Below, piece after piece: positions 1 through 64,000 of a stretch of DNA of 64,000 nt. Where the stretch lies: NCBI RefSeq assembly GCF_030680935.1, contig NZ_JAUXUP010000015.1, positions 1,948-65,947 on the forward strand, written 5' to 3'. Under the pieces are notes generated by a model. That model had not been told where the DNA came from. It was given only the letters and a program-made list of their open reading frames with translations, and searched no databases. The stretch comes from Polaromonas sp. Its GTDB lineage: Bacteria; Pseudomonadota; Gammaproteobacteria; Burkholderiales; Burkholderiaceae_C. How positions within the stretch are numbered: position 1 is the first letter of the stretch; the number at the start of each line of letters is the position of its first letter. The translations under genes were made by a program, and so were the position numbers.

Positions 1-1
1 G

Positions 2-1234
2 CCCGATGAAAGCCCTGCGATCTTGCTGGCGCCGCCGGTCGAGGAATTCATCAAAGAGCGCACCGGTTTTGCCGGCTACCGGATTTCTGACACAAATGGA
101 CGTTTTCTGGCGGGCGAGCGATGGATCGACGTGGTGGTGCCCAGTACCCGCGAGCCCGAGTTTCACAGCATGGAGGTCAATGGCGCTACATACCGGGTGG
201 TTGTCCAGCGCGTCAGGACGGTGGCGGGCGAGCTGATTCTGCAACTGGCCGACGGCTCCGATGCTCGCCAGCACTGGCTGCGCTCGGTCTTTTTCAAGGT
301 CTTGCTGCCCAACCTGCTGCTGGTGCTTGCGGCGGCGTTTGCAGTCAACTGGGCCGTGACACGTGCGCTCAGGCCCTTGCTGACTCTCAAGGACGCGGTC
401 GAGCGCCGATCGCCGCGTGACCTCAGTGCCATCGATCCGCGCAACACGCCAGCCGAGGTGCAGCCCTTGGTGGCTTCACTGAACCGCTTGTTTGCGCTGG
501 TCAACGACCAGGCCGAGGGCCAGCGCCGTTTTGTGGCCGATGCTGCCCACCAGCTGCGCACCCCGCTGGCTGGCTTGCAGGCTCAGGTAGAAGCGTGGGC
601 GCAAGCGGCGGGTGCGCCTTCTGCGCGAGGACAGGTGCTGTTGTCGGCTGAGAAAGTCATGCGTTTGCGCAGTGCCACCCGGCGCACGTCCCAACTGGCC
701 AATCAGTTGCTGGCACTGTCCCGGGCCGACGCCAGCAACCTGTCCGGCCAGCCCGCGCAGCGGGTGGACCTGAAGGATCTGTGCGAATCGATGCTGGCCC
801 TGCACCTGGATGCAGCATCTGCCAAAGGGATGGATCTGGGGCTGGAGGCGAGTTTTGCGCAGGTGTCAGGGCACGAATGGCTGCTGCGTGAGCTGCTGGG
901 TAATCTGGTGGACAACGCCGTCAAGTACACCGCACCTGGCGGTACCGTCACTGTGCGCTGCGGCAGCGAGCCGGCTGCAAGCGCGGGTGGGGCCCAGGTT
1001 TTTCTGGAGGTGGAAGACAACGGCCCAGGCATTGCCCCGCCTGAGCGCGCCCGCGTGCTGGAGCGGTTTTACCGCGTACCCGGCACGGTGGGTGAGGGCA
1101 ATGGCCTGGGCCTGGCCATCGCCGACGAGATTGCCCGCGTGCATGGTGCGCAACTGGTGCTGACACCCGCCGGGGTGCGCGACGGCGTGGCCTGGGGACT
1201 GCGTGTACGGCTCACGCTGGACGCGTCAATCTGA
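2..1234 (+). CDS. Sensor histidine kinase (TctE/QseC-like), 5' end truncated by the window edge
   Basis: HisKA H-box RRFVADAAHQLRTPLA, N-box LLGNLVDNAVKYT, G-boxes DNGPGI/GNGLGLAI; TM plus HAMP upstream; frame is open to the window start. Confidence 0.9.
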   Translation, partial: PDESPAILLAPPVEEFIKERTGFAGYRISDTNGRFLAGERWIDVVVPSTREPEFHSMEVNGATYRVVVQRVRTVAGELILQLADGSDARQHWLRSVFFKVLLPNLLLVLAAAFAVNWAVTRALRPLLTLKDAVERRSPRDLSAIDPRNTPAEVQPLVASLNRLFALVNDQAEGQRRFVADAAHQLRTPLAGLQAQVEAWAQAAGAPSARGQVLLSAEKVMRLRSATRRTSQLANQLLALSRADASNLSGQPAQRVDLKDLCESMLALHLDAASAKGMDLGLEASFAQVSGHEWLLRELLGNLVDNAVKYTAPGGTVTVRCGSEPAASAGGAQVFLEVEDNGPGIAPPERARVLERFYRVPGTVGEGNGLGLAIADEIARVHGAQLVLTPAGVRDGVAWGLRVRLTLDASI

Positions 1235-1343
1235 GTCCGCATAGCCGGGCCTAGCGTTGGCAAGTGGCTACGGCGGCTGTGCGAGAATCCAGAGCGACGG
1301 CTTTAGTTTTGAAACATCTCTTACAACCACGTACCGCAAGCCT

Positions 1344-1979
1344 ATGTCCGAGTCTGAGTCTGATGTGACCGCCGAACTCTCGAGCACCGGTGCGCCGCGC
1401 AAGCGCCCCAAGCCGGGCGAGCGCCGCGTGCAGATTCTGCAGGCGCTGGCGACCATGCTGGAGCAGCCGGGCGCCGAGCGCATCACCACCTCAGCGCTGG
1501 CGGCGCGGCTGGAGGTCAGTGAAGCGGCCCTGTACCGGCACTTTGCCAGCAAGGCCCAGATGTTTGAAGGCCTGATCGAGTTCATTGAGCAAACCGTGTT
1601 CACCCTGGTCAACCAGATTGCCGAGCGCGAAACCGATCCGGCGCAGCGTACCCGCAAGCTGGTGGTCATGCTGCTGCAGTTTGCCGAAAAAAACCCCGGC
1701 ATGACGCGCGTGATGGCCGGTGACGCGCTGGTGTTTGAGAACGAGCGCCTGCAAGAGCGCATGAATCAGTTTTTTGACAAACTGGAAGCCAGCCTGAAAC
1801 AAAACCTGCGCGATGCCGCTGCGGCCGGCGGCGCAGCCACCCCGACGGTGCAGGCGCAGGTGCACGCCTCGGTCATCGTGGCCTTCATGGTGGGGCGCCT
1901 GCAGCGTTTTTCGCGCTCGGGTTTCAAACGCCTGCCCATCGAACACCTGGACGCCAGTCTGGCGCTGTTGCTGGGTTGA
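1344..1979 (+). CDS. slmA: Nucleoid occlusion factor SlmA (TetR family)
   Basis: RKRPKPGERRVQILQALA...ITTSALAARLEVSEAALYRHFASKAQMFEGLIEFIE matches SlmA; ATG 1344 chosen over the ORF-track start at 1257. Confidence 0.88.
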   Translation: MSESESDVTAELSSTGAPRKRPKPGERRVQILQALATMLEQPGAERITTSALAARLEVSEAALYRHFASKAQMFEGLIEFIEQTVFTLVNQIAERETDPAQRTRKLVVMLLQFAEKNPGMTRVMAGDALVFENERLQERMNQFFDKLEASLKQNLRDAAAAGGAATPTVQAQVHASVIVAFMVGRLQRFSRSGFKRLPIEHLDASLALLLG

Positions 1980-1984
1980 AAGTT

Positions 1985-2025
1985 GCTATCAAATAGATAG
2001 CTTCTTACGCCCATTAACAAAGGGC
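1985..2025 (-). repeat. 41-bp spaced motif, copy 1 (intergenic, between convergent slmA and ldh2)
   Basis: GCTA-TCAAATAGAT-AGCT-TCTTA-CGC-CCATTAACAAA-GGGC (reverse orientation). Confidence 0.85.
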
Positions 2026-2064
2026 TAGAGGCCGATTTGATGCCTCATTTCGAATAAAACCGCT

Positions 2065-3129
2065 TCAAGCCTGCACGTTCACGCCCACTTTGGCGCCGGC
2101 CACTACGATTTCCTGCCAGGTCTGGGGGTCCACCGCGATACCTTCCAGCTCGCGCTGTGCGCGGTACGCGCGCTCGGGGTCACCAGCGATCTGTACAGCC
2201 TCAAAACCCGGTGCAACCGGCCCAGCCCGGAGCCAGTCCACAAACGCCACCGCCTCCTGCTCAAAAACCGCTTGTGTGCCGAGTTGGGCCGGATCGATCA
2301 GGATGGTCAGCATGCCGTTGATGACGGCGCGCACTGCGGGGTCTGTGGGTTTGTGCCAGGTACCGCTGCCGGTCAGCGCGCCGCCCAGCAACTCGCAGGC
2401 CACGGCCATGCCGTAGCCCTTGTGTTCGCCGAAGGCCAGCAGCGCGCCAAACAGGCCATTGCTTTGCGGCACCACCACCACCCCCGGGTCGGTCGTGGGC
2501 CTGCCCTGCTCGTCTATCAGTGTGCCGGCTTCGACGCGGCGGCCCTCGTTGTGCGCCACCCGCATCTTGCCCTGCGCCACGCGGCTGGTGGCGAAGTCGA
2601 GGATGAAGGGCTCTCGTCCCTGGAGCGGCATACCAATGCAGCACGGGTTGGTGCCATACCGCCCATCAGCGCCCCCGAAGGGTGCGACCACGGGCCGCGA
2701 CAACACATTGACAAAATGCAGCGACACCAGGCCTTGCGCCACTGCCATCTCCGCGAAGTGCCCGATCCGGCCCAGGTGGTGCGCGTTGGCCAGCGTCATG
2801 ATGCAGCTGCCATGCGTTCTGGCGCGCGCCATGCCCAGCGCCATGGCTTGCTCGCCAACGACCTGGCCATAGCCGCGCTGACCGTCCAGGGTCAGCAGCG
2901 AGCCGGCGTCGAGAACGATCTTGACACTGTTGTTGGGCTTGAGGCCGCCTTCCAGCACCGCGTCCACATAACGCGGCAACATGCCGACACCGTGTGAATC
3001 GTGGCCGCTCAGATTGGCCATCACCAGGTTGGCGGCGACGGCATCTGCCTCTGCGGGCTGGCTGCCGGCCGCTATCAAAACAGTAGCTACTTGCGCACGT
3101 AGAACGGGGGCTTGAAGTGTATTTTGCAT
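2065..3129 (-). CDS. Ldh_2-family (malate/lactate/ureidoglycolate) dehydrogenase, YbiC/HcxB-like
   Basis: ANLSGHDSHGVGMLPRY, NAHHLGRIGHFAE, GTNPCCI, LDFATS, FGEHKGYG motifs. Confidence 0.9.
   Translation of the reverse strand: MQNTLQAPVLRAQVATVLIAAGSQPAEADAVAANLVMANLSGHDSHGVGMLPRYVDAVLEGGLKPNNSVKIVLDAGSLLTLDGQRGYGQVVGEQAMALGMARARTHGSCIMTLANAHHLGRIGHFAEMAVAQGLVSLHFVNVLSRPVVAPFGGADGRYGTNPCCIGMPLQGREPFILDFATSRVAQGKMRVAHNEGRRVEAGTLIDEQGRPTTDPGVVVVPQSNGLFGALLAFGEHKGYGMAVACELLGGALTGSGTWHKPTDPAVRAVINGMLTILIDPAQLGTQAVFEQEAVAFVDWLRAGPVAPGFEAVQIAGDPERAYRAQRELEGIAVDPQTWQEIVVAGAKVGVNVQA
3071..3111 (-). repeat. 41-bp spaced motif, copy 2 (in frame in the ldh2 N-terminus)
   Basis: GCTA-TCAAAACAGT-AGCT-ACTTG-CGC-ACGTAGAACGG-GGGC; encodes APVLRAQVATVLIA. 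Confidence 0.8.
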
Positions 3130-3135
3130 ATAAGC

Positions 3136-4662
3136 CTACATGACCGCGCCAACTTGCCAGGGAACAAACTCGTTTTGCCCGTAGCCATGTTTTTCGCTTT
3201 TACTCGGCTCGCCCGAGGCGGTGGCCAGCACCATCTCGAAAATCCGCTGGCCCATCTCCTGGACGGAGACGCCGCCGTCGATGATTTCGCCGCAATTGAT
3301 GTCCATGTCTTCTTCCTGCTTGCGCCAGAGGGCCGAGTTGGTGGCCAGCTTGAGCGACGGTGAGGGCGCGCAGCCGTAGGCCGACCCGCGGCCGGTGGTA
3401 AAACAAATCAGGTTGGCACCACCTGCCACCTGGCCGGTGGCACTGACCGGGTCGTAGCCGGGTGTGTCCATGTAGACAAAACCGTGGCTGCTGACCGGCT
3501 CTGCGTATTCATACACCGCTTCCAGGTTGCTGGTGCCGCCCTTCGCGACTGCGCCCAGCGATTTCTCCAGGATGGTGGTCAGGCCGCCGGCCTTGTTGCC
3601 GGGCGAGGGATTGTTGTTCATCTCGCCTTCATTGATCTCGGTGTAGTGCTCCCACCACTTGATGCGGGAGATCAGCTTTTCGGCCACATCTGGGCGCACG
3701 GCACGGCGTGTCAGCAAGTGCTCTGCGCCGTAAATCTCCGGTGTCTCGCTGAGAATGGCGGTGCCGCCGTGCGCGACCAGCAGGTCCACTGCCGCGCCCA
3801 GGGCCGGATTCGCGCTGATGCCTGAATAACCGTCCGAGCCGCCGCATTGCAGGCCGATGGTGATGTGGGCGGCACTGCAGGGCTCACGCCGGATGTTATT
3901 GGCCTGGGGCAACATGTCCTTGATCAGTGCAATACCCTTGGCCACGGTTTTGGCAGTACCACCGGTGTCCTGAATGCTGAAGACGCGCAGTGTTTCCCCT
4001 TCACGCAGGCTGCTGTGCGCCAGCCAGGCGTTGATCTGGTTCGACTCGCAACCCAGTCCCACCACCAGCACGCCCGCAAAATTGGGGTGGGTGGCGTAAC
4101 CGGCCAGCGTGCGTTGCAAGATCTGCATGCCCATGCCTTCGGTGTCCATGCCGCAGCCGGTGCCGTGCGTCAGGGCCACCACACCATCGACGTTGGGAAA
4201 GTCTTTCAGTGCCGACGGGTTGTTCTGCTGTGAGAAATAGTCGGCTATCGCGCGCGCTGCGGTGGCCGAGCAATTGACGCTGGACAGGATGCCGATGTAG
4301 TTGCGGGTGGCCACGCGGCCGTCGGCCCGCTTGATGCCCATGAAGCTGGCTTCGCGTCGGGGTGTGGCCGGTTTGACATCGGCGCCAAAGGCATAGTCCC
4401 GCGCAAAGTCGCCTTTGTCGGGGCCCATGTCAAGGTTGTGCGTGTGTACATGGTCGCCGGGCACGATGGCCTTGCTGGCAAAACCAATGATCTGGTTGTA
4501 GCGGCGCACCGGCTCGCCGGCCGCGATGGCGCGCGTGGCTACTTTGTGGCCTGGCGGAATCAGGCCCTTGATGCTGACGTTCTCGGCTTGCGTGCCGCCC
4601 ACCAGTTGCGATCTGGCGATGAGTACGTCGTCAGCGGGGTGGAGTCGGATGAAAGGGGTCAT
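3136..4662 (-). CDS. Altronate dehydratase family (UxaA/GarD) acid-sugar dehydratase with N-terminal SAF domain
   Basis: IPPGHKVA...RYNQIIG SAF domain, RNYIGILSSVNCS, GLQCGGSDGYSG, NPSPGNKAGGLTT, FTTGRGS. Confidence 0.92.
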   Translation of the reverse strand: MTPFIRLHPADDVLIARSQLVGGTQAENVSIKGLIPPGHKVATRAIAAGEPVRRYNQIIGFASKAIVPGDHVHTHNLDMGPDKGDFARDYAFGADVKPATPRREASFMGIKRADGRVATRNYIGILSSVNCSATAARAIADYFSQQNNPSALKDFPNVDGVVALTHGTGCGMDTEGMGMQILQRTLAGYATHPNFAGVLVVGLGCESNQINAWLAHSSLREGETLRVFSIQDTGGTAKTVAKGIALIKDMLPQANNIRREPCSAAHITIGLQCGGSDGYSGISANPALGAAVDLLVAHGGTAILSETPEIYGAEHLLTRRAVRPDVAEKLISRIKWWEHYTEINEGEMNNNPSPGNKAGGLTTILEKSLGAVAKGGTSNLEAVYEYAEPVSSHGFVYMDTPGYDPVSATGQVAGGANLICFTTGRGSAYGCAPSPSLKLATNSALWRKQEEDMDINCGEIIDGGVSVQEMGQRIFEMVLATASGEPSKSEKHGYGQNEFVPWQVGAVM

Positions 4663-4714
4663 GGTTGGGTGTCCGTGAGTGTTTTAGTTAGGGAGAGTGT
4701 TCAGGTGGGTGGTG

Positions 4715-4817
4715 GCCTGGGAGGCTGGGGCGGATAGCTCCGCGAATGTCCCCCGCGTGGCCTAGGGCCACTGCTCCTCCTTGATTTCGCTGCGCTACCC
4801 ACCCCAGCCTCCCAGGC
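4715..4817. repeat. MITE/REP-like hairpin element with 24-bp inverted arms
   Basis: gcctgggaggctggggcggatagc (4715-4738) vs gctacccaccccagcctcccaggc (4794-4817), 22/24 complementary; core cgcgaatgtccccc...ctcctccttgatttcgctgcg. Confidence 0.7.
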
Positions 4818-4868
4818 TGGCCATCGCTCCACGAGGGCGGCACCGAAAACCTGCTAGGCCTGTAGGAT

Positions 4869-4956
4869 CATGTCGGTGCGGTACTCGGCGCAGCGGCATC
4901 AAGGAGGAGGCCGAAGGCCGGGGGACAGCCGCGTAGCTGAGTGCCGCGTCGGCATG
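4869..4956. repeat. Second element of the same core family, inverted, with different arms
   Basis: Arms catgtcggtgcggtactcggc / gctgagtgccgcgtcggcatg; internal cagcggcatcaaggaggaggccgaaggccgggggacagccgcg is the reverse complement of the 4741-4793 core type. Confidence 0.6.
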
Positions 4957-4997
4957 AACCCCACCACGGCAAGCGCATTGGTTTCCCCCAACGCGTT

Positions 4998-6392
4998 TTA
5001 GTAAAACATCTTCGGCAGCCACAACACCAGCTTGGGAAAGTAAGTGATGATCGCCAGCGATCCAAGCAGCGGAACCAGCCACGGTAGTATCGCCATGGTG
5101 GTGCGTTCGACCGAGAGTTTGGCCACCCGCGCCAGCACAAACAGCACCATGCCCATGGGCGGGTGTAACAGGCCAATCATCAGGTTCAGCACCATTACCA
5201 GGCCAAAGTGCACCGGGTCTATGCCCAGTTGCTGGACGATAGGCATCAGGATAGGCACGAGGATGGTGATGGCAGCGGTGGGCTCCAGGAAGCAGCCCAC
5301 AAACAGCATCAGCGCATTGGCCAGCAGCAAAAAGACCCAGGGCTCCTTGGTAAAACCCAGCACCCATTGCGAGATGGCTGCTGTTACACCCGTGGCTGTC
5401 AGCATCCAGCCAAATATGCTGGCCGCCGCCACGATGAAAAGCACGGTGGCGGTGGTCTCCACTGTGTCCAGGCAGACCTTGACGAACATTTTCCAGTTCA
5501 GGGTGCGGTACCAGGCCAGACCCAGCACCATGGCCCACAGGCAGGCGGCGATCGCGCCTTCGGTGGGTGTAAAAATGCCGGTCGTCATGCCGCCTATCAG
5601 CAGGACCGGCGTCATGATGGGCAGTACTGCCTGAAACTTGAAAAACTTGTCAGCGGCAAAAAGCACCAGCACGCCGGCAAACACGGTGATCTGTGGCTGA
5701 AAGCCCGCCTTGGTGATCAGCAGCCACAGTACCAGCGGCCAGCCTGCCACCACCAGAGTCTCTACCAGCGCCTTGATCACACGCGGCCACTCAAATTTGA
5801 TGTCGGCGCCCCAGCCGTTTTTGTGGGCAAAGTAAGCCACGGTCAGCATCATCAGCCCGGCCATCATGATGCCCGGCAGGATGCCGGCCAGAAACAAGGC
5901 ACCTACGCTGACGTTGGCCATCATCCCGTAAATCACAAAGGGCAGGCTGGGCGGGATGATGGGCCCCAGCGTGGCTGAAGCAGCGGTCACACCGACGGCG
6001 AATTCCTTGCTGTAACCGTGGTCGGTCATGGCCTTGATTTCAATCGTGCCCAGGCCGGCCGCGTCGGCAATGGCGGTGCCGCTCATGCCGGCAAACACCA
6101 CCGAACCCACCACATTCACATGGCCCAGCCCGCCCTTCATCCAGCCGACCAGCGCCAGCGCATAGTTGTAGATGCGGTTGGTGATGCCGGCGTTATTCAT
6201 GAGGTTGCCCGCCAGAATGAAAAAGGGCACGGCCAGCAAGGGAAAGCTGTCGATGCCGCTGACCATGCGGTGGATCACCACAAAAGCCGGCAGGTTGCCC
6301 GTCCACCAGATATACAGCAGGGCCGAGCCGGCCATCGCCATCGCGACCGGAATGCCGCCACTCATGAGTACCAGAAAAATTATTTTGAGCAT
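4998..6392 (-). CDS. dctM: TRAP transporter large permease
   Basis: SFPLLAVPFFILAG, FAGMSGTAIADAA, GPIIPPSLP, GIFTPTEGA, GIDPVHFG. Confidence 0.95.
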   Translation of the reverse strand: MLKIIFLVLMSGGIPVAMAMAGSALLYIWWTGNLPAFVVIHRMVSGIDSFPLLAVPFFILAGNLMNNAGITNRIYNYALALVGWMKGGLGHVNVVGSVVFAGMSGTAIADAAGLGTIEIKAMTDHGYSKEFAVGVTAASATLGPIIPPSLPFVIYGMMANVSVGALFLAGILPGIMMAGLMMLTVAYFAHKNGWGADIKFEWPRVIKALVETLVVAGWPLVLWLLITKAGFQPQITVFAGVLVLFAADKFFKFQAVLPIMTPVLLIGGMTTGIFTPTEGAIAACLWAMVLGLAWYRTLNWKMFVKVCLDTVETTATVLFIVAAASIFGWMLTATGVTAAISQWVLGFTKEPWVFLLLANALMLFVGCFLEPTAAITILVPILMPIVQQLGIDPVHFGLVMVLNLMIGLLHPPMGMVLFVLARVAKLSVERTTMAILPWLVPLLGSLAIITYFPKLVLWLPKMFY

Positions 6393-6404
6393 GTTGACGT
6401 TTTG

Positions 6405-6980
6405 TTATTGGTCGTCCATGGACGACTCGGGCCGCTCCAGCACCGTGTAGCCGCGCCGGTGGTGAAACAGTGCGATCTGCACCGAGCGAAAAGCCATCGC
6501 GGCAAAACCCAGCAGGCACACGCCGTAGACCCAGTTCATCGGCAGGTCCACCATGGTCATGCGCGAGTTGCTGCCCAGCTTGAGCATCATCATCACGGTC
6601 AGTACAGCGGCTGCCGCAAAGAAACCGACACGCAGCACATCCACGGCGGTGGCCATGACCCGTGCCAGCGCGGGCGGCATGAACTTGTAGAAAAAATCGA
6701 CCTGGATGTGGTTGTTTTTGATCACCCCAATGGTCGCGCCGGTGAAAACTACCGCGATCAGCAGATAACGCGCGATTTCTTCGGTCCAGGCGGCGGAGTC
6801 ATTCATCACATAACGCGTGAAGAACTGGTAAAAAACGGTGAGACCCAGCACCCAGAAAAAGCCCAGGGCAACCCAGGCTTCCAGCTTGGTGCCGGATAGG
6901 TCCACCGCTTCGTCCTGAGCGTGGAACTCACCGTCGGCCCCCATCACGGGGGCCATGTCGTCAATGGTTTCGACTTTCAT
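6405..6980 (-). CDS. dctQ: TRAP transporter small permease
   Basis: 4 TM segments; QFFTRYVMNDSAAWTEEIARY, NNHIQVDF; lies between dctP and dctM. Confidence 0.92.
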   Translation of the reverse strand: MKVETIDDMAPVMGADGEFHAQDEAVDLSGTKLEAWVALGFFWVLGLTVFYQFFTRYVMNDSAAWTEEIARYLLIAVVFTGATIGVIKNNHIQVDFFYKFMPPALARVMATAVDVLRVGFFAAAAVLTVMMMLKLGSNSRMTMVDLPMNWVYGVCLLGFAAMAFRSVQIALFHHRRGYTVLERPESSMDDQ

Positions 6981-6992
6981 GCAGACGGGGTG

Positions 6993-7991
6993 CTACTTGA
7001 TTCCGACCACGCGGTCCCAATCCTTTTTGTCCAGCTTCATGGATTCGAAGGTGATGGCTTTGAGTACGCGTTGCTGGAAGTCGGCGCGGTCCACGGTGAC
7101 GACATTGATGCCCTTTTTCTTGAACTCTTCCACCAGTTCGCCTTCGCGCTTGCGGATGTCATTGGTCGCGTTGACTGCAGCTTCCTGCGTCACGTCGGCC
7201 AGCAGCTTCTGCTCGGCGGGCGACAGCTTGCCCATCAGGCCGGGCGAGATCACGGTCAGCAAGGCGTCCGAGATATGGCCGGTCAGGATGATGTTCTTCT
7301 GCACCTCAAAAAACTTCTTGGCCTCAATCGTCGGCAGCGGGTTCTCCTGAGCGTCCACGGTGCCGTTCTGCAGTGCCAGGTAGACCTCTGCAAAGGCGAT
7401 CGGTGTCGGGTTGGCACCGCAGGCACGGGGCAGTGCGGTGTAGGCCGGCGAATCGGGCACGCGCATCTTGATGCCCTTCATCTCGTCGCAGTTCTTGAAC
7501 AGCTTGTTGCTGGTCGCGTGGCGCGCGCCGTAGTAGGTCAGGGCGGTCACCGTGTTGCCGGTGGCTTTTTTGTAGCCTTCGGTCAACTCCTTGAAGATGT
7601 CGCTCTTGCCGTAGGCGATCACATGGTCGGCATCGCGGAAGGTGAAGGGGTAATAGCTGACTGCCAGGCGCGGGAAGGAGTTGGAGGCAAACGACGCGCC
7701 GGTCAGGATGATGTCCACTGTGCCCAGTTGCAGGCCCTGGTTGATGTCGCTTTCCTTGCCGAGGCTGGAAGCGGGAAAGACCTGGATCTCATACTTGCCG
7801 TTGGTGCGTTTCTTGAATTCGTCGGCGGCCCAGACCGACCACTTGTGGTAAGGCTCCGATGTCTCATAGACGTGTGCCCATTTCAGTTTTGTCTGCGCAT
7901 TTGCAATACCGAAAGGGGCTGTAGCCCCTGTCAGTATTGCGCAAGCAGCTATTACTTTAAGAGCAAATTGTTTTCTTGTCAGCGCTTTCAT
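6993..7991 (-). CDS. dctP: TRAP transporter substrate-binding protein
   Basis: Signal peptide; KGIKMRVP (conserved Arg for carboxylate binding), EVYLALQNGTVDAQENP. Confidence 0.93.
   Translation of the reverse strand: MKALTRKQFALKVIAACAILTGATAPFGIANAQTKLKWAHVYETSEPYHKWSVWAADEFKKRTNGKYEIQVFPASSLGKESDINQGLQLGTVDIILTGASFASNSFPRLAVSYYPFTFRDADHVIAYGKSDIFKELTEGYKKATGNTVTALTYYGARHATSNKLFKNCDEMKGIKMRVPDSPAYTALPRACGANPTPIAFAEVYLALQNGTVDAQENPLPTIEAKKFFEVQKNIILTGHISDALLTVISPGLMGKLSPAEQKLLADVTQEAAVNATNDIRKREGELVEEFKKKGINVVTVDRADFQQRVLKAITFESMKLDKKDWDRVVGIK
7924..7964 (+). repeat. 41-bp spaced motif, copy 3 (antisense, within the dctP signal peptide)
   Basis: GCCC-CTGTCAGTATT-GCG-CAAGC-AGCT-ATTACTTTAA-GAGC; the gene strand encodes ALKVIAACAILTG. 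Confidence 0.75.
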
Positions 7992-8069
7992 GGTGTCTCC
8001 TCTTGGGGGTGGTTACTGGCTTTCAAAGGGAAACGATGCACATGCCAGCCGTGCACCGCGGTTCAATGC

Positions 8070-8828
8070 TTATGGGGCGTTCACCAGGCTGGCGAAGGGC
8101 TCCTTGAGTTGCCGCGCCTGGCGCCAGCTGACGCTGAAGCGGGTGTGCGAGTTGTCCATGTGGGCATGCATGGCCAGGCGGGCGGCCGCGCCGTCGTGGT
8201 CGCGCACCGCCTGCAGGATGGCTTCATGTTCACTGATGGCGGCGGACCAGGACTCCAGGTTTTCAAAGTAGCCGCCCAGCCGCTCGAATAGCGGACCGCG
8301 CCGCGAGTCCCAGAAACGTTGCACGGTTTCGATCAGCACCACGTTGTCGCAAGACTCGACAATGGCGGTATGGAAGGCGCGGTCGCCTTCGAGAGGCAGC
8401 ACGCCGCGGCCGGCGTCGCTTTTCATCATGTCCAGCGCCTTGACCATCGCGCTGATGTGTTTGCGTTTGGCCTGCAGCGCCGCGATCGAGGCGATCTCGC
8501 CCTCGACCACGCGGCGCGCGCGTATCAGCTCCAGTGGCCCCCATTCGTCGGGGGCGATCTGCGGCCGGCTGGCGGCGGCTGCGGCGCTGTGGCTGCTGCG
8601 GTCCAGCACATACACACCCGATCCGGTTCGCACCTCCACCCAGCCCTCGACTTCCATGGCGATCAGGGCTTCCCGCACCGAAGGCCGGCTGACACCGAGC
8701 TGCTTGGCCAGGTCGCGCTCCGCCGGCAGGCGGGTGCCCGCCGCAAACTCCCCCTGGCTGATCAGCGTGCGCAATTGCTCTGCAATCTGGCGGTACAGTC
8801 GCCTGGGTTCAACGGTTTGCAGCGGCAT
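8070..8828 (-). CDS. GntR/FadR-family transcriptional regulator
   Basis: wHTH RLPAERDLAKQLGVSRPSVREALIAME...GSGVYV plus FCD domain (DRAFHTAI...EHEAI). Confidence 0.95.
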   Translation of the reverse strand: MPLQTVEPRRLYRQIAEQLRTLISQGEFAAGTRLPAERDLAKQLGVSRPSVREALIAMEVEGWVEVRTGSGVYVLDRSSHSAAAAASRPQIAPDEWGPLELIRARRVVEGEIASIAALQAKRKHISAMVKALDMMKSDAGRGVLPLEGDRAFHTAIVESCDNVVLIETVQRFWDSRRGPLFERLGGYFENLESWSAAISEHEAILQAVRDHDGAAARLAMHAHMDNSHTRFSVSWRQARQLKEPFASLVNAP

Positions 8829-8861
8829 CTTCAGGACTGGAAGGGATTAAGGGTTAGCCAG

Positions 8862-8886
8862 AATTGGACAAGTGGTCAGACCAATT
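8862..8886. promoter_or_regulatory. Putative FadR-subfamily operator in the divergent promoter
   Basis: TGGTCAGACCA palindrome (8873-8883) plus AATTGG/CCAATT inverted pair; fits TGGT-N3-ACCA GntR/FadR boxes. Confidence 0.65.
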
Positions 8887-8957
8887 GATAATCCCACAAT
8901 CGCACCCGCTTCCACCATCCGGCTAAACCCTGTCATGTCCCCGCCCCCAGTCTTTGC

Positions 8958-10070
8958 ATGACAAAAGCCCTCACGATCGAGTCTGTCCGCCTGCGCCAGG
9001 TCAATCTGCCGCCCAAGGTGGTGCGCACCGATGCGATCCAGTCGTTTGTGACGCAGGAGACCCTGCTGCTCAGCCTGCGCTGCAGCGACGGCTCGGAAGG
9101 CACCGGATATGCCTACACCATAGGCACTGGCGGGTCGTCGGTGCTGGCCCTGTTGCGCGATCACCTGGCGCCACGTTTGCTGGGCCGCCACCCGCTGCAC
9201 TTTGAAGCCATCTGGAAGGACCTGTTCTTTCATACCCATGCCACCGCTGTTGGCGCCATCACCAGTCTGGCCCTGGCTTGCGTGGACACCGCGCTCTGGG
9301 ACTGGCGGGCGCAAAGCCAGGGCCTGCCTCTGTGGAAACTGCTGGGTGGCGCGCAAACACGTGTGCCGGTGTACACGACCGAAGGCGGCTGGCTACATCT
9401 GAGTGCTCAGGAACTGGTGGATCAGACCCTGGCGGCCCAGGCCCAGGGCTTTCGCGGGGCCAAGATCAAGGTGGGGCGGCCACATGTCAGTGAAGATGTG
9501 GCGCGCCTGTCCCGCGTGCGCGAAGCCGTCGGCCCAGGCTTTGACCTCATGACCGATGCGAACCAGGGTTTCAGCCGCCCGGAAGCCCTGCGCCGTGCGG
9601 CCGCTTTTGCCGGACTGGACCTGTCCTGGCTGGAAGAACCCCTGCCCGCCGAAGACGTGGCAGGGCACCGGCAGCTGCGCGCGCAGACGGCCATACCGGT
9701 AGCAGTCGGCGAGTCCATGTACCACCTGAGCCAGTTCCGTGAATACCTGGAGCAGGGCGCTTGCAGCGTGGTGCAGCCCGATGTGGCGCGCATAGGCGGC
9801 GTCACGCCCTGGATCAAGGTGGCGCATATGGCTGAGGGTTTCAACGTGCCGGTCTGTCCGCATTTCCTGATGGAGTTGCATGTCAGCCTGTGTGCCGCCG
9901 TGCCCAATGCAGCCTGGGTTGAGTACATCCCCCAGCTCGACGACATCACCACCAGCCGTATTCGGGTGGAAGGCGGTTATGCCTACCCGCCCGATACGCC
10001 CGGCCTGGGCATCACATGGGACTGGGCCGCCATCCAGAAGCGGCAGATCGCCGACATCACCATCGCGTAA
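8958..10070 (+). CDS. Mandelate racemase/enolase-superfamily acid-sugar dehydratase
   Basis: KIKVG, MTDANQ, WLEEP, AVGES, QPDVARIGG, CPH motifs. Confidence 0.9.
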   Translation: MTKALTIESVRLRQVNLPPKVVRTDAIQSFVTQETLLLSLRCSDGSEGTGYAYTIGTGGSSVLALLRDHLAPRLLGRHPLHFEAIWKDLFFHTHATAVGAITSLALACVDTALWDWRAQSQGLPLWKLLGGAQTRVPVYTTEGGWLHLSAQELVDQTLAAQAQGFRGAKIKVGRPHVSEDVARLSRVREAVGPGFDLMTDANQGFSRPEALRRAAAFAGLDLSWLEEPLPAEDVAGHRQLRAQTAIPVAVGESMYHLSQFREYLEQGACSVVQPDVARIGGVTPWIKVAHMAEGFNVPVCPHFLMELHVSLCAAVPNAAWVEYIPQLDDITTSRIRVEGGYAYPPDTPGLGITWDWAAIQKRQIADITIA

Positions 10071-10086
10071 GTTCAAAGGAAAAAGC

Positions 10087-10830
10087 ATGAGACTTCAAGG
10101 AAAAACCGCATTGATCACCGCGGCCGGGCAGGGCATAGGCAAAGCCAGCGCACTGGCCATGGCGGCAGAAGGCGCCCAGGTCTGGGCGACCGACGTCAAT
10201 GCGAAGCTGCTGGACGGTTATGCGGGCGTGCCCAATATCCATGCGGTGAAGCTGGACGTGCTCGACAAGGCAGCGATACAGCAGCTGATAGCCGGCATGC
10301 CGGCGCTCGACATCCTGTTCAATTGCGCGGGCTTTGTGCATGCCGGTACCGCCTTGCAGGCCACCGACGAAGAGTGGGAGTTCGCTTTCAACCTGAATGT
10401 ACGTTCGCAGTTTTGGACCATCCAGGCGGCCCTTCCGCGCATGCTGGCCAACAACGGTGGCAAGGGCGGCGGCAGCATCATCAACATGGCCAGCGTGGTC
10501 AGCATCAAAGGGTTGCCCAACCGCTTTGTCTACGGCGCGTCCAAGGCGGCGGTGATAGGGCTGACAAAAAGTGTGGCGGCCGACTATGTGATGCAGGGTG
10601 TGCGTTGCAATTGCATCTGCCCCGGCACCGTCGATACACCTTCGCTGCAAGACCGCATCAATGTGTACGAGGACCCGGTAGAGGCGCGTAAAAATTTCAT
10701 CGCCCGCCAGCCCATGGGGCGGCTGGCCCAGGCGCATGAAATAGCGCCTGTGGTCACCTTTTTGGCCAGCGACGAGGCGGCTTTTGTCACCGGCCAGCAT
10801 TACAACGTGGACGGCGGCATGACCATATGA
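10087..10830 (+). CDS. SDR, BDH2/2-keto-3-deoxy-L-fuconate dehydrogenase-like
   Basis: TALITAAGQGIG, LFNCAGFVHAG, YGASKAAV, FIARQPMGRL; ATG 10087 follows an AAAGGA RBS. Confidence 0.85.
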   Translation: MRLQGKTALITAAGQGIGKASALAMAAEGAQVWATDVNAKLLDGYAGVPNIHAVKLDVLDKAAIQQLIAGMPALDILFNCAGFVHAGTALQATDEEWEFAFNLNVRSQFWTIQAALPRMLANNGGKGGGSIINMASVVSIKGLPNRFVYGASKAAVIGLTKSVAADYVMQGVRCNCICPGTVDTPSLQDRINVYEDPVEARKNFIARQPMGRLAQAHEIAPVVTFLASDEAAFVTGQHYNVDGGMTI

Positions 10831-11573
10831 ACCAGCTTGACTTCAAGGGCCGCCACGCGGTGGTCACCGGCGGTGCCACGGGTCTGGGCTACGCGATTGC
10901 GCAACGCTTGCTGGCTTCCGGAGGCAGCGTCACCTTGTGGGACCGTGACGAAGGGGCTGCCAAAAAAGCGGCCACCGCACTGGGACCGAGGGCGTCGGCG
11001 GTGACGGTGGATGTGTCGCAGCATGCGTCGGTGCAGGCTGCCGTCAAGGCGACGCTGCTGATCGCGCCACGGGTGGATGCACTGATCAACAGCGCTGGCG
11101 TCACCGGCCCCAATGTCAAGCTCTGGGACTACCCGGTGGACGAATGGCGCCAGGTGATGGAGGTCAACCTCAACGGCCTGTTTTTATGCTGCCGAGAGTG
11201 GGCGCCGCATCTGCGTGCCAACAACTACGGCCGCATTGTCAACATCGCTTCGGTGGCTGGCAAGGACGGCAATCCAAATGCCAGCGCCTACAGCGCCAGC
11301 AAGGCGGCGGTAATAGCGTTGACCAAATCGCTGGGCAAAGAGCTGGCCGATACCGGCGTGCGTGTCAACTGCGTCACGCCGGCTGCCGTGAAGACCGCTA
11401 TTTTTGACCAGATGACGCCCGAGCACATTGCCTTCATGCTGTCGAAAATACCGATGGGGCGCTTCGGCACGCCCGAAGAAGTCGCCGCGATGGTCGGCTG
11501 GCTGTGTTCCGAAGAGTGCTCCTTCTCGACCGGCGCTGTATTTGATTTGTCAGGCGGCCGCTCCACTTATTGA
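10827..11573 (+). CDS. SDR oxidoreductase (2-keto-3-deoxy acid-sugar dehydrogenase-like)
   Basis: TGGATGLG, INSAG, NASAYSASK, VTPAAVKT, FDLSGGRSTY; ATGA overlap with the upstream gene. Confidence 0.85.
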   Translation: MNQLDFKGRHAVVTGGATGLGYAIAQRLLASGGSVTLWDRDEGAAKKAATALGPRASAVTVDVSQHASVQAAVKATLLIAPRVDALINSAGVTGPNVKLWDYPVDEWRQVMEVNLNGLFLCCREWAPHLRANNYGRIVNIASVAGKDGNPNASAYSASKAAVIALTKSLGKELADTGVRVNCVTPAAVKTAIFDQMTPEHIAFMLSKIPMGRFGTPEEVAAMVGWLCSEECSFSTGAVFDLSGGRSTY

Positions 11574-11603
11574 TCATTGACAAACCCAACCAAAAGGAAA
11601 AAA

Positions 11604-12452
11604 ATGAAACTCGTCCGTTATGGCAACCCCGGCAAGGAAAAACCCGGTCTCATCGATGCCGAAGGCAAGCTGCGTGACCTGAGCGGCGTGGTGAAAGACC
11701 TGGGTCCCGACCAACTCAGCGATGCCGCGCTGGCCAAACTACGCAAGCTCAAAAGCGCCAGCCTGCCGCTCGTCAAGGGCAAGCCGCGTATGGGCTGCCC
11801 GGTTGCGGGCGTCGGCAAGTTCATTGCCATTGGCCTGAACTACGCTGATCACGCGGCCGAGTCGGGCCTGCCGATTCCGAAAGAGCCGATCGTTTTCATG
11901 AAAGCCACGACTTGCATCCAGGGGCCGAACGACCCCGTGATGCTGCCCAAGGGATCGGTCAAGTCCGACTGGGAGGTAGAACTCGGCGTGGTCATAGGCA
12001 CCCGGGCGCGTTATGTGTCGCAAAAAGACGCGCTCAATTTTGTCGCTGGCTATTGCACCATCAATGATGTCAGCGAGCGCGAGTACCAGATTGAGCGCGG
12101 CGGCACCTGGGACAAGGGCAAGGGTTGCGACACCTTCGGCCCCATAGGCCCGTGGCTGGTCACGCGAGAAGAGGTGCCGAATCCGCAAAAATTGGCCATG
12201 TGGCTGGACCTCAACGGCAAACGCACACAGACCGGCAACACGAAAACCATGATTTTCAGCGTCGCCAAAATCATCAGCTATGTCAGCCAGTTCATGACCT
12301 TGATGCCGGGTGATGTGATCACCACCGGCACGCCGCCGGGTGTGGGGCTGGGCATGAAACCACCGCTTTACCTGAAAAAAGGCGATGTGATGACCTTGGG
12401 AATTGAAGGTCTGGGCGATCAGCGCCAGACGGTGGTGCCCTTCAAGCTCTAA
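11604..12452 (+). CDS. Fumarylacetoacetate hydrolase family protein (2,4-diketo-acid hydrolase-like)
   Basis: KFIAIGLNYADHAAE, DWEVELGVVIG, NDVSER, KGCDTFGPIGP, TGTPPGVG. Confidence 0.92.
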   Translation: MKLVRYGNPGKEKPGLIDAEGKLRDLSGVVKDLGPDQLSDAALAKLRKLKSASLPLVKGKPRMGCPVAGVGKFIAIGLNYADHAAESGLPIPKEPIVFMKATTCIQGPNDPVMLPKGSVKSDWEVELGVVIGTRARYVSQKDALNFVAGYCTINDVSEREYQIERGGTWDKGKGCDTFGPIGPWLVTREEVPNPQKLAMWLDLNGKRTQTGNTKTMIFSVAKIISYVSQFMTLMPGDVITTGTPPGVGLGMKPPLYLKKGDVMTLGIEGLGDQRQTVVPFKL

Positions 12453-12536
12453 CCCCGATTCAAGGGCTGGGCATTACTTGCCCGATGCCGGTTCCAGGGG
12501 CCCGAATTTTGCGCCCACGGGACTACACTCGAAAGC

Positions 12537-14894
12537 ATGAGCCCCCTCCCCGAGCTTGGTTTTCTGTCTGGCGATGGCGTTGTTGCCCGGCTCATGCGTG
12601 AGCAGGACTGGTCGGCCTCGTCGCTGGGTCCGCCCGCCTCATGGCCCCAGCCGCTTCGCTCCGTGGTCAATTTGATGCTGGGTTCGGCCTTTCCGATGTT
12701 TGTGGCCTGGGGACCGACACTGTCCCTGCTCTACAACAACGCCTACGCGAATATTCTGGGCAGCAAACACCCCGGCGCCTTGGGCCAGCCGCTTTATGGG
12801 GTCTGGCATGAGGTGCGTGCAGAGATTGAACCGCTGGTAGTGCGCGCCTTGAGGGGCGAACCGGTGTATCTGGAAAATCAGCTTTTCCGTCTGCTTCGCC
12901 GGGGCTACGTCGAAGACACCTGGTTTACTTTTTCCTACTCGGCTGTTGCGGATGACAGTGGCGCTGTTGCCGGTATGTATTGCACCTGCACGGAAACCAC
13001 CTCGTCGGTGTTGGCCGAGAGGTATCAACGTGCCGAGCAGGAGCGGCTGCAGACCCTGTTCGGCCAGGCCCCAGGCTTTGTGGCGGTGATGCGTGGAGCC
13101 GACCATGTCTTCGAGATTGCCAATCGCGCTTACCTGCAGTTGACGGGCTTTCGTGATGTCATTGGCAAACCCGTGGCCCAGGCTCTGCCCGAGGTGCTGG
13201 AGCAGGGTTTTGTGGCATTGCTCGATCAGGTGTTTGCCACAGGCGAGCCTTTTGTCGGCCGGTCCATGCGGCTGATGCTTCACCGCGAGCCCGACGAGCC
13301 CCTCAGCGAAGCATGGCTTGATTTTGTGTACCAGCCCCTGAAGGACGCCAGCGGCAGGGTAGAAGGCATTTTTGTTCAGGGCCACGACGTGACCGAGCAG
13401 CATCTGGCGCGCCAGGCGCTGCTGGCGTTTTCAAACAGCATTCCGGCCATTGCCTGGGTAGCGGCAGCCGACGGCAGGCTGGAGCGGCTCAATTCGCAAT
13501 GGACCGTGTACACCGGCTGGGCCGAGGAGGACTCGCTTGGTTTTGGCTGGATTGCGGCTTTGCACCCTGATGACCGCGAGGCGCCGGGTGATGCCTGGAA
13601 AGCGGCGCGTGCCAGTGCAAGTGAGTGGCAAACCGAATACCGGCTGCGGCGCCACGATGGCACACACCGCTGGTTTTTCACGCGCGCCGTCCCGCAGGTC
13701 AATGCGGCCGGTCAAGTGCTGTACTGGTTTGGTACCACCACCGACATCGAGGATGCCAAACGCATATCCGAAGCCATGCGTGATGCAGACCGGCAGAAAG
13801 ACGAGTTTTTGGCCACCCTGGCGCACGAGCTGCGCAATCCGCTGGCACCGATTCGCAGCGCCGTGCAGCTGCTGACATCACCCGGCGCAACGCCAGCGGT
13901 TCGCGAGCGCGCCACCGCGGTCATTGGCCGACAGGTCGGCCACATGGCACACCTTCTGGACGATCTGATGGACATCGCGCGTATCACGCAACGCCGCCTG
14001 GTGCTTAAAAAGGAGGTCATGCATGTGCAGGATCTGGTGGACACTGCTCTGGAGACGGTGCGGCCCTCTACCCAGGCCAAGCAGCAAACCCTGACCGCCA
14101 CTTTGGCTGACAAGGGTGTGCATCTGGTCGCCGACCCCGTGCGGATGGCGCAAGTCCTCTCGAATCTTCTGAATAATGCCTCCAAGTACACCGACCGGGC
14201 CGGGCACATTGCGCTGGACGTGCACCTGCACAGCGGCGTGCTGGCCTTTGTGGTGACCGACAGCGGTATCGGCATGAGCCAGGCGGCCATACAGACCGTC
14301 TTCAGCATGTTTGCCCAGGAGCAAGCGGCGCTGGACCGCTCTGAAGGCGGGCTGGGCATTGGCCTGGCGCTGGTCAAAGGCATAGTCGAGCTGCATGGCG
14401 GCACCGTCACCGCCCACAGCGAGGGCCCCGGACTGGGTAGCCGATTTGTCATCAGCTTGCCGTGTACCTGGCAGGCGGCGATATCACTCGTGGCTGAACC
14501 CACACCCTTGCCAATTGCCATGGCGGAAGCCCGCACAGTGCTGTTGGCTGACGACAACTTCGACGCGGTCAGTATTCTGGCCGAACTGCTGCGCCTGGAT
14601 GGGCACAACGTGCACACCGCCAGTGACGGCGTGCAGGCCTTGGCGCTGGCCGAGCGGCTGCGCCCCGATGTGCTGGTGCTGGATATCGGCATGCCCGGCC
14701 TCAACGGCTACCAGGTGGCGCGCCAGGTGCGCACGCAGCCCTGGGGCCGGCGCCTGCTATTGGTGGCCGCAACCGGCTGGGGCCAGGACAACGACCGCCA
14801 GGCGGCGCTGGATGCAGGCTTTGACCGGCACCTGACCAAGCCCTTTGACCCGCTGACGCTTTCGGCCCTGATCGCGGGGCATGATGCGGTTTGA
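12537..14894 (+). CDS. Hybrid multi-PAS sensor histidine kinase/response regulator
   Basis: PAS-like DWSASSLGP...WPQPLRS, two more PAS/PAC, FLATLAHELRNPLAPI, GLGIGL, C-terminal REC (LLADDN...LDIGMPGLNGY). Confidence 0.92.
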   Translation: MSPLPELGFLSGDGVVARLMREQDWSASSLGPPASWPQPLRSVVNLMLGSAFPMFVAWGPTLSLLYNNAYANILGSKHPGALGQPLYGVWHEVRAEIEPLVVRALRGEPVYLENQLFRLLRRGYVEDTWFTFSYSAVADDSGAVAGMYCTCTETTSSVLAERYQRAEQERLQTLFGQAPGFVAVMRGADHVFEIANRAYLQLTGFRDVIGKPVAQALPEVLEQGFVALLDQVFATGEPFVGRSMRLMLHREPDEPLSEAWLDFVYQPLKDASGRVEGIFVQGHDVTEQHLARQALLAFSNSIPAIAWVAAADGRLERLNSQWTVYTGWAEEDSLGFGWIAALHPDDREAPGDAWKAARASASEWQTEYRLRRHDGTHRWFFTRAVPQVNAAGQVLYWFGTTTDIEDAKRISEAMRDADRQKDEFLATLAHELRNPLAPIRSAVQLLTSPGATPAVRERATAVIGRQVGHMAHLLDDLMDIARITQRRLVLKKEVMHVQDLVDTALETVRPSTQAKQQTLTATLADKGVHLVADPVRMAQVLSNLLNNASKYTDRAGHIALDVHLHSGVLAFVVTDSGIGMSQAAIQTVFSMFAQEQAALDRSEGGLGIGLALVKGIVELHGGTVTAHSEGPGLGSRFVISLPCTWQAAISLVAEPTPLPIAMAEARTVLLADDNFDAVSILAELLRLDGHNVHTASDGVQALALAERLRPDVLVLDIGMPGLNGYQVARQVRTQPWGRRLLLVAATGWGQDNDRQAALDAGFDRHLTKPFDPLTLSALIAGHDAV

Positions 14895-14985
14895 CCAAGG
14901 GTTTACCCTTTGTTGGCTTAGACACTGATCTCTATAAAGCCTGTATTTTCAGTCGGGCTTGCCAAATCATCGCTGGTTCTGCTGC

Positions 14986-15009
14986 AAAATAGAACGGTCG
15001 TTCTTTTTT
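14986..15009. promoter_or_regulatory. Palindromic TetR (FadP-type) operator
   Basis: AAAAT-AGAACG-GT-CGTTCT-TTTTT, ending ~14 bp before the TetR start codon. Confidence 0.65.
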
Positions 15010-15022
15010 GTTTGGCTCAACC

Positions 15023-15778
15023 ATGTCCGTTACCGAACTCCCTGTCAAGACAGCCCGCCCGGCAGCGCGGGATAGCGGTCGCGCGGTCGCCAGCGGCATG
15101 CAAAAAGGCCAGCAGACCAAAGCAGCCATTGTGGATGCCGCACTGGGTCTGGCGACACAAATTGGTCTCGAAGGTTTGAGCATAGGCGCGCTGGCTGAAG
15201 TCATGCGTATGAGCAAGTCCGGCGTGTTTGCGCATTTCGGATCGCGCGAAGAACTCCAGATTTCGGTCATTCGCGAGTATTTCACCCGCTTTGAAGAAGA
15301 AGTTTTTTACCCAGCGTTGAAAGAGCCCCAGGGCTTGCCGCGTGTGCAGGCGCTGTTTGGCAACTGGATGAAACGCGTGGCGGTTGAATTGCAGTCGGGC
15401 TGCATTTTCATCAGTGGCGCCGTCGAGTTTGACGACCGACCGGGACCGGTGCGCGATGCGCTGGCCACCTCGGTGCAAACCTGGCTGGCGGCCATGCACC
15501 GGGCGGTGGTGCTGGCCAAACAGGCCGGGCATCTGAGGCAGGACGCCGATGAGCGGCAGATCGCCTTTGAAATCCACGGCCTGATCCTCGCCCTGCACTA
15601 CGAAGCCCGCTTCCTCAAAACACCGGGCGCGATGGAGCGTACCTTGCAGGCCTTTCAGAGCATTCTGGCGCGTTACGGCAGCGAGAACGCCTGTAATTTG
15701 GCATCGACCATGAATTCCGCTTCGAAGAAAATTCGCGGCGCCAAAACAGCGTCCGAATCTTCATCAACTTCCACTTAA
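15023..15778 (+). CDS. TetR-family regulator heading the beta-oxidation operon (FadP-like)
   Basis: GLEGLSIGALAEVMRMSKSGVFAHFGSREELQ; first gene of the fad cluster. The start could instead be the MQKGQQTK Met. Confidence 0.85.
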   Translation: MSVTELPVKTARPAARDSGRAVASGMQKGQQTKAAIVDAALGLATQIGLEGLSIGALAEVMRMSKSGVFAHFGSREELQISVIREYFTRFEEEVFYPALKEPQGLPRVQALFGNWMKRVAVELQSGCIFISGAVEFDDRPGPVRDALATSVQTWLAAMHRAVVLAKQAGHLRQDADERQIAFEIHGLILALHYEARFLKTPGAMERTLQAFQSILARYGSENACNLASTMNSASKKIRGAKTASESSSTST

Positions 15779-15799
15779 TCCCCTTTAAGGACTCTCTCC

Positions 15800-17596
15800 A
15801 TGCCTCAATACTCCCCGCCTCTGCGCGACATGCAATTTGTCATGCATGAAGTGCTCAAGGTCACCGACGAGCTCAAGCCGATCACCAAGTACGCCGATGC
15901 CGATGTGGACACCATCAACGCCATCCTGGAAGAGGGCGGCAAGTTTGCCAGCGAGGTCATTCTTCCGATCAACGTCAGTGGCGACGAAGAGGGCTGCAAG
16001 CTGGATCCGGTGACACATGCCGTGACCACGCCCAAGGGCTTCAAGGAAGCCTACGAAAAATACGTTGAAGGCGGCTGGCCCGCCCTGAGCTGCGACCCCG
16101 AATTTGGCGGACAAGGCCTGCCACTGGTCGTCAACCAGTGCTTCTACGAAATGCTCAACAGCGCCAACCAGGCCTGGACCATGTACCCCGGCCTGACACA
16201 CGGCGCCCATGCCGCACTGCACAGCCACGGCACCGACGAGCAAAAGAAAACCTATTTGCACAAAATGACCAGTGGCGAATGGACGGGCACCATGTGCCTG
16301 ACCGAACCGCATTGCGGCACCGACCTGGGCCTGATGCGTACCAAGGCCGAGCCGCAGCCAGACGGCACGTACAAGATCACCGGCAACAAGATTTTCATCA
16401 GCGCCGGTGAACATGACATGGCTGGCAACATCATCCACCTGGTGCTGGCCCGCATCACCGATGCGCCTCCCGGCATCAAGGGCGTCAGCCTGTTCATCGT
16501 GCCCAAGTTTCTGGTCAACGCCGATGGCACGCTCGGTGAGCGCAACGGCATCTACTGTGGCGGCCTGGAGCACAAAATGGGCATCCATGGCAATGCCACG
16601 GCGCAGATCGTCATCGACGGCGCCATTGGCACGCTGGTCGGGCAACCCAACAAAGGCATGCAGGGCATGTTTGTGATGATGAATGCCGCCCGCCTGGGTG
16701 TTGGCAACCAGTCGCTGGGTCTGACTGAAGTCGCCTATCAGAACGCACTGGCTTATGCCAAAGACCGCTTGCAGATGCGTTCGCTTTCAGGCGTCAAGGC
16801 CAAGGACAAACCGGCTGATCCCATCATCGTGCATCCCGATGTGCGCAAGATGCTGCTCACCGCCAAGGCTTATGCCGAAGGCGGCCGGGCGCTGGCGATC
16901 TATTGCACGGTGCTGCTCGACAAGGAGCACTACCACCCCGACGAAAAAGTGCGCAAGGACAGCGGCGAAATCCTGTCGCTGCTGACACCCATCGTCAAAG
17001 CCTTCCTGACCGATAACGGGCATATTTCCACCAATGCCTGCATGCAGGTGTTTGGCGGCCATGGCTTCATCAAGGAATGGGGCATGGAGCAGTTTGTGCG
17101 CGACAACCGCATCAACATGATTTACGAAGGCACCAACACGATCCAGTCGCTGGACCTGCTGGGCCGCAAGATCCTGGGCAACAACGGCGCTACGCTGAAA
17201 AAATTCGGCAAGCTCATCGGTGCGCTGGTGGCAGAAGAAGGCGTCAACGAGAAGATGGCCGAGTTCATCAACCCGCTGGCCTACCTGGCAGACCAGATGA
17301 CCAAGTTCACAACCGAGCTGGGCTTCAAGGGCTTCCAGAACCCCGACGAAGTGGGCGCTGCGGCCGTGGATTACCTGCGTGTGGCCGGCCATCTGGTGTT
17401 TGGCTATTTCTGGGCCCGCATGGCGCAGGTGGCGCTGCGCGAAGTGGCGGCCGGCAATACCGACCCCTTCTACCAGGCCAAGCTGCAGACGGCGCGCTTT
17501 TACTTCGCCAAACTTTTCCCTGAAACCGCCACGCTGATGCGCACCGCGCGCAGCGGCAGCAAGGTGTTGATGGATACCGACGCCGCACTGGCCTGA
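15800..17596 (+). CDS. Acyl-CoA dehydrogenase (long ~600-aa type)
   Basis: GTMCLTEPHCGTDLG, ITGNKIFIS, EHKMGIHGNAT, FGGHGFIKEWG, IYEGTNTIQ. Confidence 0.95.
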   Translation: MPQYSPPLRDMQFVMHEVLKVTDELKPITKYADADVDTINAILEEGGKFASEVILPINVSGDEEGCKLDPVTHAVTTPKGFKEAYEKYVEGGWPALSCDPEFGGQGLPLVVNQCFYEMLNSANQAWTMYPGLTHGAHAALHSHGTDEQKKTYLHKMTSGEWTGTMCLTEPHCGTDLGLMRTKAEPQPDGTYKITGNKIFISAGEHDMAGNIIHLVLARITDAPPGIKGVSLFIVPKFLVNADGTLGERNGIYCGGLEHKMGIHGNATAQIVIDGAIGTLVGQPNKGMQGMFVMMNAARLGVGNQSLGLTEVAYQNALAYAKDRLQMRSLSGVKAKDKPADPIIVHPDVRKMLLTAKAYAEGGRALAIYCTVLLDKEHYHPDEKVRKDSGEILSLLTPIVKAFLTDNGHISTNACMQVFGGHGFIKEWGMEQFVRDNRINMIYEGTNTIQSLDLLGRKILGNNGATLKKFGKLIGALVAEEGVNEKMAEFINPLAYLADQMTKFTTELGFKGFQNPDEVGAAAVDYLRVAGHLVFGYFWARMAQVALREVAAGNTDPFYQAKLQTARFYFAKLFPETATLMRTARSGSKVLMDTDAALA

Positions 17597-17637
17597 TTGC
17601 CGGATTTTCCCCAAATTTTGAGCCTTTTGGCATTGGA

Positions 17638-17678
17638 GCCCTTATGTACCGTGCGCTAGCCGCTATTGTTTTGGGAGC
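17638..17678 (+). repeat. 41-bp spaced motif, copy 4 (contains the DUF2147 start codon and signal peptide)
   Basis: GCCC-TTATGTACCGT-GCG-CTAGC-CGCT-ATTGTTTTGG-GAGC (2 anchor mismatches). Confidence 0.6.
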
Positions 17679-18078
17679 AAGTTGCATCTCCGGTTTTGCC
17701 CAGATGACTCCTGTTGGCGTTTGGCGCAACCTGGACGACAAGACCGGTGAGGCGAAAGCCGAGATACGCATTGTTGAAGCCGGTGGTGTGCTCAGCGGCA
17801 AGATCGATAAACGTATTGGCAAGGACATCAAGCCCGATGACAGCTGCGACCAGTGCAGCGACGACCGCAAGGACAAACCCATCCTCGGGCTTGAAATCAT
17901 TCGTGGCGCCAAAAAGGCCGAAGGCAAAGACGTGTGGGAAGGCGGCAAGATTCTGGACCCCGAAAACGGCCGCAATTACAGCCTGCGCATGACGCCCATC
18001 GATGCCGGAAAAAAGCTTGAAGTACGGGGCTCGTTCGGCCCCTTTGGGCGAACCCAGACCTGGGTCCGTATGAATTGA
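17644..18078 (+). CDS. DUF2147 domain secreted protein
   Basis: Signal peptide; PVGVWRNLDD, C..C, ILGLEII, WEGGKILDPENG..Y, GRTQTW.R. Confidence 0.85.
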   Translation: MYRALAAIVLGASCISGFAQMTPVGVWRNLDDKTGEAKAEIRIVEAGGVLSGKIDKRIGKDIKPDDSCDQCSDDRKDKPILGLEIIRGAKKAEGKDVWEGGKILDPENGRNYSLRMTPIDAGKKLEVRGSFGPFGRTQTWVRMN

Positions 18079-18079
18079 A

Positions 18080-18215
18080 ACACCCCGCCTGCGACTCACT
18101 GCGTGTAGCCGCATCCCCCCTTGCAGGGGCGACACCTGTGGTCCGGCAAAGCCGGTTCCACGCTGTCACTGGCCAGGGAGTCACGCTGAGCACCGAGGGT
18201 GCGCAGCGAACCGAG
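18080..18215. repeat. Structured intergenic element (probable dispersed repeat)
   Basis: Consecutive hairpins ccccttgcagggg and ccggcaaagccgg; single copy in the window. Confidence 0.4.
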
Positions 18216-18242
18216 ATAAGTAGTCAATAAGGAACAAAACAG

Positions 18243-20657
18243 ATGTCCCGCTTTCAAGTCAAAAAAGTCGCCGTCCTGGGCGCAGGTGTGATGGGCGCGC
18301 AGATTGCTGCGCACCTGGTCAACCTCAAGGTTCCGGTGGTGCTGTTTGATCTGCCTGCAAAAGAAGGTCCGAAAAACGGCATTGTCACCAAGGCTGTTGA
18401 AGGACTGAAAAAGCTCAAGCCTGCGCCGCTTGGCGTTCCGGAAGATGCGGCGCTGATCCAGCAAGCCAACTATGAGGAACACATGGATGTTCTCAAGGAG
18501 TGCGACCTGATCATCGAGGCGATTGCCGAGCGCATGGACTGGAAGACCGATCTGTACCACAAGATTGCGCCCTTCATCGGTGAAGGAGCCATCGTTGCCA
18601 GTAACACCTCTGGCCTGTCGATCACCCAACTCAGCGAAGCACTGCCTGCCTCCATCAAGCCGCGTTTTTGCGGCATCCACTTTTTCAATCCGCCGCGCTA
18701 CATGACGCTGGTCGAACTGATCAACACGCCGACGACAGAGCCCAGGGTGCTGGACGACCTCGAAGCCTTTGTGACCAGCGGTCTTGGCAAGGGCGTGATT
18801 CGCGCGCATGACACGCCCAATTTCGTTGCGAACCGTGTGGGTATCGCCGGCATGCTGGCCACGATCAAGGAGGCCGAGACCTTTGGTTTGAGTTACGACG
18901 TGGTCGATGACCTGACAGGCAAGAAGCTGGGCCGCGCGAGCTCAGGCACCTTCCGCACCGCCGACGTGGTGGGCCTGGACACCATGGCGCACGTCATCAA
19001 GACGCTGCAGGACAACCTCGGTCCCGGAAAAGTAGAAGACCCGTTTTCTGACATCTACGGCACACCGCCTGTGCTGGCAAAGTTGCTCGAATCGAAAAGC
19101 CTGGGCCAGAAAACCGGCGCGGGTTTCTACAAGAAGGTTGGCCGCGACATCCTGCGTCTGGACCCTGAAAGCATGGAGTACGTGCCCGGTGGCGCCAAGG
19201 CCAATGAAGTGGTCGGCCGCATGCTCAAAAAACCCGCAGGCGAACGCCTCAGACTTTTGCGCGATGCCGAAGGCGCCGAGCCGCGTTTCCTCTGGGCCAT
19301 TCTGCGCGACCAGTTTCACTACGCCGCCGTGCACCTTGAGAGCATTGCAGAGACCGCGCGAGATATCGACTTTGCCATGCGCTGGGGCTTCGGTGCCAAG
19401 CAGGGACCGTTCGAACTGTGGCAAGAGGCGGGCTGGCTGCAGGTGGCCAACTGGATCAAGGAGGACATTGACGCCGGCAAGGCCATCAGCAAGGCGCCTC
19501 TGCCTGATTGGGTGTTCAAGGGCCCAGTGGCTGACGCCGGCGGTGTGCACACGCCGGAGGGCTCGTGGAGTGCTTCTGCGAAGAAATTCATCGCGCGCCG
19601 CAAGCTGCCGGTGTATGAGCGCCAGTTCTTCCCCGAAAACGTGCTGGGCGCCAACGCGCCGTCGTTCACCACAGCCGGCACCACGCTGCACGAAGACGAC
19701 GCGATCCGCCTCTGGACGCTGGATGGTGAGCAGGGCGACGTGGTGATCGCCAGCATCAAGACCAAGATGCACGCCATCGGCCCCGATGTGGTTGAAGGTC
19801 TGGCGATGGCGGTGGACCTCGCCGAAAAAAGCTACAAGGGCCTGGTGATCTGGTCCAACGACGAGATGTTCTCGGCCGGTGCCGACCTGCAGGCCATGTT
19901 GCCCGCCTTCATGATGGCCGGCGTCTCGGCCGTGGAAGGTGCCGAGGCCGAGATGCAAAACGTGATGCTCAAGCTGCGTTATGCGGCTGTGCCGGTGGTC
20001 TCGGCTGTGCGCGGCCTGGCCCTGGGTGGCGGTTGCGAGCTGGCGGTCTATTCGGCCAAACGTGTGGCCGCTATGGAAAGTTACATCGGCCTGGTCGAGG
20101 TGGGTGTGGGCCTGGTGCCCGGCGCCGGCGGCCTGACCTACATTGCGCGGCGTGCCGCTGAAAACGCCGCGATGTCCACCAACAAGGACGTGCTGCCTTT
20201 CCTGACCGAAGGCTTCACCGCCGCCGCCATGGCCAAGGTCGGCACCAGCGCGATTGAAAGCCGAAAGATCGGTTATCTGCTTGACAGCGACGTGATCGTA
20301 CCGAACAAGGACGAGCTGCTGTATGTGGCGCTCAACGAGGCGCGCGCGCTGTTCAACTCTGGCTATCGCGCACCGCACCGCCGGCCTTTTCCTGTCGTGG
20401 GCCGCAGCGGCCTGGCGACCATCAAGGGCCAACTCGTCAACATGCGTGATGGCGGCTTCATCAGCGCGCACGACTTCCATATCGCCAGCCTGATTGCCAA
20501 CGTGGTCTGCGGCGGCGACGTCGATGCCGGCTCGCTGGTCACGGAAGAGTATTTGATGACGCTTGAGCGCAAGGCCTTCTGCTCGTTGTTGGAGCATCCG
20601 AAAACGCAAGAACGCATTATGGGAATGATGAGCACGGGCAAACCTGTGCGCAACTGA
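18243..20657 (+). CDS. 3-hydroxyacyl-CoA dehydrogenase/enoyl-CoA hydratase multifunctional protein (FadN-like)
   Basis: VAVLGAGVMG, EAIAE, SNTSGL, HFFNPP, NFVANR; C-terminal crotonase with ALGGGCE. Confidence 0.93.
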   Translation: MSRFQVKKVAVLGAGVMGAQIAAHLVNLKVPVVLFDLPAKEGPKNGIVTKAVEGLKKLKPAPLGVPEDAALIQQANYEEHMDVLKECDLIIEAIAERMDWKTDLYHKIAPFIGEGAIVASNTSGLSITQLSEALPASIKPRFCGIHFFNPPRYMTLVELINTPTTEPRVLDDLEAFVTSGLGKGVIRAHDTPNFVANRVGIAGMLATIKEAETFGLSYDVVDDLTGKKLGRASSGTFRTADVVGLDTMAHVIKTLQDNLGPGKVEDPFSDIYGTPPVLAKLLESKSLGQKTGAGFYKKVGRDILRLDPESMEYVPGGAKANEVVGRMLKKPAGERLRLLRDAEGAEPRFLWAILRDQFHYAAVHLESIAETARDIDFAMRWGFGAKQGPFELWQEAGWLQVANWIKEDIDAGKAISKAPLPDWVFKGPVADAGGVHTPEGSWSASAKKFIARRKLPVYERQFFPENVLGANAPSFTTAGTTLHEDDAIRLWTLDGEQGDVVIASIKTKMHAIGPDVVEGLAMAVDLAEKSYKGLVIWSNDEMFSAGADLQAMLPAFMMAGVSAVEGAEAEMQNVMLKLRYAAVPVVSAVRGLALGGGCELAVYSAKRVAAMESYIGLVEVGVGLVPGAGGLTYIARRAAENAAMSTNKDVLPFLTEGFTAAAMAKVGTSAIESRKIGYLLDSDVIVPNKDELLYVALNEARALFNSGYRAPHRRPFPVVGRSGLATIKGQLVNMRDGGFISAHDFHIASLIANVVCGGDVDAGSLVTEEYLMTLERKAFCSLLEHPKTQERIMGMMSTGKPVRN

Positions 20658-20661
20658 TCAA

Positions 20662-20775
20662 GCTACTGCGGAATCGCCATGCGTCGTTGCAGCCCAAGCC
20701 CAATCCTCACGTACCTGAAGTACGTGCCAAGTGTGCTCGGGCGCCCGCGCCTCGCCTGACGATCCCTCGCTACGC
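20662..20775 (+). repeat. ~114-bp structured repeat (MITE/REP-like), copy A
   Basis: GCTACTGCG...TCCTCACGTACCTGAAGTACG...CTCGCTACGC; similar copies at 22553, 54725, 54798. Confidence 0.8.
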
Positions 20776-20817
20776 TTGCTCAATCACGCACGCTACTTCG
20801 CATAAGCAATCAAGTCC

Positions 20818-21330
20818 ATGACGACACTACACAACAACCCCAACCGCCTCGAGCGCCAGCTCGATCGGCTGTCCGACCTGCCGGCGTTTGCGCGCTCTTT
20901 CTTCCGTGGCGTGGTGATGCATCGAGCCGTGCCTTTCACCGGCACGGCGGGACTCGACTTCCTGCTGATGACGCCTGCGAAGGTGGAGATCGGTCTCAAA
21001 AACGAGAAAAAGGTGCAAAACCACATCGGGGGCATCCATGCCTCGGCGATGAACCTGTTGGCAGAAACAGCCACCGGCATGGTGGTGGGCATGAATGTTC
21101 GTGACGACTGCATTCCGCTGGCCAAGGAGTTGAAGATGGCGTTCAAAAAACGCGCGACCGGATCGCTCCGTGCCGTGGCCACCTTGAGCGACGAACAGCG
21201 TGCGGCCATGCAGGCCAGTGACAAGGGTGAAGTGACCGTAGCGGTCACCGTGACAGACGAGGCCGGCGTGAACCCGGTGGAATGTGAATTTGTCTGGGCA
21301 TGGATACCTTCCGGCCCGCGAAAAAATTAA
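20818..21330 (+). CDS. Hot-dog fold protein (DUF4442/PaaI-like thioesterase)
   Basis: VPFTGTAG, VQNHIGGIHASAMNLLAETATG. Confidence 0.8.
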   Translation: MTTLHNNPNRLERQLDRLSDLPAFARSFFRGVVMHRAVPFTGTAGLDFLLMTPAKVEIGLKNEKKVQNHIGGIHASAMNLLAETATGMVVGMNVRDDCIPLAKELKMAFKKRATGSLRAVATLSDEQRAAMQASDKGEVTVAVTVTDEAGVNPVECEFVWAWIPSGPRKN

Positions 21331-21351
21331 AGAATCAAAGGAACTGACATC

Positions 21352-22551
21352 ATGGCCAAACAAGTCCAGGAAGCCTACATCGTTGCCGCCACGCGCACGC
21401 CCATCGGGCGTTCGCACCGCGGTTTTTTCCGCAACACACGTCCCGACGACCTGCTGGTACACGCGCTGCAGGCGGCGCTCGCCCAGGTGCCCACGCTGGA
21501 CCCGAAGGCCATCGAAGACATCATCTGCGGTTGCGCCATTCCCGAAGGCCCGCAAGGCCTGAACATTGCACGCATAGGCGCGGTGCTGGCCGGTTTGCCG
21601 ACCAGTGTGGGCGGCATCACCGTCAACCGTTTCTGTGCGTCGGGTTTGAGCGCCATCCAGATGGCGGCTGACCGCATCCGTGTTGGTGAGGCCGACGTGA
21701 TGATTGCCGCGGGCACTGAAAGCATGAGCATGGTGCCGATGTCGGGCAACTCGCCGTCGCTGTCACCGGCCATGTTCATCAATGACGAAAACATCGGCAT
21801 CGCCTACGGCATGGGGCTCACCGCCGAAAAAGTGGCGCAGCAATGGAAGGTCTCACGCGAGGCGCAGGACCAGTTTGCCCTGGAGTCGCACCAGAAGGCG
21901 ATGAAGGCGCAGAAGGATGGCGAGTTCACGGCCGAGATCACGCCGGTGGAAGTGACCGACCGCTCGCCAGATCTGGAGAGCGGTGAAGTCATCAGCAAAG
22001 TCCGCACCGTGAGCCTGGACGAAGGTCCGCGCCCCGATACCTCGCTCGAAGGCCTGGCCAAACTCAAGACGGTGTTTGCCGCGCGTGGTTCGGTCACGGC
22101 GGGTAACAGCTCGCAGACTTCGGATGGCGCGGGCGCTCTGATCCTGGCCAGCGAAAAAGCGGTGAAGGAACACGGCCTCAAACCGCTCGCGCGATTTGTC
22201 AGTTACGCGGCAAAAGGCGTGCCGCCGCACATCATGGGCATAGGTCCGATTGAGGCGATCCCTGCGGCCTTGCGTTATGCCGGTCTCAAGCAGGACGACA
22301 TCGACTGGTACGAACTGAACGAAGCCTTTGCGGCCCAGTCGCTGGCGGTCATCAACACTCTGGGCCTGAACGCAGCAAAAGTGAACCCGATGGGCGGCGC
22401 GATTGCCCTGGGCCACCCACTGGGCGCGACCGGGGCGATCCGCGCGGCAACCGTGATTCATGCGCTGCACCGGCACCAGCTGAAGTACGGCATGGTGACG
22501 ATGTGTGTGGGGATGGGGCAGGGCGCAGCCGGCATCTTCGAACGCGTTTAG
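21352..22551 (+). CDS. fadA: Acetyl-CoA C-acyltransferase (3-ketoacyl-CoA thiolase)
   Basis: TVNRFCASGL, NEAF, GGAIALGHPLGATG, MCVGMGQG. Confidence 0.93.
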   Translation: MAKQVQEAYIVAATRTPIGRSHRGFFRNTRPDDLLVHALQAALAQVPTLDPKAIEDIICGCAIPEGPQGLNIARIGAVLAGLPTSVGGITVNRFCASGLSAIQMAADRIRVGEADVMIAAGTESMSMVPMSGNSPSLSPAMFINDENIGIAYGMGLTAEKVAQQWKVSREAQDQFALESHQKAMKAQKDGEFTAEITPVEVTDRSPDLESGEVISKVRTVSLDEGPRPDTSLEGLAKLKTVFAARGSVTAGNSSQTSDGAGALILASEKAVKEHGLKPLARFVSYAAKGVPPHIMGIGPIEAIPAALRYAGLKQDDIDWYELNEAFAAQSLAVINTLGLNAAKVNPMGGAIALGHPLGATGAIRAATVIHALHRHQLKYGMVTMCVGMGQGAAGIFERV

Positions 22552-22552
22552 G

Positions 22553-22666
22553 GCTACTGCGCGGGCGATCTGCGGCGTTGGTCCGGTGCTCCCCATCCTC
22601 ACGTACCTGAAGTACGCTCCGGTGGGTCCGCGCCGTCCGCCTTGCATCTCATCCCGCTCGCTACGC
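22553..22666 (+). repeat. ~114-bp structured repeat, copy B
   Basis: GCTACTGCGCGGGCG...TCCTCACGTACCTGAAGTACGCTCCGG...CCCGCTCGCTACGC, immediately after the fadA stop. Confidence 0.8.
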
Positions 22667-22701
22667 CCTGATGATTTTCGTGGTTTTTTAGGGGAAAAGT
22701 C

Positions 22702-23598
22702 ATGCAAAAGCAGATTCTTGAGTCCGGTTCCCTGCAACTTTCGCTGCGTGTGTATGAGTCGGCCAGTCCGGCCCGTGCCAGCGTGGTGATAGGCGGTGCC
22801 ATGGGTGTACGCCAGGACTACTACGCGCCATTTGCCGGGTGGCTCTCGGCTCAGGGCTTTCGTGTCACCACCTTTGACTACCGGGGTTCGGGTGACTCCC
22901 TGCCCGACACGGCCGATGGCAGCTTGCGCGGCTTCCAGGCTGACCTCATGGATTGGGCCCGCGACTATGAGGCCGTGGTGGATAAGGCCAAAACCGCGCT
23001 GCCGGACGCGCCCCTCTACCTGCTCGGGCACAGCCTGGGCGCGCAACTGCCGGGCTTCCTGAAAAACCAGTCCAAGGTGGATGGCCTGGTCAGCATCGCA
23101 GCGGGCAGCGGTTACTGGCGCGACAACGCACCGCAGCTCAAACGCATGGTGCTGTACTTCTGGTATGTGCTGGTGCCTGTGGCCACGCGCCTGTTTGGAT
23201 ACTTTCCCGGGCGCAAGCTTAAAAAAGTCGGTGACCTGCCCGCCGGCGTGATGTTGCAGTGGCGCAAATGGTGTCTGAACCCGCAGTACAGCGTGGGCGC
23301 CGAGGGCGAGACCGCGCGTCTGGCCTATGCGGCAGCAGACTTTCCGGTACTGGCATTGTCCATCACCGACGATGAGCTGATGACCTGGCGCGGCACACAA
23401 AACCTGATCAACCTCTACACCGGCGCCCCGCGCAGTTTTGAGCGGGTCACACCCGCAGATCTGGGCGTCAAACGTATCGGCCATTTCGGATTCTTCCGAG
23501 AGCAGTTCAGCCAAAGCCTGTGGCCACGTACTGTTCAAATTCTTGAGCGCATGCATCCGACATACGCGGCAACAGGCGTCACCGGCACGACTGCCTGA
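22702..23598 (+). CDS. Alpha/beta hydrolase (COG4757-like)
   Basis: FDYRGSG, nucleophile elbow GHSLG, DDE, IGHFGFF. Confidence 0.88.
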   Translation: MQKQILESGSLQLSLRVYESASPARASVVIGGAMGVRQDYYAPFAGWLSAQGFRVTTFDYRGSGDSLPDTADGSLRGFQADLMDWARDYEAVVDKAKTALPDAPLYLLGHSLGAQLPGFLKNQSKVDGLVSIAAGSGYWRDNAPQLKRMVLYFWYVLVPVATRLFGYFPGRKLKKVGDLPAGVMLQWRKWCLNPQYSVGAEGETARLAYAAADFPVLALSITDDELMTWRGTQNLINLYTGAPRSFERVTPADLGVKRIGHFGFFREQFSQSLWPRTVQILERMHPTYAATGVTGTTA

Positions 23599-23625
23599 CC
23601 GCGCCCAGAGCGGCATACTTCGCCC

Positions 23626-23928
23626 ATGAGTTCCCACCCTTTTGATTCGGCCATCGAACTGAAGCCCCCAGGTACATGGAAGTTTTCTCGGCCACACCAG
23701 CCCCGCTTACGCCAACATGATCGGGCCAGTCGGCGGTGTCACGGTGTCGACGATGGTGTACTGCCATGCCGATGCCGCCCTGTTGCAGCGCACCGGCAGC
23801 GCTACCTGCCGGGACAGACCCAGGCCCGGGCTTTTTGCAATGGTTTTTTGGACCAGACCGCGCAATCAGGGGCCGAGGCGGGGCAATGGCTGGCAACGAG
23901 AGACCAGGTCAGGTACTACAAAGAATGA
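23626..23928 (+). pseudogene. Degenerate acyl-CoA thioesterase (TesB-like double hot-dog) remnant with 2 frameshifts and a large internal deletion
   Basis: Frame 1 MSSHPFDSAIEL; shifted frame GHTSPAYANMIGPVGGVT|VSTMVYCHADAALL; back in frame 1 YLPGQTQARAFCNGFLDQTAQ...LATRDQVRYYKE* = recognisable N- and C-termini of this family. Confidence 0.7.
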
Positions 23929-23995
23929 TCAAGCGGCGGCGCAGCGACGCCCGGACCCACGCGCTGTATCCGCGAACCTGAATGGAAAAATTCTG

Positions 23996-24595
23996 ATGGA
24001 CAAAGCTGTAGATTTTTACTTCGACGTTGGCAGCCCGGCCGCTTACATAGCCTGGACCCAGATGCCCGATCTCTGCCGGGAAGCCGGCGGCAGCATCGTT
24101 TACAAACCCATGCTGCTGGGAGGCGTTTTTCACGCCACGGGCAACCATTCGCCAACCACGGTGCCGGCCAAGGGCAAATACATGCTGGACGATCTGGCGC
24201 GTTTCGCGCAGCGTTATGGTGTGCCTTTCGAACACAACCCCTATTTCCCGATCAACACGCTGACACTGATGCGCGCTGCCACCGGCCTGCAAATGCGCGA
24301 CCCCGCACGTTTTGTCCCGGCGGTGGATGCGATGTACCGCGCCATCTGGGTGGATCGCAAGGACATGAACGATCCGGCGGTGGTGGGTGCGGCGCTGCAA
24401 GCTGCCGGGTTCGATCCGCAGGCGCTGCTGGCCCTGGCGGCCGAACCCGAGGTCAAGGATCGGTTGAAAGCCGTGACGCAGGAGGCGGTGGAGCGTGGCG
24501 TGTTTGGCGCGCCCACCTTCTTCGTCCATGGGCAGATGCACTGGGGGCAGGACCGCCTCGATTTTGTCAAACAAGCACTGAAAGCAAACACATGA
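23996..24595 (+). CDS. 2-hydroxychromene-2-carboxylate isomerase / GST-kappa (DsbA-fold)
   Basis: VDFYFDVGSPAAY, FPINTL, RGVFGAPTFFV, WGQDRL; ATG 23996. Confidence 0.9.
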   Translation: MDKAVDFYFDVGSPAAYIAWTQMPDLCREAGGSIVYKPMLLGGVFHATGNHSPTTVPAKGKYMLDDLARFAQRYGVPFEHNPYFPINTLTLMRAATGLQMRDPARFVPAVDAMYRAIWVDRKDMNDPAVVGAALQAAGFDPQALLALAAEPEVKDRLKAVTQEAVERGVFGAPTFFVHGQMHWGQDRLDFVKQALKANT

Positions 24596-25359
24596 GCAAC
24601 GACATCCTGATCCACACCGAAGCGGGCGTGATGACCATCACGCTGAACCGGCCCGAGCGCAAGAACTCCATCACTTCGGCGATGTATGGCGCCATGGCCG
24701 ATGCGCTGGCTGCCGCCCAGGCAGATGTCGCGATCCGGGTCGTGGTGCTGCAAGGGCACGAAACCATTTTCAGCGCCGGTAACGACATCGGCGATTTCCT
24801 GAACAAACCGCCCGCCGGGATGGACTCGCCGGTGTTCCGCTTTCTGCGCGGCATCGCGGCCTTTCCCAAGCCGCTGGTGGCGGCTGTCTGTGGTCCGGCG
24901 GTGGGGGTGGGTACCACCATGCTGCTGCACTGCGACCTGGTCTATGCAGGTGACAATGCGGCCTTTTCCATGCCTTTTGTCAACCTTGGCCTGTGCCCGG
25001 AGGCAGCCTCCAGCCTGCTGCTGCCACAAATGCTGGGTTATCACCGCGCCGCAGAAGCCCTGTTGCTCGGCGAGCCCTTCATGGCCGAGGCGGCACTCGA
25101 AGTGGGCCTGGTCAACCGCGTTGTAGCGCCCACCGAGGCCAACAACCTGGCGCAATCGGTGGCAAAAAAACTCGCCGCCAAGCCCATGACCTCGCTGGTC
25201 GAGACCAAGCGGCTGATGAAAAAGGGCCAGCAGCAGCTAGTGGCGCAGCAAATGGACGAGGAAGGCGCCAGCTTCGGGCGTATGCTGGGCGAACCAGCGG
25301 CGCGCGAAGCTTTCGGCGCCTTCATGGCAAAGCGCAAGCCGGATTTTTCAAAAGTTTAA
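24592..25359 (+). CDS. Enoyl-CoA hydratase/isomerase
   Basis: LNRPERKNS, FSAGND, AVGVGTT, PFVNLGLCPEAAS. Confidence 0.92.
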   Translation: MSNDILIHTEAGVMTITLNRPERKNSITSAMYGAMADALAAAQADVAIRVVVLQGHETIFSAGNDIGDFLNKPPAGMDSPVFRFLRGIAAFPKPLVAAVCGPAVGVGTTMLLHCDLVYAGDNAAFSMPFVNLGLCPEAASSLLLPQMLGYHRAAEALLLGEPFMAEAALEVGLVNRVVAPTEANNLAQSVAKKLAAKPMTSLVETKRLMKKGQQQLVAQQMDEEGASFGRMLGEPAAREAFGAFMAKRKPDFSKV

Positions 25360-25377
25360 GCATCAAATAGAACTCTA

Positions 25378-25418
25378 GCCCTTATTTAACGGGCGTAGAC
25401 AGCTATCAATTCAGTAGC
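25378..25418 (+). repeat. 41-bp spaced motif, copy 5 (intergenic)
   Basis: GCCC-TTATTTAACGG-GCG-TAGAC-AGCT-ATCAATTCAG-TAGC; ~60 bp including the flank resembles the reverse complement of copy 1. Confidence 0.88.
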
Positions 25419-25431
25419 ATCAGGAGGTTGT

Positions 25432-26271
<840 letters not shown>

Positions 26272-26280
26272 CGGATACGA

Positions 26281-27480
26281 ATGAGTGATGCGTTTGACCG
26301 GGCGCGCCAGCATTTTCTGGAGGGTCTGGCGCATTTTCAGGCGCAGGCCCTGCCCGAGGCCGAACAGTGTTTTGAGTCCGCGCTGGCACTGATGCCGGGA
26401 CGCCCGTCCACGCTGACAAACCTGGGCGCTACACGCGTCAAACTGGGCAAGGCCGGTACCGCCGTGCCCCTGCTGGAGCAAGCCACAGCCGCCGAACCCG
26501 GCAATCTGCAAGCGTGGTCTTACCTGGCGCTGGCCCATGCCGACCTGGGCCAATACGCCCAGGCGCTGGCCTGTTATGACAAAGCGCTGGCACTGCACGA
26601 CGGTGCTGCGGCCATCTGGCTGCAACATGCGCAGACCCTGGTTCGGCTGGGCCGAGCGGATCGGGCGCTGGCATCGCTGGAGCGCGCGCTGGCGCTCGAT
26701 GCCACGCTCACCGAAGCCTGGAGCCACAGGGGTACGCTGCTGCGCGAGATGCAACGCCTGGACGAAGCCGCCGCCTGTTTTGACAGGGCCATAACACTGG
26801 GCGCAGACCAGCAAGTGCATGGCTACTTCCTCGCGTCGGTACGTGGCGGGGCGGCGCCGCAGCTGGCACCGCGCGCCTATGTCGAGTACCTGTTTGACGA
26901 CTATGCCGCCGAGTTTCAACAGCACCTGGTGGGGGTCTTGCATTACCGTGCCCACGAGCTGCTGATTCAACGCCTGGCCGATCTTGGTCCGCGCCGCTTC
27001 CCTTCGGTGCTGGATTTGGGCTGCGGCACCGGCTTGTGTGGCCCGCTGATCCGGCCGCTGGCTGACCGGGTGGATGGCGTGGACATCTCGCGCGGCATGC
27101 TCGACAAGGCGCAGGCGCTGGGCGTCTACACCGCGCTGGTTCATGCTGATGTGGCCGATTATCTGGCGGGCGCGGCACGCAGCGATGATCTGGTGCTGGC
27201 AGCCGATGTTTTTATCTATGTCGGCGAACTGGACCAGGTGTTTGCAGGGGTGGCCCGGGTGCTCCGGCCCGGCGGCATCTTTGCTTTCACTGTCGAGCTC
27301 GCAGCAGAGGGGCAAGAGCTGCAACTGCGGCCCAGCCTGCGTTACGCACACTCCGAGGCCTATATCCGCCGACTGGCGAGCACGCATGGTTTTGCGGTGC
27401 AGATGCTGCATCAAGCGCCGCTGCGCGAAGACCAGCAGCAGCCGGTCCAGGGTTTGTACGTCTACTTGATGGCAGGCTGA
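26281..27480 (+). CDS. TPR-repeat protein fused to a SAM-dependent methyltransferase (COG4976-like)
   Basis: N-terminal TPR helices; YVEYLFDDYA; VLDLGCGTGLCG; GVDISRGML; AADVFIYVG; RYAHS. Confidence 0.88.
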   Translation: MSDAFDRARQHFLEGLAHFQAQALPEAEQCFESALALMPGRPSTLTNLGATRVKLGKAGTAVPLLEQATAAEPGNLQAWSYLALAHADLGQYAQALACYDKALALHDGAAAIWLQHAQTLVRLGRADRALASLERALALDATLTEAWSHRGTLLREMQRLDEAAACFDRAITLGADQQVHGYFLASVRGGAAPQLAPRAYVEYLFDDYAAEFQQHLVGVLHYRAHELLIQRLADLGPRRFPSVLDLGCGTGLCGPLIRPLADRVDGVDISRGMLDKAQALGVYTALVHADVADYLAGAARSDDLVLAADVFIYVGELDQVFAGVARVLRPGGIFAFTVELAAEGQELQLRPSLRYAHSEAYIRRLASTHGFAVQMLHQAPLREDQQQPVQGLYVYLMAG

Positions 27481-27525
27481 CACCGCCGGCGGGGTGGGGC
27501 CATCGTCAGCTGCCAGTGGCTTTTA

Positions 27526-27553
27526 TTTTTACAAAGCGGCTGCTTGCTAAAAA
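27526..27553. promoter_or_regulatory. 28-bp palindromic operator upstream of the AtuR-like TetR
   Basis: ...TTTTACAAAGCG-GC-TGCTTGCTAAAAA; near-identical to 44863-44890. Confidence 0.7.
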
Positions 27554-27580
27554 TACCCGGCTTTGTTATGGTTCTGCCTT

Positions 27581-28261
27581 ATGCAGACCCCAACCGCCGA
27601 TACCACCGCAGCGCGCCGGCCACGTGGCCGACCGCGCAAAACGCTGGATGAGCGCGATGACGGCAACCGACGGGTAGAGCTGGTCAACGCGGCGGCACGC
27701 CTTTTTCGCCGCAAGGGATTTGATGCAACAAGCACCCGGGACATCGCCACCGCGGTTGGCATGCACAGCGGCTCGCCGTTTTATCACTTCAAAAGCAAGG
27801 GCGCGCTGCTGTATGCAGTGATGGACGAGGGCATGCGCTCAGCCACCTTGCGTCAGACCGCTGCCCTTGAGCAGGCCTGTGCTGCCTTGCCCGATGCAGC
27901 GGCCCTTTTACGGGTGCTTGTGCGCAATCATTTCGATATTCTGCTGGGCCCTGGCAGCGACTTTATTCCGGTCATGCTGTACGAGTCGCGCTCCATCACC
28001 GCGCGCCAGCGCAGCTCCCTGGCCAAACTGCAAAGCGACTACGAATCGGTCTGGCAGCCGGTGCTGCAGGCGCTGAGCGAACAGGGGCGCCTGGGCTGCC
28101 CGGTCAAACTCGCGCGCCTGCTGATTTTTGGCGCCCTGAACTGGTCCGCCCAGTGGTTTGATGCAAAAAAAGGGGCCTCCCTTGACGAGCTGGCCGACGC
28201 GGCCGTCGCGCTGTTTATCGGCAACAACCCGAAACCCCCTGGAAGGAGAGTCCGACCATGA
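27581..28261 (+). CDS. TetR-family regulator (AtuR-like)
   Basis: AAARLFRRKGFDATSTRDIATAVGMHSGSPFYHFKSK; its stop overlaps the atuB start (ATGA). Confidence 0.9.
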   Translation: MQTPTADTTAARRPRGRPRKTLDERDDGNRRVELVNAAARLFRRKGFDATSTRDIATAVGMHSGSPFYHFKSKGALLYAVMDEGMRSATLRQTAALEQACAALPDAAALLRVLVRNHFDILLGPGSDFIPVMLYESRSITARQRSSLAKLQSDYESVWQPVLQALSEQGRLGCPVKLARLLIFGALNWSAQWFDAKKGASLDELADAAVALFIGNNPKPPGRRVRP

Positions 28262-29142
28262 GTTACCGATCCATTTTCAGTGCCGAACTGTTTGCCGGCA
28301 AGGTGGTGGTCGTGACAGGCGGGGGCTCGGGCATAGGCCGCTGCACGGCGCATGAGCTGGCAGCTCTGGGCGCCCATGTGGTGTTGATCGGGCGCAAGCT
28401 CGAGAAGCTGCACGACGTGGCGGGCGAGATTGTGGCCGCCGGTGGCCGCGCCAGTTTTCACCCCTGTGACATCCGGCAAGAAGCGGCGGTGCAGGCCACG
28501 GTGGCGGCCATCGTGCTGGCGCATGGCCGTATCGACGGCCTGGTCAACAACGCCGGCGGCCAGTACATTGCACCGCTGGAAAGTATCAGCGCCAAAGGCT
28601 GGGAGGCCGTCATCAACACCAACCTGACCGGCGGATTTTTGATGGCGCGTGAGTGTTACCTGCAGGCCATGGCCGGACACGGCGGCAGTATCGTCAACAT
28701 CGTTGCCGACATCTGGGGCTCGATGCCTTCCATGGGACACAGCGGTGCGGCGCGCGCTGGCATGGTCAGTTTCACCGAGACGGCCTCGGCGGAGTGGGCG
28801 CACAGCGGCGTGCGTGTCAATGCGGTGGCGCCGGGGTACATCGCTTCCAGCGGCATGGACCACTACCCGCCTGAAGCTGGCGCCATGTTGCGCGAGATGC
28901 GCCACACCGTGCCGCTGGGCCGCTTTGGCACCGAGGCAGAAACTTCGGCAGCGATTGTGTTTTTGCTGAGCCCGGGCGCGAGTTTTATCAGCGGCACGGT
29001 GTTACGCGTCGATGGCGCGCGGCCGCAGGTGCGCATGGGCTGGCCCATGCGCCTGCCAAATGCCCAGGCACAGCAGCGTGAGGCGGTCAAACCCTTTGAC
29101 GGCTTTCATCTGGCCACGACGCCGAAGGTGTTTCAGCCGTGA
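28258..29142 (+). CDS. atuB: SDR, citronellol/citronellal dehydrogenase-like
   Basis: MSYRSIF..LFAGK...TGGGSGIGRCTAHELAALGAHV, MGHSGAARAG; followed by atuC-F. Confidence 0.82.
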   Translation: MSYRSIFSAELFAGKVVVVTGGGSGIGRCTAHELAALGAHVVLIGRKLEKLHDVAGEIVAAGGRASFHPCDIRQEAAVQATVAAIVLAHGRIDGLVNNAGGQYIAPLESISAKGWEAVINTNLTGGFLMARECYLQAMAGHGGSIVNIVADIWGSMPSMGHSGAARAGMVSFTETASAEWAHSGVRVNAVAPGYIASSGMDHYPPEAGAMLREMRHTVPLGRFGTEAETSAAIVFLLSPGASFISGTVLRVDGARPQVRMGWPMRLPNAQAQQREAVKPFDGFHLATTPKVFQP

Positions 29143-30782
29143 CAGTTTTCCAGTCAGGGTTCAATTCACAGGGCGCGGTGGCCCTTCAGCGCCGCGAAGC
29201 CATGCTGGCGCGTATCGCGGCGCTGCGGGCGTTGGAAGACCGCGCAGCCCAGGCCTCGGCCAAATCGAAGCCGGTGTTCGACAAGCGCGGCCAGTTGTTG
29301 CCGCGCGAGCGCGTTGCCTTGCTGCTCGACCCGGGCACACCCTATTTGCCGATTTGCGCATTGGCCGGTTTCATGCAGGACAACAAGGACCCCGCGCTGT
29401 CAGTGCCCGGCGGGGGCGTCGTTGCGGGTATCGGATTTATCGAAGGCACGCGCTGCATGATCGTTGCCAGTGATTCCGGGATTGAGGCCGGTGCCATCCA
29501 GGCCATGGGGCTGGAGAAAATCCTGCGCGTGCAGGAGATCGCGTTACAGAACAAGTTGCCCTTTGTCCACCTGGTTGAAAGCGCTGGGGCCAACCTGATG
29601 CGTTACCGGGTTGAGGGTTTTGTCCACGGTGGCGCCCTGTTTCGCAACCTCGCGCGCCTGTCGGCTGCGGGCATTCCAGTCATCACCGTACAGCACGGTT
29701 CGGGCACGGCAGGCGGTGCCTACATGCCGGGCCTCAGTGATGTGGTCATCATGGTGCGCAATCGCTCGCGCGCTTTTCTGGCGGGCCCGCCGCTGCTGAT
29801 GGCGGCGACGGGCGAAGTGGCGACCGAGGAAGAGCTGGGTGGCGCCGAGATGCACACCAGCGTCTCGGGCCTGGGCGAGCAACTGGCTGAGGACGACCGG
29901 CAGGCGCTGGGCCTGGCGCGGCAGGTAGTTGGCCGCACATCATGGTCAATTCGGGCTTCAGCCCTTGCCGGACACGCGCAGTCAGCTATTGAATCCATAG
30001 CAAACGAGCCCTTGTATGCGGCGGAAGACTTGCTCGGCTTGATGGCCGCTGACTTGCGCCAGCCGGTGGACATGCAGGAGGTCATGGCCCGGCTGGTTGA
30101 TGGCTCGGATTTCCTGCCCTTCAAGGCCCTGTATGGCGCGGCAACGGTGTGTGTGCAGGCCAGCATGGGCGGCCATGCGGTGGGCATCATCAGCAACAAC
30201 GGCCCGATTGATGTGGCCGGTGCCAACAAGGCCACACACTTCATCCAGATGTTGTGCCAGCTGGGTCACCCCATCATCTATTTGCAGAACACCACGGGTT
30301 ACATGGTTGGCAAGGACAGCGAGCAGGGCGGCATGATCAAACACGGCTCCAAGATGATCCAGGCCGTCACCAACGCCACAGTGCCGCAAATCACCATCCA
30401 GTGCGGTGCCTCGTTTGGCGCGGGTAACTACGGCATGTGTGGCCGGGGTTACGCACCGCGCTTCCTGTTCAGCTGGCCCAGTGCCAAAACTGCTGTGATG
30501 GGCGGCGAGCAGGCGGCGCGCACCATGCAGATCGTGACCGAGGCGGCCATGCTGCGCAAAGGCATTGCGGTGGACGCGGCGCAATCGCAGGCGCAGTTTG
30601 ACAAGATCGTGTCGGTGTTCGAGGCGCAGGCCGACGCCTTCTACACCTCTGGACTGCTGCTGGATGATGGCGTGATTGACCCGCGCGACACCCGGGCCGT
30701 GCTGACGCAATGCCTGGCCATGTGCGCCGACGCAGCAACGCGGCAACTGCGGCCCATGCAGTTTGGCGTAGCCCGGATGTGA
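29139..30782 (+). CDS. atuC: Geranyl-CoA carboxylase beta (carboxyltransferase) subunit
   Basis: RERVALLLDPG, LVESAGANL, GAGNYGMCGR, PRDTR...MQFGVARM. Confidence 0.85.
   Translation: MTVFQSGFNSQGAVALQRREAMLARIAALRALEDRAAQASAKSKPVFDKRGQLLPRERVALLLDPGTPYLPICALAGFMQDNKDPALSVPGGGVVAGIGFIEGTRCMIVASDSGIEAGAIQAMGLEKILRVQEIALQNKLPFVHLVESAGANLMRYRVEGFVHGGALFRNLARLSAAGIPVITVQHGSGTAGGAYMPGLSDVVIMVRNRSRAFLAGPPLLMAATGEVATEEELGGAEMHTSVSGLGEQLAEDDRQALGLARQVVGRTSWSIRASALAGHAQSAIESIANEPLYAAEDLLGLMAADLRQPVDMQEVMARLVDGSDFLPFKALYGAATVCVQASMGGHAVGIISNNGPIDVAGANKATHFIQMLCQLGHPIIYLQNTTGYMVGKDSEQGGMIKHGSKMIQAVTNATVPQITIQCGASFGAGNYGMCGRGYAPRFLFSWPSAKTAVMGGEQAARTMQIVTEAAMLRKGIAVDAAQSQAQFDKIVSVFEAQADAFYTSGLLLDDGVIDPRDTRAVLTQCLAMCADAATRQLRPMQFGVARM
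29961..30001 (+). repeat. 41-bp spaced motif, copy 6 (in frame in the atuC inter-domain linker)
   Basis: GCCC-TTGCCGGACAC-GCG-CAGTC-AGCT-ATTGAATCCA-TAGC; encodes ALAGHAQSAIESIA. Confidence 0.8.
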
Positions 30783-30802
30783 ACCGACTCAGGAGACAAA
30801 AA

Positions 30803-31984
30803 ATGCAATACACCCACGAACACCTTGAAATCCAGAAAACCCTCAAGCGTTTTATTGACGCCGAGATCAACCCGCATGTCGATGAGTGGGAGGCCGCCGA
30901 GATGTTTCCGGCGCATGAGATATTCAAAAAACTGGGTAATCTGGGCCTGCTGGGCCTGACCAAACCCGAGGAATACGGCGGTGCGGGGCTGGACTACTCC
31001 TATGGCGTGGCCATGGCCGAAGCCCTGGGCCACATCGATTGTGGCGGCGTGCCCATGGCGATTGGTGTGCAGACCGACATGTGCACACCGGCGCTGGCAC
31101 GGTTTGGCAGTGAGGAACTCAAACGCGAGTTCCTGGCCCCGGCCATTGCTGGCGATACGGTAGGCTGTATTGGTGTGAGTGAGCCCGGCGCCGGCAGCGA
31201 CGTGGCTTCCATCAAAAGCCATGCGCGCAAGGATGGCGACGACTACATCATCAGCGGCCAGAAGATGTGGATCACCAACAGCCTGCAGGCCGACTGGATG
31301 TGCATGCTGGTCAACACCGGCGACGGGCCGCAGCACAAGAACAAAAGCCTGGTCATGGTGCCCATGCGCGACAAGGGCAAGCTGCGCAAGGGCATTGAGG
31401 TCGGCAAGAAAATCAAAAAAATCGGCATGAACGCCAGCGACACCGGCTTGATTTATTTTGACGAGGTGCGTGTGCCGCAACGCAACCGGATTGGTGCAGA
31501 AGGCTCGGGTTTCATGTACCAGATGATGCAGTTTCAGGAGGAGCGGCTTTGGGCCGCAGCCAGCTGCATACAGTCACTGGGCAATTGCATTGACTGGACG
31601 GTGGCGTGGGCGCACGAGCGCAAGCTGTTTGGCGCCACGCTGGCCGACCAGCAGTGGGTGCAGTTCAAGCTGGCCGAGATGAAAACCGAGGTCGAGGGCC
31701 TGCGAGCCATGACCTACCGCGCCTGCGAGTTGTATGTGCAGGGCCAGGACGTGACCGAACTCGCCTCCATGGCCAAGCTCAAGGCCGGGCGCCTGAACCG
31801 GCTGGTGCCCGATACCTGTTTGCAGTTCTGGGGCGGCATGGGCTACACCTGGGAAAACAAGGTGGCACGCATGTTCCGGGATGGCCGACTCGCATCGATT
31901 GGCGGCGGTGCCGACGAAGTGATGATGGGCATCATCGCCAAGTACATGGGCCTTGCCAAGAGCAGCAAAAAAGCCGCGGCCTGA
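30803..31984 (+). CDS. atuD: Citronellyl-CoA dehydrogenase-like acyl-CoA dehydrogenase
   Basis: MQYTHEH, GCIGVSEPGAGSDVA, GQKMWITN, FQEERL, SIGGGADEVM. Confidence 0.85.
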   Translation: MQYTHEHLEIQKTLKRFIDAEINPHVDEWEAAEMFPAHEIFKKLGNLGLLGLTKPEEYGGAGLDYSYGVAMAEALGHIDCGGVPMAIGVQTDMCTPALARFGSEELKREFLAPAIAGDTVGCIGVSEPGAGSDVASIKSHARKDGDDYIISGQKMWITNSLQADWMCMLVNTGDGPQHKNKSLVMVPMRDKGKLRKGIEVGKKIKKIGMNASDTGLIYFDEVRVPQRNRIGAEGSGFMYQMMQFQEERLWAAASCIQSLGNCIDWTVAWAHERKLFGATLADQQWVQFKLAEMKTEVEGLRAMTYRACELYVQGQDVTELASMAKLKAGRLNRLVPDTCLQFWGGMGYTWENKVARMFRDGRLASIGGGADEVMMGIIAKYMGLAKSSKKAAA

Positions 31985-32784
31985 TGACCCCAGCCATGGC
32001 CCCCAAGTTACAGATCACCCGTTCGGGTGAGGTCGAGCATTGGACGCTGCACGATCCCGCCACACGCAACGCGCTGACCGAAGAGCTTGTGGGCGCCTTG
32101 CAGCTGGCCTGCGAGCGCGTGAGCGCAGACGCCGCGCTGCGTTTTGTGGTGTTGCAGGGCAGTGACGGCGCCTTTTGTGCCGGCGGCAGCCTGGGCGGTT
32201 TTGCCGCCTCTATTGGCCAGGCGCTGCCGGCCGGGCAAACCGATCCGCTGATTGCGATGAATGCGGGCTTTGGCAGCTTGCTGAACAGCCTCAGCGCGCT
32301 GCCACAGATCTTGCTGGTGGCCGTGGACGGGCCAGCCATGGGTGGCGGCCTGGGCCTGGTGTGTTGCGGCGATTTTGTGCTGGCTTCTCCGGCTGCGGTG
32401 TTTGCCACGCCTGAAGTCACCCTGGGCGTGGTGCCCGCACAGATTGCACCCTTTGTGCACCGGCGGCTGGGTGACCGCCACGCGCGTCAGTTGCTGCTTT
32501 CTGGGCAAAAGCTGTCTGCAGAGCAAGCGCTGGGGCTGGGGCTGGTGGACGAAGTTGCAGCTGATTTGCAAGCCGCCGTGGCGCAACGTATCCAGCTGTT
32601 GCGCCGCGCAGCACCTGGCGCGGTGGCCCACACCAAGGCTTTGTTTTGTATGCTCAATCAGGCTGCAGCCCAGGACATACAAGCGCAAGCAGCTCTCAAA
32701 TTCGTAGCGAATTTGCGCAGCCCTGAAGCCGCTGAAGGCTTGGCAGCGTTTGCGCAAAAGCGCAAGCCCGGGTGGGCGGCATGA
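31984..32784 (+). CDS. atuE: Isohexenylglutaconyl-CoA hydratase-like crotonase
   Basis: FCAGGSL, GPAMGGGLGL, PEVTLGVVPAQIAPFV, AFAQKRKPGW; TGATG coupling to atuD. Confidence 0.8.
   Translation: MTPAMAPKLQITRSGEVEHWTLHDPATRNALTEELVGALQLACERVSADAALRFVVLQGSDGAFCAGGSLGGFAASIGQALPAGQTDPLIAMNAGFGSLLNSLSALPQILLVAVDGPAMGGGLGLVCCGDFVLASPAAVFATPEVTLGVVPAQIAPFVHRRLGDRHARQLLLSGQKLSAEQALGLGLVDEVAADLQAAVAQRIQLLRRAAPGAVAHTKALFCMLNQAAAQDIQAQAALKFVANLRSPEAAEGLAAFAQKRKPGWAA
32668..32708 (+). repeat. 41-bp spaced motif, copy 7 (in frame in the atuE C-terminal helix)
   Basis: GCCC-AGGACATACAA-GCG-CAAGC-AGCT-CTCAAATTCG-TAGC; encodes AQDIQAQAALKFVA. Confidence 0.8.
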
Positions 32785-34727
32785 CGGCCACGCCCATTCG
32801 CCGCCTCTTGATCGTCAACCGCGGCGAAATAGCCCGTCGCATCATCCGCACCGCGCAGCACATGGGCATGGCGACGGTGGCGGTGTATTCGGATGCTGAC
32901 GCGCAGGCTCTGCATGTGCATGAAGCCGACGCGGCGGTGGCGCTGGGTGGCAACCAGTCGGCCGACTCCTATTTACGGATCGACAAGCTTCTGGCTGCAG
33001 CGAAGAGGGCGGGTGCCGACGCGGTCCACCCCGGCTACGGCTTTCTGAGTGAAAACGCAGACTTTGCCCAGGCCGTTGTGGAAGCGGGGCTGATCTGGGT
33101 CGGGCCGCCGCCGGCAGCGATTCGTGCGCTGGGTGACAAGGCCAGTGCCAAGGCGCTGGCCGTGCAACGCGGTGTTCCCTGCCTGCCTGGCTACCAGGGG
33201 GCAGACCAGTCCGAAGCGCGATTGATGGCCGAAGCTGAAACACTGGGCTACCCCCTGATGGTCAAGGCCGTGGCAGGCGGGGGCGGGCGCGGCATGCGGC
33301 TGGTGCAGGGGCCCACCCAGCTTCTGCCGGCCCTGCAAAGCGCTCGGTCCGAAGCGTTGTCTGCCTTTGGCAACGGGGGCCTGTTGCTGGAGCGCGCGCT
33401 CTTGAGCCCGCGTCACGTCGAGCTACAGATCTTTGCCGATGCACATGGCCATTGCATCCACCTGGGCGAGCGTGATTGTTCGGTTCAACGGCGTCATCAA
33501 AAGCTGATTGAGGAGTCACCGAGCCCGGCGATGGATGCCGACCTGCGTGAGCGCATGGGAGCCTGCGCGGTCGAGCTTGCGCTGGCAGCAGGTTATGTGG
33601 GCGCTGGCACCGTGGAGTTTTTACTCGACGGCGGCGAGTTCTTTTTGATGGAGATGAACACCCGGCTGCAGGTCGAGCACCCGGTCACCGAAGCGGTGAC
33701 TGGCCTGGACCTGGTCGAGTGGCAGTTGCGCATTGCGCAGGGTGAGGCGCTGCCCCTGCGCCAGGACGAGCTCGTGTTCAGCGGTCACGCCATCGAGGTG
33801 CGTTTGTGTGCCGAAGACGACGATTTTTCCCCGCATGCCGGACAGGTTCTTCATTTTGCTGAGCCATTACATGCACGTTTTGACCATGCGCTGCAAGCCG
33901 GAGTCAAGGTCACACCTTTCTACGACTCGATGTTAGGCAAGCTGATCGTGCATGGCGCCACGCGGGACCAGGCCATCGATGGTTTGATTGCGGCCCTGGC
34001 TGACACCCAGGTGCTGGGCCTGCCGACCAATCGCGCTTTTCTGGCGGCCTGCCTGGCACATCCGGTATTCAGGGCGGGCCAGGCCTTGATTCCTTTCCTG
34101 GCCGAGCACGGCGAAACCATCCGCAAGACGCTTCAGGAGCAGAAGTCCCGGGTGCAGTTGCCGGCCGCGCTGGGCCTGCATTTCGCGGGCAGTACGGGTG
34201 CTGCCCGGGCCTTGCCTTGTCCGTTTGGCAAGATGCTGCGCCTGTTTCAGGGGGAGCACGAGTTGGCAATCACGGTTCGGGAAATGGGTCATGGCCAACT
34301 GGAGGTTCTGTCCGGTTCACAGCAACATTCAGGCGCTTGTACGCGCTCCAGCCCGGGCGCCATGTTTGTCACGGTGGATGGACTCACCCGCGCCGTACAG
34401 GCTTGCCAGGCGGCGGATGGTCAATGGCATGTGCAGGTGGGTGCCACCGACCTCTGGCTGACGGACGCGAGCCTGTTACCGCCAGTGGGCGCGGCCTCCA
34501 GCAGCCAGACGAAGGAGCTGCGGGCGCCGTTTAATGGCAAGGTGATTGCGATCCACGTCGCCGCCGGCCAGACGGTCCGGCGTGGTGACAGCCTGTTGGT
34601 GATTGAATCGATGAAGCTTGAACACGCCTTGTGTGCGACGCGGGATGCCACGGTGACAGAGCTGACCGTGCAAACCGGCCAGCAGATGGCCACTGGGCAG
34701 GTCTTGTTGAGGTTTGACCATGGATAA
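32781..34727 (+). CDS. atuF: Geranyl-CoA carboxylase alpha (biotin carboxylase plus biotinyl domain)
   Basis: NRGEIA, HPGYGFLSEN, GGGGRGMR, EMNTRLQVEHP, biotinylation site ESMKLE. Confidence 0.87.
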   Translation: MTATPIRRLLIVNRGEIARRIIRTAQHMGMATVAVYSDADAQALHVHEADAAVALGGNQSADSYLRIDKLLAAAKRAGADAVHPGYGFLSENADFAQAVVEAGLIWVGPPPAAIRALGDKASAKALAVQRGVPCLPGYQGADQSEARLMAEAETLGYPLMVKAVAGGGGRGMRLVQGPTQLLPALQSARSEALSAFGNGGLLLERALLSPRHVELQIFADAHGHCIHLGERDCSVQRRHQKLIEESPSPAMDADLRERMGACAVELALAAGYVGAGTVEFLLDGGEFFLMEMNTRLQVEHPVTEAVTGLDLVEWQLRIAQGEALPLRQDELVFSGHAIEVRLCAEDDDFSPHAGQVLHFAEPLHARFDHALQAGVKVTPFYDSMLGKLIVHGATRDQAIDGLIAALADTQVLGLPTNRAFLAACLAHPVFRAGQALIPFLAEHGETIRKTLQEQKSRVQLPAALGLHFAGSTGAARALPCPFGKMLRLFQGEHELAITVREMGHGQLEVLSGSQQHSGACTRSSPGAMFVTVDGLTRAVQACQAADGQWHVQVGATDLWLTDASLLPPVGAASSSQTKELRAPFNGKVIAIHVAAGQTVRRGDSLLVIESMKLEHALCATRDATVTELTVQTGQQMATGQVLLRFDHG

Positions 34728-35886
34728 AAACCTTGCCCAACACGCAGCCGATCTCGACGCCTTGGCCGATATTGCGGAGTCGGTCAAACGCTTCGCGCAG
34801 CGCGAGATTGCGCCGCATGTGGGGCCATGGGACGATGCCGGCGAATTTCCCCGGGCCTTGTACCGGCAGGCCGCTGAGCTGGGCCTCCTGGCCCTGGGCT
34901 ACCCGGAAGCGCTCGGTGGCACGCCGGCATCATGGAGATTGCGCAACGCGATGACCGTCGCGCTGTGCCGCTACGGCGGCAGCGGCGGTGTGTTGGCCAG
35001 CCTGTTCTCGCACAACATCGGTCTTCCGCCGGTGTTGCACCATGGCTCGCCCCCATTGCAGCAGGCCGTGATTCCGGCGGTGCTGCGCGGCGAAAAAATT
35101 GCAGCACTGGCCATCACCGAACCGGGCGCCGGCTCTGATGTGGCGGCCCTGCGCACTACCGCACGGCGCGACGGTGCGGACTATGTGCTTGATGGCGAAA
35201 AGGTTTTTATCACCTCGGGCATGCGTGCCGACTACATCACGGTGGCGGTGCGCACCAGCGAAAGCAAAGGGGCGGGTGGCATCTCCATGATTCTGGTTCC
35301 GGGCGACAGCCCGGGTCTGAGTCGCCATGCCTTGCAGAAGATGGGATGGTGGTGCTCAGACACGGCGCATTTGCGCTTTGAGGCCGTGCGGGTGCCTGCA
35401 ACCCATTTGCTTGGTGAGGAGGGTGGCGGCTTCAAGATGATCATGGGGAATTTCAACGGCGAACGCCTGGCGATGTCCGCTGGGGCGCTGGGTTTTGCCC
35501 AGGCCTGTTACGACGAGGCGCTGGACTGGGCACGCCAGCGCAAGACCTTTGGCAGCCTGCTGACCGACAAGCAGGTGATCCGGCACAAGCTGGTGGACAT
35601 GCAGATGCGCATCGCGTCCACCCAGGCGTGGGTGGAGGCGCTGGCGGACCGGGCGGACGCGGGCGAACACGGCGCCGAATGGGTGGCCCAGGTCTGCATG
35701 CTGAAGAACCACGCGACGCAGACCATGCAGTTCTGTGCCGACCAGTCGGTGCAAATCCTGGGCGGTATGGGTTTCATGCGTGGTACAAAAAGCGAGCGCA
35801 TTTACCGCGAGGTCAAGGTCATGATGATAGGCGGCGGCGCCGAGGAAATCATGAAAGACCTGGCTGCACGACAATTGGGCCTATGA
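34720..35886 (+). CDS. Acyl-CoA dehydrogenase
   Basis: LAITEPGAGSDVA, DGEKVFITSG, FNGERL, LGGMGF, MIGGGAEEIM. Confidence 0.92.
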   Translation: MDKNLAQHAADLDALADIAESVKRFAQREIAPHVGPWDDAGEFPRALYRQAAELGLLALGYPEALGGTPASWRLRNAMTVALCRYGGSGGVLASLFSHNIGLPPVLHHGSPPLQQAVIPAVLRGEKIAALAITEPGAGSDVAALRTTARRDGADYVLDGEKVFITSGMRADYITVAVRTSESKGAGGISMILVPGDSPGLSRHALQKMGWWCSDTAHLRFEAVRVPATHLLGEEGGGFKMIMGNFNGERLAMSAGALGFAQACYDEALDWARQRKTFGSLLTDKQVIRHKLVDMQMRIASTQAWVEALADRADAGEHGAEWVAQVCMLKNHATQTMQFCADQSVQILGGMGFMRGTKSERIYREVKVMMIGGGAEEIMKDLAARQLGL

Positions 35887-36377
35887 CCTTGACACCCCCG
35901 CTACGCGCCGCAGAGCCCGCAGGGTTCGAGCCCGAATTCATCAACGGCCTGAAAACCCTGTTTGAAGAGAAAATTTCCTTCAACCGCGTATTGGGGCTGA
36001 AGATCACCTTGCTCACGCCGGCGCGTGTTGCGGCGCGTATCACGATGACCGATCAACTGGTCGGTCACTACACGCACAACCGCGTTCATGGCGGCGTGAT
36101 CAGTGCCGGGCTTGACGCCATGGGCGGCTTGGCGGTGATGGCCGCCATAGGAGCGCGCCACATGGACGAGTCACCGCTGCAGCGCCTGCAGCGTTTCAGC
36201 AAGCTGGGCACCATCGACCTGCGGGTGGACTACCTGCGCCCCGGTATCAGCGAATATTTTGAGTTGCGCGCCGAAGTCTTGCGCCTGGGCTCACGCGTGG
36301 CCAGCACCCGCATGGAGTTTCTCGGTGCCGACGGCAAGTTGCTGTCCACCGGGGCGGGCGCTTACATCGTTTCATGA
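35883..36377 (+). CDS. PaaI-like thioesterase
   Basis: HGGVISAGLDAMGG, GTIDLRVDYLRPG. Confidence 0.88.
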   Translation: MTLTPPLRAAEPAGFEPEFINGLKTLFEEKISFNRVLGLKITLLTPARVAARITMTDQLVGHYTHNRVHGGVISAGLDAMGGLAVMAAIGARHMDESPLQRLQRFSKLGTIDLRVDYLRPGISEYFELRAEVLRLGSRVASTRMEFLGADGKLLSTGAGAYIVS

Positions 36378-36402
36378 AAAAAGCCACCCGAAGGTGGCTT
36401 TT
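36377..36402. terminator. Bidirectional intrinsic terminator
   Basis: aaaaaagccacc-cgaa-ggtggctttt between convergent genes. Confidence 0.85.
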
Positions 36403-36422
36403 GATGGACGGTGTATGGGCGC

Positions 36423-37580
36423 CTATTTGAAGTACTCGGAGACGGGTTTCCATTTACCATCCGTGATTTGCGACAGGCGGGAAGCGTCGCTGCCCAGGCG
36501 TTTGGTGGCCGTATAAGTGGCTTGTGCGCTGCCAAACATGTCTGGCGGAACCACCATGGTGTCCATCACCTTGATGAAGCTGTCGGTCGACAGGTTAGGG
36601 CCCGCCTTCTGGGCTGCCTTGGCAAAGATGTCGATGATGTTGTAGCCATAAACCGAGAAGACGGTGGGGTCTTCATTGAACTTGGTTTTGTACTTGTTGG
36701 CCCAGAAACGGATGGGCTGTGAAGCCTCATCCAGATACGGGTTCTGCACCGTCATGGTGGCATACAGGCCGTTCATGGCCGGGCCACCGAGCTTGTGAAT
36801 CAGATCGGTGTAGGCCGCGCTGGAGCCCAGGAAGAGGGGGTTGAACCCGGTCTTGCGGGATTCGCCAATGGCGCCAATGGTCTCGCGGATGATGGTGCCG
36901 AGCACAACCATCTCGCAGCCCGAAGACTTCATCTTGGCGACCTGTGACGAGAAGTCGGTGGCACCGCGTTTGTATGAGGTCTTTTCAGCGAACTCCATGC
37001 CTATGGCTTTCAGGCCGGCCTCGCCGCCGCGCATGACTTCCAGTCCGAACTCGTCGTCCTGGTACATGGTGCAGACCTTCTTGATGTTCTTTTCCTTCAC
37101 CATTTTTGGCGTGGCATTGCGCATCTGGTCAAAGTAGGTGGCCGCGAAGGAATACTTCAGCTTGTGAAACGGTTCGTACATCTCGCGGGCTGCGGTGATC
37201 GGAAAGAAATTGATGACGTTTTTTTCAAACTGCACCGGCATGGCCGCCAGGTTCTGGGCGGTGCCGATGTGGCCGACCATCATGAAAATCTTGTCCTGGT
37301 TGACCAGCTTCTGCGCTGCCAGCACGGCCTTCTTCGGGTCGTAGGCCGAGTCTTCCACGATGATCTTCAGCTTGCGGCCATTGATGCCGCCTTGTTCATT
37401 GATCTCATCAACGCGCAGCAACATGCCCAGGCGGGCCTGCTTGCCAAAACCCGCGATGGGACCGGACAGGTCCTGGATGGAGCCCAGGGTGATTTCGGTT
37501 TTGCTCACGCCTTGCTGGGCCATGGAAATGCCGGAACTGAGTGCCAGGGTAGCCAGTGCCACGGTGGTTTTGAATTTCAT
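36423..37580 (-). CDS. Liv-type ABC transporter substrate-binding protein 1 (periplasmic binding protein type 1)
   Basis: Signal peptide; QDLSGP, GINGRK..IVEDSAYDPK, YKRGATDFSSQ. Confidence 0.9.
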   Translation of the reverse strand: MKFKTTVALATLALSSGISMAQQGVSKTEITLGSIQDLSGPIAGFGKQARLGMLLRVDEINEQGGINGRKLKIIVEDSAYDPKKAVLAAQKLVNQDKIFMMVGHIGTAQNLAAMPVQFEKNVINFFPITAAREMYEPFHKLKYSFAATYFDQMRNATPKMVKEKNIKKVCTMYQDDEFGLEVMRGGEAGLKAIGMEFAEKTSYKRGATDFSSQVAKMKSSGCEMVVLGTIIRETIGAIGESRKTGFNPLFLGSSAAYTDLIHKLGGPAMNGLYATMTVQNPYLDEASQPIRFWANKYKTKFNEDPTVFSVYGYNIIDIFAKAAQKAGPNLSTDSFIKVMDTMVVPPDMFGSAQATYTATKRLGSDASRLSQITDGKWKPVSEYFK

Positions 37581-37708
37581 TGATGTCTCCTGTAAAACGA
37601 AGGTACTTGCGCCCCCGCTATTCTTGTCTTTCGTCCGGTCCTGTCAAGCTGGCGTATTCACTTAGGGGCAGGCCCTGTCATCGCCCCTTGCGGACCAGCA
37701 AACACAAT

Positions 37709-37738
37709 GACAAAGGCCGCCCTTGGGCGGCCTTTGTC
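37709..37738 (-). terminator. Hairpin between the two SBP genes
   Basis: gacaaaggccgccc-tt-gggcggcctttgtc, perfect 14-bp stem. Confidence 0.65.
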
Positions 37739-37830
37739 GCATGCGGGACGCAATCAGGTCTGCTCGTGAATCGCTGGCCTGTTCCTTGAACGGTGTCGCA
37801 ACGATCCGTCGGGGCCCTTCGTGCGGTGCA

Positions 37831-39069
37831 TCACTGGTCTTTGAGGAATTCCGACTCGATTTTCCACTTGCCATCCTTCTGCATCACCGACTTGAGGCCG
37901 GCGAAGGCCACGTAGTCGGAGGTGACGGTCCAGCGGCCGTCCTTGATCTGCGACAGGCGCGTGTAGCGGTTGCCCAGGCGCTTGGTGGGTGAGAAGGTCA
38001 TCTCCGGTGTGCCAAACATGTCGCGGTTGTACGTGGTGCTGTCCATGGTCTTGATGAACGAATCGGTGGTGAACGCAGGTCCGGTGCGAAACGCCGTCTT
38101 GAGGAAGCTGTCAACCGCCGCATAGCCGTAGACCGACATGACCGAAGGTTCTTCGTTGAACTTGGTCTTGTATTTATTCGCCCAGAAGCGCACTGGCTGC
38201 TCGGCAGCGTCGAGGTAAGGGTGTTGCGCCGTCATGGTGGCGTACAGGTTGTCCATGAGTTTGCCGCCCAGCCTGGGGATGAGGTCGGTGTACACCGCGC
38301 TGGAGCCGACAAAGGCGGGGCTGAAACCGGTCTTGCGGGACTCGGCAATGGCTCCCACCGTCTCGCGGATGACGGTGCCCAGCACCACCAGGTCGCAGCC
38401 CGCCGCCTTCATTCTGGCTACCTGCGACGAGAAATCAGTCGCGCCGCGCTTGTAGCTGGTTTTTTCCGCCAGTTCCATGTTGATCGTCTTCAGGCCGGCT
38501 TCGCTGCCGCGCAATACTTCCAGCCCGAAGTCATCGTCCTGGTAGAGGATGCAGGGTTTCTTCAGGTTCAGGTCTTTCACCAGGCGCGGCGCGGCGATCC
38601 GCATCTGGTCGTAGTACGTGGCGGCACTGGAAAACTTCAGGCGGTGGAAGGGCTCATACATTTCACGCGCTGCGGTGATGGGCAGGAAATTGATGACGTT
38701 CTTCTCGAACTGCACGGGCATGGCCGCCATGTTCTGCGACGTGCCGAGGTGGCCGACCATGGCAAAGATGCCGTCCCCCTGCGTCACCAGCTTCTGCGCG
38801 CCCAGCACTGCACGCTTGGGGTCGTAGCCGGAGTCTTCAACCAGCAGCTTGAGCTTGCGGCCATGAACGCCGCCCAGTTCGTTGGCCTCGTCGACGCGCA
38901 TTTGCATGCCCATCCGGATCTGCTTGCCATAGGAGGCGAGTGGACCCGACAGGTCCTGGATGGTGCCGATCGCTATCTCGGTTTTGCTCACGCCGGGGGT
39001 GGCGGACTGGGCCCAGGCCGGGGCGCCGCCTGCAGCAAGGACGGCGGCGAGGATGAGTCTGATGTTCAT
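37831..39069 (-). CDS. Liv-type ABC substrate-binding protein 2 (paralog of SBP1)
   Basis: MNIRLILAAVLAAG signal peptide; shares MAAMPVQFEKNVINF.PITAAREMYEPFH and YKRGATDFSSQVA with SBP1. Confidence 0.9.
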   Translation of the reverse strand: MNIRLILAAVLAAGGAPAWAQSATPGVSKTEIAIGTIQDLSGPLASYGKQIRMGMQMRVDEANELGGVHGRKLKLLVEDSGYDPKRAVLGAQKLVTQGDGIFAMVGHLGTSQNMAAMPVQFEKNVINFLPITAAREMYEPFHRLKFSSAATYYDQMRIAAPRLVKDLNLKKPCILYQDDDFGLEVLRGSEAGLKTINMELAEKTSYKRGATDFSSQVARMKAAGCDLVVLGTVIRETVGAIAESRKTGFSPAFVGSSAVYTDLIPRLGGKLMDNLYATMTAQHPYLDAAEQPVRFWANKYKTKFNEEPSVMSVYGYAAVDSFLKTAFRTGPAFTTDSFIKTMDSTTYNRDMFGTPEMTFSPTKRLGNRYTRLSQIKDGRWTVTSDYVAFAGLKSVMQKDGKWKIESEFLKDQ

Positions 39070-39168
39070 GGGTTGTCTCCAGGATTTTGGGTAGGTGCAA
39101 ATGAATTCGCAACGAATTGTTTCCTGCGCGGGCCCTTGCTGCCTTGCACCTTGGCGACACAAAAAATG

Positions 39169-39194
39169 AAAAAGCCGCTTCTGGAAGCGGCTTT
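39169..39194 (-). terminator. Intrinsic terminator after the acyl-CoA ligase
   Basis: aaaaagccgcttc-tg-gaagcggcttt; U-tract on the minus strand. Confidence 0.75.
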
Positions 39195-39234
39195 AGTCAC
39201 GTCGGCGACCAGCGTGATCAGGGTTAGACCTGAG

Positions 39235-41091
39235 TTAGCGATACATCGCTTCGATCGGGGTGGCGTACTTCTTCTCGACCAGCTTGCGTTTGAGTTTCAT
39301 GGTCGGGGTCAGCTCTTCGTCTTCTGCACTGAGCTGGGTTTCCAGCAGAAAAAACTTCTTGATCTGCTCGACCCGCGCAAACTTCTTGTTGACCCGGTCC
39401 ATCTCGCTCTGGATCAGTTCCTGCACCGCCGCTGCACGCGTCAGGCTCAGGTAGTTGCTGAAGGGCACATCGTTGTCCTGCGCGTATTTCTCAACATTCT
39501 CCTGGTCGATCATCACGATGGCCGTCAGGTAAGGGCGCTTGTCACCAATCACCACCGCGTCGGTAATATAAGGCGAGAATTTCAGTTCATTTTCCAGCTC
39601 ACTGGGCGTGACGTTTTTGCCACCTGCCGTGATGATGATGTCTTTCATGCGGTCGGTGATGCGAAAGAATCCTTCCTCGTCCATCAGCCCCACGTCGCCC
39701 GTGTGCAGCCAGCCGTCGGCGTCTATGGTCTCTGCTGTCTTTTCGGGCAGGTTCAGATAGCCCATGAAAACATTGGGGCCGCGCACCAGAATTTCTCCCG
39801 TTGCCGGGTCGAGTTTGACCTCGTTGTAGCCTGCGGCCGGTCCTATGGAGCCCGGCTTGATTCGGCTGGCCGGAACACCGGTGGCCGCACCGCAGGTTTC
39901 CGTCATGCCCCACACTTCCAGCATTGGCACGCCCAGCGCCATGTACCACTTGACGAGTTCTGGCGAAATAGGTGCAGCGCCGGTGACGCAAAAACGAGCA
40001 CGGTGGATACCTATGAGTTTTCTTGCATTGTCCAGCGCGATCCAACGGGCAATCGTGAACTTCAACTTCAGCCAGCCACTGACCGCTTCGCCCGCCATGA
40101 CCTTGTCGGCGATCTCGGTGCCCACGCCTATACCCCAGGCATACGCGCCCTGCTGCAGCGGGCTTGCCTCCTTGAGTGCAATCATCACGCCGGAGTAAAA
40201 CTTTTCCCAAACCCGGGGTACAGCAGTGAAAACGGTGGGCGCAATCTCACGTACGTTTTCCGGGATGGTCTCGGGGTTTTCGACAAAGTTGAGTTTGGCG
40301 CCGGTGTACATTGCAAAATATTCGCCGCCCATGCGCTCGGCAATGTGGCATAGCGGCAGAAAACACATGCGCTCATCATTCTCATCCTGCGCTACCAGTG
40401 TGTTGTAGCCGCGCGCGGTGAACACCAGACCCCGGTGGTTGTGCATCGCGCCTTTGGGCTTGCCCGTGGTGCCCGAGGTGTAGACCAGAATGGCCAGGTC
40501 TTCGGGCCTGCAGGCATTGGCGCGTTTTTCAACGGCATCCGGATGCTGCGCGAGGTAGTTGCGGCCCAGTTCGCGCAACGCGGCCAGGCTGATGACATCG
40601 GCCTCATCCAGATCGCGCAGACCTTCCATGTCAAATACAACAATCTTGCGCAGGATGGCCAATTGACTGCGCACTTCGAGGGCTTTGTCGAGCTGCTCGT
40701 CGTCTTCCACAAACAGGATGGTGGTGCGTGAGTCCTCGCAGAGGTAATGCACTTGCGACGCTGCATCTGTCGGGTAGATGCCATTGGCGACACCACCGCA
40801 ACTGAGCACAGCCAGATCCGCCAGCACCCACTCAATCACGGTGTTGGAGAGGATGGACGCACATTCGCCGGGCGCAAAGCCCAGGCTGATCAGTCCGGCA
40901 GAAATTTCCCGTACCGCTTCACCCGTCTGGTTCCAGCTCCAGCTGCGCCAGATGCCGAGCTTCTTCTGCCGCATCCAGACCTTGTCCTGGCGCTGGTTGA
41001 CGCCGTTCCAGAACAGGGCGGGAATCGTTTCGCCTTCAAGCACTACGCGGGTTTCAGGCTGGATGTGGGAGAGATCCCAAAGATTGCTCAT
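39235..41091 (-). CDS. Long-chain fatty-acid--CoA ligase (FadD15/AtuH-like)
   Basis: YTSGTTGKPKG, FLPLCHIAER, WGMTE, GWLHTGD, DRMKDIIITAGGKNV, LTPTMKLKR. Confidence 0.93.
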   Translation of the reverse strand: MSNLWDLSHIQPETRVVLEGETIPALFWNGVNQRQDKVWMRQKKLGIWRSWSWNQTGEAVREISAGLISLGFAPGECASILSNTVIEWVLADLAVLSCGGVANGIYPTDAASQVHYLCEDSRTTILFVEDDEQLDKALEVRSQLAILRKIVVFDMEGLRDLDEADVISLAALRELGRNYLAQHPDAVEKRANACRPEDLAILVYTSGTTGKPKGAMHNHRGLVFTARGYNTLVAQDENDERMCFLPLCHIAERMGGEYFAMYTGAKLNFVENPETIPENVREIAPTVFTAVPRVWEKFYSGVMIALKEASPLQQGAYAWGIGVGTEIADKVMAGEAVSGWLKLKFTIARWIALDNARKLIGIHRARFCVTGAAPISPELVKWYMALGVPMLEVWGMTETCGAATGVPASRIKPGSIGPAAGYNEVKLDPATGEILVRGPNVFMGYLNLPEKTAETIDADGWLHTGDVGLMDEEGFFRITDRMKDIIITAGGKNVTPSELENELKFSPYITDAVVIGDKRPYLTAIVMIDQENVEKYAQDNDVPFSNYLSLTRAAAVQELIQSEMDRVNKKFARVEQIKKFFLLETQLSAEDEELTPTMKLKRKLVEKKYATPIEAMYR

Positions 41092-41109
41092 GTTGCGGCC
41101 TGTCTTTTC

Positions 41110-41240
41110 TCAATTTGCACGGGGGCGGCCTCTCGCCTCCCGGGAGCTGGTGGATTTGTTGGCAAACAGGTGTGGGCTCGCGAAGCCGTTCGCGCTATGT
41201 CGGTCCCCACGCTGCGGGGCCCCTCGCCAAGTGCGCTCAC
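41110..41240. repeat. Structured intergenic element between livF and the ligase
   Basis: Small hairpins gcgaagccgttcgc and ccccacgctgcgggg; single copy. Confidence 0.35.
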
Positions 41241-41244
41241 GGCT

Positions 41245-42042
41245 TCATCTCCATGTCTTCTTCTTCTTCCAGCGGCGCTCACTGCGCACGCCGTCTTCCT
41301 TCATGCCCAGGTAGAACTCCTTGATGTCTTCCTTTTCCCGCAACCGGGCACAGGTGTCTTCCATCACGATGCGGCCGTTTTCCAGCACGTAGCCGTAGTC
41401 GGACGCGTTCAGGGCCATGTTGGCGTTTTGTTCAACCAGCAAGATGGTGGTGCCGCGCTCGCGGTTGATGCGCACCACGATCTCGAAGATTTCCTTGGTC
41501 AGCTTGGGGCTGAGGCCCAGGCTGGGCTCGTCCAGCAGGATCAGGTCGGGCGAGGCCATCAAGGCGCGCGAGATCGACAACATCTGCTGCTGGCCGCCCG
41601 AGAGCAGGCCCGCATCCTGCAAGGCCCGCTCGCGCAGGATGGGGAAGTAGCCAAACACGGCTTCAATGTCTTTGGCCACGCCATCGCGGTCCTTGCGGGT
41701 GTAGGCGCCCATCAGCAGGTTGTCGCGCACGCTGAGCAGCGGGAACACCTCGCGGCCTTCGGGCACATGGCTCAGGCCCTGCTGCACAATGTAGGCCGGA
41801 TCTTGCGCGGTGATGTTGCCGCCCTTGAACTCGATCGAGCCTTTGCGCGGATCGATGATGCCGGAGATGGTTTTCAAAATGGTGGTTTTGCCCGCGCCGT
41901 TGGAGCCCAGCACGGTGGCGATTTCGCCGCGCCGCACCTGCAGGCTGACGCCGCGTATGGCCTTGATCGGTCCGTAAGAGCTCTCGACGTTGAGCAGCTT
42001 GAGCACGGGCTGGTCGCTGACCGGAGGAGGTACGGCGCTCAT
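41245..42042 (-). CDS. ABC ATP-binding protein, LivF-like
   Basis: GSNGAGKTT, PEGREVF, LSGGQQQM, LLDEPSLGL, VEQN. Confidence 0.93.
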   Translation of the reverse strand: MSAVPPPVSDQPVLKLLNVESSYGPIKAIRGVSLQVRRGEIATVLGSNGAGKTTILKTISGIIDPRKGSIEFKGGNITAQDPAYIVQQGLSHVPEGREVFPLLSVRDNLLMGAYTRKDRDGVAKDIEAVFGYFPILRERALQDAGLLSGGQQQMLSISRALMASPDLILLDEPSLGLSPKLTKEIFEIVVRINRERGTTILLVEQNANMALNASDYGYVLENGRIVMEDTCARLREKEDIKEFYLGMKEDGVRSERRWKKKKTWR

Positions 42043-42890
42043 GAGCGGGCCTCCTGGTTGAGATTGACCGGCTGGTGCTGGCGGCGCAGTGACGACACAT
42101 CATCGACCGAGCCGAGGTAGGCCTCGATCACGCCAGGGTCGTTTTGCACCTCGCGCGGTGTGCCCATGGCGAGGACTTCGCCCTGGTTCATGGCCAGCAC
42201 CCGGTCAGAGACCTTGGAGACCAGCGTCATGTCGTGCTCCACCATCAGCACAGTGATGCCCAGCTCGTTTTTGATGTCCTGGATCCAGAAAGCCATGTCG
42301 TCGGTTTCTTCCACATTCAGGCCCGAGGAGGGCTCGTCTAGCAGCAGCAGCTTCGGTTCAGTGCACAAGGCCCGAGCCAATTCCACCACTTTGCGCACGC
42401 CATAGGGCAGGCCGGCAACATAGGAGTCGCGGTGATGCTGCAAGTCCAGGAAGTCGATCACCTCCTCGGCTTTTTCACGCGCCTGAATCTCAGCCTCACG
42501 GGTTTTCTGGGTGAAGAAGATTTCGCTCCAAAGCCCGGTTTGCCTGTGGGTGTGCCGGCCTATCAGCAGGTTGTGCAGTACGGTGGCGTGTTCAAACAAT
42601 TCGATGTTCTGGAAGGTGCGCGCAATGCCCAGCGCGGCGATCTTGTGCGGTGGCTGATCGGTCAGCTTGGCGCCCAGGTAGTCGATCTCGCCGGTGGTGG
42701 GCGTGTAGATGCGGCTGATCAGGTTGAACACCGTGGTCTTGCCCGCACCGTTGGGGCCGATCAGGGTGAAGACTTCGCCCTGCTTGACATCAAAGCTGAC
42801 GTTGTTCACGGCCAGCACGCCGCCAAAACGGACACTGAGGTTTCTTGCGGACAGCAAGGGCTGCCCGGCTGGTTGTAGTGTGGGGCTCAT
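42039..42890 (-). CDS. ABC ATP-binding protein, LivG-like
   Basis: GPNGAGKTT, ARTFQN, LPYG, LLDEPSSG, EAYLG. Confidence 0.93.
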   Translation of the reverse strand: MSPTLQPAGQPLLSARNLSVRFGGVLAVNNVSFDVKQGEVFTLIGPNGAGKTTVFNLISRIYTPTTGEIDYLGAKLTDQPPHKIAALGIARTFQNIELFEHATVLHNLLIGRHTHRQTGLWSEIFFTQKTREAEIQAREKAEEVIDFLDLQHHRDSYVAGLPYGVRKVVELARALCTEPKLLLLDEPSSGLNVEETDDMAFWIQDIKNELGITVLMVEHDMTLVSKVSDRVLAMNQGEVLAMGTPREVQNDPGVIEAYLGSVDDVSSLRRQHQPVNLNQEARS

Positions 42891-43963
42891 TTCAGACGAT
42901 CTGATTTCTGGAAGGATTTCTGCCGCTTGAACATGCCTTTTCGGTAAAACGGAAAGGTCTGCAGATAGGTACGCACTTTCAGCCAGCGGCCATACAGGCC
43001 CAGGGGTTCAAACAGCACAAAGGCAATCAACACCATGCCATACACCACGCCTTGCAGGCCCGGTGCCTGGCCGATGGCGGCGGGCAGGTAATCCTTGACC
43101 AGCGCAATCGCCTGCGGCATCGAGATCAGGAAGATTGCACCCAGAAAGGCGCCGTGCACCGAACCGACGCCGCCGACCACAATCAGCAGCAGCAGCTCTA
43201 TGGACTGCAGGATGTTGAATTGGTCGGGCGATATGAATTGCAGCTTGTGTGCATACAGGGCGCCGGCGACACCGGCCAGTGCTGCCGACAGCGCAAACGA
43301 AAGGGTTTTGTAGCGCGCCAGGTGAATGCCCATGCTTTGCGCGGAAATTTCCGAATCTCGGATAGCCACAAAGGCGCGGCCCGTCGGTGAACGCAGCAGG
43401 TTCAGGATGGCCAGCGTAGAGACAACCGCCAGTAGCAGGCAGAGAAAATAGAAGGCTTCGCCGCTGTCCAGCTTCCAGCCGAACATGTCGGGCGCCTTGA
43501 TGTGGATGCCCGAGTTGCCGCCGGTGACGCTTTCCCAGCGTGCAAAGACCTCCTCGACGATGAAGCCGAAGGAAAGTGTGGCCATGCCGAGATAGATGCC
43601 TTTGACGCGCAGTGCCGGCAAGCCAACAACCAGACCCACAGCGGCCGACAGGCCGGCCGCGCAGGCCAGCGCAATCGGAAAGGGCACACCGGCATTGGTC
43701 ATGACGGCCTGGGTATAGGCGCCGACGCCAAGAAAGGCGGCATGACCCAGCGAGAACAGTCCGGTGAAGCCCGCCAGCAGCATCAGTCCCAGGCCGGCAA
43801 TCGAATAGATCAGGATGAAGGTCAGCTGGGCCAGCCAGTATTCGGCAAACAGCCAGGGCGCAGCAACCAGCAGCAGCATCAGCGCGCCGTACCAGAAGAC
43901 ATGCCCGCCGTGTTTGGCAAGCTTGATGTCCTGCCCGTAGTCGGTTTTAAATATGAAACGCAT
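42887..43963 (-). CDS. ABC permease, LivM-like
   Basis: GLFSLGHAAF, LRVKGIYLGMATL, TGRAFVAIRDSE. Confidence 0.92.
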   Translation of the reverse strand: MRFIFKTDYGQDIKLAKHGGHVFWYGALMLLLVAAPWLFAEYWLAQLTFILIYSIAGLGLMLLAGFTGLFSLGHAAFLGVGAYTQAVMTNAGVPFPIALACAAGLSAAVGLVVGLPALRVKGIYLGMATLSFGFIVEEVFARWESVTGGNSGIHIKAPDMFGWKLDSGEAFYFLCLLLAVVSTLAILNLLRSPTGRAFVAIRDSEISAQSMGIHLARYKTLSFALSAALAGVAGALYAHKLQFISPDQFNILQSIELLLLIVVGGVGSVHGAFLGAIFLISMPQAIALVKDYLPAAIGQAPGLQGVVYGMVLIAFVLFEPLGLYGRWLKVRTYLQTFPFYRKGMFKRQKSFQKSDRLK

Positions 43964-43969
43964 GAGGGC

Positions 43970-44845
43970 TTAGACTTTCTTGCGGAGTTTTTCGCCGAAC
44001 AAACCGTTGGGCTTGACCATCAGCATGAACAGCACCACCACATAGGCCGCGATGTCCTTGATGCCATCGGGCGCGTAAAAACCGGCCAGCGATTCGACAA
44101 TGCCGATGATCAGGCCGCCGACAATGGCACCGGGCAAGCTGCCGAAGCCGCCAACCACCGCGGCCGGGAAGGCCTTCAAGCCGATGAAACCCATGTTGGC
44201 GTGTACAAAAGTAATGGGCGCGAGCAGCAGTCCAGCGACCGCTGCTACGGCTGCGGCCAGACCCCAGACAAGCCCATTGATGCGTTTGACCGGAATACCC
44301 ATGTAGTAGGCGGCCAGCTGGTTCTGCGATGACGCCTGCATGGCAATGCCCAGCTTGCTGTACTTGAACGCCGCAAACAGCACGAGGCACAATGCAGCGG
44401 TGCTGCCGATGACGGCCATTTTTTCGACATTGAGCACCAGCGCGCCGACGTTCCAGATCTGGTCCTTGTAGGGCACGGGCAGGGTGTGGGTTTCGGTGCC
44501 TATGCCGGGGATCATGGTGATCAGGCCGCGTGCCGTGTAGCCGACACCGATGGTCAGCATCACAATGGAAAACGCGGGTTGACCGAGGATGGGCCGTATC
44601 ACCAGCCGCTCCAGCAGCACGCCGAACAGGGCCATCCCGGCAATCGAGCTGAGGATGGCCAGCCAGTAGGGAAAGCCCAGCATGGTCATGCAGGCCAGTC
44701 CGCCGAAAGCGCCCAGCATCATCAGCTCACCCTGCGCGAAGCTGACCGTCTCGGTGGCCTTGTAGATGAGCACAAAACCCAGCGCGATCAGCCCGTAAAT
44801 ACAGCCCTGCGCTGAGCCGTCGATGATCAATTGCAATATCTGCAC
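43970..44845 (-). CDS. ABC permease, LivH-like
   Basis: GCIYGLIALGFVLIY...SFAQGE, AAVVGGFGSLPG; GTG start at 44845. Confidence 0.9.
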   Translation of the reverse strand: MQILQLIIDGSAQGCIYGLIALGFVLIYKATETVSFAQGELMMLGAFGGLACMTMLGFPYWLAILSSIAGMALFGVLLERLVIRPILGQPAFSIVMLTIGVGYTARGLITMIPGIGTETHTLPVPYKDQIWNVGALVLNVEKMAVIGSTAALCLVLFAAFKYSKLGIAMQASSQNQLAAYYMGIPVKRINGLVWGLAAAVAAVAGLLLAPITFVHANMGFIGLKAFPAAVVGGFGSLPGAIVGGLIIGIVESLAGFYAPDGIKDIAAYVVVLFMLMVKPNGLFGEKLRKKV

Positions 44846-44862
44846 TTTTACTCCACAATAAA

Positions 44863-44890
44863 TTTTTACAAAGCAGGTGCTTGGTAAAAA
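44863..44890. promoter_or_regulatory. 28-bp palindromic operator in the livH/atuA divergent promoter
   Basis: TTTTTACAAAGCA-GG-TGCTTGGTAAAAA (13-bp arms, 1 mismatch); matches 27526-27553. Confidence 0.75.
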
Positions 44891-44971
44891 TAAACGAATT
44901 GCCGGAAGGCGGGCCGAGCCGCAACTTTTTTCCGCTTTGAATTTGACGGGGTTGATCATGAGCTGGATTCA

Positions 44972-46366
44972 ATGAAAAAATCAATCCGGATTGGTGCCGG
45001 GTTGGGTTTCTACGGAGACGCATGGGAACCGGTGCTGGCAAGCATTGAGCGTGGAGGTGTTCAGTACATCGCGAGTGACCACCTCGCCGAGCTCACGCTG
45101 GCGATCTTGCAGAAGGACCTGCAGCGTGATGTTTCCCTCGGCTACGCTAGGGACGTGGTGCCCATGCTCATGCGTTTGTGGCCGGCCATGGCGCAGCGAA
45201 AAGTACGCTTCATCTGCAACGCCGGAGGCCTCAATCCGGCCGGTGCGGCAGCCGCTGTTCGCGACGCTTTTGCGGCAAAAGGATGGACTGCGCGCGTCGC
45301 CGTTGTGACAGGAGACGAGGTTTTAAAGCAGCTCTCTGACCTGGCACCGGCACATATGTTTAACGGCGCTTCATTTGATTCGGTGTGCGAGCGCATGGTG
45401 TTTGCAAATGCCTATCTTGGCGCGCGCCCCATCGTTTCTGCACTGCAGCAGGGCGCAGATATCGTGATCACCGGGCGTGTGGCCGATGCGGCCCTATTTC
45501 TCGCGCCGCTGGTGCATGAGTTCGACTGGAACCTGGGTGACAGTGCGGATCCTGCGACACCCGCCGACCTGAATCGTCTGGCCCAGGGCCTGGCTGTCGG
45601 GCACCTGCTCGAGTGTTCGGGTCAGGGCAGCGGCGGCAACTTTGGCAGCCTGCAGGCCTGGAAAGATATTCCCGATCTGGCCCACATCGGTTATCCGATT
45701 GCCGAGGTCAGTGAAGACGGCAGCGCCGTCATCACCAAGGCGCCGGGCACCGGTGGCCGCATCAACTTCGACACCGTGCGCCAGCAACTGCTGTACGAGG
45801 TGCATAACCCCCACGCCTATGCCTCCCCCGATGTGATGCTGGACCTGTCCACCATCCTCCTCGAAGACCTGGGCCAGGACAGGGTGCGCATGACGGGCGC
45901 GACGGGCCACGCGCGCCCTGAGCAACTCAAGGTCGTGGGTGGCTATCGCGACGGCTTCAAGGCCGAGGTGACCTGGGGCTTCAGCTGGCCTGACGCGTAC
46001 GACAAGGCGCTGGCGGCAGTACAGATGGTGAAGGCGCAGCTGGCCGACAAGGCGGTGCCGCACGAGGCGTTGTTTGTCGAATTTCCGGGGCTCAACTCGG
46101 CGCATGGCGCGCTGGCGCCCCTGCCTGATACCGCCGGGCTGGCAGACCTCAACGAAGTGTGGGTGCGCATGGTGCTGCGCACGAACGATAAAAAAGCCGC
46201 TGACGGTTTTGGCCGCCTGTTTCCGTGGATGGGGCTCAGCGGCCCGGCTTACACCTGCGGTTTTCACGGCTTGCACAACACCAGCGAATTGCTCGGCATC
46301 TGGCCGGCGCTGATAGACCGCAGCCTCGTCGAGCCAAACACGCGCGTGGAGCTGCTACAGACATGA
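44972..46366 (+). CDS. atuA: Acyclic terpene utilization AtuA-family protein (DUF1446; N-terminal part of a split AtuA)
   Basis: IRIGAGLGFYGD, DHLAELT, NAGGLNP, ANAYLGA, ITGRVAD, GHLLECSGQ, QLLYEVH.P..Y.SPDV. Confidence 0.85.
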   Translation: MKKSIRIGAGLGFYGDAWEPVLASIERGGVQYIASDHLAELTLAILQKDLQRDVSLGYARDVVPMLMRLWPAMAQRKVRFICNAGGLNPAGAAAAVRDAFAAKGWTARVAVVTGDEVLKQLSDLAPAHMFNGASFDSVCERMVFANAYLGARPIVSALQQGADIVITGRVADAALFLAPLVHEFDWNLGDSADPATPADLNRLAQGLAVGHLLECSGQGSGGNFGSLQAWKDIPDLAHIGYPIAEVSEDGSAVITKAPGTGGRINFDTVRQQLLYEVHNPHAYASPDVMLDLSTILLEDLGQDRVRMTGATGHARPEQLKVVGGYRDGFKAEVTWGFSWPDAYDKALAAVQMVKAQLADKAVPHEALFVEFPGLNSAHGALAPLPDTAGLADLNEVWVRMVLRTNDKKAADGFGRLFPWMGLSGPAYTCGFHGLHNTSELLGIWPALIDRSLVEPNTRVELLQT

Positions 46367-46752
46367 ACACACCCGCACAGAAAATACAGCTTGCCCGGCT
46401 GGCCCATGCGCGCAGCGGCGACAAGGCCGACTGGGTGGACTTCGGCCTGTTTGCCTGGAACGAAACTGGATATGCCGTCCTGGCCCGCGAGGTCACGGTC
46501 GAGCGTGTGCAAGCCCACTTTGCCCCCTGGCTGCCGGGCCGGGTCGAATGCTGGACCTTGCCGAACATTCTGGCGATCAAACTGGTGTTGCATGACGCGC
46601 TGCAGGGCGGCGGTGCGCGCAACCTGCGGCTGGACAACCTGGGCAAGTCCATGGCGGCGGCGCTGCTGCGCATGGAGATCAATGTCAACGACTATGAACT
46701 CGCCGCCTGCCTGGCGGCGCCCCGTGTTGGCTGGTGGGGAGACAAACCATGA
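46363..46752 (+). CDS. Small AtuA-related protein (AtuA C-terminal domain-like)
   Basis: LARLAHARSGDKAD, LHDALQGGG..NLRLDNLGKS; ATGA-coupled to atuA. Confidence 0.82.
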   Translation: MNTPAQKIQLARLAHARSGDKADWVDFGLFAWNETGYAVLAREVTVERVQAHFAPWLPGRVECWTLPNILAIKLVLHDALQGGGARNLRLDNLGKSMAAALLRMEINVNDYELAACLAAPRVGWWGDKP

Positions 46753-47549
46753 GTATTCATGTTGAAAAAAATGGGGAGGTCACGGTCATCACGCTGGACC
46801 GCCCCGACGTGCGCAATGCAGTGGACAGCGACCATGCGCGTGAACTCTACGAAGCTTTTCTGGCCTTTGATACCGATGACAGCGCGAAGGTAGCGGTGTT
46901 CCATGGCGCGAACGGACATTTCTGTGCCGGCTGGGATTTGCAGTTCGGCGCAAAGCTGCTGCGCGAAGCGCAGGGCGGCGATGCCGGGGTGTTTGCGGAC
47001 CTGGAATTCCAGGCAGAGGACAAACAGCCAGCCGGTCCCATGGGCCCCTCCCGGCTGCTGCTGTCCAAACCGGTGATTGCCGCCGTCAGCGGCGCAGCCG
47101 TCGCCGGCGGCATGGAGCTGGCGCTGTGGTGCGACATGCGGGTGATGGAGGAAGACGCCTACTTCGGCGTGTATTGCCGCCGCTTCGGTGTGCCGCTGAT
47201 CGACGGCGGCACGGTGCGCTTGCCGCGCCTGATCGGTATGGGCCATGCGATGGATTTGATCCTGACCGGTCGCAAGGTTGAGTCGGCGGAAGCTTTGCAG
47301 ATGGGGCTGTGCAACCGGGTGGTGCCGCGCGGCACAGCGCGCGAGGCGGCGCTGGCATTGGCGCGGCAACTCTCGACTTTTCCGCAGAAAACCATGCTGG
47401 CGGATCGCCAGAGTGTTTACACGCAGTGGCACCTGCCCTTGCCGCAGGCGCTCAAGCAGGAGTGGGACCGCGGCCGGGAATGTATTGCCGAGGGCCTGCA
47501 GGGCGCCGCGCGTTTTGCCGGCGGGCAGGGCCGGCACGGCAAGTTTTAG
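46749..47549 (+). CDS. Crotonase/enoyl-CoA hydratase
   Basis: LDRPDVRNAVD, FCAGWDL, AVAGGMELALWCD, CRRFGVPLIDGGTVRLPR. Confidence 0.92.
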   Translation: MSIHVEKNGEVTVITLDRPDVRNAVDSDHARELYEAFLAFDTDDSAKVAVFHGANGHFCAGWDLQFGAKLLREAQGGDAGVFADLEFQAEDKQPAGPMGPSRLLLSKPVIAAVSGAAVAGGMELALWCDMRVMEEDAYFGVYCRRFGVPLIDGGTVRLPRLIGMGHAMDLILTGRKVESAEALQMGLCNRVVPRGTAREAALALARQLSTFPQKTMLADRQSVYTQWHLPLPQALKQEWDRGRECIAEGLQGAARFAGGQGRHGKF

Positions 47550-47566
47550 TTGGAAGAAGGCCTCCA

Positions 47567-47607
47567 GCCCATACCAGACGAGCGTGATCAGCTATCAAAA
47601 GCAGAGC
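47567..47607 (+). repeat. 41-bp spaced motif, copy 8 (between convergent genes)
   Basis: GCCC-ATACCAGACGA-GCG-TGATC-AGCT-ATCAAAAGCA-GAGC. Confidence 0.75.
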
Positions 47608-47611
47608 GGAT

Positions 47612-48052
47612 TTACTGCGGACGTGGCAGCGAGGACGGCGGCACCGGCCGTGGCTGGCCGGCGTCGTCAATCGCCACATAGGTCACGCTGGCCTCGGTCA
47701 CCTTGATGTAGCGCCCCTGGGAGCGGAAGCGCTCGGCATAGACCTCGACCTTGACCGTCATGGAGGTGCGGCCAATCCGCGTGAGCTGTGAATAAAAAGA
47801 CAGGATGTCGCCAACCCGCACGGGTTGCTTGAAGATGAACTCGTTGACCGCCACCGTGGCCATGCGCCCATCGGCATACCGAGCCGGAATCACCGAGCCG
47901 GCCAGGTCCACCTGGGCCATGACCCATCCGCCAAAAATATCGCCGTTGGCATTGCAGTCTGCCGGCATCGGGATCACCTTGAGCACCAGCTCCTTGTCCA
48001 GGGGCAGCGTGACGCTCAAAGGGTCATGGGCAAGGTCGGTTTGGGTGGACAT
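47612..48052 (-). CDS. Acyl-CoA thioesterase (YciA-like)
   Basis: PMPADCNANGDIFGGWVMAQVDLAG, ATVAV, GRTSM, A.VTYVAID. Confidence 0.9.
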   Translation of the reverse strand: MSTQTDLAHDPLSVTLPLDKELVLKVIPMPADCNANGDIFGGWVMAQVDLAGSVIPARYADGRMATVAVNEFIFKQPVRVGDILSFYSQLTRIGRTSMTVKVEVYAERFRSQGRYIKVTEASVTYVAIDDAGQPRPVPPSSLPRPQ

Positions 48053-48100
48053 AGGCACAATCGGTGATGGAAAATTAAAACAACAGGACAATTGTCTCCG

Positions 48101-49924
48101 ATGCGCTCCTATGCCCCCGCCGCCGAAGCACCGCCAGCCCCCGGCGCAACCCCCGCCCCCGACATAAACCGCTCCGACTGGGCCACGCTCCAGCGCCTGT
48201 TTCCCTACCTCTGGGACTACAAATGGCGCGTGCTGGCTGCCCTGAGCTTCATGGTCGGCGCCAAGGTTGCCAATGTCGGTGTGCCGCTGCTGCTGAAAAA
48301 CCTTGTCGATGCGATGAGCTTCAAACCAGGCGACGTGCAAATCGTGCTGGTGGTGCCGGCCGCCTTGCTGGTGGGGTACGGCCTGCTGCGCCTGTCCACC
48401 TCCTTGTTCACCGAGCTGCGCGAGCTGGTGTTTGCCAAGGCCACCGAAGGCGCGGCGCGCCGCATCTCGCTGGAGGTGTTCCGGCATCTGCATGCGCTGA
48501 GCCTGCGTTTTCACCTGGAGCGCCAGACCGGCGGCATGACGCGCGACATCGAACGCGGCACTCGCGGCGTGCACTCGCTGATTTCGTATTCGCTGTACAG
48601 CATCATCCCGACGTTGATCGAAGTCACGCTGGTGCTGACGCTGCTGGCGGTCAAGTTCGACGTCTGGTTTGCCGGCATCACCATCATTGCGCTGGTGTTC
48701 TACATCACCTTCACTGTCACGGTGACAGAGTGGCGCACCAAGTTCCGCAAGGAGATGAACGAGCTCGACTCCACGGCGCACAGCCGGGCCATCGACTCGC
48801 TACTGAATTACGAAACCGTCAAGTACTTCAACAACGAAGACTTTGAAGCGAAACGCTACGACGAGAACCTGCTGCGTTACCGCCGCGCTGCGGTCAAGAG
48901 CCAGACCACACTGAGCATGCTCAACACCGGCCAGCAACTGATCATTGCTGCCGGCCTGGTGGCCATGCTCTGGCGCGCCACGCAGGGCGTGGTGGACGGC
49001 CGCATGACACTGGGCGACCTGGTCATGGTCAATGCCTTCATGATCCAGCTCTACATTCCGCTGGGTTTTCTGGGCGTGTTGTACCGCGAGATCAAGCAAA
49101 GCCTGACCGACCTGTCCAAAATGTTCACCCTGATGGAAAAGGAGCGCGAAATCGCCGACCAGCCCGGCGCACAGCCCCTGAGTCTGCAGGCCTCGCCAGC
49201 GCTGCGGTTTGAAAATGTCAGCTTTGCCTACGAGCCGTCACGGCCCATCCTGCACAACATCAGCTTCGAGATTCCGCCCGGTAAAACCGTCGCGGTGGTG
49301 GGCTCGTCCGGAGCCGGCAAGTCCACGCTGGCGCGGCTGCTGTTCCGTTTCTACGACGTCCAGCAGGGTCGCATCACGGTGGCCGGCCAGGACATCAAGC
49401 AGGTGACCCAGGCCAGCGTGCGCCAGGCGATAGGCATCGTGCCGCAAGATACGGTGCTGTTCAACGACACGGTGGAATACAACATCGCCTACGGCCAGCC
49501 CGGCGCCAGCCGCGCCCAGGTGGAAGAAGCCGCGCGCGCTGCGCGCATCCATGACTTCATCAGTTCCACCCCTGCCGGCTACGGCACCATGGTCGGCGAG
49601 CGCGGGCTGAAACTGTCCGGCGGCGAAAAGCAGCGCGTGGCGATTGCACGCACCCTGCTGAAGAACCCGCCCATCATGATTTTTGACGAGGCGACCTCGG
49701 CGCTGGACTCTGCCAACGAACGCGCGATCCAGGCGGAACTTCGCAGCATTGCTGAGAACAAAACCACGCTGGTGATCGCGCACCGCCTGTCCACGGTGGT
49801 GGATGCCCATGAAATCCTGGTGATGGAAGCCGGCCAGATCATCGAGCGCGGCACCCACGCCGAGTTGCTGGCGTTGGGGCAGCGTTATGCGGCGATGTGG
49901 GCGTTGCAGCAAAGCGCCGAATAA
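48101..49924 (+). CDS. Atm1-like ABCB exporter (permease plus ATPase)
   Basis: FHLERQTGG, IDSLLNYETVKYF, GSSGAGKST, LSGGEKQR, DEATSALD. Confidence 0.92.
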   Translation: MRSYAPAAEAPPAPGATPAPDINRSDWATLQRLFPYLWDYKWRVLAALSFMVGAKVANVGVPLLLKNLVDAMSFKPGDVQIVLVVPAALLVGYGLLRLSTSLFTELRELVFAKATEGAARRISLEVFRHLHALSLRFHLERQTGGMTRDIERGTRGVHSLISYSLYSIIPTLIEVTLVLTLLAVKFDVWFAGITIIALVFYITFTVTVTEWRTKFRKEMNELDSTAHSRAIDSLLNYETVKYFNNEDFEAKRYDENLLRYRRAAVKSQTTLSMLNTGQQLIIAAGLVAMLWRATQGVVDGRMTLGDLVMVNAFMIQLYIPLGFLGVLYREIKQSLTDLSKMFTLMEKEREIADQPGAQPLSLQASPALRFENVSFAYEPSRPILHNISFEIPPGKTVAVVGSSGAGKSTLARLLFRFYDVQQGRITVAGQDIKQVTQASVRQAIGIVPQDTVLFNDTVEYNIAYGQPGASRAQVEEAARAARIHDFISSTPAGYGTMVGERGLKLSGGEKQRVAIARTLLKNPPIMIFDEATSALDSANERAIQAELRSIAENKTTLVIAHRLSTVVDAHEILVMEAGQIIERGTHAELLALGQRYAAMWALQQSAE

Positions 49925-49947
49925 ATTGAGAATGTTTCAGCGCTCCA

Positions 49948-49988
49948 GCCCAATCAGAGTTTGCGCGAGCAGCTCCTTATTTGATAGC
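49948..49988 (+). repeat. 41-bp spaced motif, copy 9 (intergenic)
   Basis: GCCC-AATCAGAGTTT-GCG-CGAGC-AGCT-CCTTATTTGA-TAGC. Confidence 0.85.
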
Positions 49989-50067
49989 GGGTGGGGTACG
50001 TGCTGGCGGTTCCAGTCTGCGGGATTCCCATACACCGGCCATCGCCGTCTCCTCGCATAATTGCCCC

Positions 50068-51009
50068 ATGGAAACCAAATGGCTGGAAGATTTCGTCAGT
50101 CTCGCTGAAACGCGCAGTTTCAGCCGTTCGGCGACGCTGCGCCACGTGACGCAGCCAGCATTTTCGCGGCGCATCCAGGCGCTTGAGGCCTGGGCCGGCA
50201 CCGACCTGGTGGACCGCAGCTCCTACCCGACGCGCCTGACGCCGGCTGGTGAAACCCTGTACAGCCAGTCGCTGGAGATGCTGCAGGGCCTGCAATCGAC
50301 ACGCGCCATGCTGCGCGGCCACAACTCGGCCGGGCAGGATGTGATCGAGTTTGCGGTCCCGCATTCACTGGCCTTCACTTTCTTTCCGGCCTGGGTCACC
50401 AGCCTGCGCGAGAAGTTCGGCCCCATCAAGAGCCGTCTGATTGCCCTCAATGTCCATGATGCGGTGATGCGCCTGGTCGAGGGCAGTTGCGATCTGCTGA
50501 TTGCCTACCACCATGACTCCCAGCCCTTCCAGCTCGACGCCGACCGCTACGAGATGATCAGCCTCGGCCAGGAGGTGCTGGCGCCTTTCGTCAAGGCCGA
50601 TGCGGACGGTGCGCCGCTGTACCGCCTGCCCGGCCGCGCTGGCCAGCCGCTGCCTTATCTTGGTTACGCGCCCGGCGCCTATCTGGGCCGGGTGGTGGAC
50701 CTGATCCTCAAGCAGTCCAGCACCGCCATCCACCTGGACCGGGTGTATGAGACCGATATGGCAGAGGGTCTCAAGGCGATGGCTCTGGAAGGACACGGCA
50801 TTGCGTTTCTTCCGTTCAGCGCGGTCAAGAAAGAGCTGAGGGCCAAAAAACTGGTGAGCGCGGGTGAGGGGCTGGAGATGACGATGGATGTGCGCGTGTA
50901 CCGCGAACGACCCGCCGGCAAAGACGTCGCCAAAAGCCCGGCTCAGGCCTTGTGGCAGTTTCTTGAAAGCCAGTCGCTAGCCAGGCCGCCTGCCAAATCA
51001 CGTTCGTGA
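50068..51009 (+). CDS. LysR-family regulator (HypT/QseD-like)
   Basis: METKWLEDFVSLAETRSFSRSA..RHVTQPAFSRRIQALE. Confidence 0.92.
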   Translation: METKWLEDFVSLAETRSFSRSATLRHVTQPAFSRRIQALEAWAGTDLVDRSSYPTRLTPAGETLYSQSLEMLQGLQSTRAMLRGHNSAGQDVIEFAVPHSLAFTFFPAWVTSLREKFGPIKSRLIALNVHDAVMRLVEGSCDLLIAYHHDSQPFQLDADRYEMISLGQEVLAPFVKADADGAPLYRLPGRAGQPLPYLGYAPGAYLGRVVDLILKQSSTAIHLDRVYETDMAEGLKAMALEGHGIAFLPFSAVKKELRAKKLVSAGEGLEMTMDVRVYRERPAGKDVAKSPAQALWQFLESQSLARPPAKSRS

Positions 51010-51182
51010 ATCGGGGGCTCAGGAGGCGCTCTAAGTAGCAACCCTGATCGGTTATAAAAAAAATGCATGAACCAGCGCGTTATCAGCATTGGCTTTTCAT
51101 ACGCCATAAATTTACAGTCCGTTTCGTTCTGCGAAGCGGACGGTGACTGTCTGACGGGGCCTGCCAAGGGTTTCCGAAGGGC

Positions 51183-51198
51183 TGGCACAAAGACTGCT
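51183..51198 (+). promoter_or_regulatory. Putative sigma54 (-24/-12) promoter upstream of gltI
   Basis: TGGCAC-AAAGA-CTGCT, GG-N10-GC spacing. Confidence 0.5.
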
Positions 51199-51451
51199 TA
51201 GCTGACAACTCTGTTGCGCCGATTTGAACGCTGGCACTATCTTGGGGAATGCTTTTTGCTGGATCTGCTTTTTGCCTTCACGCACTGCGGCTTTACCCGC
51301 ATGCTGTCGGCCATGGTCAGCTACAGCGCGTTCTTGTACATACCAGTCAGTCGGCTGGCGCGTTGAGGGCTGGGGTAAACCTTGGGCATTCGCCCATGGC
51401 CTGCTCCTTAGAATGTCATCATCAACTATTTCATCAACTGAAGGAAATTTC

Positions 51452-52351
51452 ATGAAACTCAAACTTGCCGCACTGACCATTGCTGTCCTCGCGACCAGCG
51501 GCGCTTTTGCCCAGGCCAACGACACCCTCGCCAAAGTCAAGGCTTCCGGCGTGATCACCATGGGTGTTCGCGACTCTTCTGGCGCTTTGTCCTATACCCT
51601 GGGTGACGGCAAGTACACCGGCTACCACGTCGAGGTCTGCAACCGTGTCATTGCCAACGTCGAAAAGGCGGTTGGCCGCAAGCTTGAAGTCAAATACCAG
51701 TCGGTGACTTCGCAAAACCGTATTCCCCTCGTCCAGAACGGTACCGTGGATATTGAGTGTGGTTCCACCACCAACAACGCCACCCGCCAGAAAGACGTGT
51801 CTTTCCTGCCGACCACCTTTGTTGAAGAAGTCCGTATCGCTGTCAAGGCCAACTCCGGCATCACCAGCATTGCCCAGCTCAACGGCAAAAACGTGGCAAC
51901 CACCACCGGCACGACTTCGGTCCAGACACTGCGTAAAAACGAGCGCGCTACCGGCGTTGACTTCAAGGAAGTGTTTGGCAAAGACCACTCTGACAGCTTT
52001 TTGCTGCTGGAGTCCGGCCGGGCTGATGCCTTTGTGATGGACGGCTCCATTCTTGCCGGCAACATTGCGACTGCAAAAAACCCCGCTGACTTCAAAATTG
52101 TCGGTGAAGTGCTCAGCGTGGAACCGATTGCCATCATGATCCGCAAGGATGACCCGGCATTCAAGAAAATCGGCGCTGACACCGTGGCTGACCTGATCAA
52201 GTCCGGCGACATGGCCAAACTGTGGGACAAGTGGTTCATGCAGCCGATTCCTCCAAAAAACACCCGCGTTGGGCTGGCTGTCAGCGAGAGCACCAAGGCC
52301 GCATGGGCCACTCCGAATGACAAGCCCATGGAAGACTACGCCAAGAAGTAA
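51452..52351 (+). CDS. gltI: Glutamate/aspartate ABC transporter substrate-binding protein
   Basis: VTSQNRIPLVQNGTVDIECGSTTNN..RQK.V.F, TTGTTS, KDHSDSF. Confidence 0.88.
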   Translation: MKLKLAALTIAVLATSGAFAQANDTLAKVKASGVITMGVRDSSGALSYTLGDGKYTGYHVEVCNRVIANVEKAVGRKLEVKYQSVTSQNRIPLVQNGTVDIECGSTTNNATRQKDVSFLPTTFVEEVRIAVKANSGITSIAQLNGKNVATTTGTTSVQTLRKNERATGVDFKEVFGKDHSDSFLLLESGRADAFVMDGSILAGNIATAKNPADFKIVGEVLSVEPIAIMIRKDDPAFKKIGADTVADLIKSGDMAKLWDKWFMQPIPPKNTRVGLAVSESTKAAWATPNDKPMEDYAKK

Positions 52352-52371
52352 TCCGGGTCAGAGCTAAATCG

Positions 52372-52404
52372 CAAACCCCGTCGGTAACTTTCTGGCGGGG
52401 TTTG
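52372..52404 (+). terminator. Intra-operonic terminator/hairpin after gltI
   Basis: caaaccccgtcgg-taactt-tctggcggggtttg followed by ttgttt. Confidence 0.7.
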
Positions 52405-52498
52405 TTGTTTGTCAGGGGACTGGTTCAGCGTTTCCCGGACACCCTGGGTTGCAGGGCAACAGGCGATCAATTGAAAATATTTCTTGGCGGGAGTAGAT

Positions 52499-53221
52499 AT
52501 GAACTGGGATTGGCGGGTTTTTCTAAACGACGACGGCAGCGGACGCACTTACCTGGAGTGGATGTTTGACGCCTGGGGCTGGACCCTGGCCGTCGCCGGT
52601 GCGTCGTGGGTCGTGGCCATGGTGGTAGGGGTGCTTTTCGGTACGCTGCGCACCCTGCCCAACAGCCCCTGGCTGGTTCGCCTGGCCAACGCCTGGGTAG
52701 AGCTGTTCCGCAACATCCCCCTGCTGGTACAGATTTTCATCTGGTATTTTGTGGTGCCAAAAATGTTTCCGGCGATGAAAGATCTGCCGAGTTTTGTGCT
52801 GGTGGTTTTTGCGCTTGGGTTTTTTACCTCGGCCCGTATTGCCGAACAGGTCAGGGCGGGCGTGCAGTCGCTGCCCCGGGGCCAACGCTACGCCGGCATG
52901 GCCATGGGGTTTACCACCGCGCAGACCTACCGCTATGTGATTTTGCCCATGGCTTTCCGGATCATTGTTCCGCCGCTTACCAGCGAATCGATGAATCTGC
53001 TTAAAAATTCATCGGTGGCATTCGCCGTGTCGATTGCCGAGCTGACCATGTTTGCAATGCAGGCCCAGGAAGAAACCTCGCGCGGCATCGAGATTTATCT
53101 GGCGGTCACTGCCGCCTATGCGGTGTCTGCGTTCGCCGTCAACCGGGTGTTTGCCTTCATCGAAAAGAAGGTCCAGATCCCCGGCTATGTCATGGCCGGC
53201 GCAGCTGGTGGAGGGCACTGA
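52499..53221 (+). CDS. gltJ: Glu/Asp ABC permease
   Basis: WVELFRNIPLLVQ, ARIAEQVRAG, PPLTSE..NL.KNSS. Confidence 0.87.
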   Translation: MNWDWRVFLNDDGSGRTYLEWMFDAWGWTLAVAGASWVVAMVVGVLFGTLRTLPNSPWLVRLANAWVELFRNIPLLVQIFIWYFVVPKMFPAMKDLPSFVLVVFALGFFTSARIAEQVRAGVQSLPRGQRYAGMAMGFTTAQTYRYVILPMAFRIIVPPLTSESMNLLKNSSVAFAVSIAELTMFAMQAQEETSRGIEIYLAVTAAYAVSAFAVNRVFAFIEKKVQIPGYVMAGAAGGGH

Positions 53222-53222
53222 C

Positions 53223-53909
53223 ATGTTTGGACTCGACCTGAGCTTTTTCAACTGGGACATCATCTCCAAGTTCGTCATCAAGGGATTTTTCTTCAGCATC
53301 CAGCTGACGATTGTGGCCACCATAGGCGGCATTATTTTTGGCACCATCCTGGCGCTGATGCGCTTGTCGGGCAAAAAAATCCTGGTGGTGCCAGCCACCA
53401 TCTATGTCAATGGAATGCGATCGGTGCCGCTGGTGATGGTGATTTTGTGGTTCTTCCTGCTGGTGCCAGCCGGGTTTTACGCGCTGATCCCCGGGGGCAG
53501 CAACTACCGTGCTGAAATTTCGGCCGTCATCACTTTCGTGGCTTTTGAGGCTGCCTACTTCAGTGAGATCATGCGGGCCGGCATTCAGTCGATCTCGCGC
53601 GGGCAGGTCAATGCGGGGCGCGCGCTGGGCATGACTTACGCGCAGAACATGAAGCTCATTGTTTTACCGCAGGCCTTCAGAAACATGGTGCCCATCTTGC
53701 TCACGCAGACGATCATTCTGTTTCAGGACACCTCTCTGGTGTATGCGATTGGCGCCTATGACCTTCTCAAGGGTTTCAGCACTGCGGGCAAAATTTACGG
53801 CCGAACGGAAGAGGCCTACCTGCTGGCCGCAGTGGTTTATTTTGTGATGTGCTTCGGTTTGTCCTACATGGTCAAACGCCTGCAGAACAAAATTGCCATC
53901 ATTCGGTGA
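53223..53909 (+). CDS. gltK: Glu/Asp ABC permease
   Basis: MRSVPLVMVILWFF, AAYFSEIMRAGIQS, QDTSLVY. Confidence 0.87.
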   Translation: MFGLDLSFFNWDIISKFVIKGFFFSIQLTIVATIGGIIFGTILALMRLSGKKILVVPATIYVNGMRSVPLVMVILWFFLLVPAGFYALIPGGSNYRAEISAVITFVAFEAAYFSEIMRAGIQSISRGQVNAGRALGMTYAQNMKLIVLPQAFRNMVPILLTQTIILFQDTSLVYAIGAYDLLKGFSTAGKIYGRTEEAYLLAAVVYFVMCFGLSYMVKRLQNKIAIIR

Positions 53910-53968
53910 ATTTCTCAAACCATGAGAAGACAAGCTAAAAAGCGGATCAAGAGCGAAGACTGGAGAAC

Positions 53969-54709
53969 ATGATGATTGAGATGAAAGACGTTTCCAAGTG
54001 GTACGGCACGGTTCAGGTGCTCAACAACTGCAGCACCCACATCAAGAAGGGTGAAGTGGTGGTGGTCTGCGGGCCGTCGGGTTCCGGCAAATCCACATTG
54101 ATCAAGGTCATCAACGCCCTGGAGCCCTTCCAGAAGGGCGAGATTTTTGTCGATGGCCAGGCCGTGCACGACCCCAAGACCGACCTGCCCAAGCTGCGCT
54201 CACGCGTCGGCATGGTGTTCCAGAACTTCGAGCTGTTTCCGCATTTGAGCGTTACCGAAAACCTCACCCTGGCACAGGTCAAGGTGTTGGGGCGCAGCCA
54301 GGAAGAGGCCAAAACACACGGCCTCAAATATCTGGACCGTGTCGGCCTGATGCTGCACAAGGACAAGTTCCCTGGCCAGTTGTCCGGCGGTCAGCAGCAG
54401 CGTGTGGCGATTGCCCGCGCGCTCAGCATGGACCCGATTGCCATGCTGTTCGACGAGCCGACTTCGGCGCTCGATCCGGAGATGGTGGGTGAGGTGCTCG
54501 ACTGCATGATGGGCCTGGCGACCGATGGCATGACCATGATGGTGGTCACCCATGAGATGGGTTTTGCCAAGAAGGTCGGCAGCCGCGTCATCTTCATGGA
54601 CGTGGGCGGCAAGATTCTGGAAGACTGCTCGAAAGACGAGTTTTTCATGCATCCGGAAAATCGCCAGGATCGGACCAAGGATTTTCTCAACAAGATCCTG
54701 GCGCACTAG
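53969..54709 (+). CDS. gltL: Glu/Asp ABC ATP-binding protein
   Basis: [36 protein letters not shown]. Confidence 0.9.
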
Positions 54710-54724
54710 GCGCTGCCGCGCGGC

Positions 54725-54912
54725 GCTACTGCGCGGGCGTATCGCTGCGGTGCGGGTCCCACAGGCCATCCCCACGTACCCAAAGTACTGAGCTGCCGCT
54801 ACTGCGCGGGCGCACTGCGTCGTTGCAGCCCAAGGAAAATCCTCACGACCCTTGAGGTCGCTCCGGTTTCCCTCGGGCGCCCGCGCCTCGCATTGCATCC
54901 CGCTCGCTACGC
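54725..54912 (+). repeat. ~114-bp structured repeat: truncated copy C (54725-54788) plus full copy D (54798-54912)
   Basis: Both begin GCTACTGCGCGGGCG; C ends at CCCCACGTACCCAAAGTAC; D ends CCCGCTCGCTACGC. Confidence 0.8.
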
Positions 54913-54967
54913 GCCGGGATCGGGGCGGATATAGGGATAGGGCCTTGAGATTTGGGACAATGGCGCC

Positions 54968-56008
54968 ATGACCCAAATCACCATCACCCGCCCCGACGAC
55001 TGGCACCTGCATGTGCGCGACGGCGACGCCTTGCACACCGTCGTGCCGCACACGGCAGCTCAGTTTGGCCGGGCCATCATCATGCCCAACTTGCGTCCAC
55101 CCGTCACCACAGCCGCGCAGGCCGTGGCTTACCGCCAGCGCATCCAGGCCGCGGTGCCGGCCGGCGTGGCCTTTGAGCCCTTGATGACGCTGTACCTGAC
55201 CGACAACTTGCCGCCCGACGAGATCAAACGGGCCAAAGATGCGGGTGTGGTCGCTGCCAAGCTGTACCCTGCCGGCGCCACCACCAACAGCGATGCCGGC
55301 GTGACCGATCTGCGCAAGACTTACAAAACACTGGAAGCGATGCAGCGCGAAGGCCTGCTGCTGCTGGTGCACGGCGAGGTGACCTCGCCCGATATCGACC
55401 TGTTTGACCGCGAGGCGGTGTTCATCGACACCCAGCTGATTCCGCTGCGGCGCGATTTCCCCGAGCTGAAAATTGTCTTTGAGCACATCACCACCAAAGA
55501 GGCGGCGCAGTACGTGTATCAGGCCGACCGTTTCACAGGGGCCACCGTCACCGCGCACCACTTGCTGTACAACCGCAACGCGATTTTTACCGGTGGCGTC
55601 CGGCCGCATTATTACTGCCTGCCAGTGCTCAAGCGCGAAACCCACCGTCTCGCGCTGGTGGCAGCCGCAACCGGCGACAACCCGCGTTTTTTCCTGGGTA
55701 CCGACAGCGCGCCACACCCCGCCCATCTCAAGGAACACGCGACAGGCTGCGCGGGCTGCTACACCGCGCATGCGGCGATGGAGCTGTACGCCGAGGCCTT
55801 TGATTCTGTGGGTTCAATTGACAAGCTGGAGGCGTTTGCCAGCTTTAATGGCGCTGACTTCTACGGCCTGCCGCGCAACACCGGCACGATCACCCTGAAG
55901 AAAGAAAGCTGGACGCCGCCCGAGAGTTTTGCATTTGGCGAGGCTCAGTTGAAGCCGCTGCGAAGTGGTGAGACATTGCCCTGGAAAATGCTTGCCGGGA
56001 GGCCCTGA
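54968..56008 (+). CDS. pyrC: Dihydroorotase (type II)
   Basis: [52 protein letters not shown]. Confidence 0.96.
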
Positions 56009-56784
56009 TGGAACGCAAACCGCGCGTCGCGCTGCTGATTGACGCCGACAATTCGCCGGCCTCCAAGATCGATTTGATCCTCAACGAGTTGTCCACCTTT
56101 GGCGAGACGAATATCCGCCGCGCCTACGGCAACTGGAAAAAAAGCGAGCTCAAGGGCTGGGAAGAAGCCCTGCATGAACACGCGATCCGCCCGATGCAGC
56201 AGTTTGACTACAGCAAGGGCAAAAACGCCAGCGACATGGCCATGGTGATTGACGCACTGGAGCTGCTGTATACCGACCGGCCCGATGCTTTTGGCATTGT
56301 GTCGTCCGACGCCGACTTCACCCCGCTGGTGATGCACCTGCGTGCCAAGGGTGCTGCGGTGTATGGTTTTGGCGCGCAGAAAACCCCCGAGCCTTTTGTC
56401 AACGCCTGCTCGCGCTTTTTGTACCTGGACAAGCTGCGGCCCATGGCGGCGGTGGACGCCCCGGCAGGCGCCCGCGAAGACGCCGAAGCGGTCGCCGCTG
56501 CGCCGCTGCGAGCAACGCCAGCGCAACTCAAGCAGGACGCCAAACTTGTCATGCTGCTGCGCAACGCGGTGCAGGCCGCTGCAGACGACGAGGGCTGGGC
56601 GCGCGTGGGTGCGGTGGGCACACAAATCGCCAACCAGGCCTCGTTTGACCATCGCAACTACGGCTATGCCACCCTGACCAAGTTGCTGGTGGCCACCCAG
56701 CTCTTTGAAATAGCAGACGAAGGCAAGTCCACCGTGATGGTGCGCGACAAAAGACAGGCCCGGCCCGCCGCCAGAAACGGATGA
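56008..56784 (+). CDS. NYN (LabA/DUF88, PIN-like) domain protein with C-terminal LOTUS/OST-HTH
   Basis: ALLIDADN, RAYGNW, GKNASDMAMVID, IVSSDADFTPL; C-terminal GWA..G.VG......FD.RNYGYA.L. Confidence 0.88.
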   Translation: MERKPRVALLIDADNSPASKIDLILNELSTFGETNIRRAYGNWKKSELKGWEEALHEHAIRPMQQFDYSKGKNASDMAMVIDALELLYTDRPDAFGIVSSDADFTPLVMHLRAKGAAVYGFGAQKTPEPFVNACSRFLYLDKLRPMAAVDAPAGAREDAEAVAAAPLRATPAQLKQDAKLVMLLRNAVQAAADDEGWARVGAVGTQIANQASFDHRNYGYATLTKLLVATQLFEIADEGKSTVMVRDKRQARPAARNG

Positions 56785-57575
56785 ACGCTGGCGCGCCGTT
56801 TTCTGCGCTACCTATCGCCTGGAGCCAGCCCTGGTTGGAGCCCTGGCGTGAAACCGGCCAATGCGTGGCACAAAACATCGCAGGCGGTGCCCCGATTCAT
56901 GATGCGCTGAACCAGCAGCAGGCTGGCGTCCCGCGCTTTGTGCCACAAAGCGCCTTGCCGCCGGGGCACGCCTATGAACAGTTCATTTCCGAAACAGGTG
57001 CTGTCCCTACCCGCAACAACCTGCACGACTTTTTCAACGGCCTGTGCTGGCTGCGCTTTCCTGAAACCAAGAAAAAACTCAACCAGCTGCAAGCATCAGA
57101 AATTGCCAGTGCGGGTGTTACCCCTCTGCGCGGGCCGGTGCGCGATGCGCTGACGGTGTTTGACGAAAATGCGGCTTTCCTGCAGGCGCCGCAACCGCTT
57201 TGGGATGCCCTGCTGGCGCGCGACTGGCTGCGCTTGTTTGTGGACCTGCGGCCGCTGTGGCAGCAGGCGCAGCTGGTGCTCTTTGGCCACGCGTTGCTGG
57301 AGAAGCTGCTTGATCCACGAAAAACGATCACAGCCCATGTGTACCGAGCGCAACCAGCTATGAATTCGATAGCGAAACTGGACGCCTGGGTGGCGCAAGA
57401 CTTAAGCGCTGGCAAGCTGGCCGGCAAGCCATTTACCCCTTTGCCCGTGTTGGGTGTTCCGGGCTGGTGCGCCGAAAACGAGAACTTTTCCTTTTATGAT
57501 GATTCCTCTGTTTTCAGGCCGCGCAGCGCAGGAGCCCGCAGAAAAACCCGTGTAGTGGGCTGTGGTGAGACTTGA
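56781..57575 (+). CDS. DUF3025 domain protein
   Basis: FVPQ..LP.G..YE..I, PTR.NLHDFFN, RDALTVFDEN, FGHALLEKL, PLPVLGVPGW. Confidence 0.85.
   Translation: MNAGAPFSALPIAWSQPWLEPWRETGQCVAQNIAGGAPIHDALNQQQAGVPRFVPQSALPPGHAYEQFISETGAVPTRNNLHDFFNGLCWLRFPETKKKLNQLQASEIASAGVTPLRGPVRDALTVFDENAAFLQAPQPLWDALLARDWLRLFVDLRPLWQQAQLVLFGHALLEKLLDPRKTITAHVYRAQPAMNSIAKLDAWVAQDLSAGKLAGKPFTPLPVLGVPGWCAENENFSFYDDSSVFRPRSAGARRKTRVVGCGET
57333..57373 (+). repeat. 41-bp spaced motif, copy 10 (in frame in DUF3025)
   Basis: GCCC-ATGTGTACCGA-GCG-CAACC-AGCT-ATGAATTCGA-TAGC; encodes AHVYRAQPAMNSIA. Confidence 0.8.
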
Positions 57576-57598
57576 TTTGGACTGAATTTGCCCCATTT
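57571..57598 (+). promoter_or_regulatory. Sigma32 (RpoH) promoter of htpX
   Basis: CTTGAT-N14-CCCCATTT, matching the CTTGAA-N13/14-CCCCATNT consensus, upstream of a heat-shock gene. Confidence 0.7.
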
Positions 57599-57659
57599 TC
57601 TGCAGGAGCAGCCCGATTTTCGGCTGGCTTTTTTTAATGTCGACCTCTACGGAGCATCC

Positions 57660-58544
57660 ATGAAACGTATTTTTCTGTTCGTCATGACCAACCTTGCAGT
57701 GGTGGTGGTGCTGGGCATCGTCGCCAGCTTGCTGGGTGTCAATCGTTACCTGACACCGCAGGGCCTGAACCTGGGCATGCTGCTCGGTTTTGCCGCCGTC
57801 ATCGGTTTTGGTGGCGCCATTATTTCCCTCTTGATCAGCAAGCCCGTCGCCAAGTGGAGCTCGGGCGTGCGTGTCATCAACGAGCCGCAAAACGCCGACG
57901 AAGCCTGGATTGTCCAGACCGTTCAAAAGCTGGCGACCGAAGCCGGTATCGGTATGCCGGAGGTCGGTATTTTTGAGGGTGCGCCCAACGCCTTTGCCAC
58001 CGGTGCTTTTAAAAACTCGGCGCTGGTGGCGGTGTCTACCGGCTTGCTGCAGGGCATGACGCGCGAAGAGATTGAAGCCGTGCTGGGCCACGAGATCGCC
58101 CACATCGCCAATGGCGACATGGTCACCATGACGCTGATTCAGGGCGTGATGAACACTTTTGTGGTGTTCCTCAGCCGCGTGATTGGTTATGCGGTGGACA
58201 GCTTTTTGCGCCGTGGCAGCGACAACAACTCCGGCCCCGGCATTGGTTACTGGGTCACCACCATCGTGCTGGACATCGTACTCGGGTTTGCAGCCGCCAT
58301 CGTGGTGGCCTGGTTCTCACGGCACCGCGAGTTTCGCGCCGATGCCGGTGCGGCGCAGCTGATGGGGCGCAAGCAGCCCATGATCAACGCGCTGGCCCGC
58401 CTGGGCGGCATGGTGCCCGGTGAGTTGCCAAAAAGCGTGGCGGCCTTCGGAATTGCCGGCGGCATAGGCAAGCTGTTCAGCACGCACCCGCCGATTGAAG
58501 AGCGTATTGCCGCGCTGCAAAACGCACAACCCGGCCAGGTCTGA
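57660..58544 (+). CDS. htpX: Membrane zinc metalloprotease HtpX
   Basis: [29 protein letters not shown] (HExxH), [17 protein letters not shown]. Confidence 0.95.
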
Positions 58545-58564
58545 GCTGGCCGGGCCACAAACTG

Positions 58565-58596
58565 AAAAAGCCGCTGCTGCTGCAGCGGCTTTTTTT
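58565..58596. terminator. Bidirectional intrinsic terminator
   Basis: aaaaagccgctgc-tgct-gcagcggcttttttt between convergent genes. Confidence 0.85.
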
Positions 58597-60229
58597 AGGG
58601 TCGGGCGCCGCTCGCAGTGATGCTGAGCGCCACCGCCTCGGCCACCTCAATGCCGTCCACACCGGCCGACAAAATGCCGCCCGCGTAGCTGGCGCCTTCA
58701 CCCGCCGGGTACAGCCCTTTTACATTGATACTCTGAAAATCGTCGCCGCGCGTGATGCGCAGCGGTGACGAGGTGCGGGTCTCCACCCCGGTCAGCACCG
58801 CGTCAAACATGTCAAAACCCTTGATCTTCTTGCCAAACACCGGCAGGGCCTCCCGCATCGCGGTGATGGCGTAGGCGGGTAGCGCGCTGGCCAGGTCGGT
58901 CATCAACACGCCGGGTTTGTAGGAGGGCTCTACGCTGCCTAGCTGCGTGGAAGCATTGCCCGCCACAAAGTCCCCGACCAGCTGGCCAGGCGCGTGGTAG
59001 TTGCTGCCGCCCAGCGTGAAGGCATGTGACTCCAGCGCGCGCTGAAAGTGGATGCCCGCCAGCGGACCGCCCGGATAGTCGGCTGGGGTGATGCCCACCA
59101 CAATGCCGGCGTTGGCATTGCGCTCGTTGCGCGAATATTGGCTCATGCCGTTGGTCACCACACGGCCCTCTTCCGAAGTGGCCGCCACCACCGTACCGCC
59201 CGGGCACATGCAAAAGCTGTAGACAGAACGGCCATTGGCTGCGTGGTGCACCAGCTTGTAGTCGGCAGCGCCCAGCAGCGGGTGACCGGCGTGCTGGCCC
59301 AGCCGCGCGCGGTCAATCAGGCCCTGCGGGTGTTCGATGCGAAAGCCGACTGAAAATGGCTTGGCCTCCATATACACGCCGCGTTCATGCAGCATGGCGA
59401 AGGTGTCGCGTGCACTGTGGCCGGGTGCCAGCACCACATGGTCGGTACGAAGCTCGTAGCTTGTGCCATCGGCCAGGTTCTGCACTGTCAGGCCCCTGAG
59501 CTGGCCGTTTTCTATCAGCACATCGCTCAGGCGCTGCTCAAAACGGATCTCACCTCCCATGGCAATGATCTGCTCGCGCATGTGTTCCACCACCTTGACC
59601 AGCTTGAAGGTGCCTATATGGGGCTTGCTGACCAGCAAAATTTCGTCGGGTGCGCCGGCTTTGACAAACTCTGTCATCACCTTGCGGCCCAGGAAACGCG
59701 GGTCCTTGATCTGGCTCCATAACTTGCCGTCGGAAAAGGTGCCGGCGCCGCCTTCGCCAAACTGCACGTTCGACTCGGGATTCAGCACACTTTTGCGCCA
59801 CAGGCCCCAGGTGTCTTTGGTGCGTTCACGCACCTTTTTGCCACGCTCCAGCACGATGGGATGCAAACCCATCTGCGCCAGCAGCAAGGCCGCAAAAATG
59901 CCGCAGGGGCCGAAGCCGACGACTACCGGACGCAGCGCCGGGGCCTGAGCGGCGCTGGCGACCAGGTGGTAGCTTTGATCAGGGGCGGGGCGAATATGCG
60001 GGTTGTCGTCAAACTTTGCCAGCAGGCTGGCCTCCAGCGCGGGGCTGGCCACCTCTACATCGGCGATGTAAACCAGCAGCAGCTTTTGCTTGCGCGCGTC
60101 GTAACTGCGTTTGTAGACGGTGTGGCTTTGCAGGTCGGCGCGCGTGATGCCCAGTGTGGCGGCAATCAGCGCGGGCAGGGCGTCTGCGGGGTGGTCAAGC
60201 GGGAGCTTGAGCTCGGTCAGGCGAATCAT
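58595..60229 (-). CDS. NAD(P)/FAD-dependent oxidoreductase (COG2509-like)
   Basis: VVVGFGPCG, GEGGAGTFSDGKL, FCMCPGG, GVETRTSSP, YPAGEGASYAGGI. Confidence 0.9.
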   Translation of the reverse strand: MIRLTELKLPLDHPADALPALIAATLGITRADLQSHTVYKRSYDARKQKLLLVYIADVEVASPALEASLLAKFDDNPHIRPAPDQSYHLVASAAQAPALRPVVVGFGPCGIFAALLLAQMGLHPIVLERGKKVRERTKDTWGLWRKSVLNPESNVQFGEGGAGTFSDGKLWSQIKDPRFLGRKVMTEFVKAGAPDEILLVSKPHIGTFKLVKVVEHMREQIIAMGGEIRFEQRLSDVLIENGQLRGLTVQNLADGTSYELRTDHVVLAPGHSARDTFAMLHERGVYMEAKPFSVGFRIEHPQGLIDRARLGQHAGHPLLGAADYKLVHHAANGRSVYSFCMCPGGTVVAATSEEGRVVTNGMSQYSRNERNANAGIVVGITPADYPGGPLAGIHFQRALESHAFTLGGSNYHAPGQLVGDFVAGNASTQLGSVEPSYKPGVLMTDLASALPAYAITAMREALPVFGKKIKGFDMFDAVLTGVETRTSSPLRITRGDDFQSINVKGLYPAGEGASYAGGILSAGVDGIEVAEAVALSITASGARP

Positions 60230-60285
60230 GGCGGGTGTACCTCGTGGATCTGTATTTCGGATCTGTGAAGCATTTTAGGTCACTG

Positions 60286-60326
60286 GCCCATATGGGGCTT
60301 GCGCAACCAGCTATCAAATAAGTAGC
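60286..60326 (+). repeat. 41-bp spaced motif, copy 11 (in the rnpB promoter region)
   Basis: GCCC-ATATGGGGCTT-GCG-CAACC-AGCT-ATCAAATAAG-TAGC, ending 27 bp before rnpB. Confidence 0.85.
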
Positions 60327-60353
60327 AGACGAATTGCCGGGATAATAGACCCC

Positions 60354-60681
60354 GTGAAGCACGCCAGACTGCCGCTGGTGCAAGGGTGGAAACACCGCAC
60401 TGGAGGAAGGTCCGGACTGCACAGGGCAGCGTAGCAGCTAACGGCTGTCCACCGTGAGGTGAGGATCAGAGCTACAGAGACGAGCCGGTTAAGTCCGGGT
60501 GAAACGAGCAATCTCTACGCGCAGCAATACCAAGTAGGCACACGTTGACGGGGCCCCCGGAGTGTGCGGGTAGGTAGCACCGAGCCGTCTGGCGACAGAC
60601 GGCCCAGATTAATGGCAGTCACGGGGCGGTAACCGCAAGGAAGTCGTTCCGCACAAAATCCGGCCTATCGGCGGGCTTCAC
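60354..60681 (+). ncRNA. rnpB: RNase P RNA, class A
   Basis: GAGGAAGGTCCGGACT (P4), GGGTGAAAC, GAGCAATAC-like, ACAAAATCCGGCCTA; P1 pairing GTGAAGC...GCTTCAC. Confidence 0.95.
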
Positions 60682-60683
60682 AC

Positions 60684-61046
60684 TTATTCAGCTTGCTTGA
60701 AGATCGACAAATCAAGCGGCCGCACGGCTCCCATCCAGATCGCATGGTCGCGGTGGTCGGCAAGGTCGTCACCCGTCAGCGGATGGGTGAATATCACCAA
60801 CCCCTCCCGGTTCAGCGCCAGCCAGGTGATGACTTCACCCGCTATCGCCGCATCAAAGGCCAGCTGACAACTCCAGTCCGGGTGAGGGCCCACAGGCTGC
60901 TGATGAATACGCCCCATTTGCAAGGGAAAGCGCCGCGCTGCCGCTTCACACAGGCTGCGCGCTTTTTCCAGGCTGCTGGCGTCAAAGTACACATGGGCAT
61001 GAAAACCCGTGACCGGCGCTTGTGGGGTGATGCTTGCGGTGTTCAT
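60684..61046 (-). CDS. DOPA 4,5-dioxygenase family protein
   Basis: FHAHVYFD, GPHP.WS.Q, L.IFTHPLTG....DH...AIW.G; start overlaps the upstream stop (TGATG). Confidence 0.88.
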   Translation of the reverse strand: MNTASITPQAPVTGFHAHVYFDASSLEKARSLCEAAARRFPLQMGRIHQQPVGPHPDWSCQLAFDAAIAGEVITWLALNREGLVIFTHPLTGDDLADHRDHAIWMGAVRPLDLSIFKQAE

Positions 61047-62695
61047 CAGGCTGAAAATCCTGCTGACTGGATTCTCTCCACATGCGCCAGCAGCGACCGT
61101 TTGGCCACCGGCCAGATGCGTGGGTCCACATCGTCGTAGGCGAGTTTGACCCAGTCGTCCATCGATCCATCCGGTTGCGCCTGCATCACGCCAATGATTT
61201 TGGCTTCGCGTTTCAGGCGGTGCGCCTTGAGCTGGGCAATCGCGGTTTTGGCTTCGCCAATCACGTAGCCGTGGGCCGGCGCGATGAAGCTGATGCCGTG
61301 TTCGTCGCAGGCGGCGCTGAGGCCGTCCAGCGACTCCAGGTAGGCGTTCATGTTGCCGTCGGGCGGGTCCACCACGGTGGTGCTGCCGTTGAGGATGTGG
61401 TCGCCGCTGAACAAAATACCGTCTTCCACCAGCACCAGGCACAGGTGGTTGGCGGCGTGGCCGGGGGTGTGAATCACCTTCAATGTGTGAGTTATTTTGG
61501 CCTCTGGCCCTTGTCCCGCAAGCGTGAGCAGCTCCTGATTTGATAGCGACCGGTCGGGCGCAAACTGGCTGGCGGCTCGGGCTGTGGGTGCCGAGGGCAG
61601 GCCCAGAATCGGTGGGGGTGTGCCACACATCGCCTGCAGCGGTTTGGCGCCCGGCGAGTGGTCGGCGTGTGAGTGGGTGCACACAATCATGCGGATGTTG
61701 CCGCCCGCTGCGCGCCACAGGCGTTGCAGGTGGTCGCTGTCCGCCGGGCCGGGGTCGATCGCGATGTAGCCGGTGTTCGGGTCGCCGACCAGGTAGCTGT
61801 TGGTGCCGGGGCCGGTCATCACGCCGGGGTTGGGTGCGGTCAGGCGCATCAGGTTTTTCAGCAGCGCCGCGGGTTGCGCCGTCTGCCAGTCGAGTGCGTG
61901 CACCATCTGCCCGTCGGGGCTGGTCAGCGCGAGTTCGCCATACGGTGCTTCATGCTCCATGTAGCGTGCTTCGGCCCCTTCCAGAAAACCGGCGCGCGGG
62001 CAGGATGTCCACAGCGGCTGTTCTGAAGCGGCGCAGGCCTGCAGCACGGCATCCACGGTTTTGAAATGCTGCAGGCGCTGCAGCGTGCGTATGGTCGGGA
62101 AGATGATAAAAAAGCCGCCGGCTTCATGCCGCGCCAGCGCGTCGGCCGGCCGCACCCAGCAGGGTTCAAACTGCTCGGCTTCGTCGGCCACCGGCTCCTG
62201 GCCCTCGGGCATGCGCGCCACCAGAAAAGGCACATCAAAGCGGCGTGGCAGATCCCGGTCGGTGACCCAGTGCGCCAGCACAAACACCTGGTCGCCGGCC
62301 AGTACCAGGCCTTGGTCGCGGCACTGCGCGGCAAACGGCGCCTTGCGGTCCAGCGCCGCGATGTCGGCGGTGGTCGCATGGCTGCCGTCGGCATGACGGG
62401 CCAGCAGCACGCCGAGTTCTTCAAAACTTTCGCGGATGGCGGCAATCGCCTGTGTCAGGTGCAAATCGCTCTGGCTGGCGCGGCGCGTGGACTGCGCATG
62501 CGCCGCACTGTCGGCTGCATCGATGCCGCCGCCGGGGAAGACATAGGCGCCCGGCGCAAAACTGGCTGTCATGGAGCGCCGCGTCATCAGCACCTCGATG
62601 CCTTGCGGGCTGTCGCGCAGAAGCAGCACGGTGGCCGCAGGGCGGGTGGGCGCGGGTTCGCGCTGCGGGTACAGGAGTTGGGAGGGTCGGACCAT
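61046..62695 (-). CDS. Nudix (NUDT19-like) + MBL-fold (LACTB2-like) fusion protein
   Basis: N-terminal RPAATVLLLRD..FAPGAYVFPGG..AIRESFEELG; C-terminal APNPGVMTGPGTNSY, THSHADHS, HTPGHAANH, SGDHIL, PAHG plus winged helix. Confidence 0.88.
   Translation of the reverse strand: MVRPSQLLYPQREPAPTRPAATVLLLRDSPQGIEVLMTRRSMTASFAPGAYVFPGGGIDAADSAAHAQSTRRASQSDLHLTQAIAAIRESFEELGVLLARHADGSHATTADIAALDRKAPFAAQCRDQGLVLAGDQVFVLAHWVTDRDLPRRFDVPFLVARMPEGQEPVADEAEQFEPCWVRPADALARHEAGGFFIIFPTIRTLQRLQHFKTVDAVLQACAASEQPLWTSCPRAGFLEGAEARYMEHEAPYGELALTSPDGQMVHALDWQTAQPAALLKNLMRLTAPNPGVMTGPGTNSYLVGDPNTGYIAIDPGPADSDHLQRLWRAAGGNIRMIVCTHSHADHSPGAKPLQAMCGTPPPILGLPSAPTARAASQFAPDRSLSNQELLTLAGQGPEAKITHTLKVIHTPGHAANHLCLVLVEDGILFSGDHILNGSTTVVDPPDGNMNAYLESLDGLSAACDEHGISFIAPAHGYVIGEAKTAIAQLKAHRLKREAKIIGVMQAQPDGSMDDWVKLAYDDVDPRIWPVAKRSLLAHVERIQSAGFSA
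61507..61547 (+). repeat. 41-bp spaced motif, copy 12 (antisense, within the MBL domain)
   Basis: GCCC-TTGTCCCGCAA-GCG-TGAGC-AGCT-CCTGATTTGA-TAGC; the gene strand encodes LSNQELLTLAGQG. Confidence 0.8.
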
Positions 62696-62832
62696 GGGCT
62701 GATTTTGCGCGAAGCGCGGAGGGACGTGGGGGTGTGATGCGAATGGTTGGCATGCTAAGTATTAACCGCAATGGCGGTTTGACTGGCTCCTGCCGATACT
62801 GGCGACTACTTCATTCGCAGGATCACCCCACC

Positions 62833-63810
62833 ATGAAACACTGGATCTCCCGAACCGCCCTGGCCGTCACGGCCGCCGCGCTGTGCGCCACCTCGATGAG
62901 TGCCATGGCCCAGGCCTGGCCCGCCAAACAGCCGATCAAGTTTGTCGCTGTGTTCCCGCCTGGCGGCTCGGTCGATCAGGTGGCCCGCATCCTGGCAGTG
63001 CCGTTGTCGCAGCAACTGGGGCAGAACATCATTGTGGAGAACAAGGGCGGCGCGTCCGGTTCCATTGGTACCGCGGCCGTGGCAACGGCGCCGGCCGACG
63101 GCTATACCTTCGCGGTGGTGTTCGACACCCACGGCGTCAACCCCAGCCTGATTCCCGGCATGCCCTTCGACACCCGCAAGGACCTGGCCCCGGTCATGGT
63201 CATCGGCACCTCGGCCATGGTGCTCGCCACCTTCGCGGCATCCGAGTACAAAACCTTTGGTGATGTGGTGGCCGCCGCCAAAGCGAAGAAGAATGTCAAC
63301 TACGGCAGCATTGGCTCCGGCAGCCTGGGCCACCTGGCCATGTCGCTGCTCTCCAAAAGCGGCGGTATCGACTGGCAACACGTGCCCTACAAGGGCGGCG
63401 GCCCGCTGATGAGCGACGCCGTCGCCGGCCATGTGCCGCTGGCCATCGGCTCGGTGTTTGTCACCAAACCGCACATCGACAGCGGCCGCCTGCGCCCGCT
63501 GGCCGTGACGACCAGCAAACGCGCGCCCGAACTGCCGAATGTGCCGACCGTGGCCGAAAGTGGTTTTGCTGGCTTCGACGCACCGGCCTGGTGGGCCATC
63601 CTGGCACCGGCCAAAACCCCGCCCGAGGTCATCAAGCGCATGAACGAGGAAATCAACAAGGCGCTGAAAAACCCGGAGATCGCGAACAAGCTCAGCGCGC
63701 AAGGCATCGACATCCTGGGCGGCACGCCCGACGCGGCGCGTGTCTTCATCGACAAACAGATCGACACCTGGGCCAAGGTGGTGAAGGACAACGGGATCAA
63801 GGCGGATTGA
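62833..63810 (+). CDS. Bug/TctC tripartite tricarboxylate transporter receptor
   Basis: Signal peptide; PPGGSVD..AR, VENKGGASG.IG, ADGYT, GSLGHL, HVPYKGGGP. Confidence 0.93.
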   Translation: MKHWISRTALAVTAAALCATSMSAMAQAWPAKQPIKFVAVFPPGGSVDQVARILAVPLSQQLGQNIIVENKGGASGSIGTAAVATAPADGYTFAVVFDTHGVNPSLIPGMPFDTRKDLAPVMVIGTSAMVLATFAASEYKTFGDVVAAAKAKKNVNYGSIGSGSLGHLAMSLLSKSGGIDWQHVPYKGGGPLMSDAVAGHVPLAIGSVFVTKPHIDSGRLRPLAVTTSKRAPELPNVPTVAESGFAGFDAPAWWAILAPAKTPPEVIKRMNEEINKALKNPEIANKLSAQGIDILGGTPDAARVFIDKQIDTWAKVVKDNGIKAD

Positions 63811-63830
63811 ACCTCGCTGCTGGATGATGG

Positions 63831-63852
63831 AAGGGCCTGCGGGCCCTTTTTT
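63831..63852 (+). terminator. Intrinsic terminator
   Basis: aagggcc-tgcg-ggccctt followed by tttt. Confidence 0.8.
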
Positions 63853-64000
63853 GTTTGGGCTGTACGCCACTGAAGGACGTCTCAGCTTTGCCGATGTGGC
63901 GCGGATGCTGCATGGCGTGCCCCGGCCATGCCGTGAGATGAAAAAGCGGGCCGGTTGCACGCCGACTCTGTCGGTTTGAAGGCTATAGTGGCGCAAGAAA

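Follow-up and report, generated by a model that had tools for sequence, protein, structure and literature searches.

INTRODUCTION

The DNA uptake sequences of the Pasteurellaceae (USS) and Neisseriaceae (DUS) have a core of 9 to 12 bp, or about 30 bp with their flanks, occur about once per kb and are also known on mobile DNA. Rickettsia palindromic elements (RPE) are palindromic repeats of 100 to 150 bp and are true insertions, adding 30 to 50 residues. Betaproteobacterial repeat elements (BRE), which have been reported from Polaromonas, Rhodoferax, Acidovorax and Delftia, lie mostly between genes and in some cases in coding sequences; they are 75 to 91 bp long with about 69% G+C, have T-run borders and GC-rich hairpin-like blocks, and often occur as tandem VNTR (Hot et al. 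2011, PMC3110155).

The element described here is a 70-bp DNA signal of the Comamonadaceae that is apparently new to the literature. It was studied in the window, that is, the whole 64-kb stretch of DNA that was analysed, in which a sequence-only reading had described a dispersed 41-bp motif (GCCC-N11-GCG-N5-AGCT-N10-TAGC). The motif was confirmed as real, and the observation proved larger than first described.

RESULTS

Exact search of the 64-kb window recovered nine copies with all 15 anchor bases, and a tolerance of up to two mismatches added the copies at 7924 and 47567, which end in GAGC, and the copy at 17638, which carries two mismatches. All 12 copies of the sequence-only reading were confirmed in position, strand and anchor matches. 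An extra two-mismatch match at 14707 on the minus strand was rejected as chance, being GC-rich and without a matrix score. Dinucleotide shuffles of the window yielded 0.00 exact matches and 0.36 matches at up to two mismatches. Codon-preserving shuffles, in which synonymous codons or codon order were permuted, yielded no exact matches inside genes and no nhmmer matches of at least 30 bits in 12.8 Mb. The real copies stood far above both the shuffled and the codon-shuffled controls, a comparison that the sequence-only reading had proposed.

When a position weight matrix trained on copies from outside the window was applied to the window, the 12 sites scored 48 to 70 bits and nothing in the rest of the 64 kb scored between 0 and 40 bits. 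This two-peaked distribution recurred in Polaromonas loci (94 strong versus 8 intermediate sites) and in loci chosen without regard to the motif (22 strong versus 4 intermediate). The motif is strongly over-represented, with 12 copies in the window against 0 in shuffles, and it uses both strands, both orientations being present among 150 to 280 copies elsewhere.

Conservation spans about 70 bp and stops sharply on both sides, at -24 and +45 counted from the G of GCCC. The 41-mer is correct as a core, but the full unit extends 25 bp upstream and 4 bp downstream of it. Its length is fixed, as had been claimed, with an indel in only 1 of 183 nhmmer alignments, and it contains about 60 bits of information (about 61) over 70 columns. 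Five G+C blocks (GGCC, CTAGCCC, TGCGCA, CAGCTAT and ATAGCA) are separated by A+T-rich spacers, in which no dominant 10- to 11-bp A+T periodicity was found. Both the looser AAATnGGCCTCTA flank before GCCC and the GCTAT...ATAGC near-dyad are real features. The anchors are 93 to 100% conserved across about 190 to 280 copies and, in correction of the earlier description, are not invariant in this wider set. Nor are the spacers free, as had been supposed; each has a weak consensus (N11, CCGTGGATAtT; N5, CAAGC; N10, ATnAAAtnnA).

Pairs of window copies agreed at 37.5 of 70 positions, the matrix expectation for independent draws, and the closest pair, whose members were not identified, agreed at 51, over the 95% bound of 49. 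By eye, the spacers of the copies at 1985 and 25378 look alike. In locus L017, an inverted pair 250 bp apart has nearly identical spacers; thus, copying occurs at least sometimes. Apart from this, similarity among the copies of a genome did not exceed the matrix prediction, so that young subfamilies are absent.

The 12 window copies are as follows.

Copy 1: 1981..2050, minus strand (core 1985-2025), 70.3 bits; intergenic, filling the 85-bp spacer between a convergent TetR/SlmA-like gene (1257-1979, plus) and Ldh_2 gene (2065-3129, minus); the opening sequence of a 12.9-kb segment absent from locus L046
Copy 2: 3067..3136, minus strand (core 3071-3111), 57.4 bits; coding strand of the Ldh_2 gene in phase 0, taking in the ATG start at 3129 and roughly the first 21 codons; the Pfam Ldh_2 match begins at residue 8, profile position 4
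Copy 3: 7899..7968, plus strand (core 7924-7964, GAGC end), 61.0 bits; antisense, reverse phase 0, within the signal-peptide codons of a DctP-family TRAP solute-binding protein gene (6993-7991, minus)
Copy 4: 17613..17682, plus strand (core 17638-17678, two anchor mismatches), 48.2 bits; phase 0, spanning the start and signal peptide of a DUF2147 gene (17644-18078, plus)
Copy 5: 25353..25422, plus strand (core 25378-25418), 70.1 bits; intergenic, filling the spacer between the stop codon of an enoyl-CoA hydratase gene (24592-25359) and the ribosome-binding site for an SDR gene (25432); a copy also occupies this position in many divergent lineages
Copy 6: 29936..30005, plus strand (core 29961-30001), 57.1 bits; phase 0, in the inter-domain linker of an acyl-CoA carboxylase beta subunit gene (29139-30782) of geranyl-/methylcrotonyl-CoA type; found in L049 and L121, missing in L122 and L123, where the linker is 30 bp shorter
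Copy 7: 32643..32712, plus strand (core 32668-32708), 63.3 bits; phase 0, in the C-terminal helix of a crotonase gene (31984-32784)
Copy 8: 47542..47611, plus strand (core 47567-47607, GAGC end), 49.7 bits; intergenic, filling the 62-bp spacer between a convergent enoyl-CoA hydratase gene (46734-47549, plus) and thioesterase gene (47612-48058, minus)
Copy 9: 49923..49992, plus strand (core 49948-49988), 54.7 bits; intergenic, beginning at the stop codon of an ABC transporter gene (48101-49924, plus), with a LysR-family gene downstream (probable start 50068)
Copy 10: 57308..57377, plus strand (core 57333-57373), 50.7 bits; phase 0, in the DUF3025 domain of gene 56781-57575; the orthologous position is occupied in Polaromonas sp. 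SM01 (L075) and L005
Copy 11: 60261..60330, plus strand (core 60286-60326), 56.1 bits; divergent spacer between an FAD-dependent protein gene (58595-60229, minus) and the RNase P RNA gene (60356-60683, plus), ending 25 bp from the latter
Copy 12: 61482..61551, plus strand (core 61507-61547), 56.2 bits; antisense, in a loop region of a NUDIX and metallo-beta-lactamase-fold gene (61046-62695, minus), which is only 3 to 4 residues longer here than in human LACTB2; the sole genic window copy outside phase 0

Seven of the 12 lie in frame inside conserved genes, and the other five are non-coding with stops in all frames. Gene annotation agreed with the earlier statement that copies occur at all junction types and within genes.

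The family is common in the Comamonadaceae (Polaromonas, Rhodoferax and relatives) and is also present on phage contigs of these hosts. Its density is 19 copies per 100 kb in the window (1 per 5.3 kb) and about 3 per 100 kb (approximately 1 per 34 kb) in Comamonadaceae loci that were chosen without regard to the motif, and differs about 6-fold between related lineages. The earlier extrapolation to hundreds of copies per genome holds for high-density lineages only and not at the density of the unselected loci.

Among 154 chromosomal copies from other genomes, 72% were intergenic and about 28% genic. Intergenic orientations were ++ for 31 copies, -- for 38, convergent for 30 and divergent for 12, and genic copies were co-oriented with the gene in 25 cases and antisense in 18. 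GC skew on the element strand was positive for 71 and negative for 71 of 142 copies in other genomes; the 10:2 strand bias of the window was not reproduced elsewhere, and its suggested link to replichore polarity was not borne out. Adjacent copies were same-oriented beyond chance (39:15). On phage contigs, genic copies were co-oriented with genes (34:3), a bias attributable to coding tolerance since intergenic phage copies had no orientation. Phage copies flank small accessory genes, including HNH and YbcO nuclease genes. Two window copies adjoin indel junctions. Insertion/deletion junctions were not enriched at the element, 15 of 892 lying near an element end compared with 24 of 1000 ordinary alignment breaks, and a site-specific recombination site bounding gene cassettes, like the attC of integrons, was rejected on this basis.

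Copies inside genes were compared with their homologues. The crotonase gene bearing copy 7 showed no gap relative to PDB homologues and a difference of 0 or +1 codon from 29 outgroup orthologues. Its 69-bp element segment was 64% diverged from the outgroups versus 29% in the flanks, with a G+C content of 48% versus 70%. Since this divergence occurred at the same length, the ancestral helix was overwritten, and since distant homologues look like the element-free state, the direction of change was a gain. Peptide homology persisted across the element in the MCC-alpha linker, and the Ldh_2, DUF3025 and metallo-beta-lactamase-fold (MBL) genes had no domain-sized insertion. Element-free orthologues differed by 0 to 3 bp (crotonase, MCC-alpha) or 30 bp (a variable linker), and none by about 70 bp. 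The element was thus gained inside genes without a change in length, and by overwriting coding sequence in this way it behaves like a protein-recognised signal rather than a transposon or an RNA.

Outside the window genome, 33 of 43 genic copies were in phase 0, a use of frame that matches coding tolerance. Forward phase 0 encodes N-Q-P-L-A-x-V-x-x-A-Q-A-A-I-K-x-I-A, a peptide that recurs in phage proteins. Synonymous positions within the element were fixed against genome codon bias. Orthologous copies in species about 80% identical kept their anchors while their spacers changed, which indicates purifying selection or drive. The constraint acts on the DNA and is specific to the anchors.

The known classes of repeat and signal were also considered. 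No consensus fold was found (four invariant pairs, covariation term of 0) and individual folds were inconsistent; 193 copies showed no long-range mutual information, and no Rfam family matched the copies even at E up to 10, RNase P RNA being the sole match in the window. These findings rule out a structured RNA. No sigma-70 promoter-like or terminator-like site fell on the copies, which excludes both identities and upholds the earlier view that the motif is not a terminator. No flanking repeat of 3 to 6 bp was found at any offset around 283 copies (best 17 observed versus 7 expected), the element had no inverted termini, and no transposase was present among the approximately 22 of 57 predicted window genes scanned against Pfam or PDB. 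The stated absence of a transposase and of target-site duplications (TSD) therefore stood within this scope, and terminal inverted repeats (TIR) are absent as well. A MITE was rejected for want of TIR, TSD and any element-length presence/absence difference at orthologous sites, and an RPE-like insertion because the host protein gains no element-length peptide. REP/BIME were excluded because the element forms no palindrome or stem-loop and, with 7 of 12 window copies genic, is not strictly extragenic; the earlier candidate of a very old REP family fails with them, the copies not being extragenic insertions. Comparison by eye with published Bordetella BRE sequences revealed no shared consensus.

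DISCUSSION

With a probability of roughly 0.6, we interpret the element as a DNA signal recognised by a protein and evolving in place. As the sequence-only reading had proposed, the pattern is more consistent with a protein-read site than with a mobile element copied recently, given that copies resemble independent draws and that orthologues keep anchors and scramble spacers. The element would be a double-stranded signal of about 70 bp, recognised by its short G+C blocks, which are fixed in arrangement and separated by probably bendable A+T-rich spacers, and its presumed reader would be a sequence-specific protein or protein complex common to the Comamonadaceae. Copies would arise by same-length overwriting, through directed substitution or short-patch conversion, rather than by transposon-like insertion, and the position-specific pattern, once formed, would persist over long periods.

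What maintains the signal is a separate and more tentative matter, for which we propose, as the likeliest process though at clearly less than even odds, an uptake-like drive. Uptake sequences, already a candidate in the sequence-only reading, are the best available analogy. As for USS and DUS, a DNA-handling machine would prefer the motif, and recombination would spread and preserve alleles bearing it. Molecular drive, possibly with selection, would move sites toward the favoured sequence at any place where the DNA can accept change, namely, in short gene-end spacers and in linkers, termini, signal peptides and surface helices, with genic copies using the one stop-free frame per strand. Several observations count against such a drive. 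If it acted by point mutation, sites in the course of formation or loss should be found at intermediate scores, and very few exist; an uptake signal does not predict same-orientation neighbours; approximately 60 bits is far beyond what binding-site uniqueness needs and would follow equally from common descent of the copies; and the inverted pair of L017 shares its spacers. A literature search on Polaromonas, Rhodoferax and relatives yielded no account of either sequence-specific uptake or natural transformation.

A chromosome-structuring role, as the site of an abundant nucleoid-associated protein or a gyrase/topoisomerase strong site, is unlikely. Ordinary purifying selection would then hold each site because of the advantage it confers locally, as has been proposed for enterobacterial REP/BIME. 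Consistent with this role, the alternation of G+C blocks and A+T-rich tracts along about 6.5 helical turns is suggestive of DNA that is wrapped or bent, gene ends are favoured with more convergent than divergent spacers, the anchors are strongly constrained and orientation is unrelated to transcription. Copies occur in phages too, and phage Mu requires a strong gyrase site. However, the A+T content has no dominant helical periodicity, and structural selection does not explain why a conserved helix was overwritten although a spacer lay a few hundred bp away. Scores are all-or-none, whereas sites for abundant proteins normally form a continuum of strength, and density varies several-fold among related lineages.

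Ranking below the structuring role, and also improbable, is a selfish repeat spreading through templated replacement, with an existing copy as the source for gene conversion or template switching. Without cut-and-paste it would add neither length nor a duplication, and it would survive only in tolerant places. The existence of a master consensus that includes the spacers, the information content and two-peaked scores, which look like those of copy-derived sequence, the diverged crotonase segment of unchanged length, the L017 pair, the similar spacers at 1985 and 25378, the closest window pair (members not identified) and the accessory genes flanked in phages all favour such copying. However, we know of no mechanism that swaps non-homologous sequence base for base. 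Other copies within a genome show no young subfamilies, peptide homology continues across the MCC-alpha element, and both TSD and enrichment at indel junctions are absent. Further, conservation of the anchors greatly exceeds that of the spacers in orthologous copies, so that selection or drive would be needed besides copying.

An RNA-level element, whether a small RNA, an mRNA processing or stability signal, a promoter or a terminator, is very improbable. In the window, 10 of the 12 copies share the direction of neighbouring genes, phage genic copies are co-oriented and copy 11 stops just short of the RNase P RNA gene, but the copies lack a consistent fold, covariation, mutual information, an Rfam match and sigma-70 promoter- or terminator-like sites, and neither the 154 chromosomal copies nor the intergenic phage copies are oriented with respect to flanking genes. 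A shared peptide motif (an Ala-rich helix or signal-peptide-like segment) with DNA likeness as a coding by-product can practically be dismissed, for despite the prevalence of phase 0 and the recurrence of its peptide in phages it is contradicted by the intergenic majority of copies, the five non-coding window copies and the antisense copies, and synonymous positions are fixed against codon bias with synonymous shuffling destroying the motif.

Among described repeats, REP/BIME with RAYT and MITEs resemble the element as short dispersed repeats in hundreds of copies, enriched at gene 3' ends and in short spacers. Unlike them, it has no hairpin, inverted repeat, GTAG head, TIR or TSD and no element-sized presence/absence indel, and over half of its window copies are genic. 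BRE share its hosts and mostly intergenic placement, but the sequences are unrelated. RPE are likewise old, degenerate repeats, both intergenic and in frame within genes at places the protein tolerates, held at orthologous sites without recognisable transposase, TIR or TSD; in contrast to RPE, the element is non-palindromic and its element-free homologues are of equal or nearly equal length.

USS and DUS differ from the element in their short core, compared with 70 bp and about 61 bits spread over 4 to 5 separate blocks, and in density, the element being 5 to 30 times sparser (once per 5 to 34 kb). Unlike them, it has almost no near-miss sites, and its neighbours tend to the same orientation. 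The likeness is one of sequence pattern; preferential uptake by competent cells and a dedicated receptor are defining criteria of the USS/DUS class, and neither uptake specificity nor a receptor is known for the Comamonadaceae. In that pattern the two are close: like USS and DUS, the element is heavily over-represented and family-wide, occurs in both orientations in spacers and genes, keeps orthologous positions and shows no indels relative to homologues. Both occupy tolerant protein parts in permissive reading frames, place A+T-rich flanks about G+C-rich core blocks, extend to mobile DNA and carry more information than a binding site needs.

Results

An exact search for the 41-bp pattern GCCC-N11-GCG-N5-AGCT-N10-TAGC recovered the nine perfect copies described in the sequence-only reading (1985 and 3071 on the minus strand; 25378, 29961, 32668, 49948, 57333, 60286 and 61507 on the plus strand), against 0.00 in dinucleotide shuffles. 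The three imperfect copies of that reading (7924, 17638 and 47567) were recovered when up to two mismatches were allowed, a threshold at which shuffles gave 0.36 and at which one extra match, the G+C-rich 14707(-), was attributed to chance. The motif also withstood the codon-preserving control suggested at that time. Permutation of synonymous codons or of codon order inside predicted genes left 0 exact genic matches, and no nhmmer match of at least 30 bits was found in 12.8 Mb of codon shuffles. With a matrix derived solely from non-window copies, the 12 window sites scored 48-70 bits, and the rest of the 64 kb contained no site between 0 and 40 bits.

Alignment of copies with their flanks demonstrated that conservation begins 25 bp before GCCC and ends 4 bp after TAGC, with information dropping to zero at either edge of this 70-bp element. 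The consensus from 136-193 copies in other genomes was ..TT......AAAT.GGCCTCTAGCCC(ccgtggatAtT)GCGCAAGCAGCTAT.AAAT..ATAGCA, and the information content of copies from other genomes was ~61 bits. An indel was present in 1 of 183 profile alignments. The 41-mer first described is thus the core of a longer, fixed-length unit of 70 bp, and its spacers, originally regarded as free, are only weakly variable. As read by eye from the consensus, phase 0 is the only frame that is reliably stop-free on either strand. Forward phase 0 encodes an Ala/Gln-rich helix, N-Q-P-L-A-x-V-x-x-A-Q-A-A-I-K-x-I-A, and reverse phase 0 a hydrophobic stretch, A-I-x-F-I-A-A-C-A, well suited to signal peptides.

A scan of one genome per species with a slightly tightened pattern returned at least 120 stretches. 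Among the matches listed, almost all were from Comamonadaceae, including Polaromonas, Rhodoferax, Acidovorax, Giesbergeria, Hylemonella, Curvibacter, Simplicispira, Ottowia and Ca. Aalborgicola, and the few from other phyla had matrix scores below 0. The window itself is Polaromonas-like; the genes that it shares with P. eurypsychrophila and Polaromonas sp. SM01 are ~80-83% identical. The sequencing runs listed in a search open to runs of every kind were all DNA metagenomes. The stretch 46500-62500 was flagged as occurring chiefly in sequencing runs from people, presumably owing to a conserved segment, for example rnpB, or to this groundwater bacterium contaminating human-derived runs. In viral contigs, the pattern was found in 92 stretches, of which 72 had copies of at least 40 bits; among the copy-bearing contigs, one bore tail genes and another belonged to a Mu-like transposable phage. 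Copies of intermediate score were far fewer than strong ones in every sequence set. The element is fixed in length, rich in information, active at the level of DNA, and common to one bacterial family and some of its phages.

Density of strong copies per 100 kb
This window: 19
Polaromonas and Rhodoferax loci, selecting copy of each locus not counted: about 8-11
Protein-selected Comamonadaceae loci from metagenomes (751 kb): about 3

The window was mapped by codon log-odds, yielding 57 genes (93% coding), part of which were annotated through Pfam and PDB searches. Five copies (1985, 25378, 47567, 49948 and 60286) were intergenic and essentially filled short spacers. The seven genic copies, six of them in phase 0, were distributed as follows.

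Copies within window genes
3071 (-): Ldh_2 enzyme, initial ~21 codons; coding strand, phase 0
7924 (+): DctP-family binding protein, signal peptide; antisense, phase 0
17638 (+): DUF2147 protein, signal peptide; coding strand, phase 0
29961 (+): acyl-CoA carboxylase beta subunit, inter-domain linker; coding strand, phase 0
32668 (+): crotonase, C-terminal helix; coding strand, phase 0
57333 (+): within DUF3025; coding strand, phase 0
61507 (+): NUDIX and metallo-beta-lactamase-fold protein, loop; antisense, not phase 0

A bacterial class A RNase P RNA lies at 60356-60683 (+; 209.8 bits). Since a repeat copy ends 25 bp upstream of this gene, the rnpB promoter must either overlap the element or adjoin it. 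The interval 27581-36377 is an acyclic-terpene/leucine-type catabolic cluster in the order TetR regulator, SDR, acyl-CoA carboxylase beta, acyl-CoA dehydrogenase, crotonase, biotin carboxylase alpha subunit and further genes. The best PDB match of its beta subunit was geranyl-CoA carboxylase, and the putative alpha subunit was named from its position and size. Two close relatives (L122 and L123) have no crotonase gene at all between the dehydrogenase and the alpha subunit.

Comparison of related loci revealed that the positions orthologous to copies 25378, 29961, 32668 and 57333 are occupied in other Polaromonas species. The copy just 3' of the enoyl-CoA hydratase gene (24592-25359) was found at the same spot in many divergent lineages, with its anchor bases kept and its spacers scrambled. 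The window copies agreed with one another at 37.5 of 70 positions, as compared with 37.5 expected for independent draws from the matrix. Collectively, these observations point to position-specific purifying selection or an equivalent drive, and recent copying does not account for them.

Alignment of the crotonase with PDB homologues was gap-free across the element, and orthologues without the element in 29 related loci differed in length by 0 or 1 codon. Within the 69 bp concerned, the window differed from element-free orthologues at 64% of positions, with 29% in the flanks, while outgroups differed among themselves at 39% and 26%, respectively. The G+C content of the element segment was 48%, versus 70%. 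Since the element-free form is the one that distant homologues resemble, the gain occurred in a Polaromonas clade comprising the window, L121 and L049 (P. eurypsychrophila), where the element overwrote an ancestral helix. A copy in the MCC-alpha linker was present in four loci (L132, L160, L171 and L176), degraded in L147 and absent from L185 and L191; linkers with and without the copy differed in length by no more than 3 bp, and peptide homology persisted across it. In the carboxylase-beta linker, relatives without the element were shorter by 30 bp, not 70 bp. The element is gained without change of length and is conserved position by position.

Two window copies lie exactly at gene-content breakpoints, one bordering a 12.9-kb segment absent from locus L046 and the other a 2.2-kb segment absent from L049. 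The longer block (1980-14905; ~11 genes, including those for Ldh_2, galactarate/altronate dehydratase and the DctP-family binding protein) opens with repeat copy 1 (1981..2050, minus strand), directly after the stop codon of a TetR/SlmA-like gene, and is missing from an otherwise syntenic L046. The shorter block (25423-27616), carrying an SDR gene and a TPR and methyltransferase gene, begins at the 3' edge of copy 5 (25353..25422, plus strand). A role at cassette or indel junctions, hinted at by these two cases and by phage genes lying between two copies, was not borne out by enrichment: 15 of 892 insertion junctions were near an element end, versus 24 of 1000 ordinary alignment breaks.

On phage contigs, copies occupied linkers of giant proteins and, in an MmeI-type enzyme, the linker that joins the target-recognition (TRD) domain to the C-terminal one. 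Others were located in the tails of Cro-like proteins and in the C-terminal tail of a protein that, from its sequence as read by eye, is probably a C5 methyltransferase. In a Mu-like phage, three small ORFs situated between ner and the transposase gene carried copies at their N-termini. These consecutive ORFs (contig L284, 7225-8400, minus strand; from a ner-like gene to the transposase gene) have ~45 bp of upstream sequence in common and a common N-terminus, MSFK(K/T)N(Q/K)P..., encoded by the repeat. Their C-terminal parts are mutually unrelated, and no PHROG or Pfam family was matched. In two further phage contigs (L282, 5672-6285; L205, 2987-3518), small nuclease genes are bracketed by two direct copies; one encodes an HNH_3 endonuclease and adjoins the tape-measure gene, and the other encodes a YbcO-family putative nuclease. 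A 2403-residue 'polyvalent' protein of a phage or plasmid (L249, 25-7236, plus strand), adjoined by an MmeI-type gene, seems to carry an intein-like insertion; its translation, inspected by eye, shows a C...HNT-type block.

Among 154 chromosomal copies, 72% were intergenic, and the orientation of these was unrelated to that of the flanking genes (++ 31, -- 38, convergent 30, divergent 12). Genic chromosomal copies were co-oriented in 25 cases and antisense in 18. GC skew on the element strand was positive for 71 copies and negative for 71, leaving the replichore polarity proposed earlier unsupported. Adjacent copies in one locus shared orientation above chance (39:15 in chromosomal loci, window included; 10:1 in viral loci), and neither gene direction nor GC skew accounts for this in the chromosomal loci. 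In phage contigs, genic copies were co-oriented with genes by 34:3 while intergenic copies were without orientation; thus, the genic bias reflects the strand that can be translated harmlessly. Co-orientation with transcription was absent from chromosomal copies and from intergenic phage copies. The orientation of the element is independent of transcription, and the element is tolerated only where coding permits.

Several known identities were examined and rejected. ARAGORN found no tRNA or tRNA-like element, RNase P RNA was the sole Rfam match, with none on the copies at E up to 10, and no copy bore a sigma-70 promoter or intrinsic terminator. Manual comparison with the consensus sequences for sigma-54, IHF, Fis and dif produced no convincing match, a 10.5-bp A+T periodicity was not dominant, and no target-site duplication flanked 283 copies at any offset. 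A conserved RNA or DNA hairpin was rejected because RNAalifold gave no consensus fold and no covariation, and single-sequence folds and mutual information were negative. In 193 copies, long-range mutual information was absent, and the only dependencies linked adjacent bases (AAA versus TTT tracts, for example). A first impression of long-range pairing of the upstream flank with N10 was not upheld by these tests. The Betaproteobacterial repeat element (BRE) occurs in the same genera and is a different sequence, G+C-rich, T-bounded and often tandem (Hot et al. 2011, PMC3110155).

Discussion

Our best guess is that the element would be a protein-recognised signal, maintained by recombination-coupled drive or by selection. 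In its behaviour it seems closer to DNA uptake sequences than to any other known class; however, it departs from them in its 70-bp size, lower density, near absence of intermediate sites and local clustering of orientation. These misfits leave two rivals. The element may be a chromosome-structuring or topoisomerase site, an explanation that we consider possible but unlikely. Alternatively, and doubtfully, it may be a repeat that spreads via templated, length-preserving replacement. At L017 (4690-5050), an inverted pair of copies 250 bp apart, with nearly identical spacers (57/70), encloses an A+T-rich segment downstream of a putative queF, judged from the translated sequence. This pair is the clearest sign of recent duplication of the element, and its common spacers make copying possible.

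The most far-reaching reading, to which we assign a probability of roughly one in five, is that the element represents a new class of genomic signal, neither transposon nor classical uptake sequence. A ~70-bp, ~60-bit sequence common to Comamonadaceae and their phages would be written into resident DNA, conserved helices, linkers and signal peptides included, by templated, length-preserving replacement, and then held by a dedicated recognition system. No relevant account of a repeat, an uptake sequence or competence in Comamonadaceae, and none of this element, emerged from the searchable literature. The element points to a putative DNA-recognising machine, the search for which is made feasible by a defined 70-mer with clear anchor bases. 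The motif is also a sensitive metagenome marker for Comamonadaceae DNA and that of their phages, and an origin of spurious 'conserved peptide' motifs in annotation.

If this reading of a new signal class is true, an undescribed long DNA signal extends across an entire family of common freshwater, soil and glacier bacteria, with up to several hundred copies per genome as extrapolated from the densities found here, and its strength suffices to override codon bias and to reshape portions of conserved enzymes. It would then offer a second, independent system for how DNA-level preference shapes proteomes, an effect that, to our knowledge, has so far been studied only via the short uptake sequences of Haemophilus and Neisseria.

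Follow-up and report, generated by a model that had tools for sequence, protein, structure and literature searches.

This locus raises the question of how one long DNA motif can lie in the same reading frame within the genes of unrelated enzymes. The DNA analysed here, a stretch of 64,000 nucleotides from Polaromonas with a GC content of 61% (hereafter the window), contains 12 copies of a multi-block motif of ~57 nt, of which an earlier note had recognised four, all within genes. The consensus (~55-57 nt) reads AAW..GGCCTCYAGCCC-N11-GCGCAA-N-CAGCTAT-NN-ATT-NN-ATAGC. Scanned with a 57-nt weight matrix, the window yields exactly 12 copies and its reversed sequence yields none; in the window together with 138 loci the matrix detects 82 copies, compared with none after reversal. 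Searching the window with the core GCGCARNNAGCTN9RTAGC (at most 2 mismatches) gave 11 matches vs. 0.54 expected. The information of the motif (~45 bits) is spread over the 57 nt in five blocks with free spacers between them. No short contiguous core of 9-12 bp carries the specificity, and core-only sites outside the full copies are essentially absent. The motif density is ~1 per 5 kb in the window, and motif-bearing relatives have ~3 copies per 21 kb. The copies are dispersed both within genes (seven) and outside them (five), as listed below; a genome-wide number of hundreds to thousands would be an extrapolation from these 12 copies in 64 kb.

1981..2037, minus strand: intergenic copy between convergent genes, on the Ldh_2 strand and beginning 28 nt past the Ldh_2 stop (weight-matrix score 57-67)
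3067..3123, minus strand: sense copy in the Ala frame of Ldh_2 (gene 2065-3129); the core is codons 7-20, APVLRAQVATVLIA, in helix 1
7912..7968, plus strand: antisense copy in the signal peptide of DctP, a TRAP solute-binding protein (gene 6993-7991, minus strand); core 7924-7964, reads ALKVIAACAILTGA
17626..17682, plus strand: sense copy in the Ala frame of DUF2147 (gene 17644-18078), spanning the start and signal peptide; core 17638-17678, MYRALAAIVLGA
25366..25422, plus strand: intergenic copy, 6 nt past the stop of the crotonase-like gene 24592-25359 and reaching as far as the ribosome-binding site of the gene that follows (ATG 25432)
29949..30005, plus strand: sense copy in the Ala frame of an AtuC-like carboxyltransferase (29139-30782), in the interdomain linker, aa 275-288, ALAGHAQSAIESIA
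32656..32712, plus strand: sense copy in the Ala frame of the crotonase AtuE (ORF end 32784), in the C-terminal helix, AQDIQAQAALKFVA
47555..47611, plus strand: intergenic copy between convergent genes, 5 nt past a stop codon
49936..49992, plus strand: intergenic copy of the AGCTCC subtype, 11 nt past the stop of the ABC-transporter gene 48092-49924 and upstream of a LysR gene
57321..57377, plus strand: sense copy in the Ala frame of DUF3025 (56781-57575), aa 185-198, AHVYRAQPAMNSIA
60274..60330, plus strand: intergenic copy ending 26 nt upstream of rnpB, the RNase P RNA gene (60356-60683)
61495..61551, plus strand: antisense copy of the AGCTCC subtype in a NUDIX-MBL gene (61046-62695, minus strand), within the metallo-beta-lactamase domain; core 61507-61547, reads SLSNQELLTLAGQG

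The four in-gene copies recognised earlier are all real. Pfam confirms the Ldh_2, AtuC-like carboxyltransferase, AtuE crotonase and DUF3025 families, and the core peptides lie where they had been placed and in the same Ala frame (3070-3111 on the minus strand; 29961-30002, 32668-32709 and 57333-57374 on the plus strand, respectively). However, four was an undercount, as there is a fifth sense copy, in the DUF2147 signal peptide, in addition to the two antisense copies in the DctP signal peptide and NUDIX-MBL. The ATA and GTA codons within the motif are indeed uncommon in the surrounding genes, where ATA accounts for 8% of Ile and GTA for 7.5% of Val; similarly, GCT makes up 9.6% of Ala and CAA 24% of Gln.

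The in-gene copies could in principle result from chance or from convergence at the protein level, with Ala-rich helices encoding the peptide and the DNA likeness as a by-product. The encoded peptide resembles helices and signal peptides, and GC-rich proteomes contain more Ala than any other residue. However, the 20,000 synonymous reshuffles made of each of the seven coding copies with the protein fixed all scored below the observed motif, and the same motif is also found between genes and antisense to them, with the core far above expectation. The codon-shuffle test and the intergenic copies thus refute this explanation, leaving it next to no probability, and the chance-level matches in Ala-rich helices that the earlier note had named as evidence against itself are not what the window contains.

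The reading frames were set from Pfam-supported genes and alignments, because automatic frame calling from GC3 gave the wrong frame for AtuE and DUF3025. Of the nine independent coding sites, six are read in sense frame 0 and one in the antisense Ala frame; counted relative to local transcription, the motif runs in the sense direction at nine independent sites and in the antisense direction at four. Stop codons occur in one sense and one antisense frame of the motif. The stop in the sense frame is an invariant TAG, and the other open sense frame, that of Pfam DUF1010, yields junk rich in Ser and Tyr. Thus, the shared Ala frame is real but largely reflects filtering or survivorship. Frames in which the GC anchors become GCN (Ala) codons would give peptides compatible with helices or signal peptides.

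Structural and orthologue comparisons showed that most coding copies add little or no length. The Ldh_2 copy has no gap relative to PDB 2g8y, and its peptide is conserved in 120 homologues. Similarly, the AtuE copy has no gap relative to 4k3w or 4zu2 and one extra codon compared with Hydrogenophaga and others, with D-L and A-A-I-x-F staying in register. The earlier view that neither Ldh_2 helix 1 nor the AtuE C-terminal helix looks like an insertion is supported. An Acidovorax AtuF copy shows no length change in the orthologue alignment, and the DUF2147 copy equals the Tibeticola orthologue (locus L034) in length; the differences from orthologues are 0-1 codon in Ldh_2, AtuE, AtuF and DUF2147. 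The loop that holds the DUF3025 copy is of modal length, and the first four codons of the motif there correspond to TAHV[WY], which is family-wide. The NUDIX-MBL copy has no large gap relative to LACTB2 (4ad9) and four extra codons compared with the non-motif orthologue in L101, with L-S-x-x-E-x-L-x-L in register.

Extending the absence of insertions to every site, as the earlier note did, does not hold. The AtuC protein is 7-8 aa longer at the linker than the GCC/MCC beta subunits in the PDB. Compared with most relatives, this variable linker has 9-11 additional aa in the motif-bearing Polaromonas and Ottowia, and the copy is common to four Polaromonas loci and one Ottowia locus. In Hydrogenophaga the same linker contains other repeat-encoded insertions, and thus tolerates them. 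The loop that carries a histidine-kinase copy in Rhodoferax exceeds that of the Polaromonas orthologues by 20 aa (60 nt). Reading this as a clean 60-nt insertion is weakened by 120 homologues, in which loop length varies over 36-60 residues and the short forms nest among the long. Insertion may have occurred at these two linkers, the only places where motif alleles are markedly longer; elsewhere the copies sit at orthologous positions with little or no length change, and orthologues lacking the motif showed no element-length gap.

These longer alleles bear on a second explanation, an ancient non-palindromic miniature mobile element of ~57-60 nt that spread in an ancestral Comamonadaceae genome and was later co-opted. 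Such an element would have inserted behind stop codons and, in frame, into gene loops that tolerate additions, the functional blocks alone staying conserved, and coding copies without a net length change would have had neighbouring codons later trimmed or replaced. The histidine-kinase and AtuC alleles and the Hydrogenophaga insertions are consistent with this, as are the discreteness of the copies, the scarcity of partial sites, the intergenic copies that abut stop codons and ribosome-binding sites and adjoin gene-content differences, and one copy that moved within an integron cassette. However, ancestral residues persist in register inside the motif in Ldh_2, AtuE, AtuF and DUF2147, and the 5' block of the DUF3025 copy is the ancient TAHV[WY] motif. 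Comparison of ~100 kb of orthologous DNA revealed no clean element-length presence/absence polymorphism, although the recovered regions offered no empty site at which to look for target-site duplications. The terminal inverted repeats expected of a MITE are absent, the consensus ends (AAW..GGCCTCYAGCCC and ATAGCRAAW) not being inverted repeats, there is no hairpin, and a deletion is equally likely in the histidine-kinase loop. We consider a mobile origin rather unlikely.

Comparisons of orthologous copies, with the anchors defined from the window paralogues alone, showed that the anchors are 87% identical vs. 54% overall for the spacers, and that the spacers are only 30-54% identical at four of the five intergenic sites. 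In other species, 90% of anchor positions match the consensus. Orthologous regions were recovered for 9 of the 12 window copies, and in each case one or more relatives have a copy at the corresponding position. The copy past the Ldh_2 stop has its counterpart in L135, the DctP copy in L135 and L131, the copy at 25366..25422 in L003, L005 and L030 (identity 85% for anchors, 37% for spacers), and both the copy between convergent genes at 47555..47611 and the one past the ABC-transporter gene in L085 and L089. The copy near rnpB is kept in L086/L087, L089 and L091 with anchors retained and spacers diverged. The anchors of the NUDIX-MBL copy are 96% identical among orthologues. The silent-site check proposed in the earlier note was run on DUF3025: 6 of 10 codons are invariant within the motif vs. 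21 of 123 elsewhere in the gene, and invariant A/T-ending codons number 5 of 10 vs. 6 of 123. Nine orthologues of 73-85% identity all keep the silent-site anchors GCC, CAA, CCA, GCT and ATA of this gene. The rare codons GTA GCT ACT GTT TTR ATA of Ldh_2 are likewise retained in four other genomes, across genera.

The motif also varies by lineage. AGCGC replaces AGCCC in Acidovorax and L092, and the DUF3025 copy in L092, L094 and L097 follows this dialect through a synonymous GCC to GCG change. The loci of Polaromonas JS666 have no copy in 33 kb, and the Ldh_2 site there has drifted to common codons. Orthologous sites without the motif score 2-4 SD above background with a matrix enriched in DUF3025 orthologues.

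An RNA-level cis element, with a role in the transcript such as mRNA stability, processing or intercistronic translation coupling, would explain the position of the intergenic copies, which begin 0-30 nt past stop codons or adjoin ribosome-binding sites, and the excess of sense over antisense sites. However, RNAalifold on 22 intergenic copies gave -0.16 kcal/mol with 3 invariant pairs, no covariation and no conserved hairpin, and on this result REP-like hairpins and structured RNAs were dropped as candidates. Rfam at the gathering and at relaxed thresholds has no family at any copy, and the mature RNase P RNA does not include the copy upstream of rnpB. Furthermore, the antisense coding copies are conserved at least as much as the sense ones, which argues for reading at the DNA rather than the mRNA level. 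A role in RNA appears improbable.

Reading as DNA could mean a DNA uptake signal, a special case in which copies would be preferred substrates of the competence machinery and accumulate through uptake bias and recombination, by analogy with USS and DUS. Known uptake sequences have a core of 9-12 bp, compared with ~45 bits over 57 bp in five blocks here, and the density of ~1 per 5 kb is about five-fold below that of USS/DUS. The favoured frame uses rare rather than preferred codons, inverted motif pairs acting as terminators are absent, and the searchable literature holds no report of uptake specificity in Comamonadaceae. However, the motif resembles USS/DUS in being dispersed and abundant, in its family-wide consensus with lineage dialects and stable positions across species, in its intergenic enrichment (5 of 12 outside genes), and in having in-gene copies without indels, in favoured frames and at poorly conserved protein positions (PMC2817400). 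In the Pasteurellaceae (USS) and Neisseriaceae (DUS), 35-65% of uptake sequences lie in ORFs (Findlay & Redfield 2009, PMC2817400). An uptake function seems unlikely. The earlier interpretation as a whole is thus partly supported, with its uptake-sequence mechanism remaining an analogy.

Other repeat families share only some of these features. Rickettsia palindromic elements, palindromic insertions of 100-150 bp that add 30-50 residues, likewise lie inside unrelated genes, in frame and at tolerant surface positions; in contrast, most motif copies add nothing, ancestral residues persist, and there is no palindrome or hairpin. HIP1 of cyanobacteria is over-represented both inside and outside coding sequence and probably spreads by substitution rather than transposition, but it is an 8-bp palindrome and much denser, whereas the motif is a long asymmetric composite. 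REP/REPIN/BIME sequences are similarly short repeats, present in high copy number and vertically persistent, that lie immediately 3' of genes in operons; unlike these imperfect, extragenic palindromes, the motif has no conserved stem and 7 of its 12 copies are in genes. The Betaproteobacterial repeat element (BRE) has been reported in Polaromonas, Rhodoferax, Acidovorax and Delftia, usually between genes and sometimes in coding sequences (Hot et al. 2011, PMC3110155). It was rejected as the identity of the motif, being an unrelated GC-rich tandem array of ~90 bp, TTTTTTGGCCGCGGGCCGCCCAAGGCAAAAAAGCCCCC..., and the BRE sequences in the supplement of that paper contain no AGCTAT and no block in common with the motif (PMC3110155). 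The literature on uptake sequences, REP/RAYT, interspersed repeats and natural transformation in Comamonadaceae yielded nothing on the motif. We know of no consistent fit of the blocks, judged by eye, to the consensus sequences of IHF, sigma-54, sigma-70 (-35/-10), FNR or Lrp.

On balance, we somewhat favour the explanation that the motif is an old, lineage-specific, selectively maintained double-stranded DNA recognition signal superimposed on coding sequence. Judged from its conservation, it would be a functional DNA signal rather than a product of chance or of simple jumping-element insertion. Purifying selection or a biased-fixation drive would preserve the anchor bases, whose reader would most likely be a sequence-specific protein or DNA-processing machinery. 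The intergenic copies would occupy the short spacer behind a stop codon, and the in-gene copies would overlie pre-existing coding sequence at permissive places such as N- and C-terminal helices, signal peptides, loops and linkers. There, the anchors would land on Ala, Gln and Ile/Val codons, with the free spacers encoding protein-specific residues. We infer that the in-gene copies arrived mainly by base substitution at sites already resembling the motif rather than by block replacement. However, several findings count against this explanation. Partial proto-sites outside the full copies are few, which fits a block origin better than gradual accumulation; the AtuC and histidine-kinase motif alleles are 9-20 aa longer, the 60 nt of the kinase being close to element length; the intergenic copies fill whole spacers by stop codons and adjoin gene-content differences, like small insertion elements; and 10 of the 12 window copies are on one strand.

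Loci from Polaromonas, Rhodoferax, Acidovorax and Ottowia contain the motif, as do plasmids of Delftia and Diaphorobacter; the 3 matches from an exact-core scan of viral contigs are too few to be informative. The locus is present in DNA metagenomes, the DUF3025 protein being encoded on just two short Logan contigs, and RNA runs gave only conserved rnpB contigs from relatives. A bona fide copy, TTTTGGCCTCTAGCCCTTGCGTAGCAAGCGCAAGCAGCTATCG..., with a matrix score of 45, is carried by the integron cassette gcuF/orfF of the dfrA12-gcuF-aadA2 array. The gcuF/orfF product matches the DUF1010 profile (PF06231) at 109.7 bits, and profile positions 8-22 of DUF1010 are the motif translated in the other open sense frame, ...SSPCVASASSYRF.... 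The best window translation reaches 13 bits, at positions 8-22 only, below the gathering score of 25. DUF1010/gcuF and the window copies share only ~60 nt, in a frame that is not that of the real genes; the relationship is therefore at the DNA level, whereas Pfam DUF1010 treats the motif as protein. It is possible, although we hold this tentatively, that Comamonadaceae carry a new genome-wide DNA signal, a third uptake-like or chromosome-reading kind that is long, multi-block and protein-read, constrains silent sites and biases residues of unrelated proteins, and that this is the true identity of DUF1010 and gcuF.

ORFs of the DUF1010 type are probably translations of the repeat and can thus be flagged as spurious gene calls, and the gcuF cassette, which is common on clinical plasmids, may have a Comamonadaceae source. 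Were the motif a maintained signal, a long non-coding code would be layered on the protein genes of a free-living betaproteobacterium and would shape the codon choice and residues of enzymes, signal peptides and linkers. The 57-bp sequence as a probe, together with motif-rich lineages and lineages apparently without the motif, would provide a handle on the reader, be it an uptake receptor, a nucleoid or recombination protein, or another factor. Clusters of rare codons in these genomes may reflect constraint at the DNA level rather than translation.

The four peptides of the form A-x4-A-Q-x-A-x3-[IV]-A that the earlier note had reported in Ldh_2, AtuC, AtuE and DUF3025 were all found as described, all in the frame in which the anchors (the conserved blocks of the motif) read GCC/GCG/GCT/GCN (Ala, frame 0). 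Pfam searches of the four genes confirmed Ldh_2, carboxyltransferase, crotonase and DUF3025 domains, and the AtuC-like protein shares 89-91% identity with Polaromonas genomes. At the DNA level, the four peptides are members of a repeat family with 12 copies in the window (61.4% GC). Alignment of the copies gives the consensus AAW..GGCCTCYAGCCC-N11-GCGCAA-N-CAGCTAT-NN-ATT-NN-ATAGC, and the core pattern has 11 matches in the window against 0.54 expected. A 57-nt weight matrix detects 12 window copies, rising to 82 when 138 fetched related loci are added, with a clean gap from the background, and none in the reversed sequence of either set. Ten of the 12 window copies lie on the plus strand, and the GC skew of the window is weakly positive. 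ATA (8% of Ile codons), GTA (7.5% of Val), GCT (9.6% of Ala), CAA (24% of Gln) and CCA (9% of Pro) are all rare in the window genes. When synonymous codons were reshuffled with the protein fixed, none of 20,000 reshuffles per coding copy attained the observed motif score; for Ldh_2 the score is 55, compared with a reshuffle mean of 2.6 (s.d. 7.7, maximum 32.7). The rare codons and the reshuffles thus rule out chance, or a by-product of the encoded peptides, as the origin of the motif.

Seven of the 12 window copies are located inside genes. A fifth sense copy in frame 0 encodes a DUF2147 signal peptide (MYRALAAIVLGA), and antisense copies lie in the DctP signal peptide, where the motif is read as ALKVIAACAILTGA, and in the metallo-beta-lactamase domain of a NUDIX-MBL gene. 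In the related loci, a Rhodoferax TctE-like histidine kinase has a sense frame-0 copy and Acidovorax AtuF has an antisense copy, which is weaker in Ottowia and in one unclassified Burkholderiales MAG. The nine independent coding sites use sense frame 0 (six), the antisense Ala-reading frame (one) and a second antisense frame (two). Sense frame +1 is closed by TAG, an invariant part of ATAGC. In the canonical subtype of the motif, TGA and TAG stops also interrupt one antisense frame; only copies of a variant without those stops, the AGCTCC subtype, use this frame. The remaining sense frame encodes Ser/Tyr-rich peptides. If the four open frames were equally used, at least six of nine sites in one frame would have a post hoc probability of ~0.01. 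Relative to transcription, nine independent sites are sense and four antisense, which is not decisive as evidence on orientation.

Comparisons of individual sites with homologous proteins showed that the motif in Ldh_2 aligns with E. coli 2g8y without gaps, that the residues encoded by the spacers (the free positions between anchors) retain the family pattern L..[VI]..V[LF]...G, and that the peptide is kept in 120 homologues. AtuE likewise aligns without gaps with 4k3w and P. aeruginosa AtuE (4zu2). Relative to Hydrogenophaga, Acidovorax and others it has one additional codon upstream, and D-L and A-A-I-x-F stay in register, indicating that D[DE]AAIAFA became AQAAIKFVA. Acidovorax AtuF has zero gaps against several orthologues without the motif, and the DUF2147 signal peptide is equal in length to that of Tibeticola. 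The first four motif codons in DUF3025 (GCC CAT GTG TAC) encode the family-wide TAHV[WY], and the remainder falls within a loop that in most representatives spans 22-63 residues, with the 38 residues in the window as the modal length. The NUDIX-MBL copy is four codons longer than one non-motif orthologue, with L-S-x-x-E-x-L-x-L in register. At the constrained sites, these alignments show overprinting of existing coding sequence.

The variable linkers are ambiguous between insertion and overprinting. The AtuC copy is in an interdomain linker that in Polaromonas and Ottowia is 7-8 aa longer than in the GCC/MCC beta subunits in the PDB and 9-11 aa longer than in most orthologues, within a widely variable length range. 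The same linker in Hydrogenophaga and Ramlibacter (loci L012, L014, L021, L033 and L038, at ~10800-10990) carries other in-frame insertions of 10-15 extra residues (...LSRxRERG...PLPLAGEGxGEG...), which look like translations of another GC-rich repeat; the linker is thus an insertion hotspot. The Rhodoferax kinase allele exceeds its Polaromonas orthologues by 20 aa (60 nt). Among 120 homologues, however, the kinase loop forms a length series of 36-60 residues in which short forms are nested between long ones, leaving the direction of change, gain or loss, ambiguous. The earlier proposal that the motif was not inserted is supported at constrained sites, with Ldh_2, AtuE, AtuF and DUF2147 differing in length by 0-1 codon, and is weakened at the longer AtuC and kinase linkers. 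These two linkers favour a serious rival explanation, an ancient insertion element that was co-opted later, as do the scarcity of partial sites and the close association of intergenic copies with stop codons.

Intergenic copies start 0-30 nt past a stop codon or directly adjoin a neighbouring gene at its ribosome-binding site or start codon. One copy ends 26 nt upstream of the following gene, overlapping the presumed -35 region; four Polaromonas relatives also have it at that place:
60356-60683, RNase P RNA gene (Rfam RF00010, 209.8 bits)
Two genes at 25432-27480, by eye short-chain dehydrogenase-like and TPR/methyltransferase-like, are absent from P. eurypsychrophila (locus L005, ~8275-8330), and this difference in gene content starts directly 3' of the motif copy at 25366-25422.

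Other features of the window are as follows.
20662-20755 and 54798-54891, a second GC-rich intergenic repeat of ~94 nt (GCTACTGCGCGGGCG...CGCCCGCGCCTCGC), unrelated to the motif
22553-22580 and 54725-54752, partial copies of the ~94-nt repeat
27522-27554 and 44862-44894, a 33-nt inverted pair (TTTATTTTTACAAAGCGGCTGCTTGCTAAAAAT), 85% complementary
36423-37580 and 37831-39162, minus strand, adjacent genes with 70-76% DNA identity over several hundred bases (36432-37511 vs 37912-38994)
58525-58595, plus strand, sub-threshold match to the Leu operon leader RF00512 (37 bits vs a gathering score of 50, E = 5e-4)
The ~94-nt repeat has terminal inverted GC-rich arms and is sited just 3' of genes. The 33-nt sequence is also conserved upstream of the atu-like cluster in loci L005 and L034 and may be a regulator operator. 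The adjacent genes look like a tandem paralogue pair, and the RF00512 match lies just beyond the 3' end of the gene at 58595-60229 (minus strand).

Conservation of the motif was further analysed at the DNA level. In nine DUF3025 orthologues (73-85% protein identity), six of 10 conserved-residue codons within the motif are codon-invariant, compared with 21 of 123 outside it; invariant A/T-ending codons number 5 of 10 and 6 of 123, respectively. The Ldh_2 codons GTA GCT ACT GTT TTR ATA are retained in four other genomes, Rhodoferax included. Anchors were defined from the 12 window paralogues alone and then scored on orthologues of other species, where they showed 87% pairwise identity, with 90% of positions matching the consensus. 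Identity in the spacers was 54% overall; at four of the five intergenic sites it was 30-54%. Conservation of the coding copies is no lower for antisense than for sense copies. The orthologous region was recovered for nine of the 12 window copies, and each of the nine has a counterpart at the same position in one or more relatives; no recent gain or loss was caught among them. Orthologous sequences without the motif score 2-4 s.d. above background, but as the matrix is enriched in DUF3025 orthologues, this result is only suggestive of sites pre-adapted before motif gain. In contigs with the AGCGC dialect (Acidovorax, locus L092), the DUF3025 copy has GCG CAC rather than GCC CAT. Polaromonas sp. 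JS666 (loci L129 and L130; CP000316, 4.15-4.17 Mb) has no copies in 33 kb, compared with ~6 expected; the codons at its Ldh_2 site have drifted to GCC, CAG and AAA, and the Ldh_2 and DctP anchors are partly decayed. Whatever maintains the motif may have been lost in JS666, and as two natural controls, this strain and the AGCGC dialect fit a genome-wide force.

A blastn search with the consensus found near-full-length copies on plasmids of Diaphorobacter, Rhodoferax antarcticus, Delftia and other Comamonadaceae. In all, 1,750 plasmid records matched, mainly enterobacterial ones, and on most of them the match covers 38 nt at 84%. In pCTX-M3, the one record inspected, this match falls in the integron cassette gcuF/orfF of a dfrA12-gcuF-aadA2 array, annotated as "DUF1010 domain-containing protein":
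L139 2997-3053 (NC_004464.2 ~66709-66765), motif copy in gcuF/orfF, matrix score 45
The cassette resembles the Comamonadaceae loci only over the ~60-nt motif. The 96-aa gcuF/orfF ORF matches Pfam DUF1010 with 110 bits, and profile positions 8-22 (SPCVASASSYRFCSA) correspond to the motif in the other open sense frame; the window DUF3025 copy read in that frame gives a weak DUF1010 match (13 bits). Papers carry the name DUF1010 as an annotation label only. DUF1010, as defined by the gcuF/orfF ORF, looks like the repeat translated in a frame that is not the genic one.

Rfam searches of the motif copies returned no family, and the consensus has no terminal inverted repeats. A REP-like element and a structured RNA were dropped, as the 22 intergenic copies analysed showed no conserved secondary structure or covariation, and the Betaproteobacterial repeat element BRE (Hot et al. 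2011, PMC3110155) is unrelated in sequence. The best-supported reading is that the motif would be a long, asymmetric, unstructured DNA recognition signal. Its evolutionary behaviour parallels that of uptake signal sequences (Findlay & Redfield 2009, PMC2817400), whereas its length and block structure do not, and an uptake-sequence mechanism remains an analogy. Such a signal would be old, with spacers largely diverged between relatives and anchors maintained by selection or biased fixation, and would have been written over coding sequence at places where the protein can accommodate A-x4-A-Q-x-A-x3-[IV]-A or its antisense counterparts.

Follow-up and report, generated by a model that had tools for sequence, protein, structure and literature searches.

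AtuR, a TetR-family repressor of Pseudomonas (P. aeruginosa PAO1 and Pseudomonas sp. OST1909), is the closest described counterpart of the system analysed here, and its operator, TACAAACCAAGCGCTTGCTTGGTA, has been verified by EMSA (bioRxiv 10.1101/2025.09.24.678253). Citronellic, decanoic and acyclic naphthenic acids elicit a response from the AtuR of Pseudomonas sp. OST1909, whereas citronellol and geraniol do not, and AtuR also controls a separate acyl-CoA dehydrogenase (ACAD) gene (bioRxiv 10.1101/2025.09.24.678253). The canonical operator is 24 bp long and was found between atuR and atuA in all of >120 metagenome contigs. In the second system, RegPrecise LiuQ, a TetR protein of Betaproteobacteria is predicted to regulate genes of the liuB/liuA/liuC/liuD type (Leyn 2016 PMC5343134). 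In RegPrecise it is filed under leucine degradation and appears in two Comamonadaceae genomes, with 'atuB' included in one of them. The third system is FadP, a predicted TetR regulator of fatty-acid degradation in Burkholderiales. The LiuQ and FadP motifs reportedly come from a study by Kazakov in 2009. In the present study, we compared these systems with a 64-kb stretch of Polaromonas DNA (hereafter named the window) that carries homologues of the atu genes and two candidate operators.

Two near-identical dyads at the ends of a 20-kb gene cluster

The original prediction had placed two near-identical dyads at about 27526 and at 44863, differing at about three positions, and both were present there. 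Operator 1 (27526..27555), at the atuR promoter, has the sequence TTTTTACAAAGCGGCTGCTTGCTAAAAATA, a 28–30 bp dyad of the form TTTTTACAAAGC-GGCT-GCTTGCTAAAAATA. Operator 2 (44863..44892) lies in the 126-bp divergent region between livH and atuA and reads TTTTTACAAAGCAGGTGCTTGGTAAAAATA, that is TTTTTACAAAGC-AGGT-GCTTGGTAAAAATA. The two sites are identical at 27 of 30 positions, two of the mismatches falling within the spacer at the centre and the third within the right arm, and the dyad symmetry about the centre holds for 11 of 14 pairs in site 1 and 12 of 14 in site 2. Since the surrounding genome is ~62% G+C, a 30-bp A/T-rich dyad is conspicuous there. A pattern search of the 64 kb allowing up to three mismatches returned the two sites only, with 0.00 expected from 100 dinucleotide shuffles, and neither a PWM scan nor a mismatch scan detected weaker or extra copies in the window or in 888 kb of related loci. 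There are 25 nt between the end of site 1 and the TetR ATG (27581), rather than the about 27 nt first given, whereas the 17 nt from site 2 to the livH GTG (44845, minus strand) agreed with the earlier value; the atuA ATG (44972) is 79 nt from site 2. An origin as a REP or mobile element was ruled out by the presence of two copies only, both of which are promoter-proximal in many genera.

The two loci had been described as distant; instead, the sites flank both ends of a single unbroken 20-kb cluster made up of three operons, in which the gene names given earlier for the TetR, the atu and liv genes, the ligase and the substrate-binding protein (SBP) were confirmed by domain matches and carboxyltransferase scores. 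Operon 1 (plus strand) starts with a 226-aa AtuR-like TetR repressor (27581..28261). This is followed by an atuB-like short-chain dehydrogenase (SDR; 28258..29142), which shares 54–64% identity with the SDR of canonical atu clusters, an atuC-like carboxyltransferase (CT; 29139..30782), an atuD-like ACAD (30803..31984, start codon inferred) with ~60% identity to the canonical-cluster ACAD, an atuE-like enoyl-CoA hydratase (ECH; 31996..32784, start codon inferred) and an atuF-like biotin carboxylase (BC) with a biotin carrier domain (32772..34727). A second ACAD (34714..35886) ends the operon, and a 59–68% identical homologue of it adjoins AtuR in low-GC canonical clusters. Operon 2 (minus strand) converges with operon 1 near 36.1 kb. 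It contains livH, livM, livG and livF (41245..44845), an AMP-binding, FadD11-like acyl-CoA ligase (39235..41091) and, at its end, a HAAT-family SBP (37831..39162, start codon uncertain; Peripla_BP_6), directly past which there is a terminator-like hairpin (37709–37738). All of the parts of a HAAT importer are present, with two BPD_transp_2 permeases and a pair of ABC ATPases, one of them carrying a BCA_ABC_TP_C tail, besides the Peripla_BP_6 protein. The third operon, divergent from livH, consists of atuA (44972..46366 on the plus strand; PF07287), a gene for an AtuA ferredoxin-like domain protein (46363..46752, plus strand; PF23544), which is a split C-terminal part of AtuA, and an enoyl-CoA hydratase gene downstream of atuA (46734..47549, plus strand) in conserved synteny. 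The divergent arrangement of livH...ligase-SBP and atuA is kept in Polaromonas, Hydrogenophaga and Piscinibacter.

Comparison of the repressor, carboxylase and operators with known systems

The window TetR is 38% identical with canonical AtuR over 183 aa (E = 9e-40), both proteins carry TetR_N and TetR_C_24 domains, and their recognition helices, VGMHSGSPFYHFKSK in the window TetR and VGIQSGSIFHHFKSK in AtuR, are similar. Its best PDB match was PfiT (4MO7/4MXM; 120 bits), with all others at 60 bits or below. PfiT is the AtuR of P. fluorescens, also listed as 'transcriptional regulator I2', and is ~90% identical with an AtuR encoded beside a canonical operator. It provides a structural model for the family of the window TetR, although it is a Pseudomonas protein related to the latter at the same 38% level; no PfiT–DNA complex was among the PDB search results. 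As judged from these matches, the window TetR is a homologue of bona fide AtuR, its Comamonadaceae relative.

The beta subunit of geranyl-CoA carboxylase (GCC) can be distinguished from that of methylcrotonyl-CoA carboxylase (MCC) by a glycine residue at PaGCC Gly162 (Phe191 in MCC) and by the absence of a three-residue insertion (Jurado 2015). The carboxyltransferase of the window scored 576 bits against 5IKL_B (P. aeruginosa GCC beta) compared with 461 bits against MCC beta. In the alignment with 5IKL_B, a glycine residue stands opposite GCC Gly162 and the three-residue MCC insertion is absent, the protein being two residues shorter than MCC there. By these markers it is a carboxyltransferase of the geranyl-CoA type, GCC rather than MCC.

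Both the window operators and the verified AtuR operator contain the arms TTTACAAA and GCTTGGTA, with the heptamer A[C/G][C/A]AAGC, and in both systems the operator overlaps promoter elements and the targets are homologous (atuA, atuB, a GCC-type atuC, atuD, atuE and atuF). However, the arms of the canonical operator are 4 bp further apart, and the centre of the window operator is 4 bp shorter and variable. The window operator is a variant and not the canonical AtuR sequence, and because of the 4-bp difference in spacing, DNA recognition is not simply transferable from AtuR. The gene order differs as well. Canonical systems have a single divergent region between atuR and atuA, an arrangement that was not found in the window, where atuR is co-directional with atuB-F and its mRNA is predicted to be leaderless, and where atuA, 17 kb away, has its own operator copy and is paired with an ABC transporter-ligase operon missing from canonical clusters. 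Operator placement and gene content nevertheless suggest control of the atuABCDEF homologues.

The gene content of LiuQ-regulated operons also fits the order TetR-SDR-CT-ACAD-ECH-BC, and one of the RegPrecise genomes, that of Polaromonas sp. JS666, bears the site (locus L104). The LiuQ motif would likely be identical with the window operator. The listed LiuQ members, unlike the proposed window regulon, are without a liv transporter and atuA, and the window carboxylase is of the GCC and not the MCC type.

Predicted promoter architecture at atuR

The right arm of operator 1 contains a −35 element predicted from conservation (TTGCTA, 27544..27549 on the plus strand), followed by an equally predicted TGn-extended −10 element (TG-T-TATGGT, 27564..27572, plus strand). 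Among 58 unique orthologous TetR promoters, TTGCTA is present in the arm in 55, the 17-nt spacer between −35 and −10 in all 58, A2 and T6 of the −10 element likewise in all 58, and TG in 52; in 56 of the 58, the ATG follows 6–8 nt past the −10 element, and the atuR mRNA would therefore be leaderless. This pattern implies that the putative atuR promoter has its −35 element inside the operator and yields a leaderless mRNA. A simple consensus scanner for sigma-70 promoters and terminators gave no promoter in either operator region, so that the promoter reading is taken from conservation only. At the corresponding locus of Polaromonas JS666, a transcription start site was not discernible in sparse root metatranscriptome contigs.

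Distribution of the motif across genomes

Scanning species-representative genomes (one genome per species) with TTTNCAAAGCNNNTGCTTGNTAAA yielded 112 loci. Comamonadaceae accounted for 98 of these, which all belong to one of three contexts: the TetR promoter that heads the orthologous TetR-SDR-CT-ACAD-ECH-BC (TetR-atuBCDEF) operon (59 loci), the divergent region between livH and atuA (five) and the divergent region between an ACAD gene and fadA-fadB (34). The last context parallels the separate ACAD operator of AtuR. Most of the comparative loci were picked by the motif itself, and these counts therefore cover motif-bearing orthologues; the motif was also found at the TetR promoter in two loci selected by protein (L001 and L002). 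The original prediction had proposed phylogenetic footprinting and a search for further sites as checks. The footprinting bore it out, as many species keep the motif at the orthologous position in spite of diverged flanks, and the search found the same motif in the above three contexts in other genomes, but no more sites in the window.

Across seven aligned Polaromonas-clade loci, site 2 stays invariant, whereas the flank on the atuA side has diverged. When livH/atuA loci were chosen by AtuA protein similarity and not by the motif (n=10), site 2 was present in four, namely Polaromonas MFD06263 and SM01, Hydrogenophaga A37 and one Hydrogenophaga MAG. The MFD06263 site is a perfect-arm variant, and that of SM01 (TTTTCAC...GTGAAAA) has a symmetric change in both arms. 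Site 2 was missing from the remaining six, two of which are Polaromonas loci with the TetR-promoter site, and the livH/atuA link is therefore evolutionarily labile. Even among close relatives it is present in SM01 and MFD06263 and absent from LjRoot131 and YR568; these last two, like JS666, have site 1 but lack site 2. By its occurrence in these loci, the livH/atuA operator is specific to certain lineages: the Polaromonas sub-clade of the window and some Hydrogenophaga.

A regulon model

The earlier claim of a single regulon was backed by the conservation of the motif, its integration into the promoter and the homology of the protein, as well as of the operator arms, to the AtuR system. Taken together, these results suggest that both dyads are very probably binding sites of one AtuR-like TetR repressor. 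We consider it likely, with good though not full confidence, that they are operators of the TetR encoded at 27581–28261, which would repress atuR-atuB-F-ACAD and livHMGF-ligase-SBP, and probably the atuA operon. In this model, the TetR, as one or two dimers, would recognize TTTTTAC(A/C)AAGC-N4-GCTT(G/T)(G/C)TAAAAA. The right arm of site 1 would act as the −35 element of a promoter yielding a leaderless atuR-atuB-atuC-atuD-atuE-atuF-ACAD transcript, and a repressor bound there would exclude RNA polymerase, leading to autorepression and repression of the operon. Only 17 nt separate the end of site 2 from the livH start codon, and the Shine–Dalgarno sequence follows the site directly; every livH transcript would thus have to begin within the operator or past it, and promoter occlusion or a roadblock could shut off livHMGF-ligase-SBP. 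The divergent operon of atuA, its split C-terminal part and ECH, 79 nt off, would probably be affected as well. Citronellic and decanoic acids release AtuR in Pseudomonas, and the repressor here would by analogy leave the DNA in response to an acid substrate or the corresponding CoA ester; the effector may be the free acid instead of an acyl-CoA. Release would then jointly switch on uptake, CoA activation and the carboxylase-dependent bypass of beta-methyl branches.

Because the ABC importer shares the operator and has an acyl-CoA ligase in its operon, a carboxylic acid is its probable substrate, and this would be a branched or terpenoid acid. The original assignment of the ABC system to terpenoid or branched acyl catabolism is upheld as far as the shared operator goes, which is lineage-specific, while the substrate itself is inferred. 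The SBP matched LivJ weakly (92 bits), and PDB searches gave no ligand clue for either the SBP or the ligase. We tentatively propose, as something that could well be so but falls somewhat short of probable, that livHMGF-ligase-SBP is a dedicated uptake-and-activation module for citronellate/geranate-like acids, which joined the AtuR regulon in one Polaromonas lineage via an operator copy.

Alternative readings

The regulon may be real and yet serve other medium-chain or methyl-branched acids (branched fatty acids or naphthenic-type acids), with 'atu' being a label of homology only; we regard this as a serious possibility, if a less than probable one. Such a role would fit Rhodoferax and Curvibacter, where this TetR and operator govern fadAB together with carboxylase-free operons (TetR-SDR-ACAD), as well as the effector range of the OST1909 AtuR and the filing of LiuQ, the likely equivalent regulator, under leucine degradation. 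It would also fit the source, as the window DNA was found in public runs of groundwater and bioreactor DNA metagenomes only and in no RNA run. However, the carboxyltransferase is of the GCC type by both its score and its Gly/Phe selectivity residue, and AtuA and the AtuA ferredoxin-like protein are both present, which argues for the terpenoid-type pathway.

The extent of control at site 2 is a separate matter. Repression by site 2 could be one-sided, acting on the livH operon with an independent atuA promoter beyond the reach of the repressor. Site 2 abuts the livH ribosome-binding site and is much further from the atuA ATG, and no convincing atuA promoter overlapping it was found in this genome: TTGGTA of site 2 was rejected as the atuA −35 element, since GGAAGG, which is no −10 element, sits at the −10 position 17 nt on. 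Moreover, a conserved block separate from site 2, TGATCATGAGCTG(C/G)ATTCAATG, adjoins atuA. On the livH side, TATTGT and TGTAAAAAT were tried as the −10 element, and either leaves almost no leader. Against one-sided control, atuA is the prime AtuR target in canonical systems, in Hydrogenophaga A37 and the Hydrogenophaga MAG the operator supplies the −35 element of a TATGCT promoter for atuA, and the intergenic region is so short that a bound pair of dimers could touch both promoters. We therefore think it unlikely that atuA escapes control, while its control in this genome is less certain than that of livH.

It is very unlikely that another regulator, for example the global TetR protein FadP, binds the dyads and that the neighbouring TetR is there by coincidence. 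It is true that a third of the conserved sites lie in the ACAD/fadA-fadB context, a classic beta-oxidation locus, which resembles the ACAD, thiolase and FadB targets of FadP, and acdH, acdA and acdB are core FadP targets in RegPrecise. However, the window contains a FadP-like arrangement of its own, in which a different TetR (15023–15778; TetR_C_13) is followed by genes for an ACAD, FadB, a thioesterase-like protein and a thiolase. This cluster has its own palindrome, TAGAACGGTCGTTCTT at 14990–15005 (GAACG-N2-CGTTC), and no copy of the shared dyad, and its TetR is unrelated to the AtuR-like TetR (25% identity over 77 aa). A global regulator is thus disfavoured by a second TetR with a different palindrome heading the adjacent beta-oxidation cluster. 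Furthermore, there are one or two motifs per genome and no weak copies in the 888 kb, compared with ~8 sites per genome for such a regulon. In 59 species the motif stands at the promoter of the AtuR-like TetR itself, the ACAD, TetR and atu genes of Limnohabitans form a single operon behind one site, and the arms match those of the verified AtuR operator. All these points favour the AtuR-like TetR as the regulator.

Finally, it is highly improbable that the two loci simply share a promoter module (a −35 element with an A/T-rich, UP-like tract) or a small repeat to which no repressor binds. Although the −35 element does lie inside the right arm with A/T tracts as flanks, the symmetry is conserved even on the side with no promoter role at the TetR locus, the SM01 site carries its symmetric double substitution, that of MFD06263 shifts toward perfect symmetry, both orientations of the site with respect to neighbouring genes are in use, variation is confined to the central 3–4 bp, and there is no REP-like dispersal.

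Implications for AtuR-type regulation

An ABC system labelled 'branched-chain amino acid' and its ligase, which homology alone could not assign, receive a testable function: taking up branched or terpenoid acids and activating them with CoA. The analysis also establishes the form that the AtuR operator and its predicted promoter logic take in Comamonadaceae. No general principle is altered, and the regulon inference is solid but fairly ordinary. Its uses lie in genome annotation, in biosensor design, as AtuR is already in use as a sensor of naphthenic acids, and in the study of terpenoid and branched-acid turnover in groundwater Polaromonas. If the model is true, the uptake-and-activation module would give the Atu pathway its first assigned transporter. 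AtuR-type regulons appear to have been rewired between close relatives, and the presence or absence of site 2 among them would, if the model holds, constitute a natural evolutionary experiment in regulon rewiring.

Two copies of one dyad bracket a contiguous gene cluster

The two sequences of the original prediction were found where it had placed them, at 27526-27555 (site 1, TTTTTACAAAGCGGCTGCTTGCTAAAAATA), in the promoter of the AtuR-like TetR gene, and at 44863-44892 (site 2, TTTTTACAAAGCAGGTGCTTGGTAAAAATA), in the livH/atuA divergent region. They share 27 of 30 bases, in line with the roughly three differences noted originally; two of these lie in the central spacer and the third in the right arm. 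The symmetry described as near-perfect is present, with 11 of 14 (site 1) and 12 of 14 (site 2) pairs complementary about the centre. No third copy with up to three mismatches was found elsewhere in the 64 kb (G+C ~62%), none arose at that tolerance in 100 dinucleotide shuffles, and neither a weight matrix from relatives nor a mismatch scan revealed weaker copies in the window.

Profile searches resolved three operons. The first (plus strand) begins with the TetR gene (27581-28261; TetR_N and TetR_C_24) and runs to 35886 through genes for an atuB-like SDR, a carboxyltransferase, a first acyl-CoA dehydrogenase (ACAD), an enoyl-CoA hydratase and a biotin carboxylase that bears a carrier domain; its last gene encodes a second ACAD. 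Convergent with it, the second (minus strand, from the livH GTG at 44845 to 37831) encodes LivHMGF, then an acyl-CoA ligase (AMP-forming) and finally a HAAT-type binding protein. The third (plus strand), divergent from livH, comprises atuA (44972-46366; PF07287), an AtuA ferredoxin-like ORF (PF23544) and an enoyl-CoA hydratase. Thus the dyads, originally assigned to distant loci, bracket one contiguous 20-kb cluster and not two unrelated loci. A second binding-protein gene (36423-37580) is set off from the livH operon by a terminator-like hairpin with a 13-bp stem (37709-37738, minus strand) and a promoter-like site, TTGACA-16-AAGAAT (37647-37620), both between the two binding-protein genes, and may have a transcript of its own, apart from the operator-controlled operon. 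Downstream of the atuA operon (47612-51009) lie genes for a 4HBT thioesterase, an ABC exporter-type protein (ABC_membrane and ABC_tran, 48092-49924) and a LysR regulator (49981-51009), a synteny common to Polaromonas and Hydrogenophaga (L235-L240).

The carboxyltransferase scored 576 bits against the β subunit of Pseudomonas aeruginosa geranyl-CoA carboxylase (GCC; 5IKL_B) and 461 bits against that of methylcrotonyl-CoA carboxylase (MCC). It carries Gly at the GCC Gly162 position and lacks the three-residue MCC insertion, the two criteria that separate GCC from MCC (Jurado et al. 2015, PMC4673880). The source is a Polaromonas MAG from groundwater or bioreactor metagenomes.

Distribution of the dyad and architecture of the atuR promoter

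One genome per species was scanned with the exact pattern TTTNCAAAGCNNNTGCTTGNTAAA, for which ~4 chance matches are expected at uniform base composition. It matched 112 loci. Of these, 14 belong to unrelated taxa and lack related genes in their surroundings; the remaining 98, from Comamonadaceae or unclassified Burkholderiales, fall into exactly three contexts. In context A (59 loci; Polaromonas, Acidovorax, Rhodoferax, Hydrogenophaga, Curvibacter, Ottowia and Melaminivora) the dyad lies upstream of a TetR-SDR-... operon, with TetR identity as low as 56%. Context B (five loci) is the livH–atuA intergenic region, and context C (34 loci) lies between a 387-aa ACAD and a divergent fadA-fadB operon, with a conserved TATACT directly after the operator. 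Hosts of context C are Rhodoferax, Curvibacter, Limnohabitans and related MAGs (L004-L114; e.g. L044:5215-7708); Limnohabitans has a single site, with fadA on one side and ACAD-TetR-SDR-carboxylase genes on the other. Several genomes combine contexts A and C on separate contigs, and several combine A and B on one contig, 16-35 kb apart. The dyad was at the same place in both loci selected by TetR similarity without use of the motif. Sites with four or five mismatches were absent from 888 kb of related loci, and this all-or-none behaviour fits a small dedicated regulon. The Rhodoferax TetR operon lacks carboxylase genes, so regulon content differs between genera. Two MAG contigs labelled 'Asaia bogorensis' (L039) and 'Candidatus Kapabacteria' (L091) carry a Polaromonas-type TetR-atu operon with 95% amino acid identity to the window, and are probably mis-binned.

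Conservation in 58 unique context-A promoters indicated how site 1 may act. The right arm is TTGCTA in 55 of these and is followed in all 58 by a 17-nt spacer and then a −10 element with A2 and T6 (TATCGT, TATGGT or similar); the −10 is extended by an upstream TG in 52, and 6-8 nt separate it from the TetR ATG in 56. In the window, the predicted elements are the −35 TTGCTA (27544-27549), the extended −10 TG (27564-27565) and the −10 TATGGT (27567-27572), with the ATG at 27581; a generic promoter scanner found nothing in this region. Taken together, this conserved layout and the lack of a Shine-Dalgarno sequence before the ATG point to a leaderless atuR mRNA and to repression through −35 occlusion.

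Site 2: conserved within the window's Polaromonas sub-clade, labile over evolution

Phylogenetic footprinting, as proposed originally, was carried out on seven livH/atuA loci of the window's Polaromonas sub-clade. The dyad is an invariant island whose variation is confined to the central three bases; the atuA-side flank has diverged, and a second conserved block adjoins atuA. Between site 2 and the livH GTG lie 17 nt, which hold the GGAG of livH (44851-44854) just downstream of the operator, so that any livH transcript would have to start within or beyond the operator. A five-codon mini-ORF (44957-44974, ATGAGCTGGATTCAATGA), whose stop overlaps the atuA ATG (ATGA), has an in-frame equivalent in all seven loci; in one of them it starts with TTG. 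Since its nucleotides are more conserved than its encoded residues, its role may lie in the promoter or leader and not in a peptide. No obvious Shine-Dalgarno sequence precedes the window atuA.

Ten livH–atuA loci were also sampled by AtuA protein similarity, without the motif. The Polaromonas MFD06263 site (TTTTTACAAAGCATGTGCTTTGTAAAAA) has perfectly symmetric arms, and the SM01 site (TTTTCACAAAGCATTTGCTTGGTGAAAA) has changed symmetrically in both, the pattern that recognition of both arms by a dimer would produce. The sites of Hydrogenophaga A37 and of a MAG of that genus adjoin atuA; a spacer of 17 nt separates the right arm, TTGGTA or TTGGCA, from TATGCT. In H. luteola, a motif-scan locus (L024) outside the ten, TTGCAA-16-TATGCT-6-ATG at atuA suggests a leaderless atuA mRNA. 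With the dyad present in four of the ten and absent from six (two Polaromonas, three Hydrogenophaga/other Comamonadaceae and Piscinibacter), the predicted transporter/atuA regulatory link, as read from these sites, holds in the window's lineage and is labile in evolution. Polaromonas LjRoot131 and YR568 have the context-A site and lack the livH–atuA site. Five of the six dyad-lacking loci share another element, TTATAGCTGTC...GTCGCTAGGGGTTG, possibly a different regulator's site or the livH promoter. The form TTATAGCTGTC-N~10-GTCTG(T/G)CGCTAGGGGTTG occurs in seven loci (L235-L238, L241, L242 and L244), two of which (L235 and L244) also have the dyad.

Relation to canonical AtuR

AtuR of Pseudomonas sp. 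OST1909 shifts atuA/atuR promoter DNA in EMSA, where its predicted site is a 24-bp imperfect inverted repeat, TACAAACCAAGCGCTTGCTTGGTA; fatty and naphthenic acid compounds block this shift, citronellic and decanoic acids induce an atuA reporter, and a second site lies at an ACAD gene (2025 preprint, 10.1101/2025.09.24.678253). Scanning metagenome contigs for the exact 24-mer gave at least 120 loci (L115-L234; G+C 37 to 66%), in essentially all of which it lies between TetR and atuA-atuA'-atuB-atuC-atuD-atuE. The canonical operator is thus extraordinarily conserved, and such strictness is unusual for an operator over so diverse a set of Gammaproteobacteria. In some of these loci a further, partial copy, ACCAAGCAAGCGCT, lies ~20 nt upstream.

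Among the matches listed, TetRs at 24-mer loci are 30-39% identical to the window TetR; one Pseudomonas-type AtuR shares its Pfam architecture and 38% identity over 183 aa, with recognition helix VGIQSGSIFHHFKSK as against VGMHSGSPFYHFKSK in the window. Among solved structures, the window TetR by far best matches PDB 4MO7/4MXM ('transcriptional regulator I2', PfiT), which is ~90% identical to an AtuR beside a canonical operator (L116:7873-8484). The solved 'superantigen' structure of the Crohn's-disease-associated 'I2'/PfiT of P. fluorescens is therefore that of an AtuR repressor. The canonical operator with flanks, TTTACAAAC-CAAGCGCTTG-CTTGGTA, has TTTACAAA and GCTTGGTA (heptamer A[C/G][C/A]AAGC) in common with the Comamonadaceae dyad, although its arms are spaced 4 bp wider. 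Of the features that mark AtuR membership, the system in the window has neither the canonical operator sequence nor the divergent atuR–atuA layout. By sequence the system is homologous to AtuR, and it is predicted to work like it.

We consider it likely that one AtuR-like repressor binds both dyads. On site 1 it would cover the −35 and switch off its own leaderless operon, on site 2 it would block the livH transporter-ligase operon and probably atuA, and the acid substrate or its CoA ester would release it. That substrate may be a terpenoid acid, but also a different acid, branched or of medium chain length; in keeping with the latter are the carboxylase-free operons under the same regulator in Rhodoferax and the response of Pseudomonas AtuR to decanoate (10.1101/2025.09.24.678253).

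Binding of both dyads by a global, FadP-like regulator is unlikely: RegPrecise predicts the TetR FadP over ACAD, thiolase and FadB genes in Comamonadaceae, and context C resembles such a target, but the window has its own FadP-like cluster without the dyad, which serves as an internal control. Its TetR (15023-15778; TetR_C_13) is unrelated to the AtuR-like TetR (25% identity over 77 aa) and is preceded by the palindrome TAGAACGGTCGTTCTT (14990-15005). Genes follow for a 598-aa ACAD (15800-17596), a FadB-like protein (18243-20657) with DUF4442 next, a thiolase (21352-22551), a hydrolase, a DsbA-like protein and, at the end, an enoyl-CoA hydratase (24592-25359); the stretch 15023-25359 resembles the layout predicted for FadP in Burkholderiales. 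Another TetR in RegPrecise, LiuQ, is listed with liuB/A/C/D-like genes as targets in two Comamonadaceae genomes, with an 'atuB' member in one. By gene content LiuQ is probably the same regulator as the AtuR-like TetR, so site 1 may already be catalogued there; the listed LiuQ and FadP members include neither a liv transporter nor atuA.

What sets this AtuR-type TetR/operator system apart is the variant operator spacing, the split layout and the added transporter-ligase operon. To a specialist the finding is sensible rather than surprising. Its value lies in a concrete, testable annotation for an otherwise anonymous ABC system, and in a natural presence/absence series for regulon rewiring.
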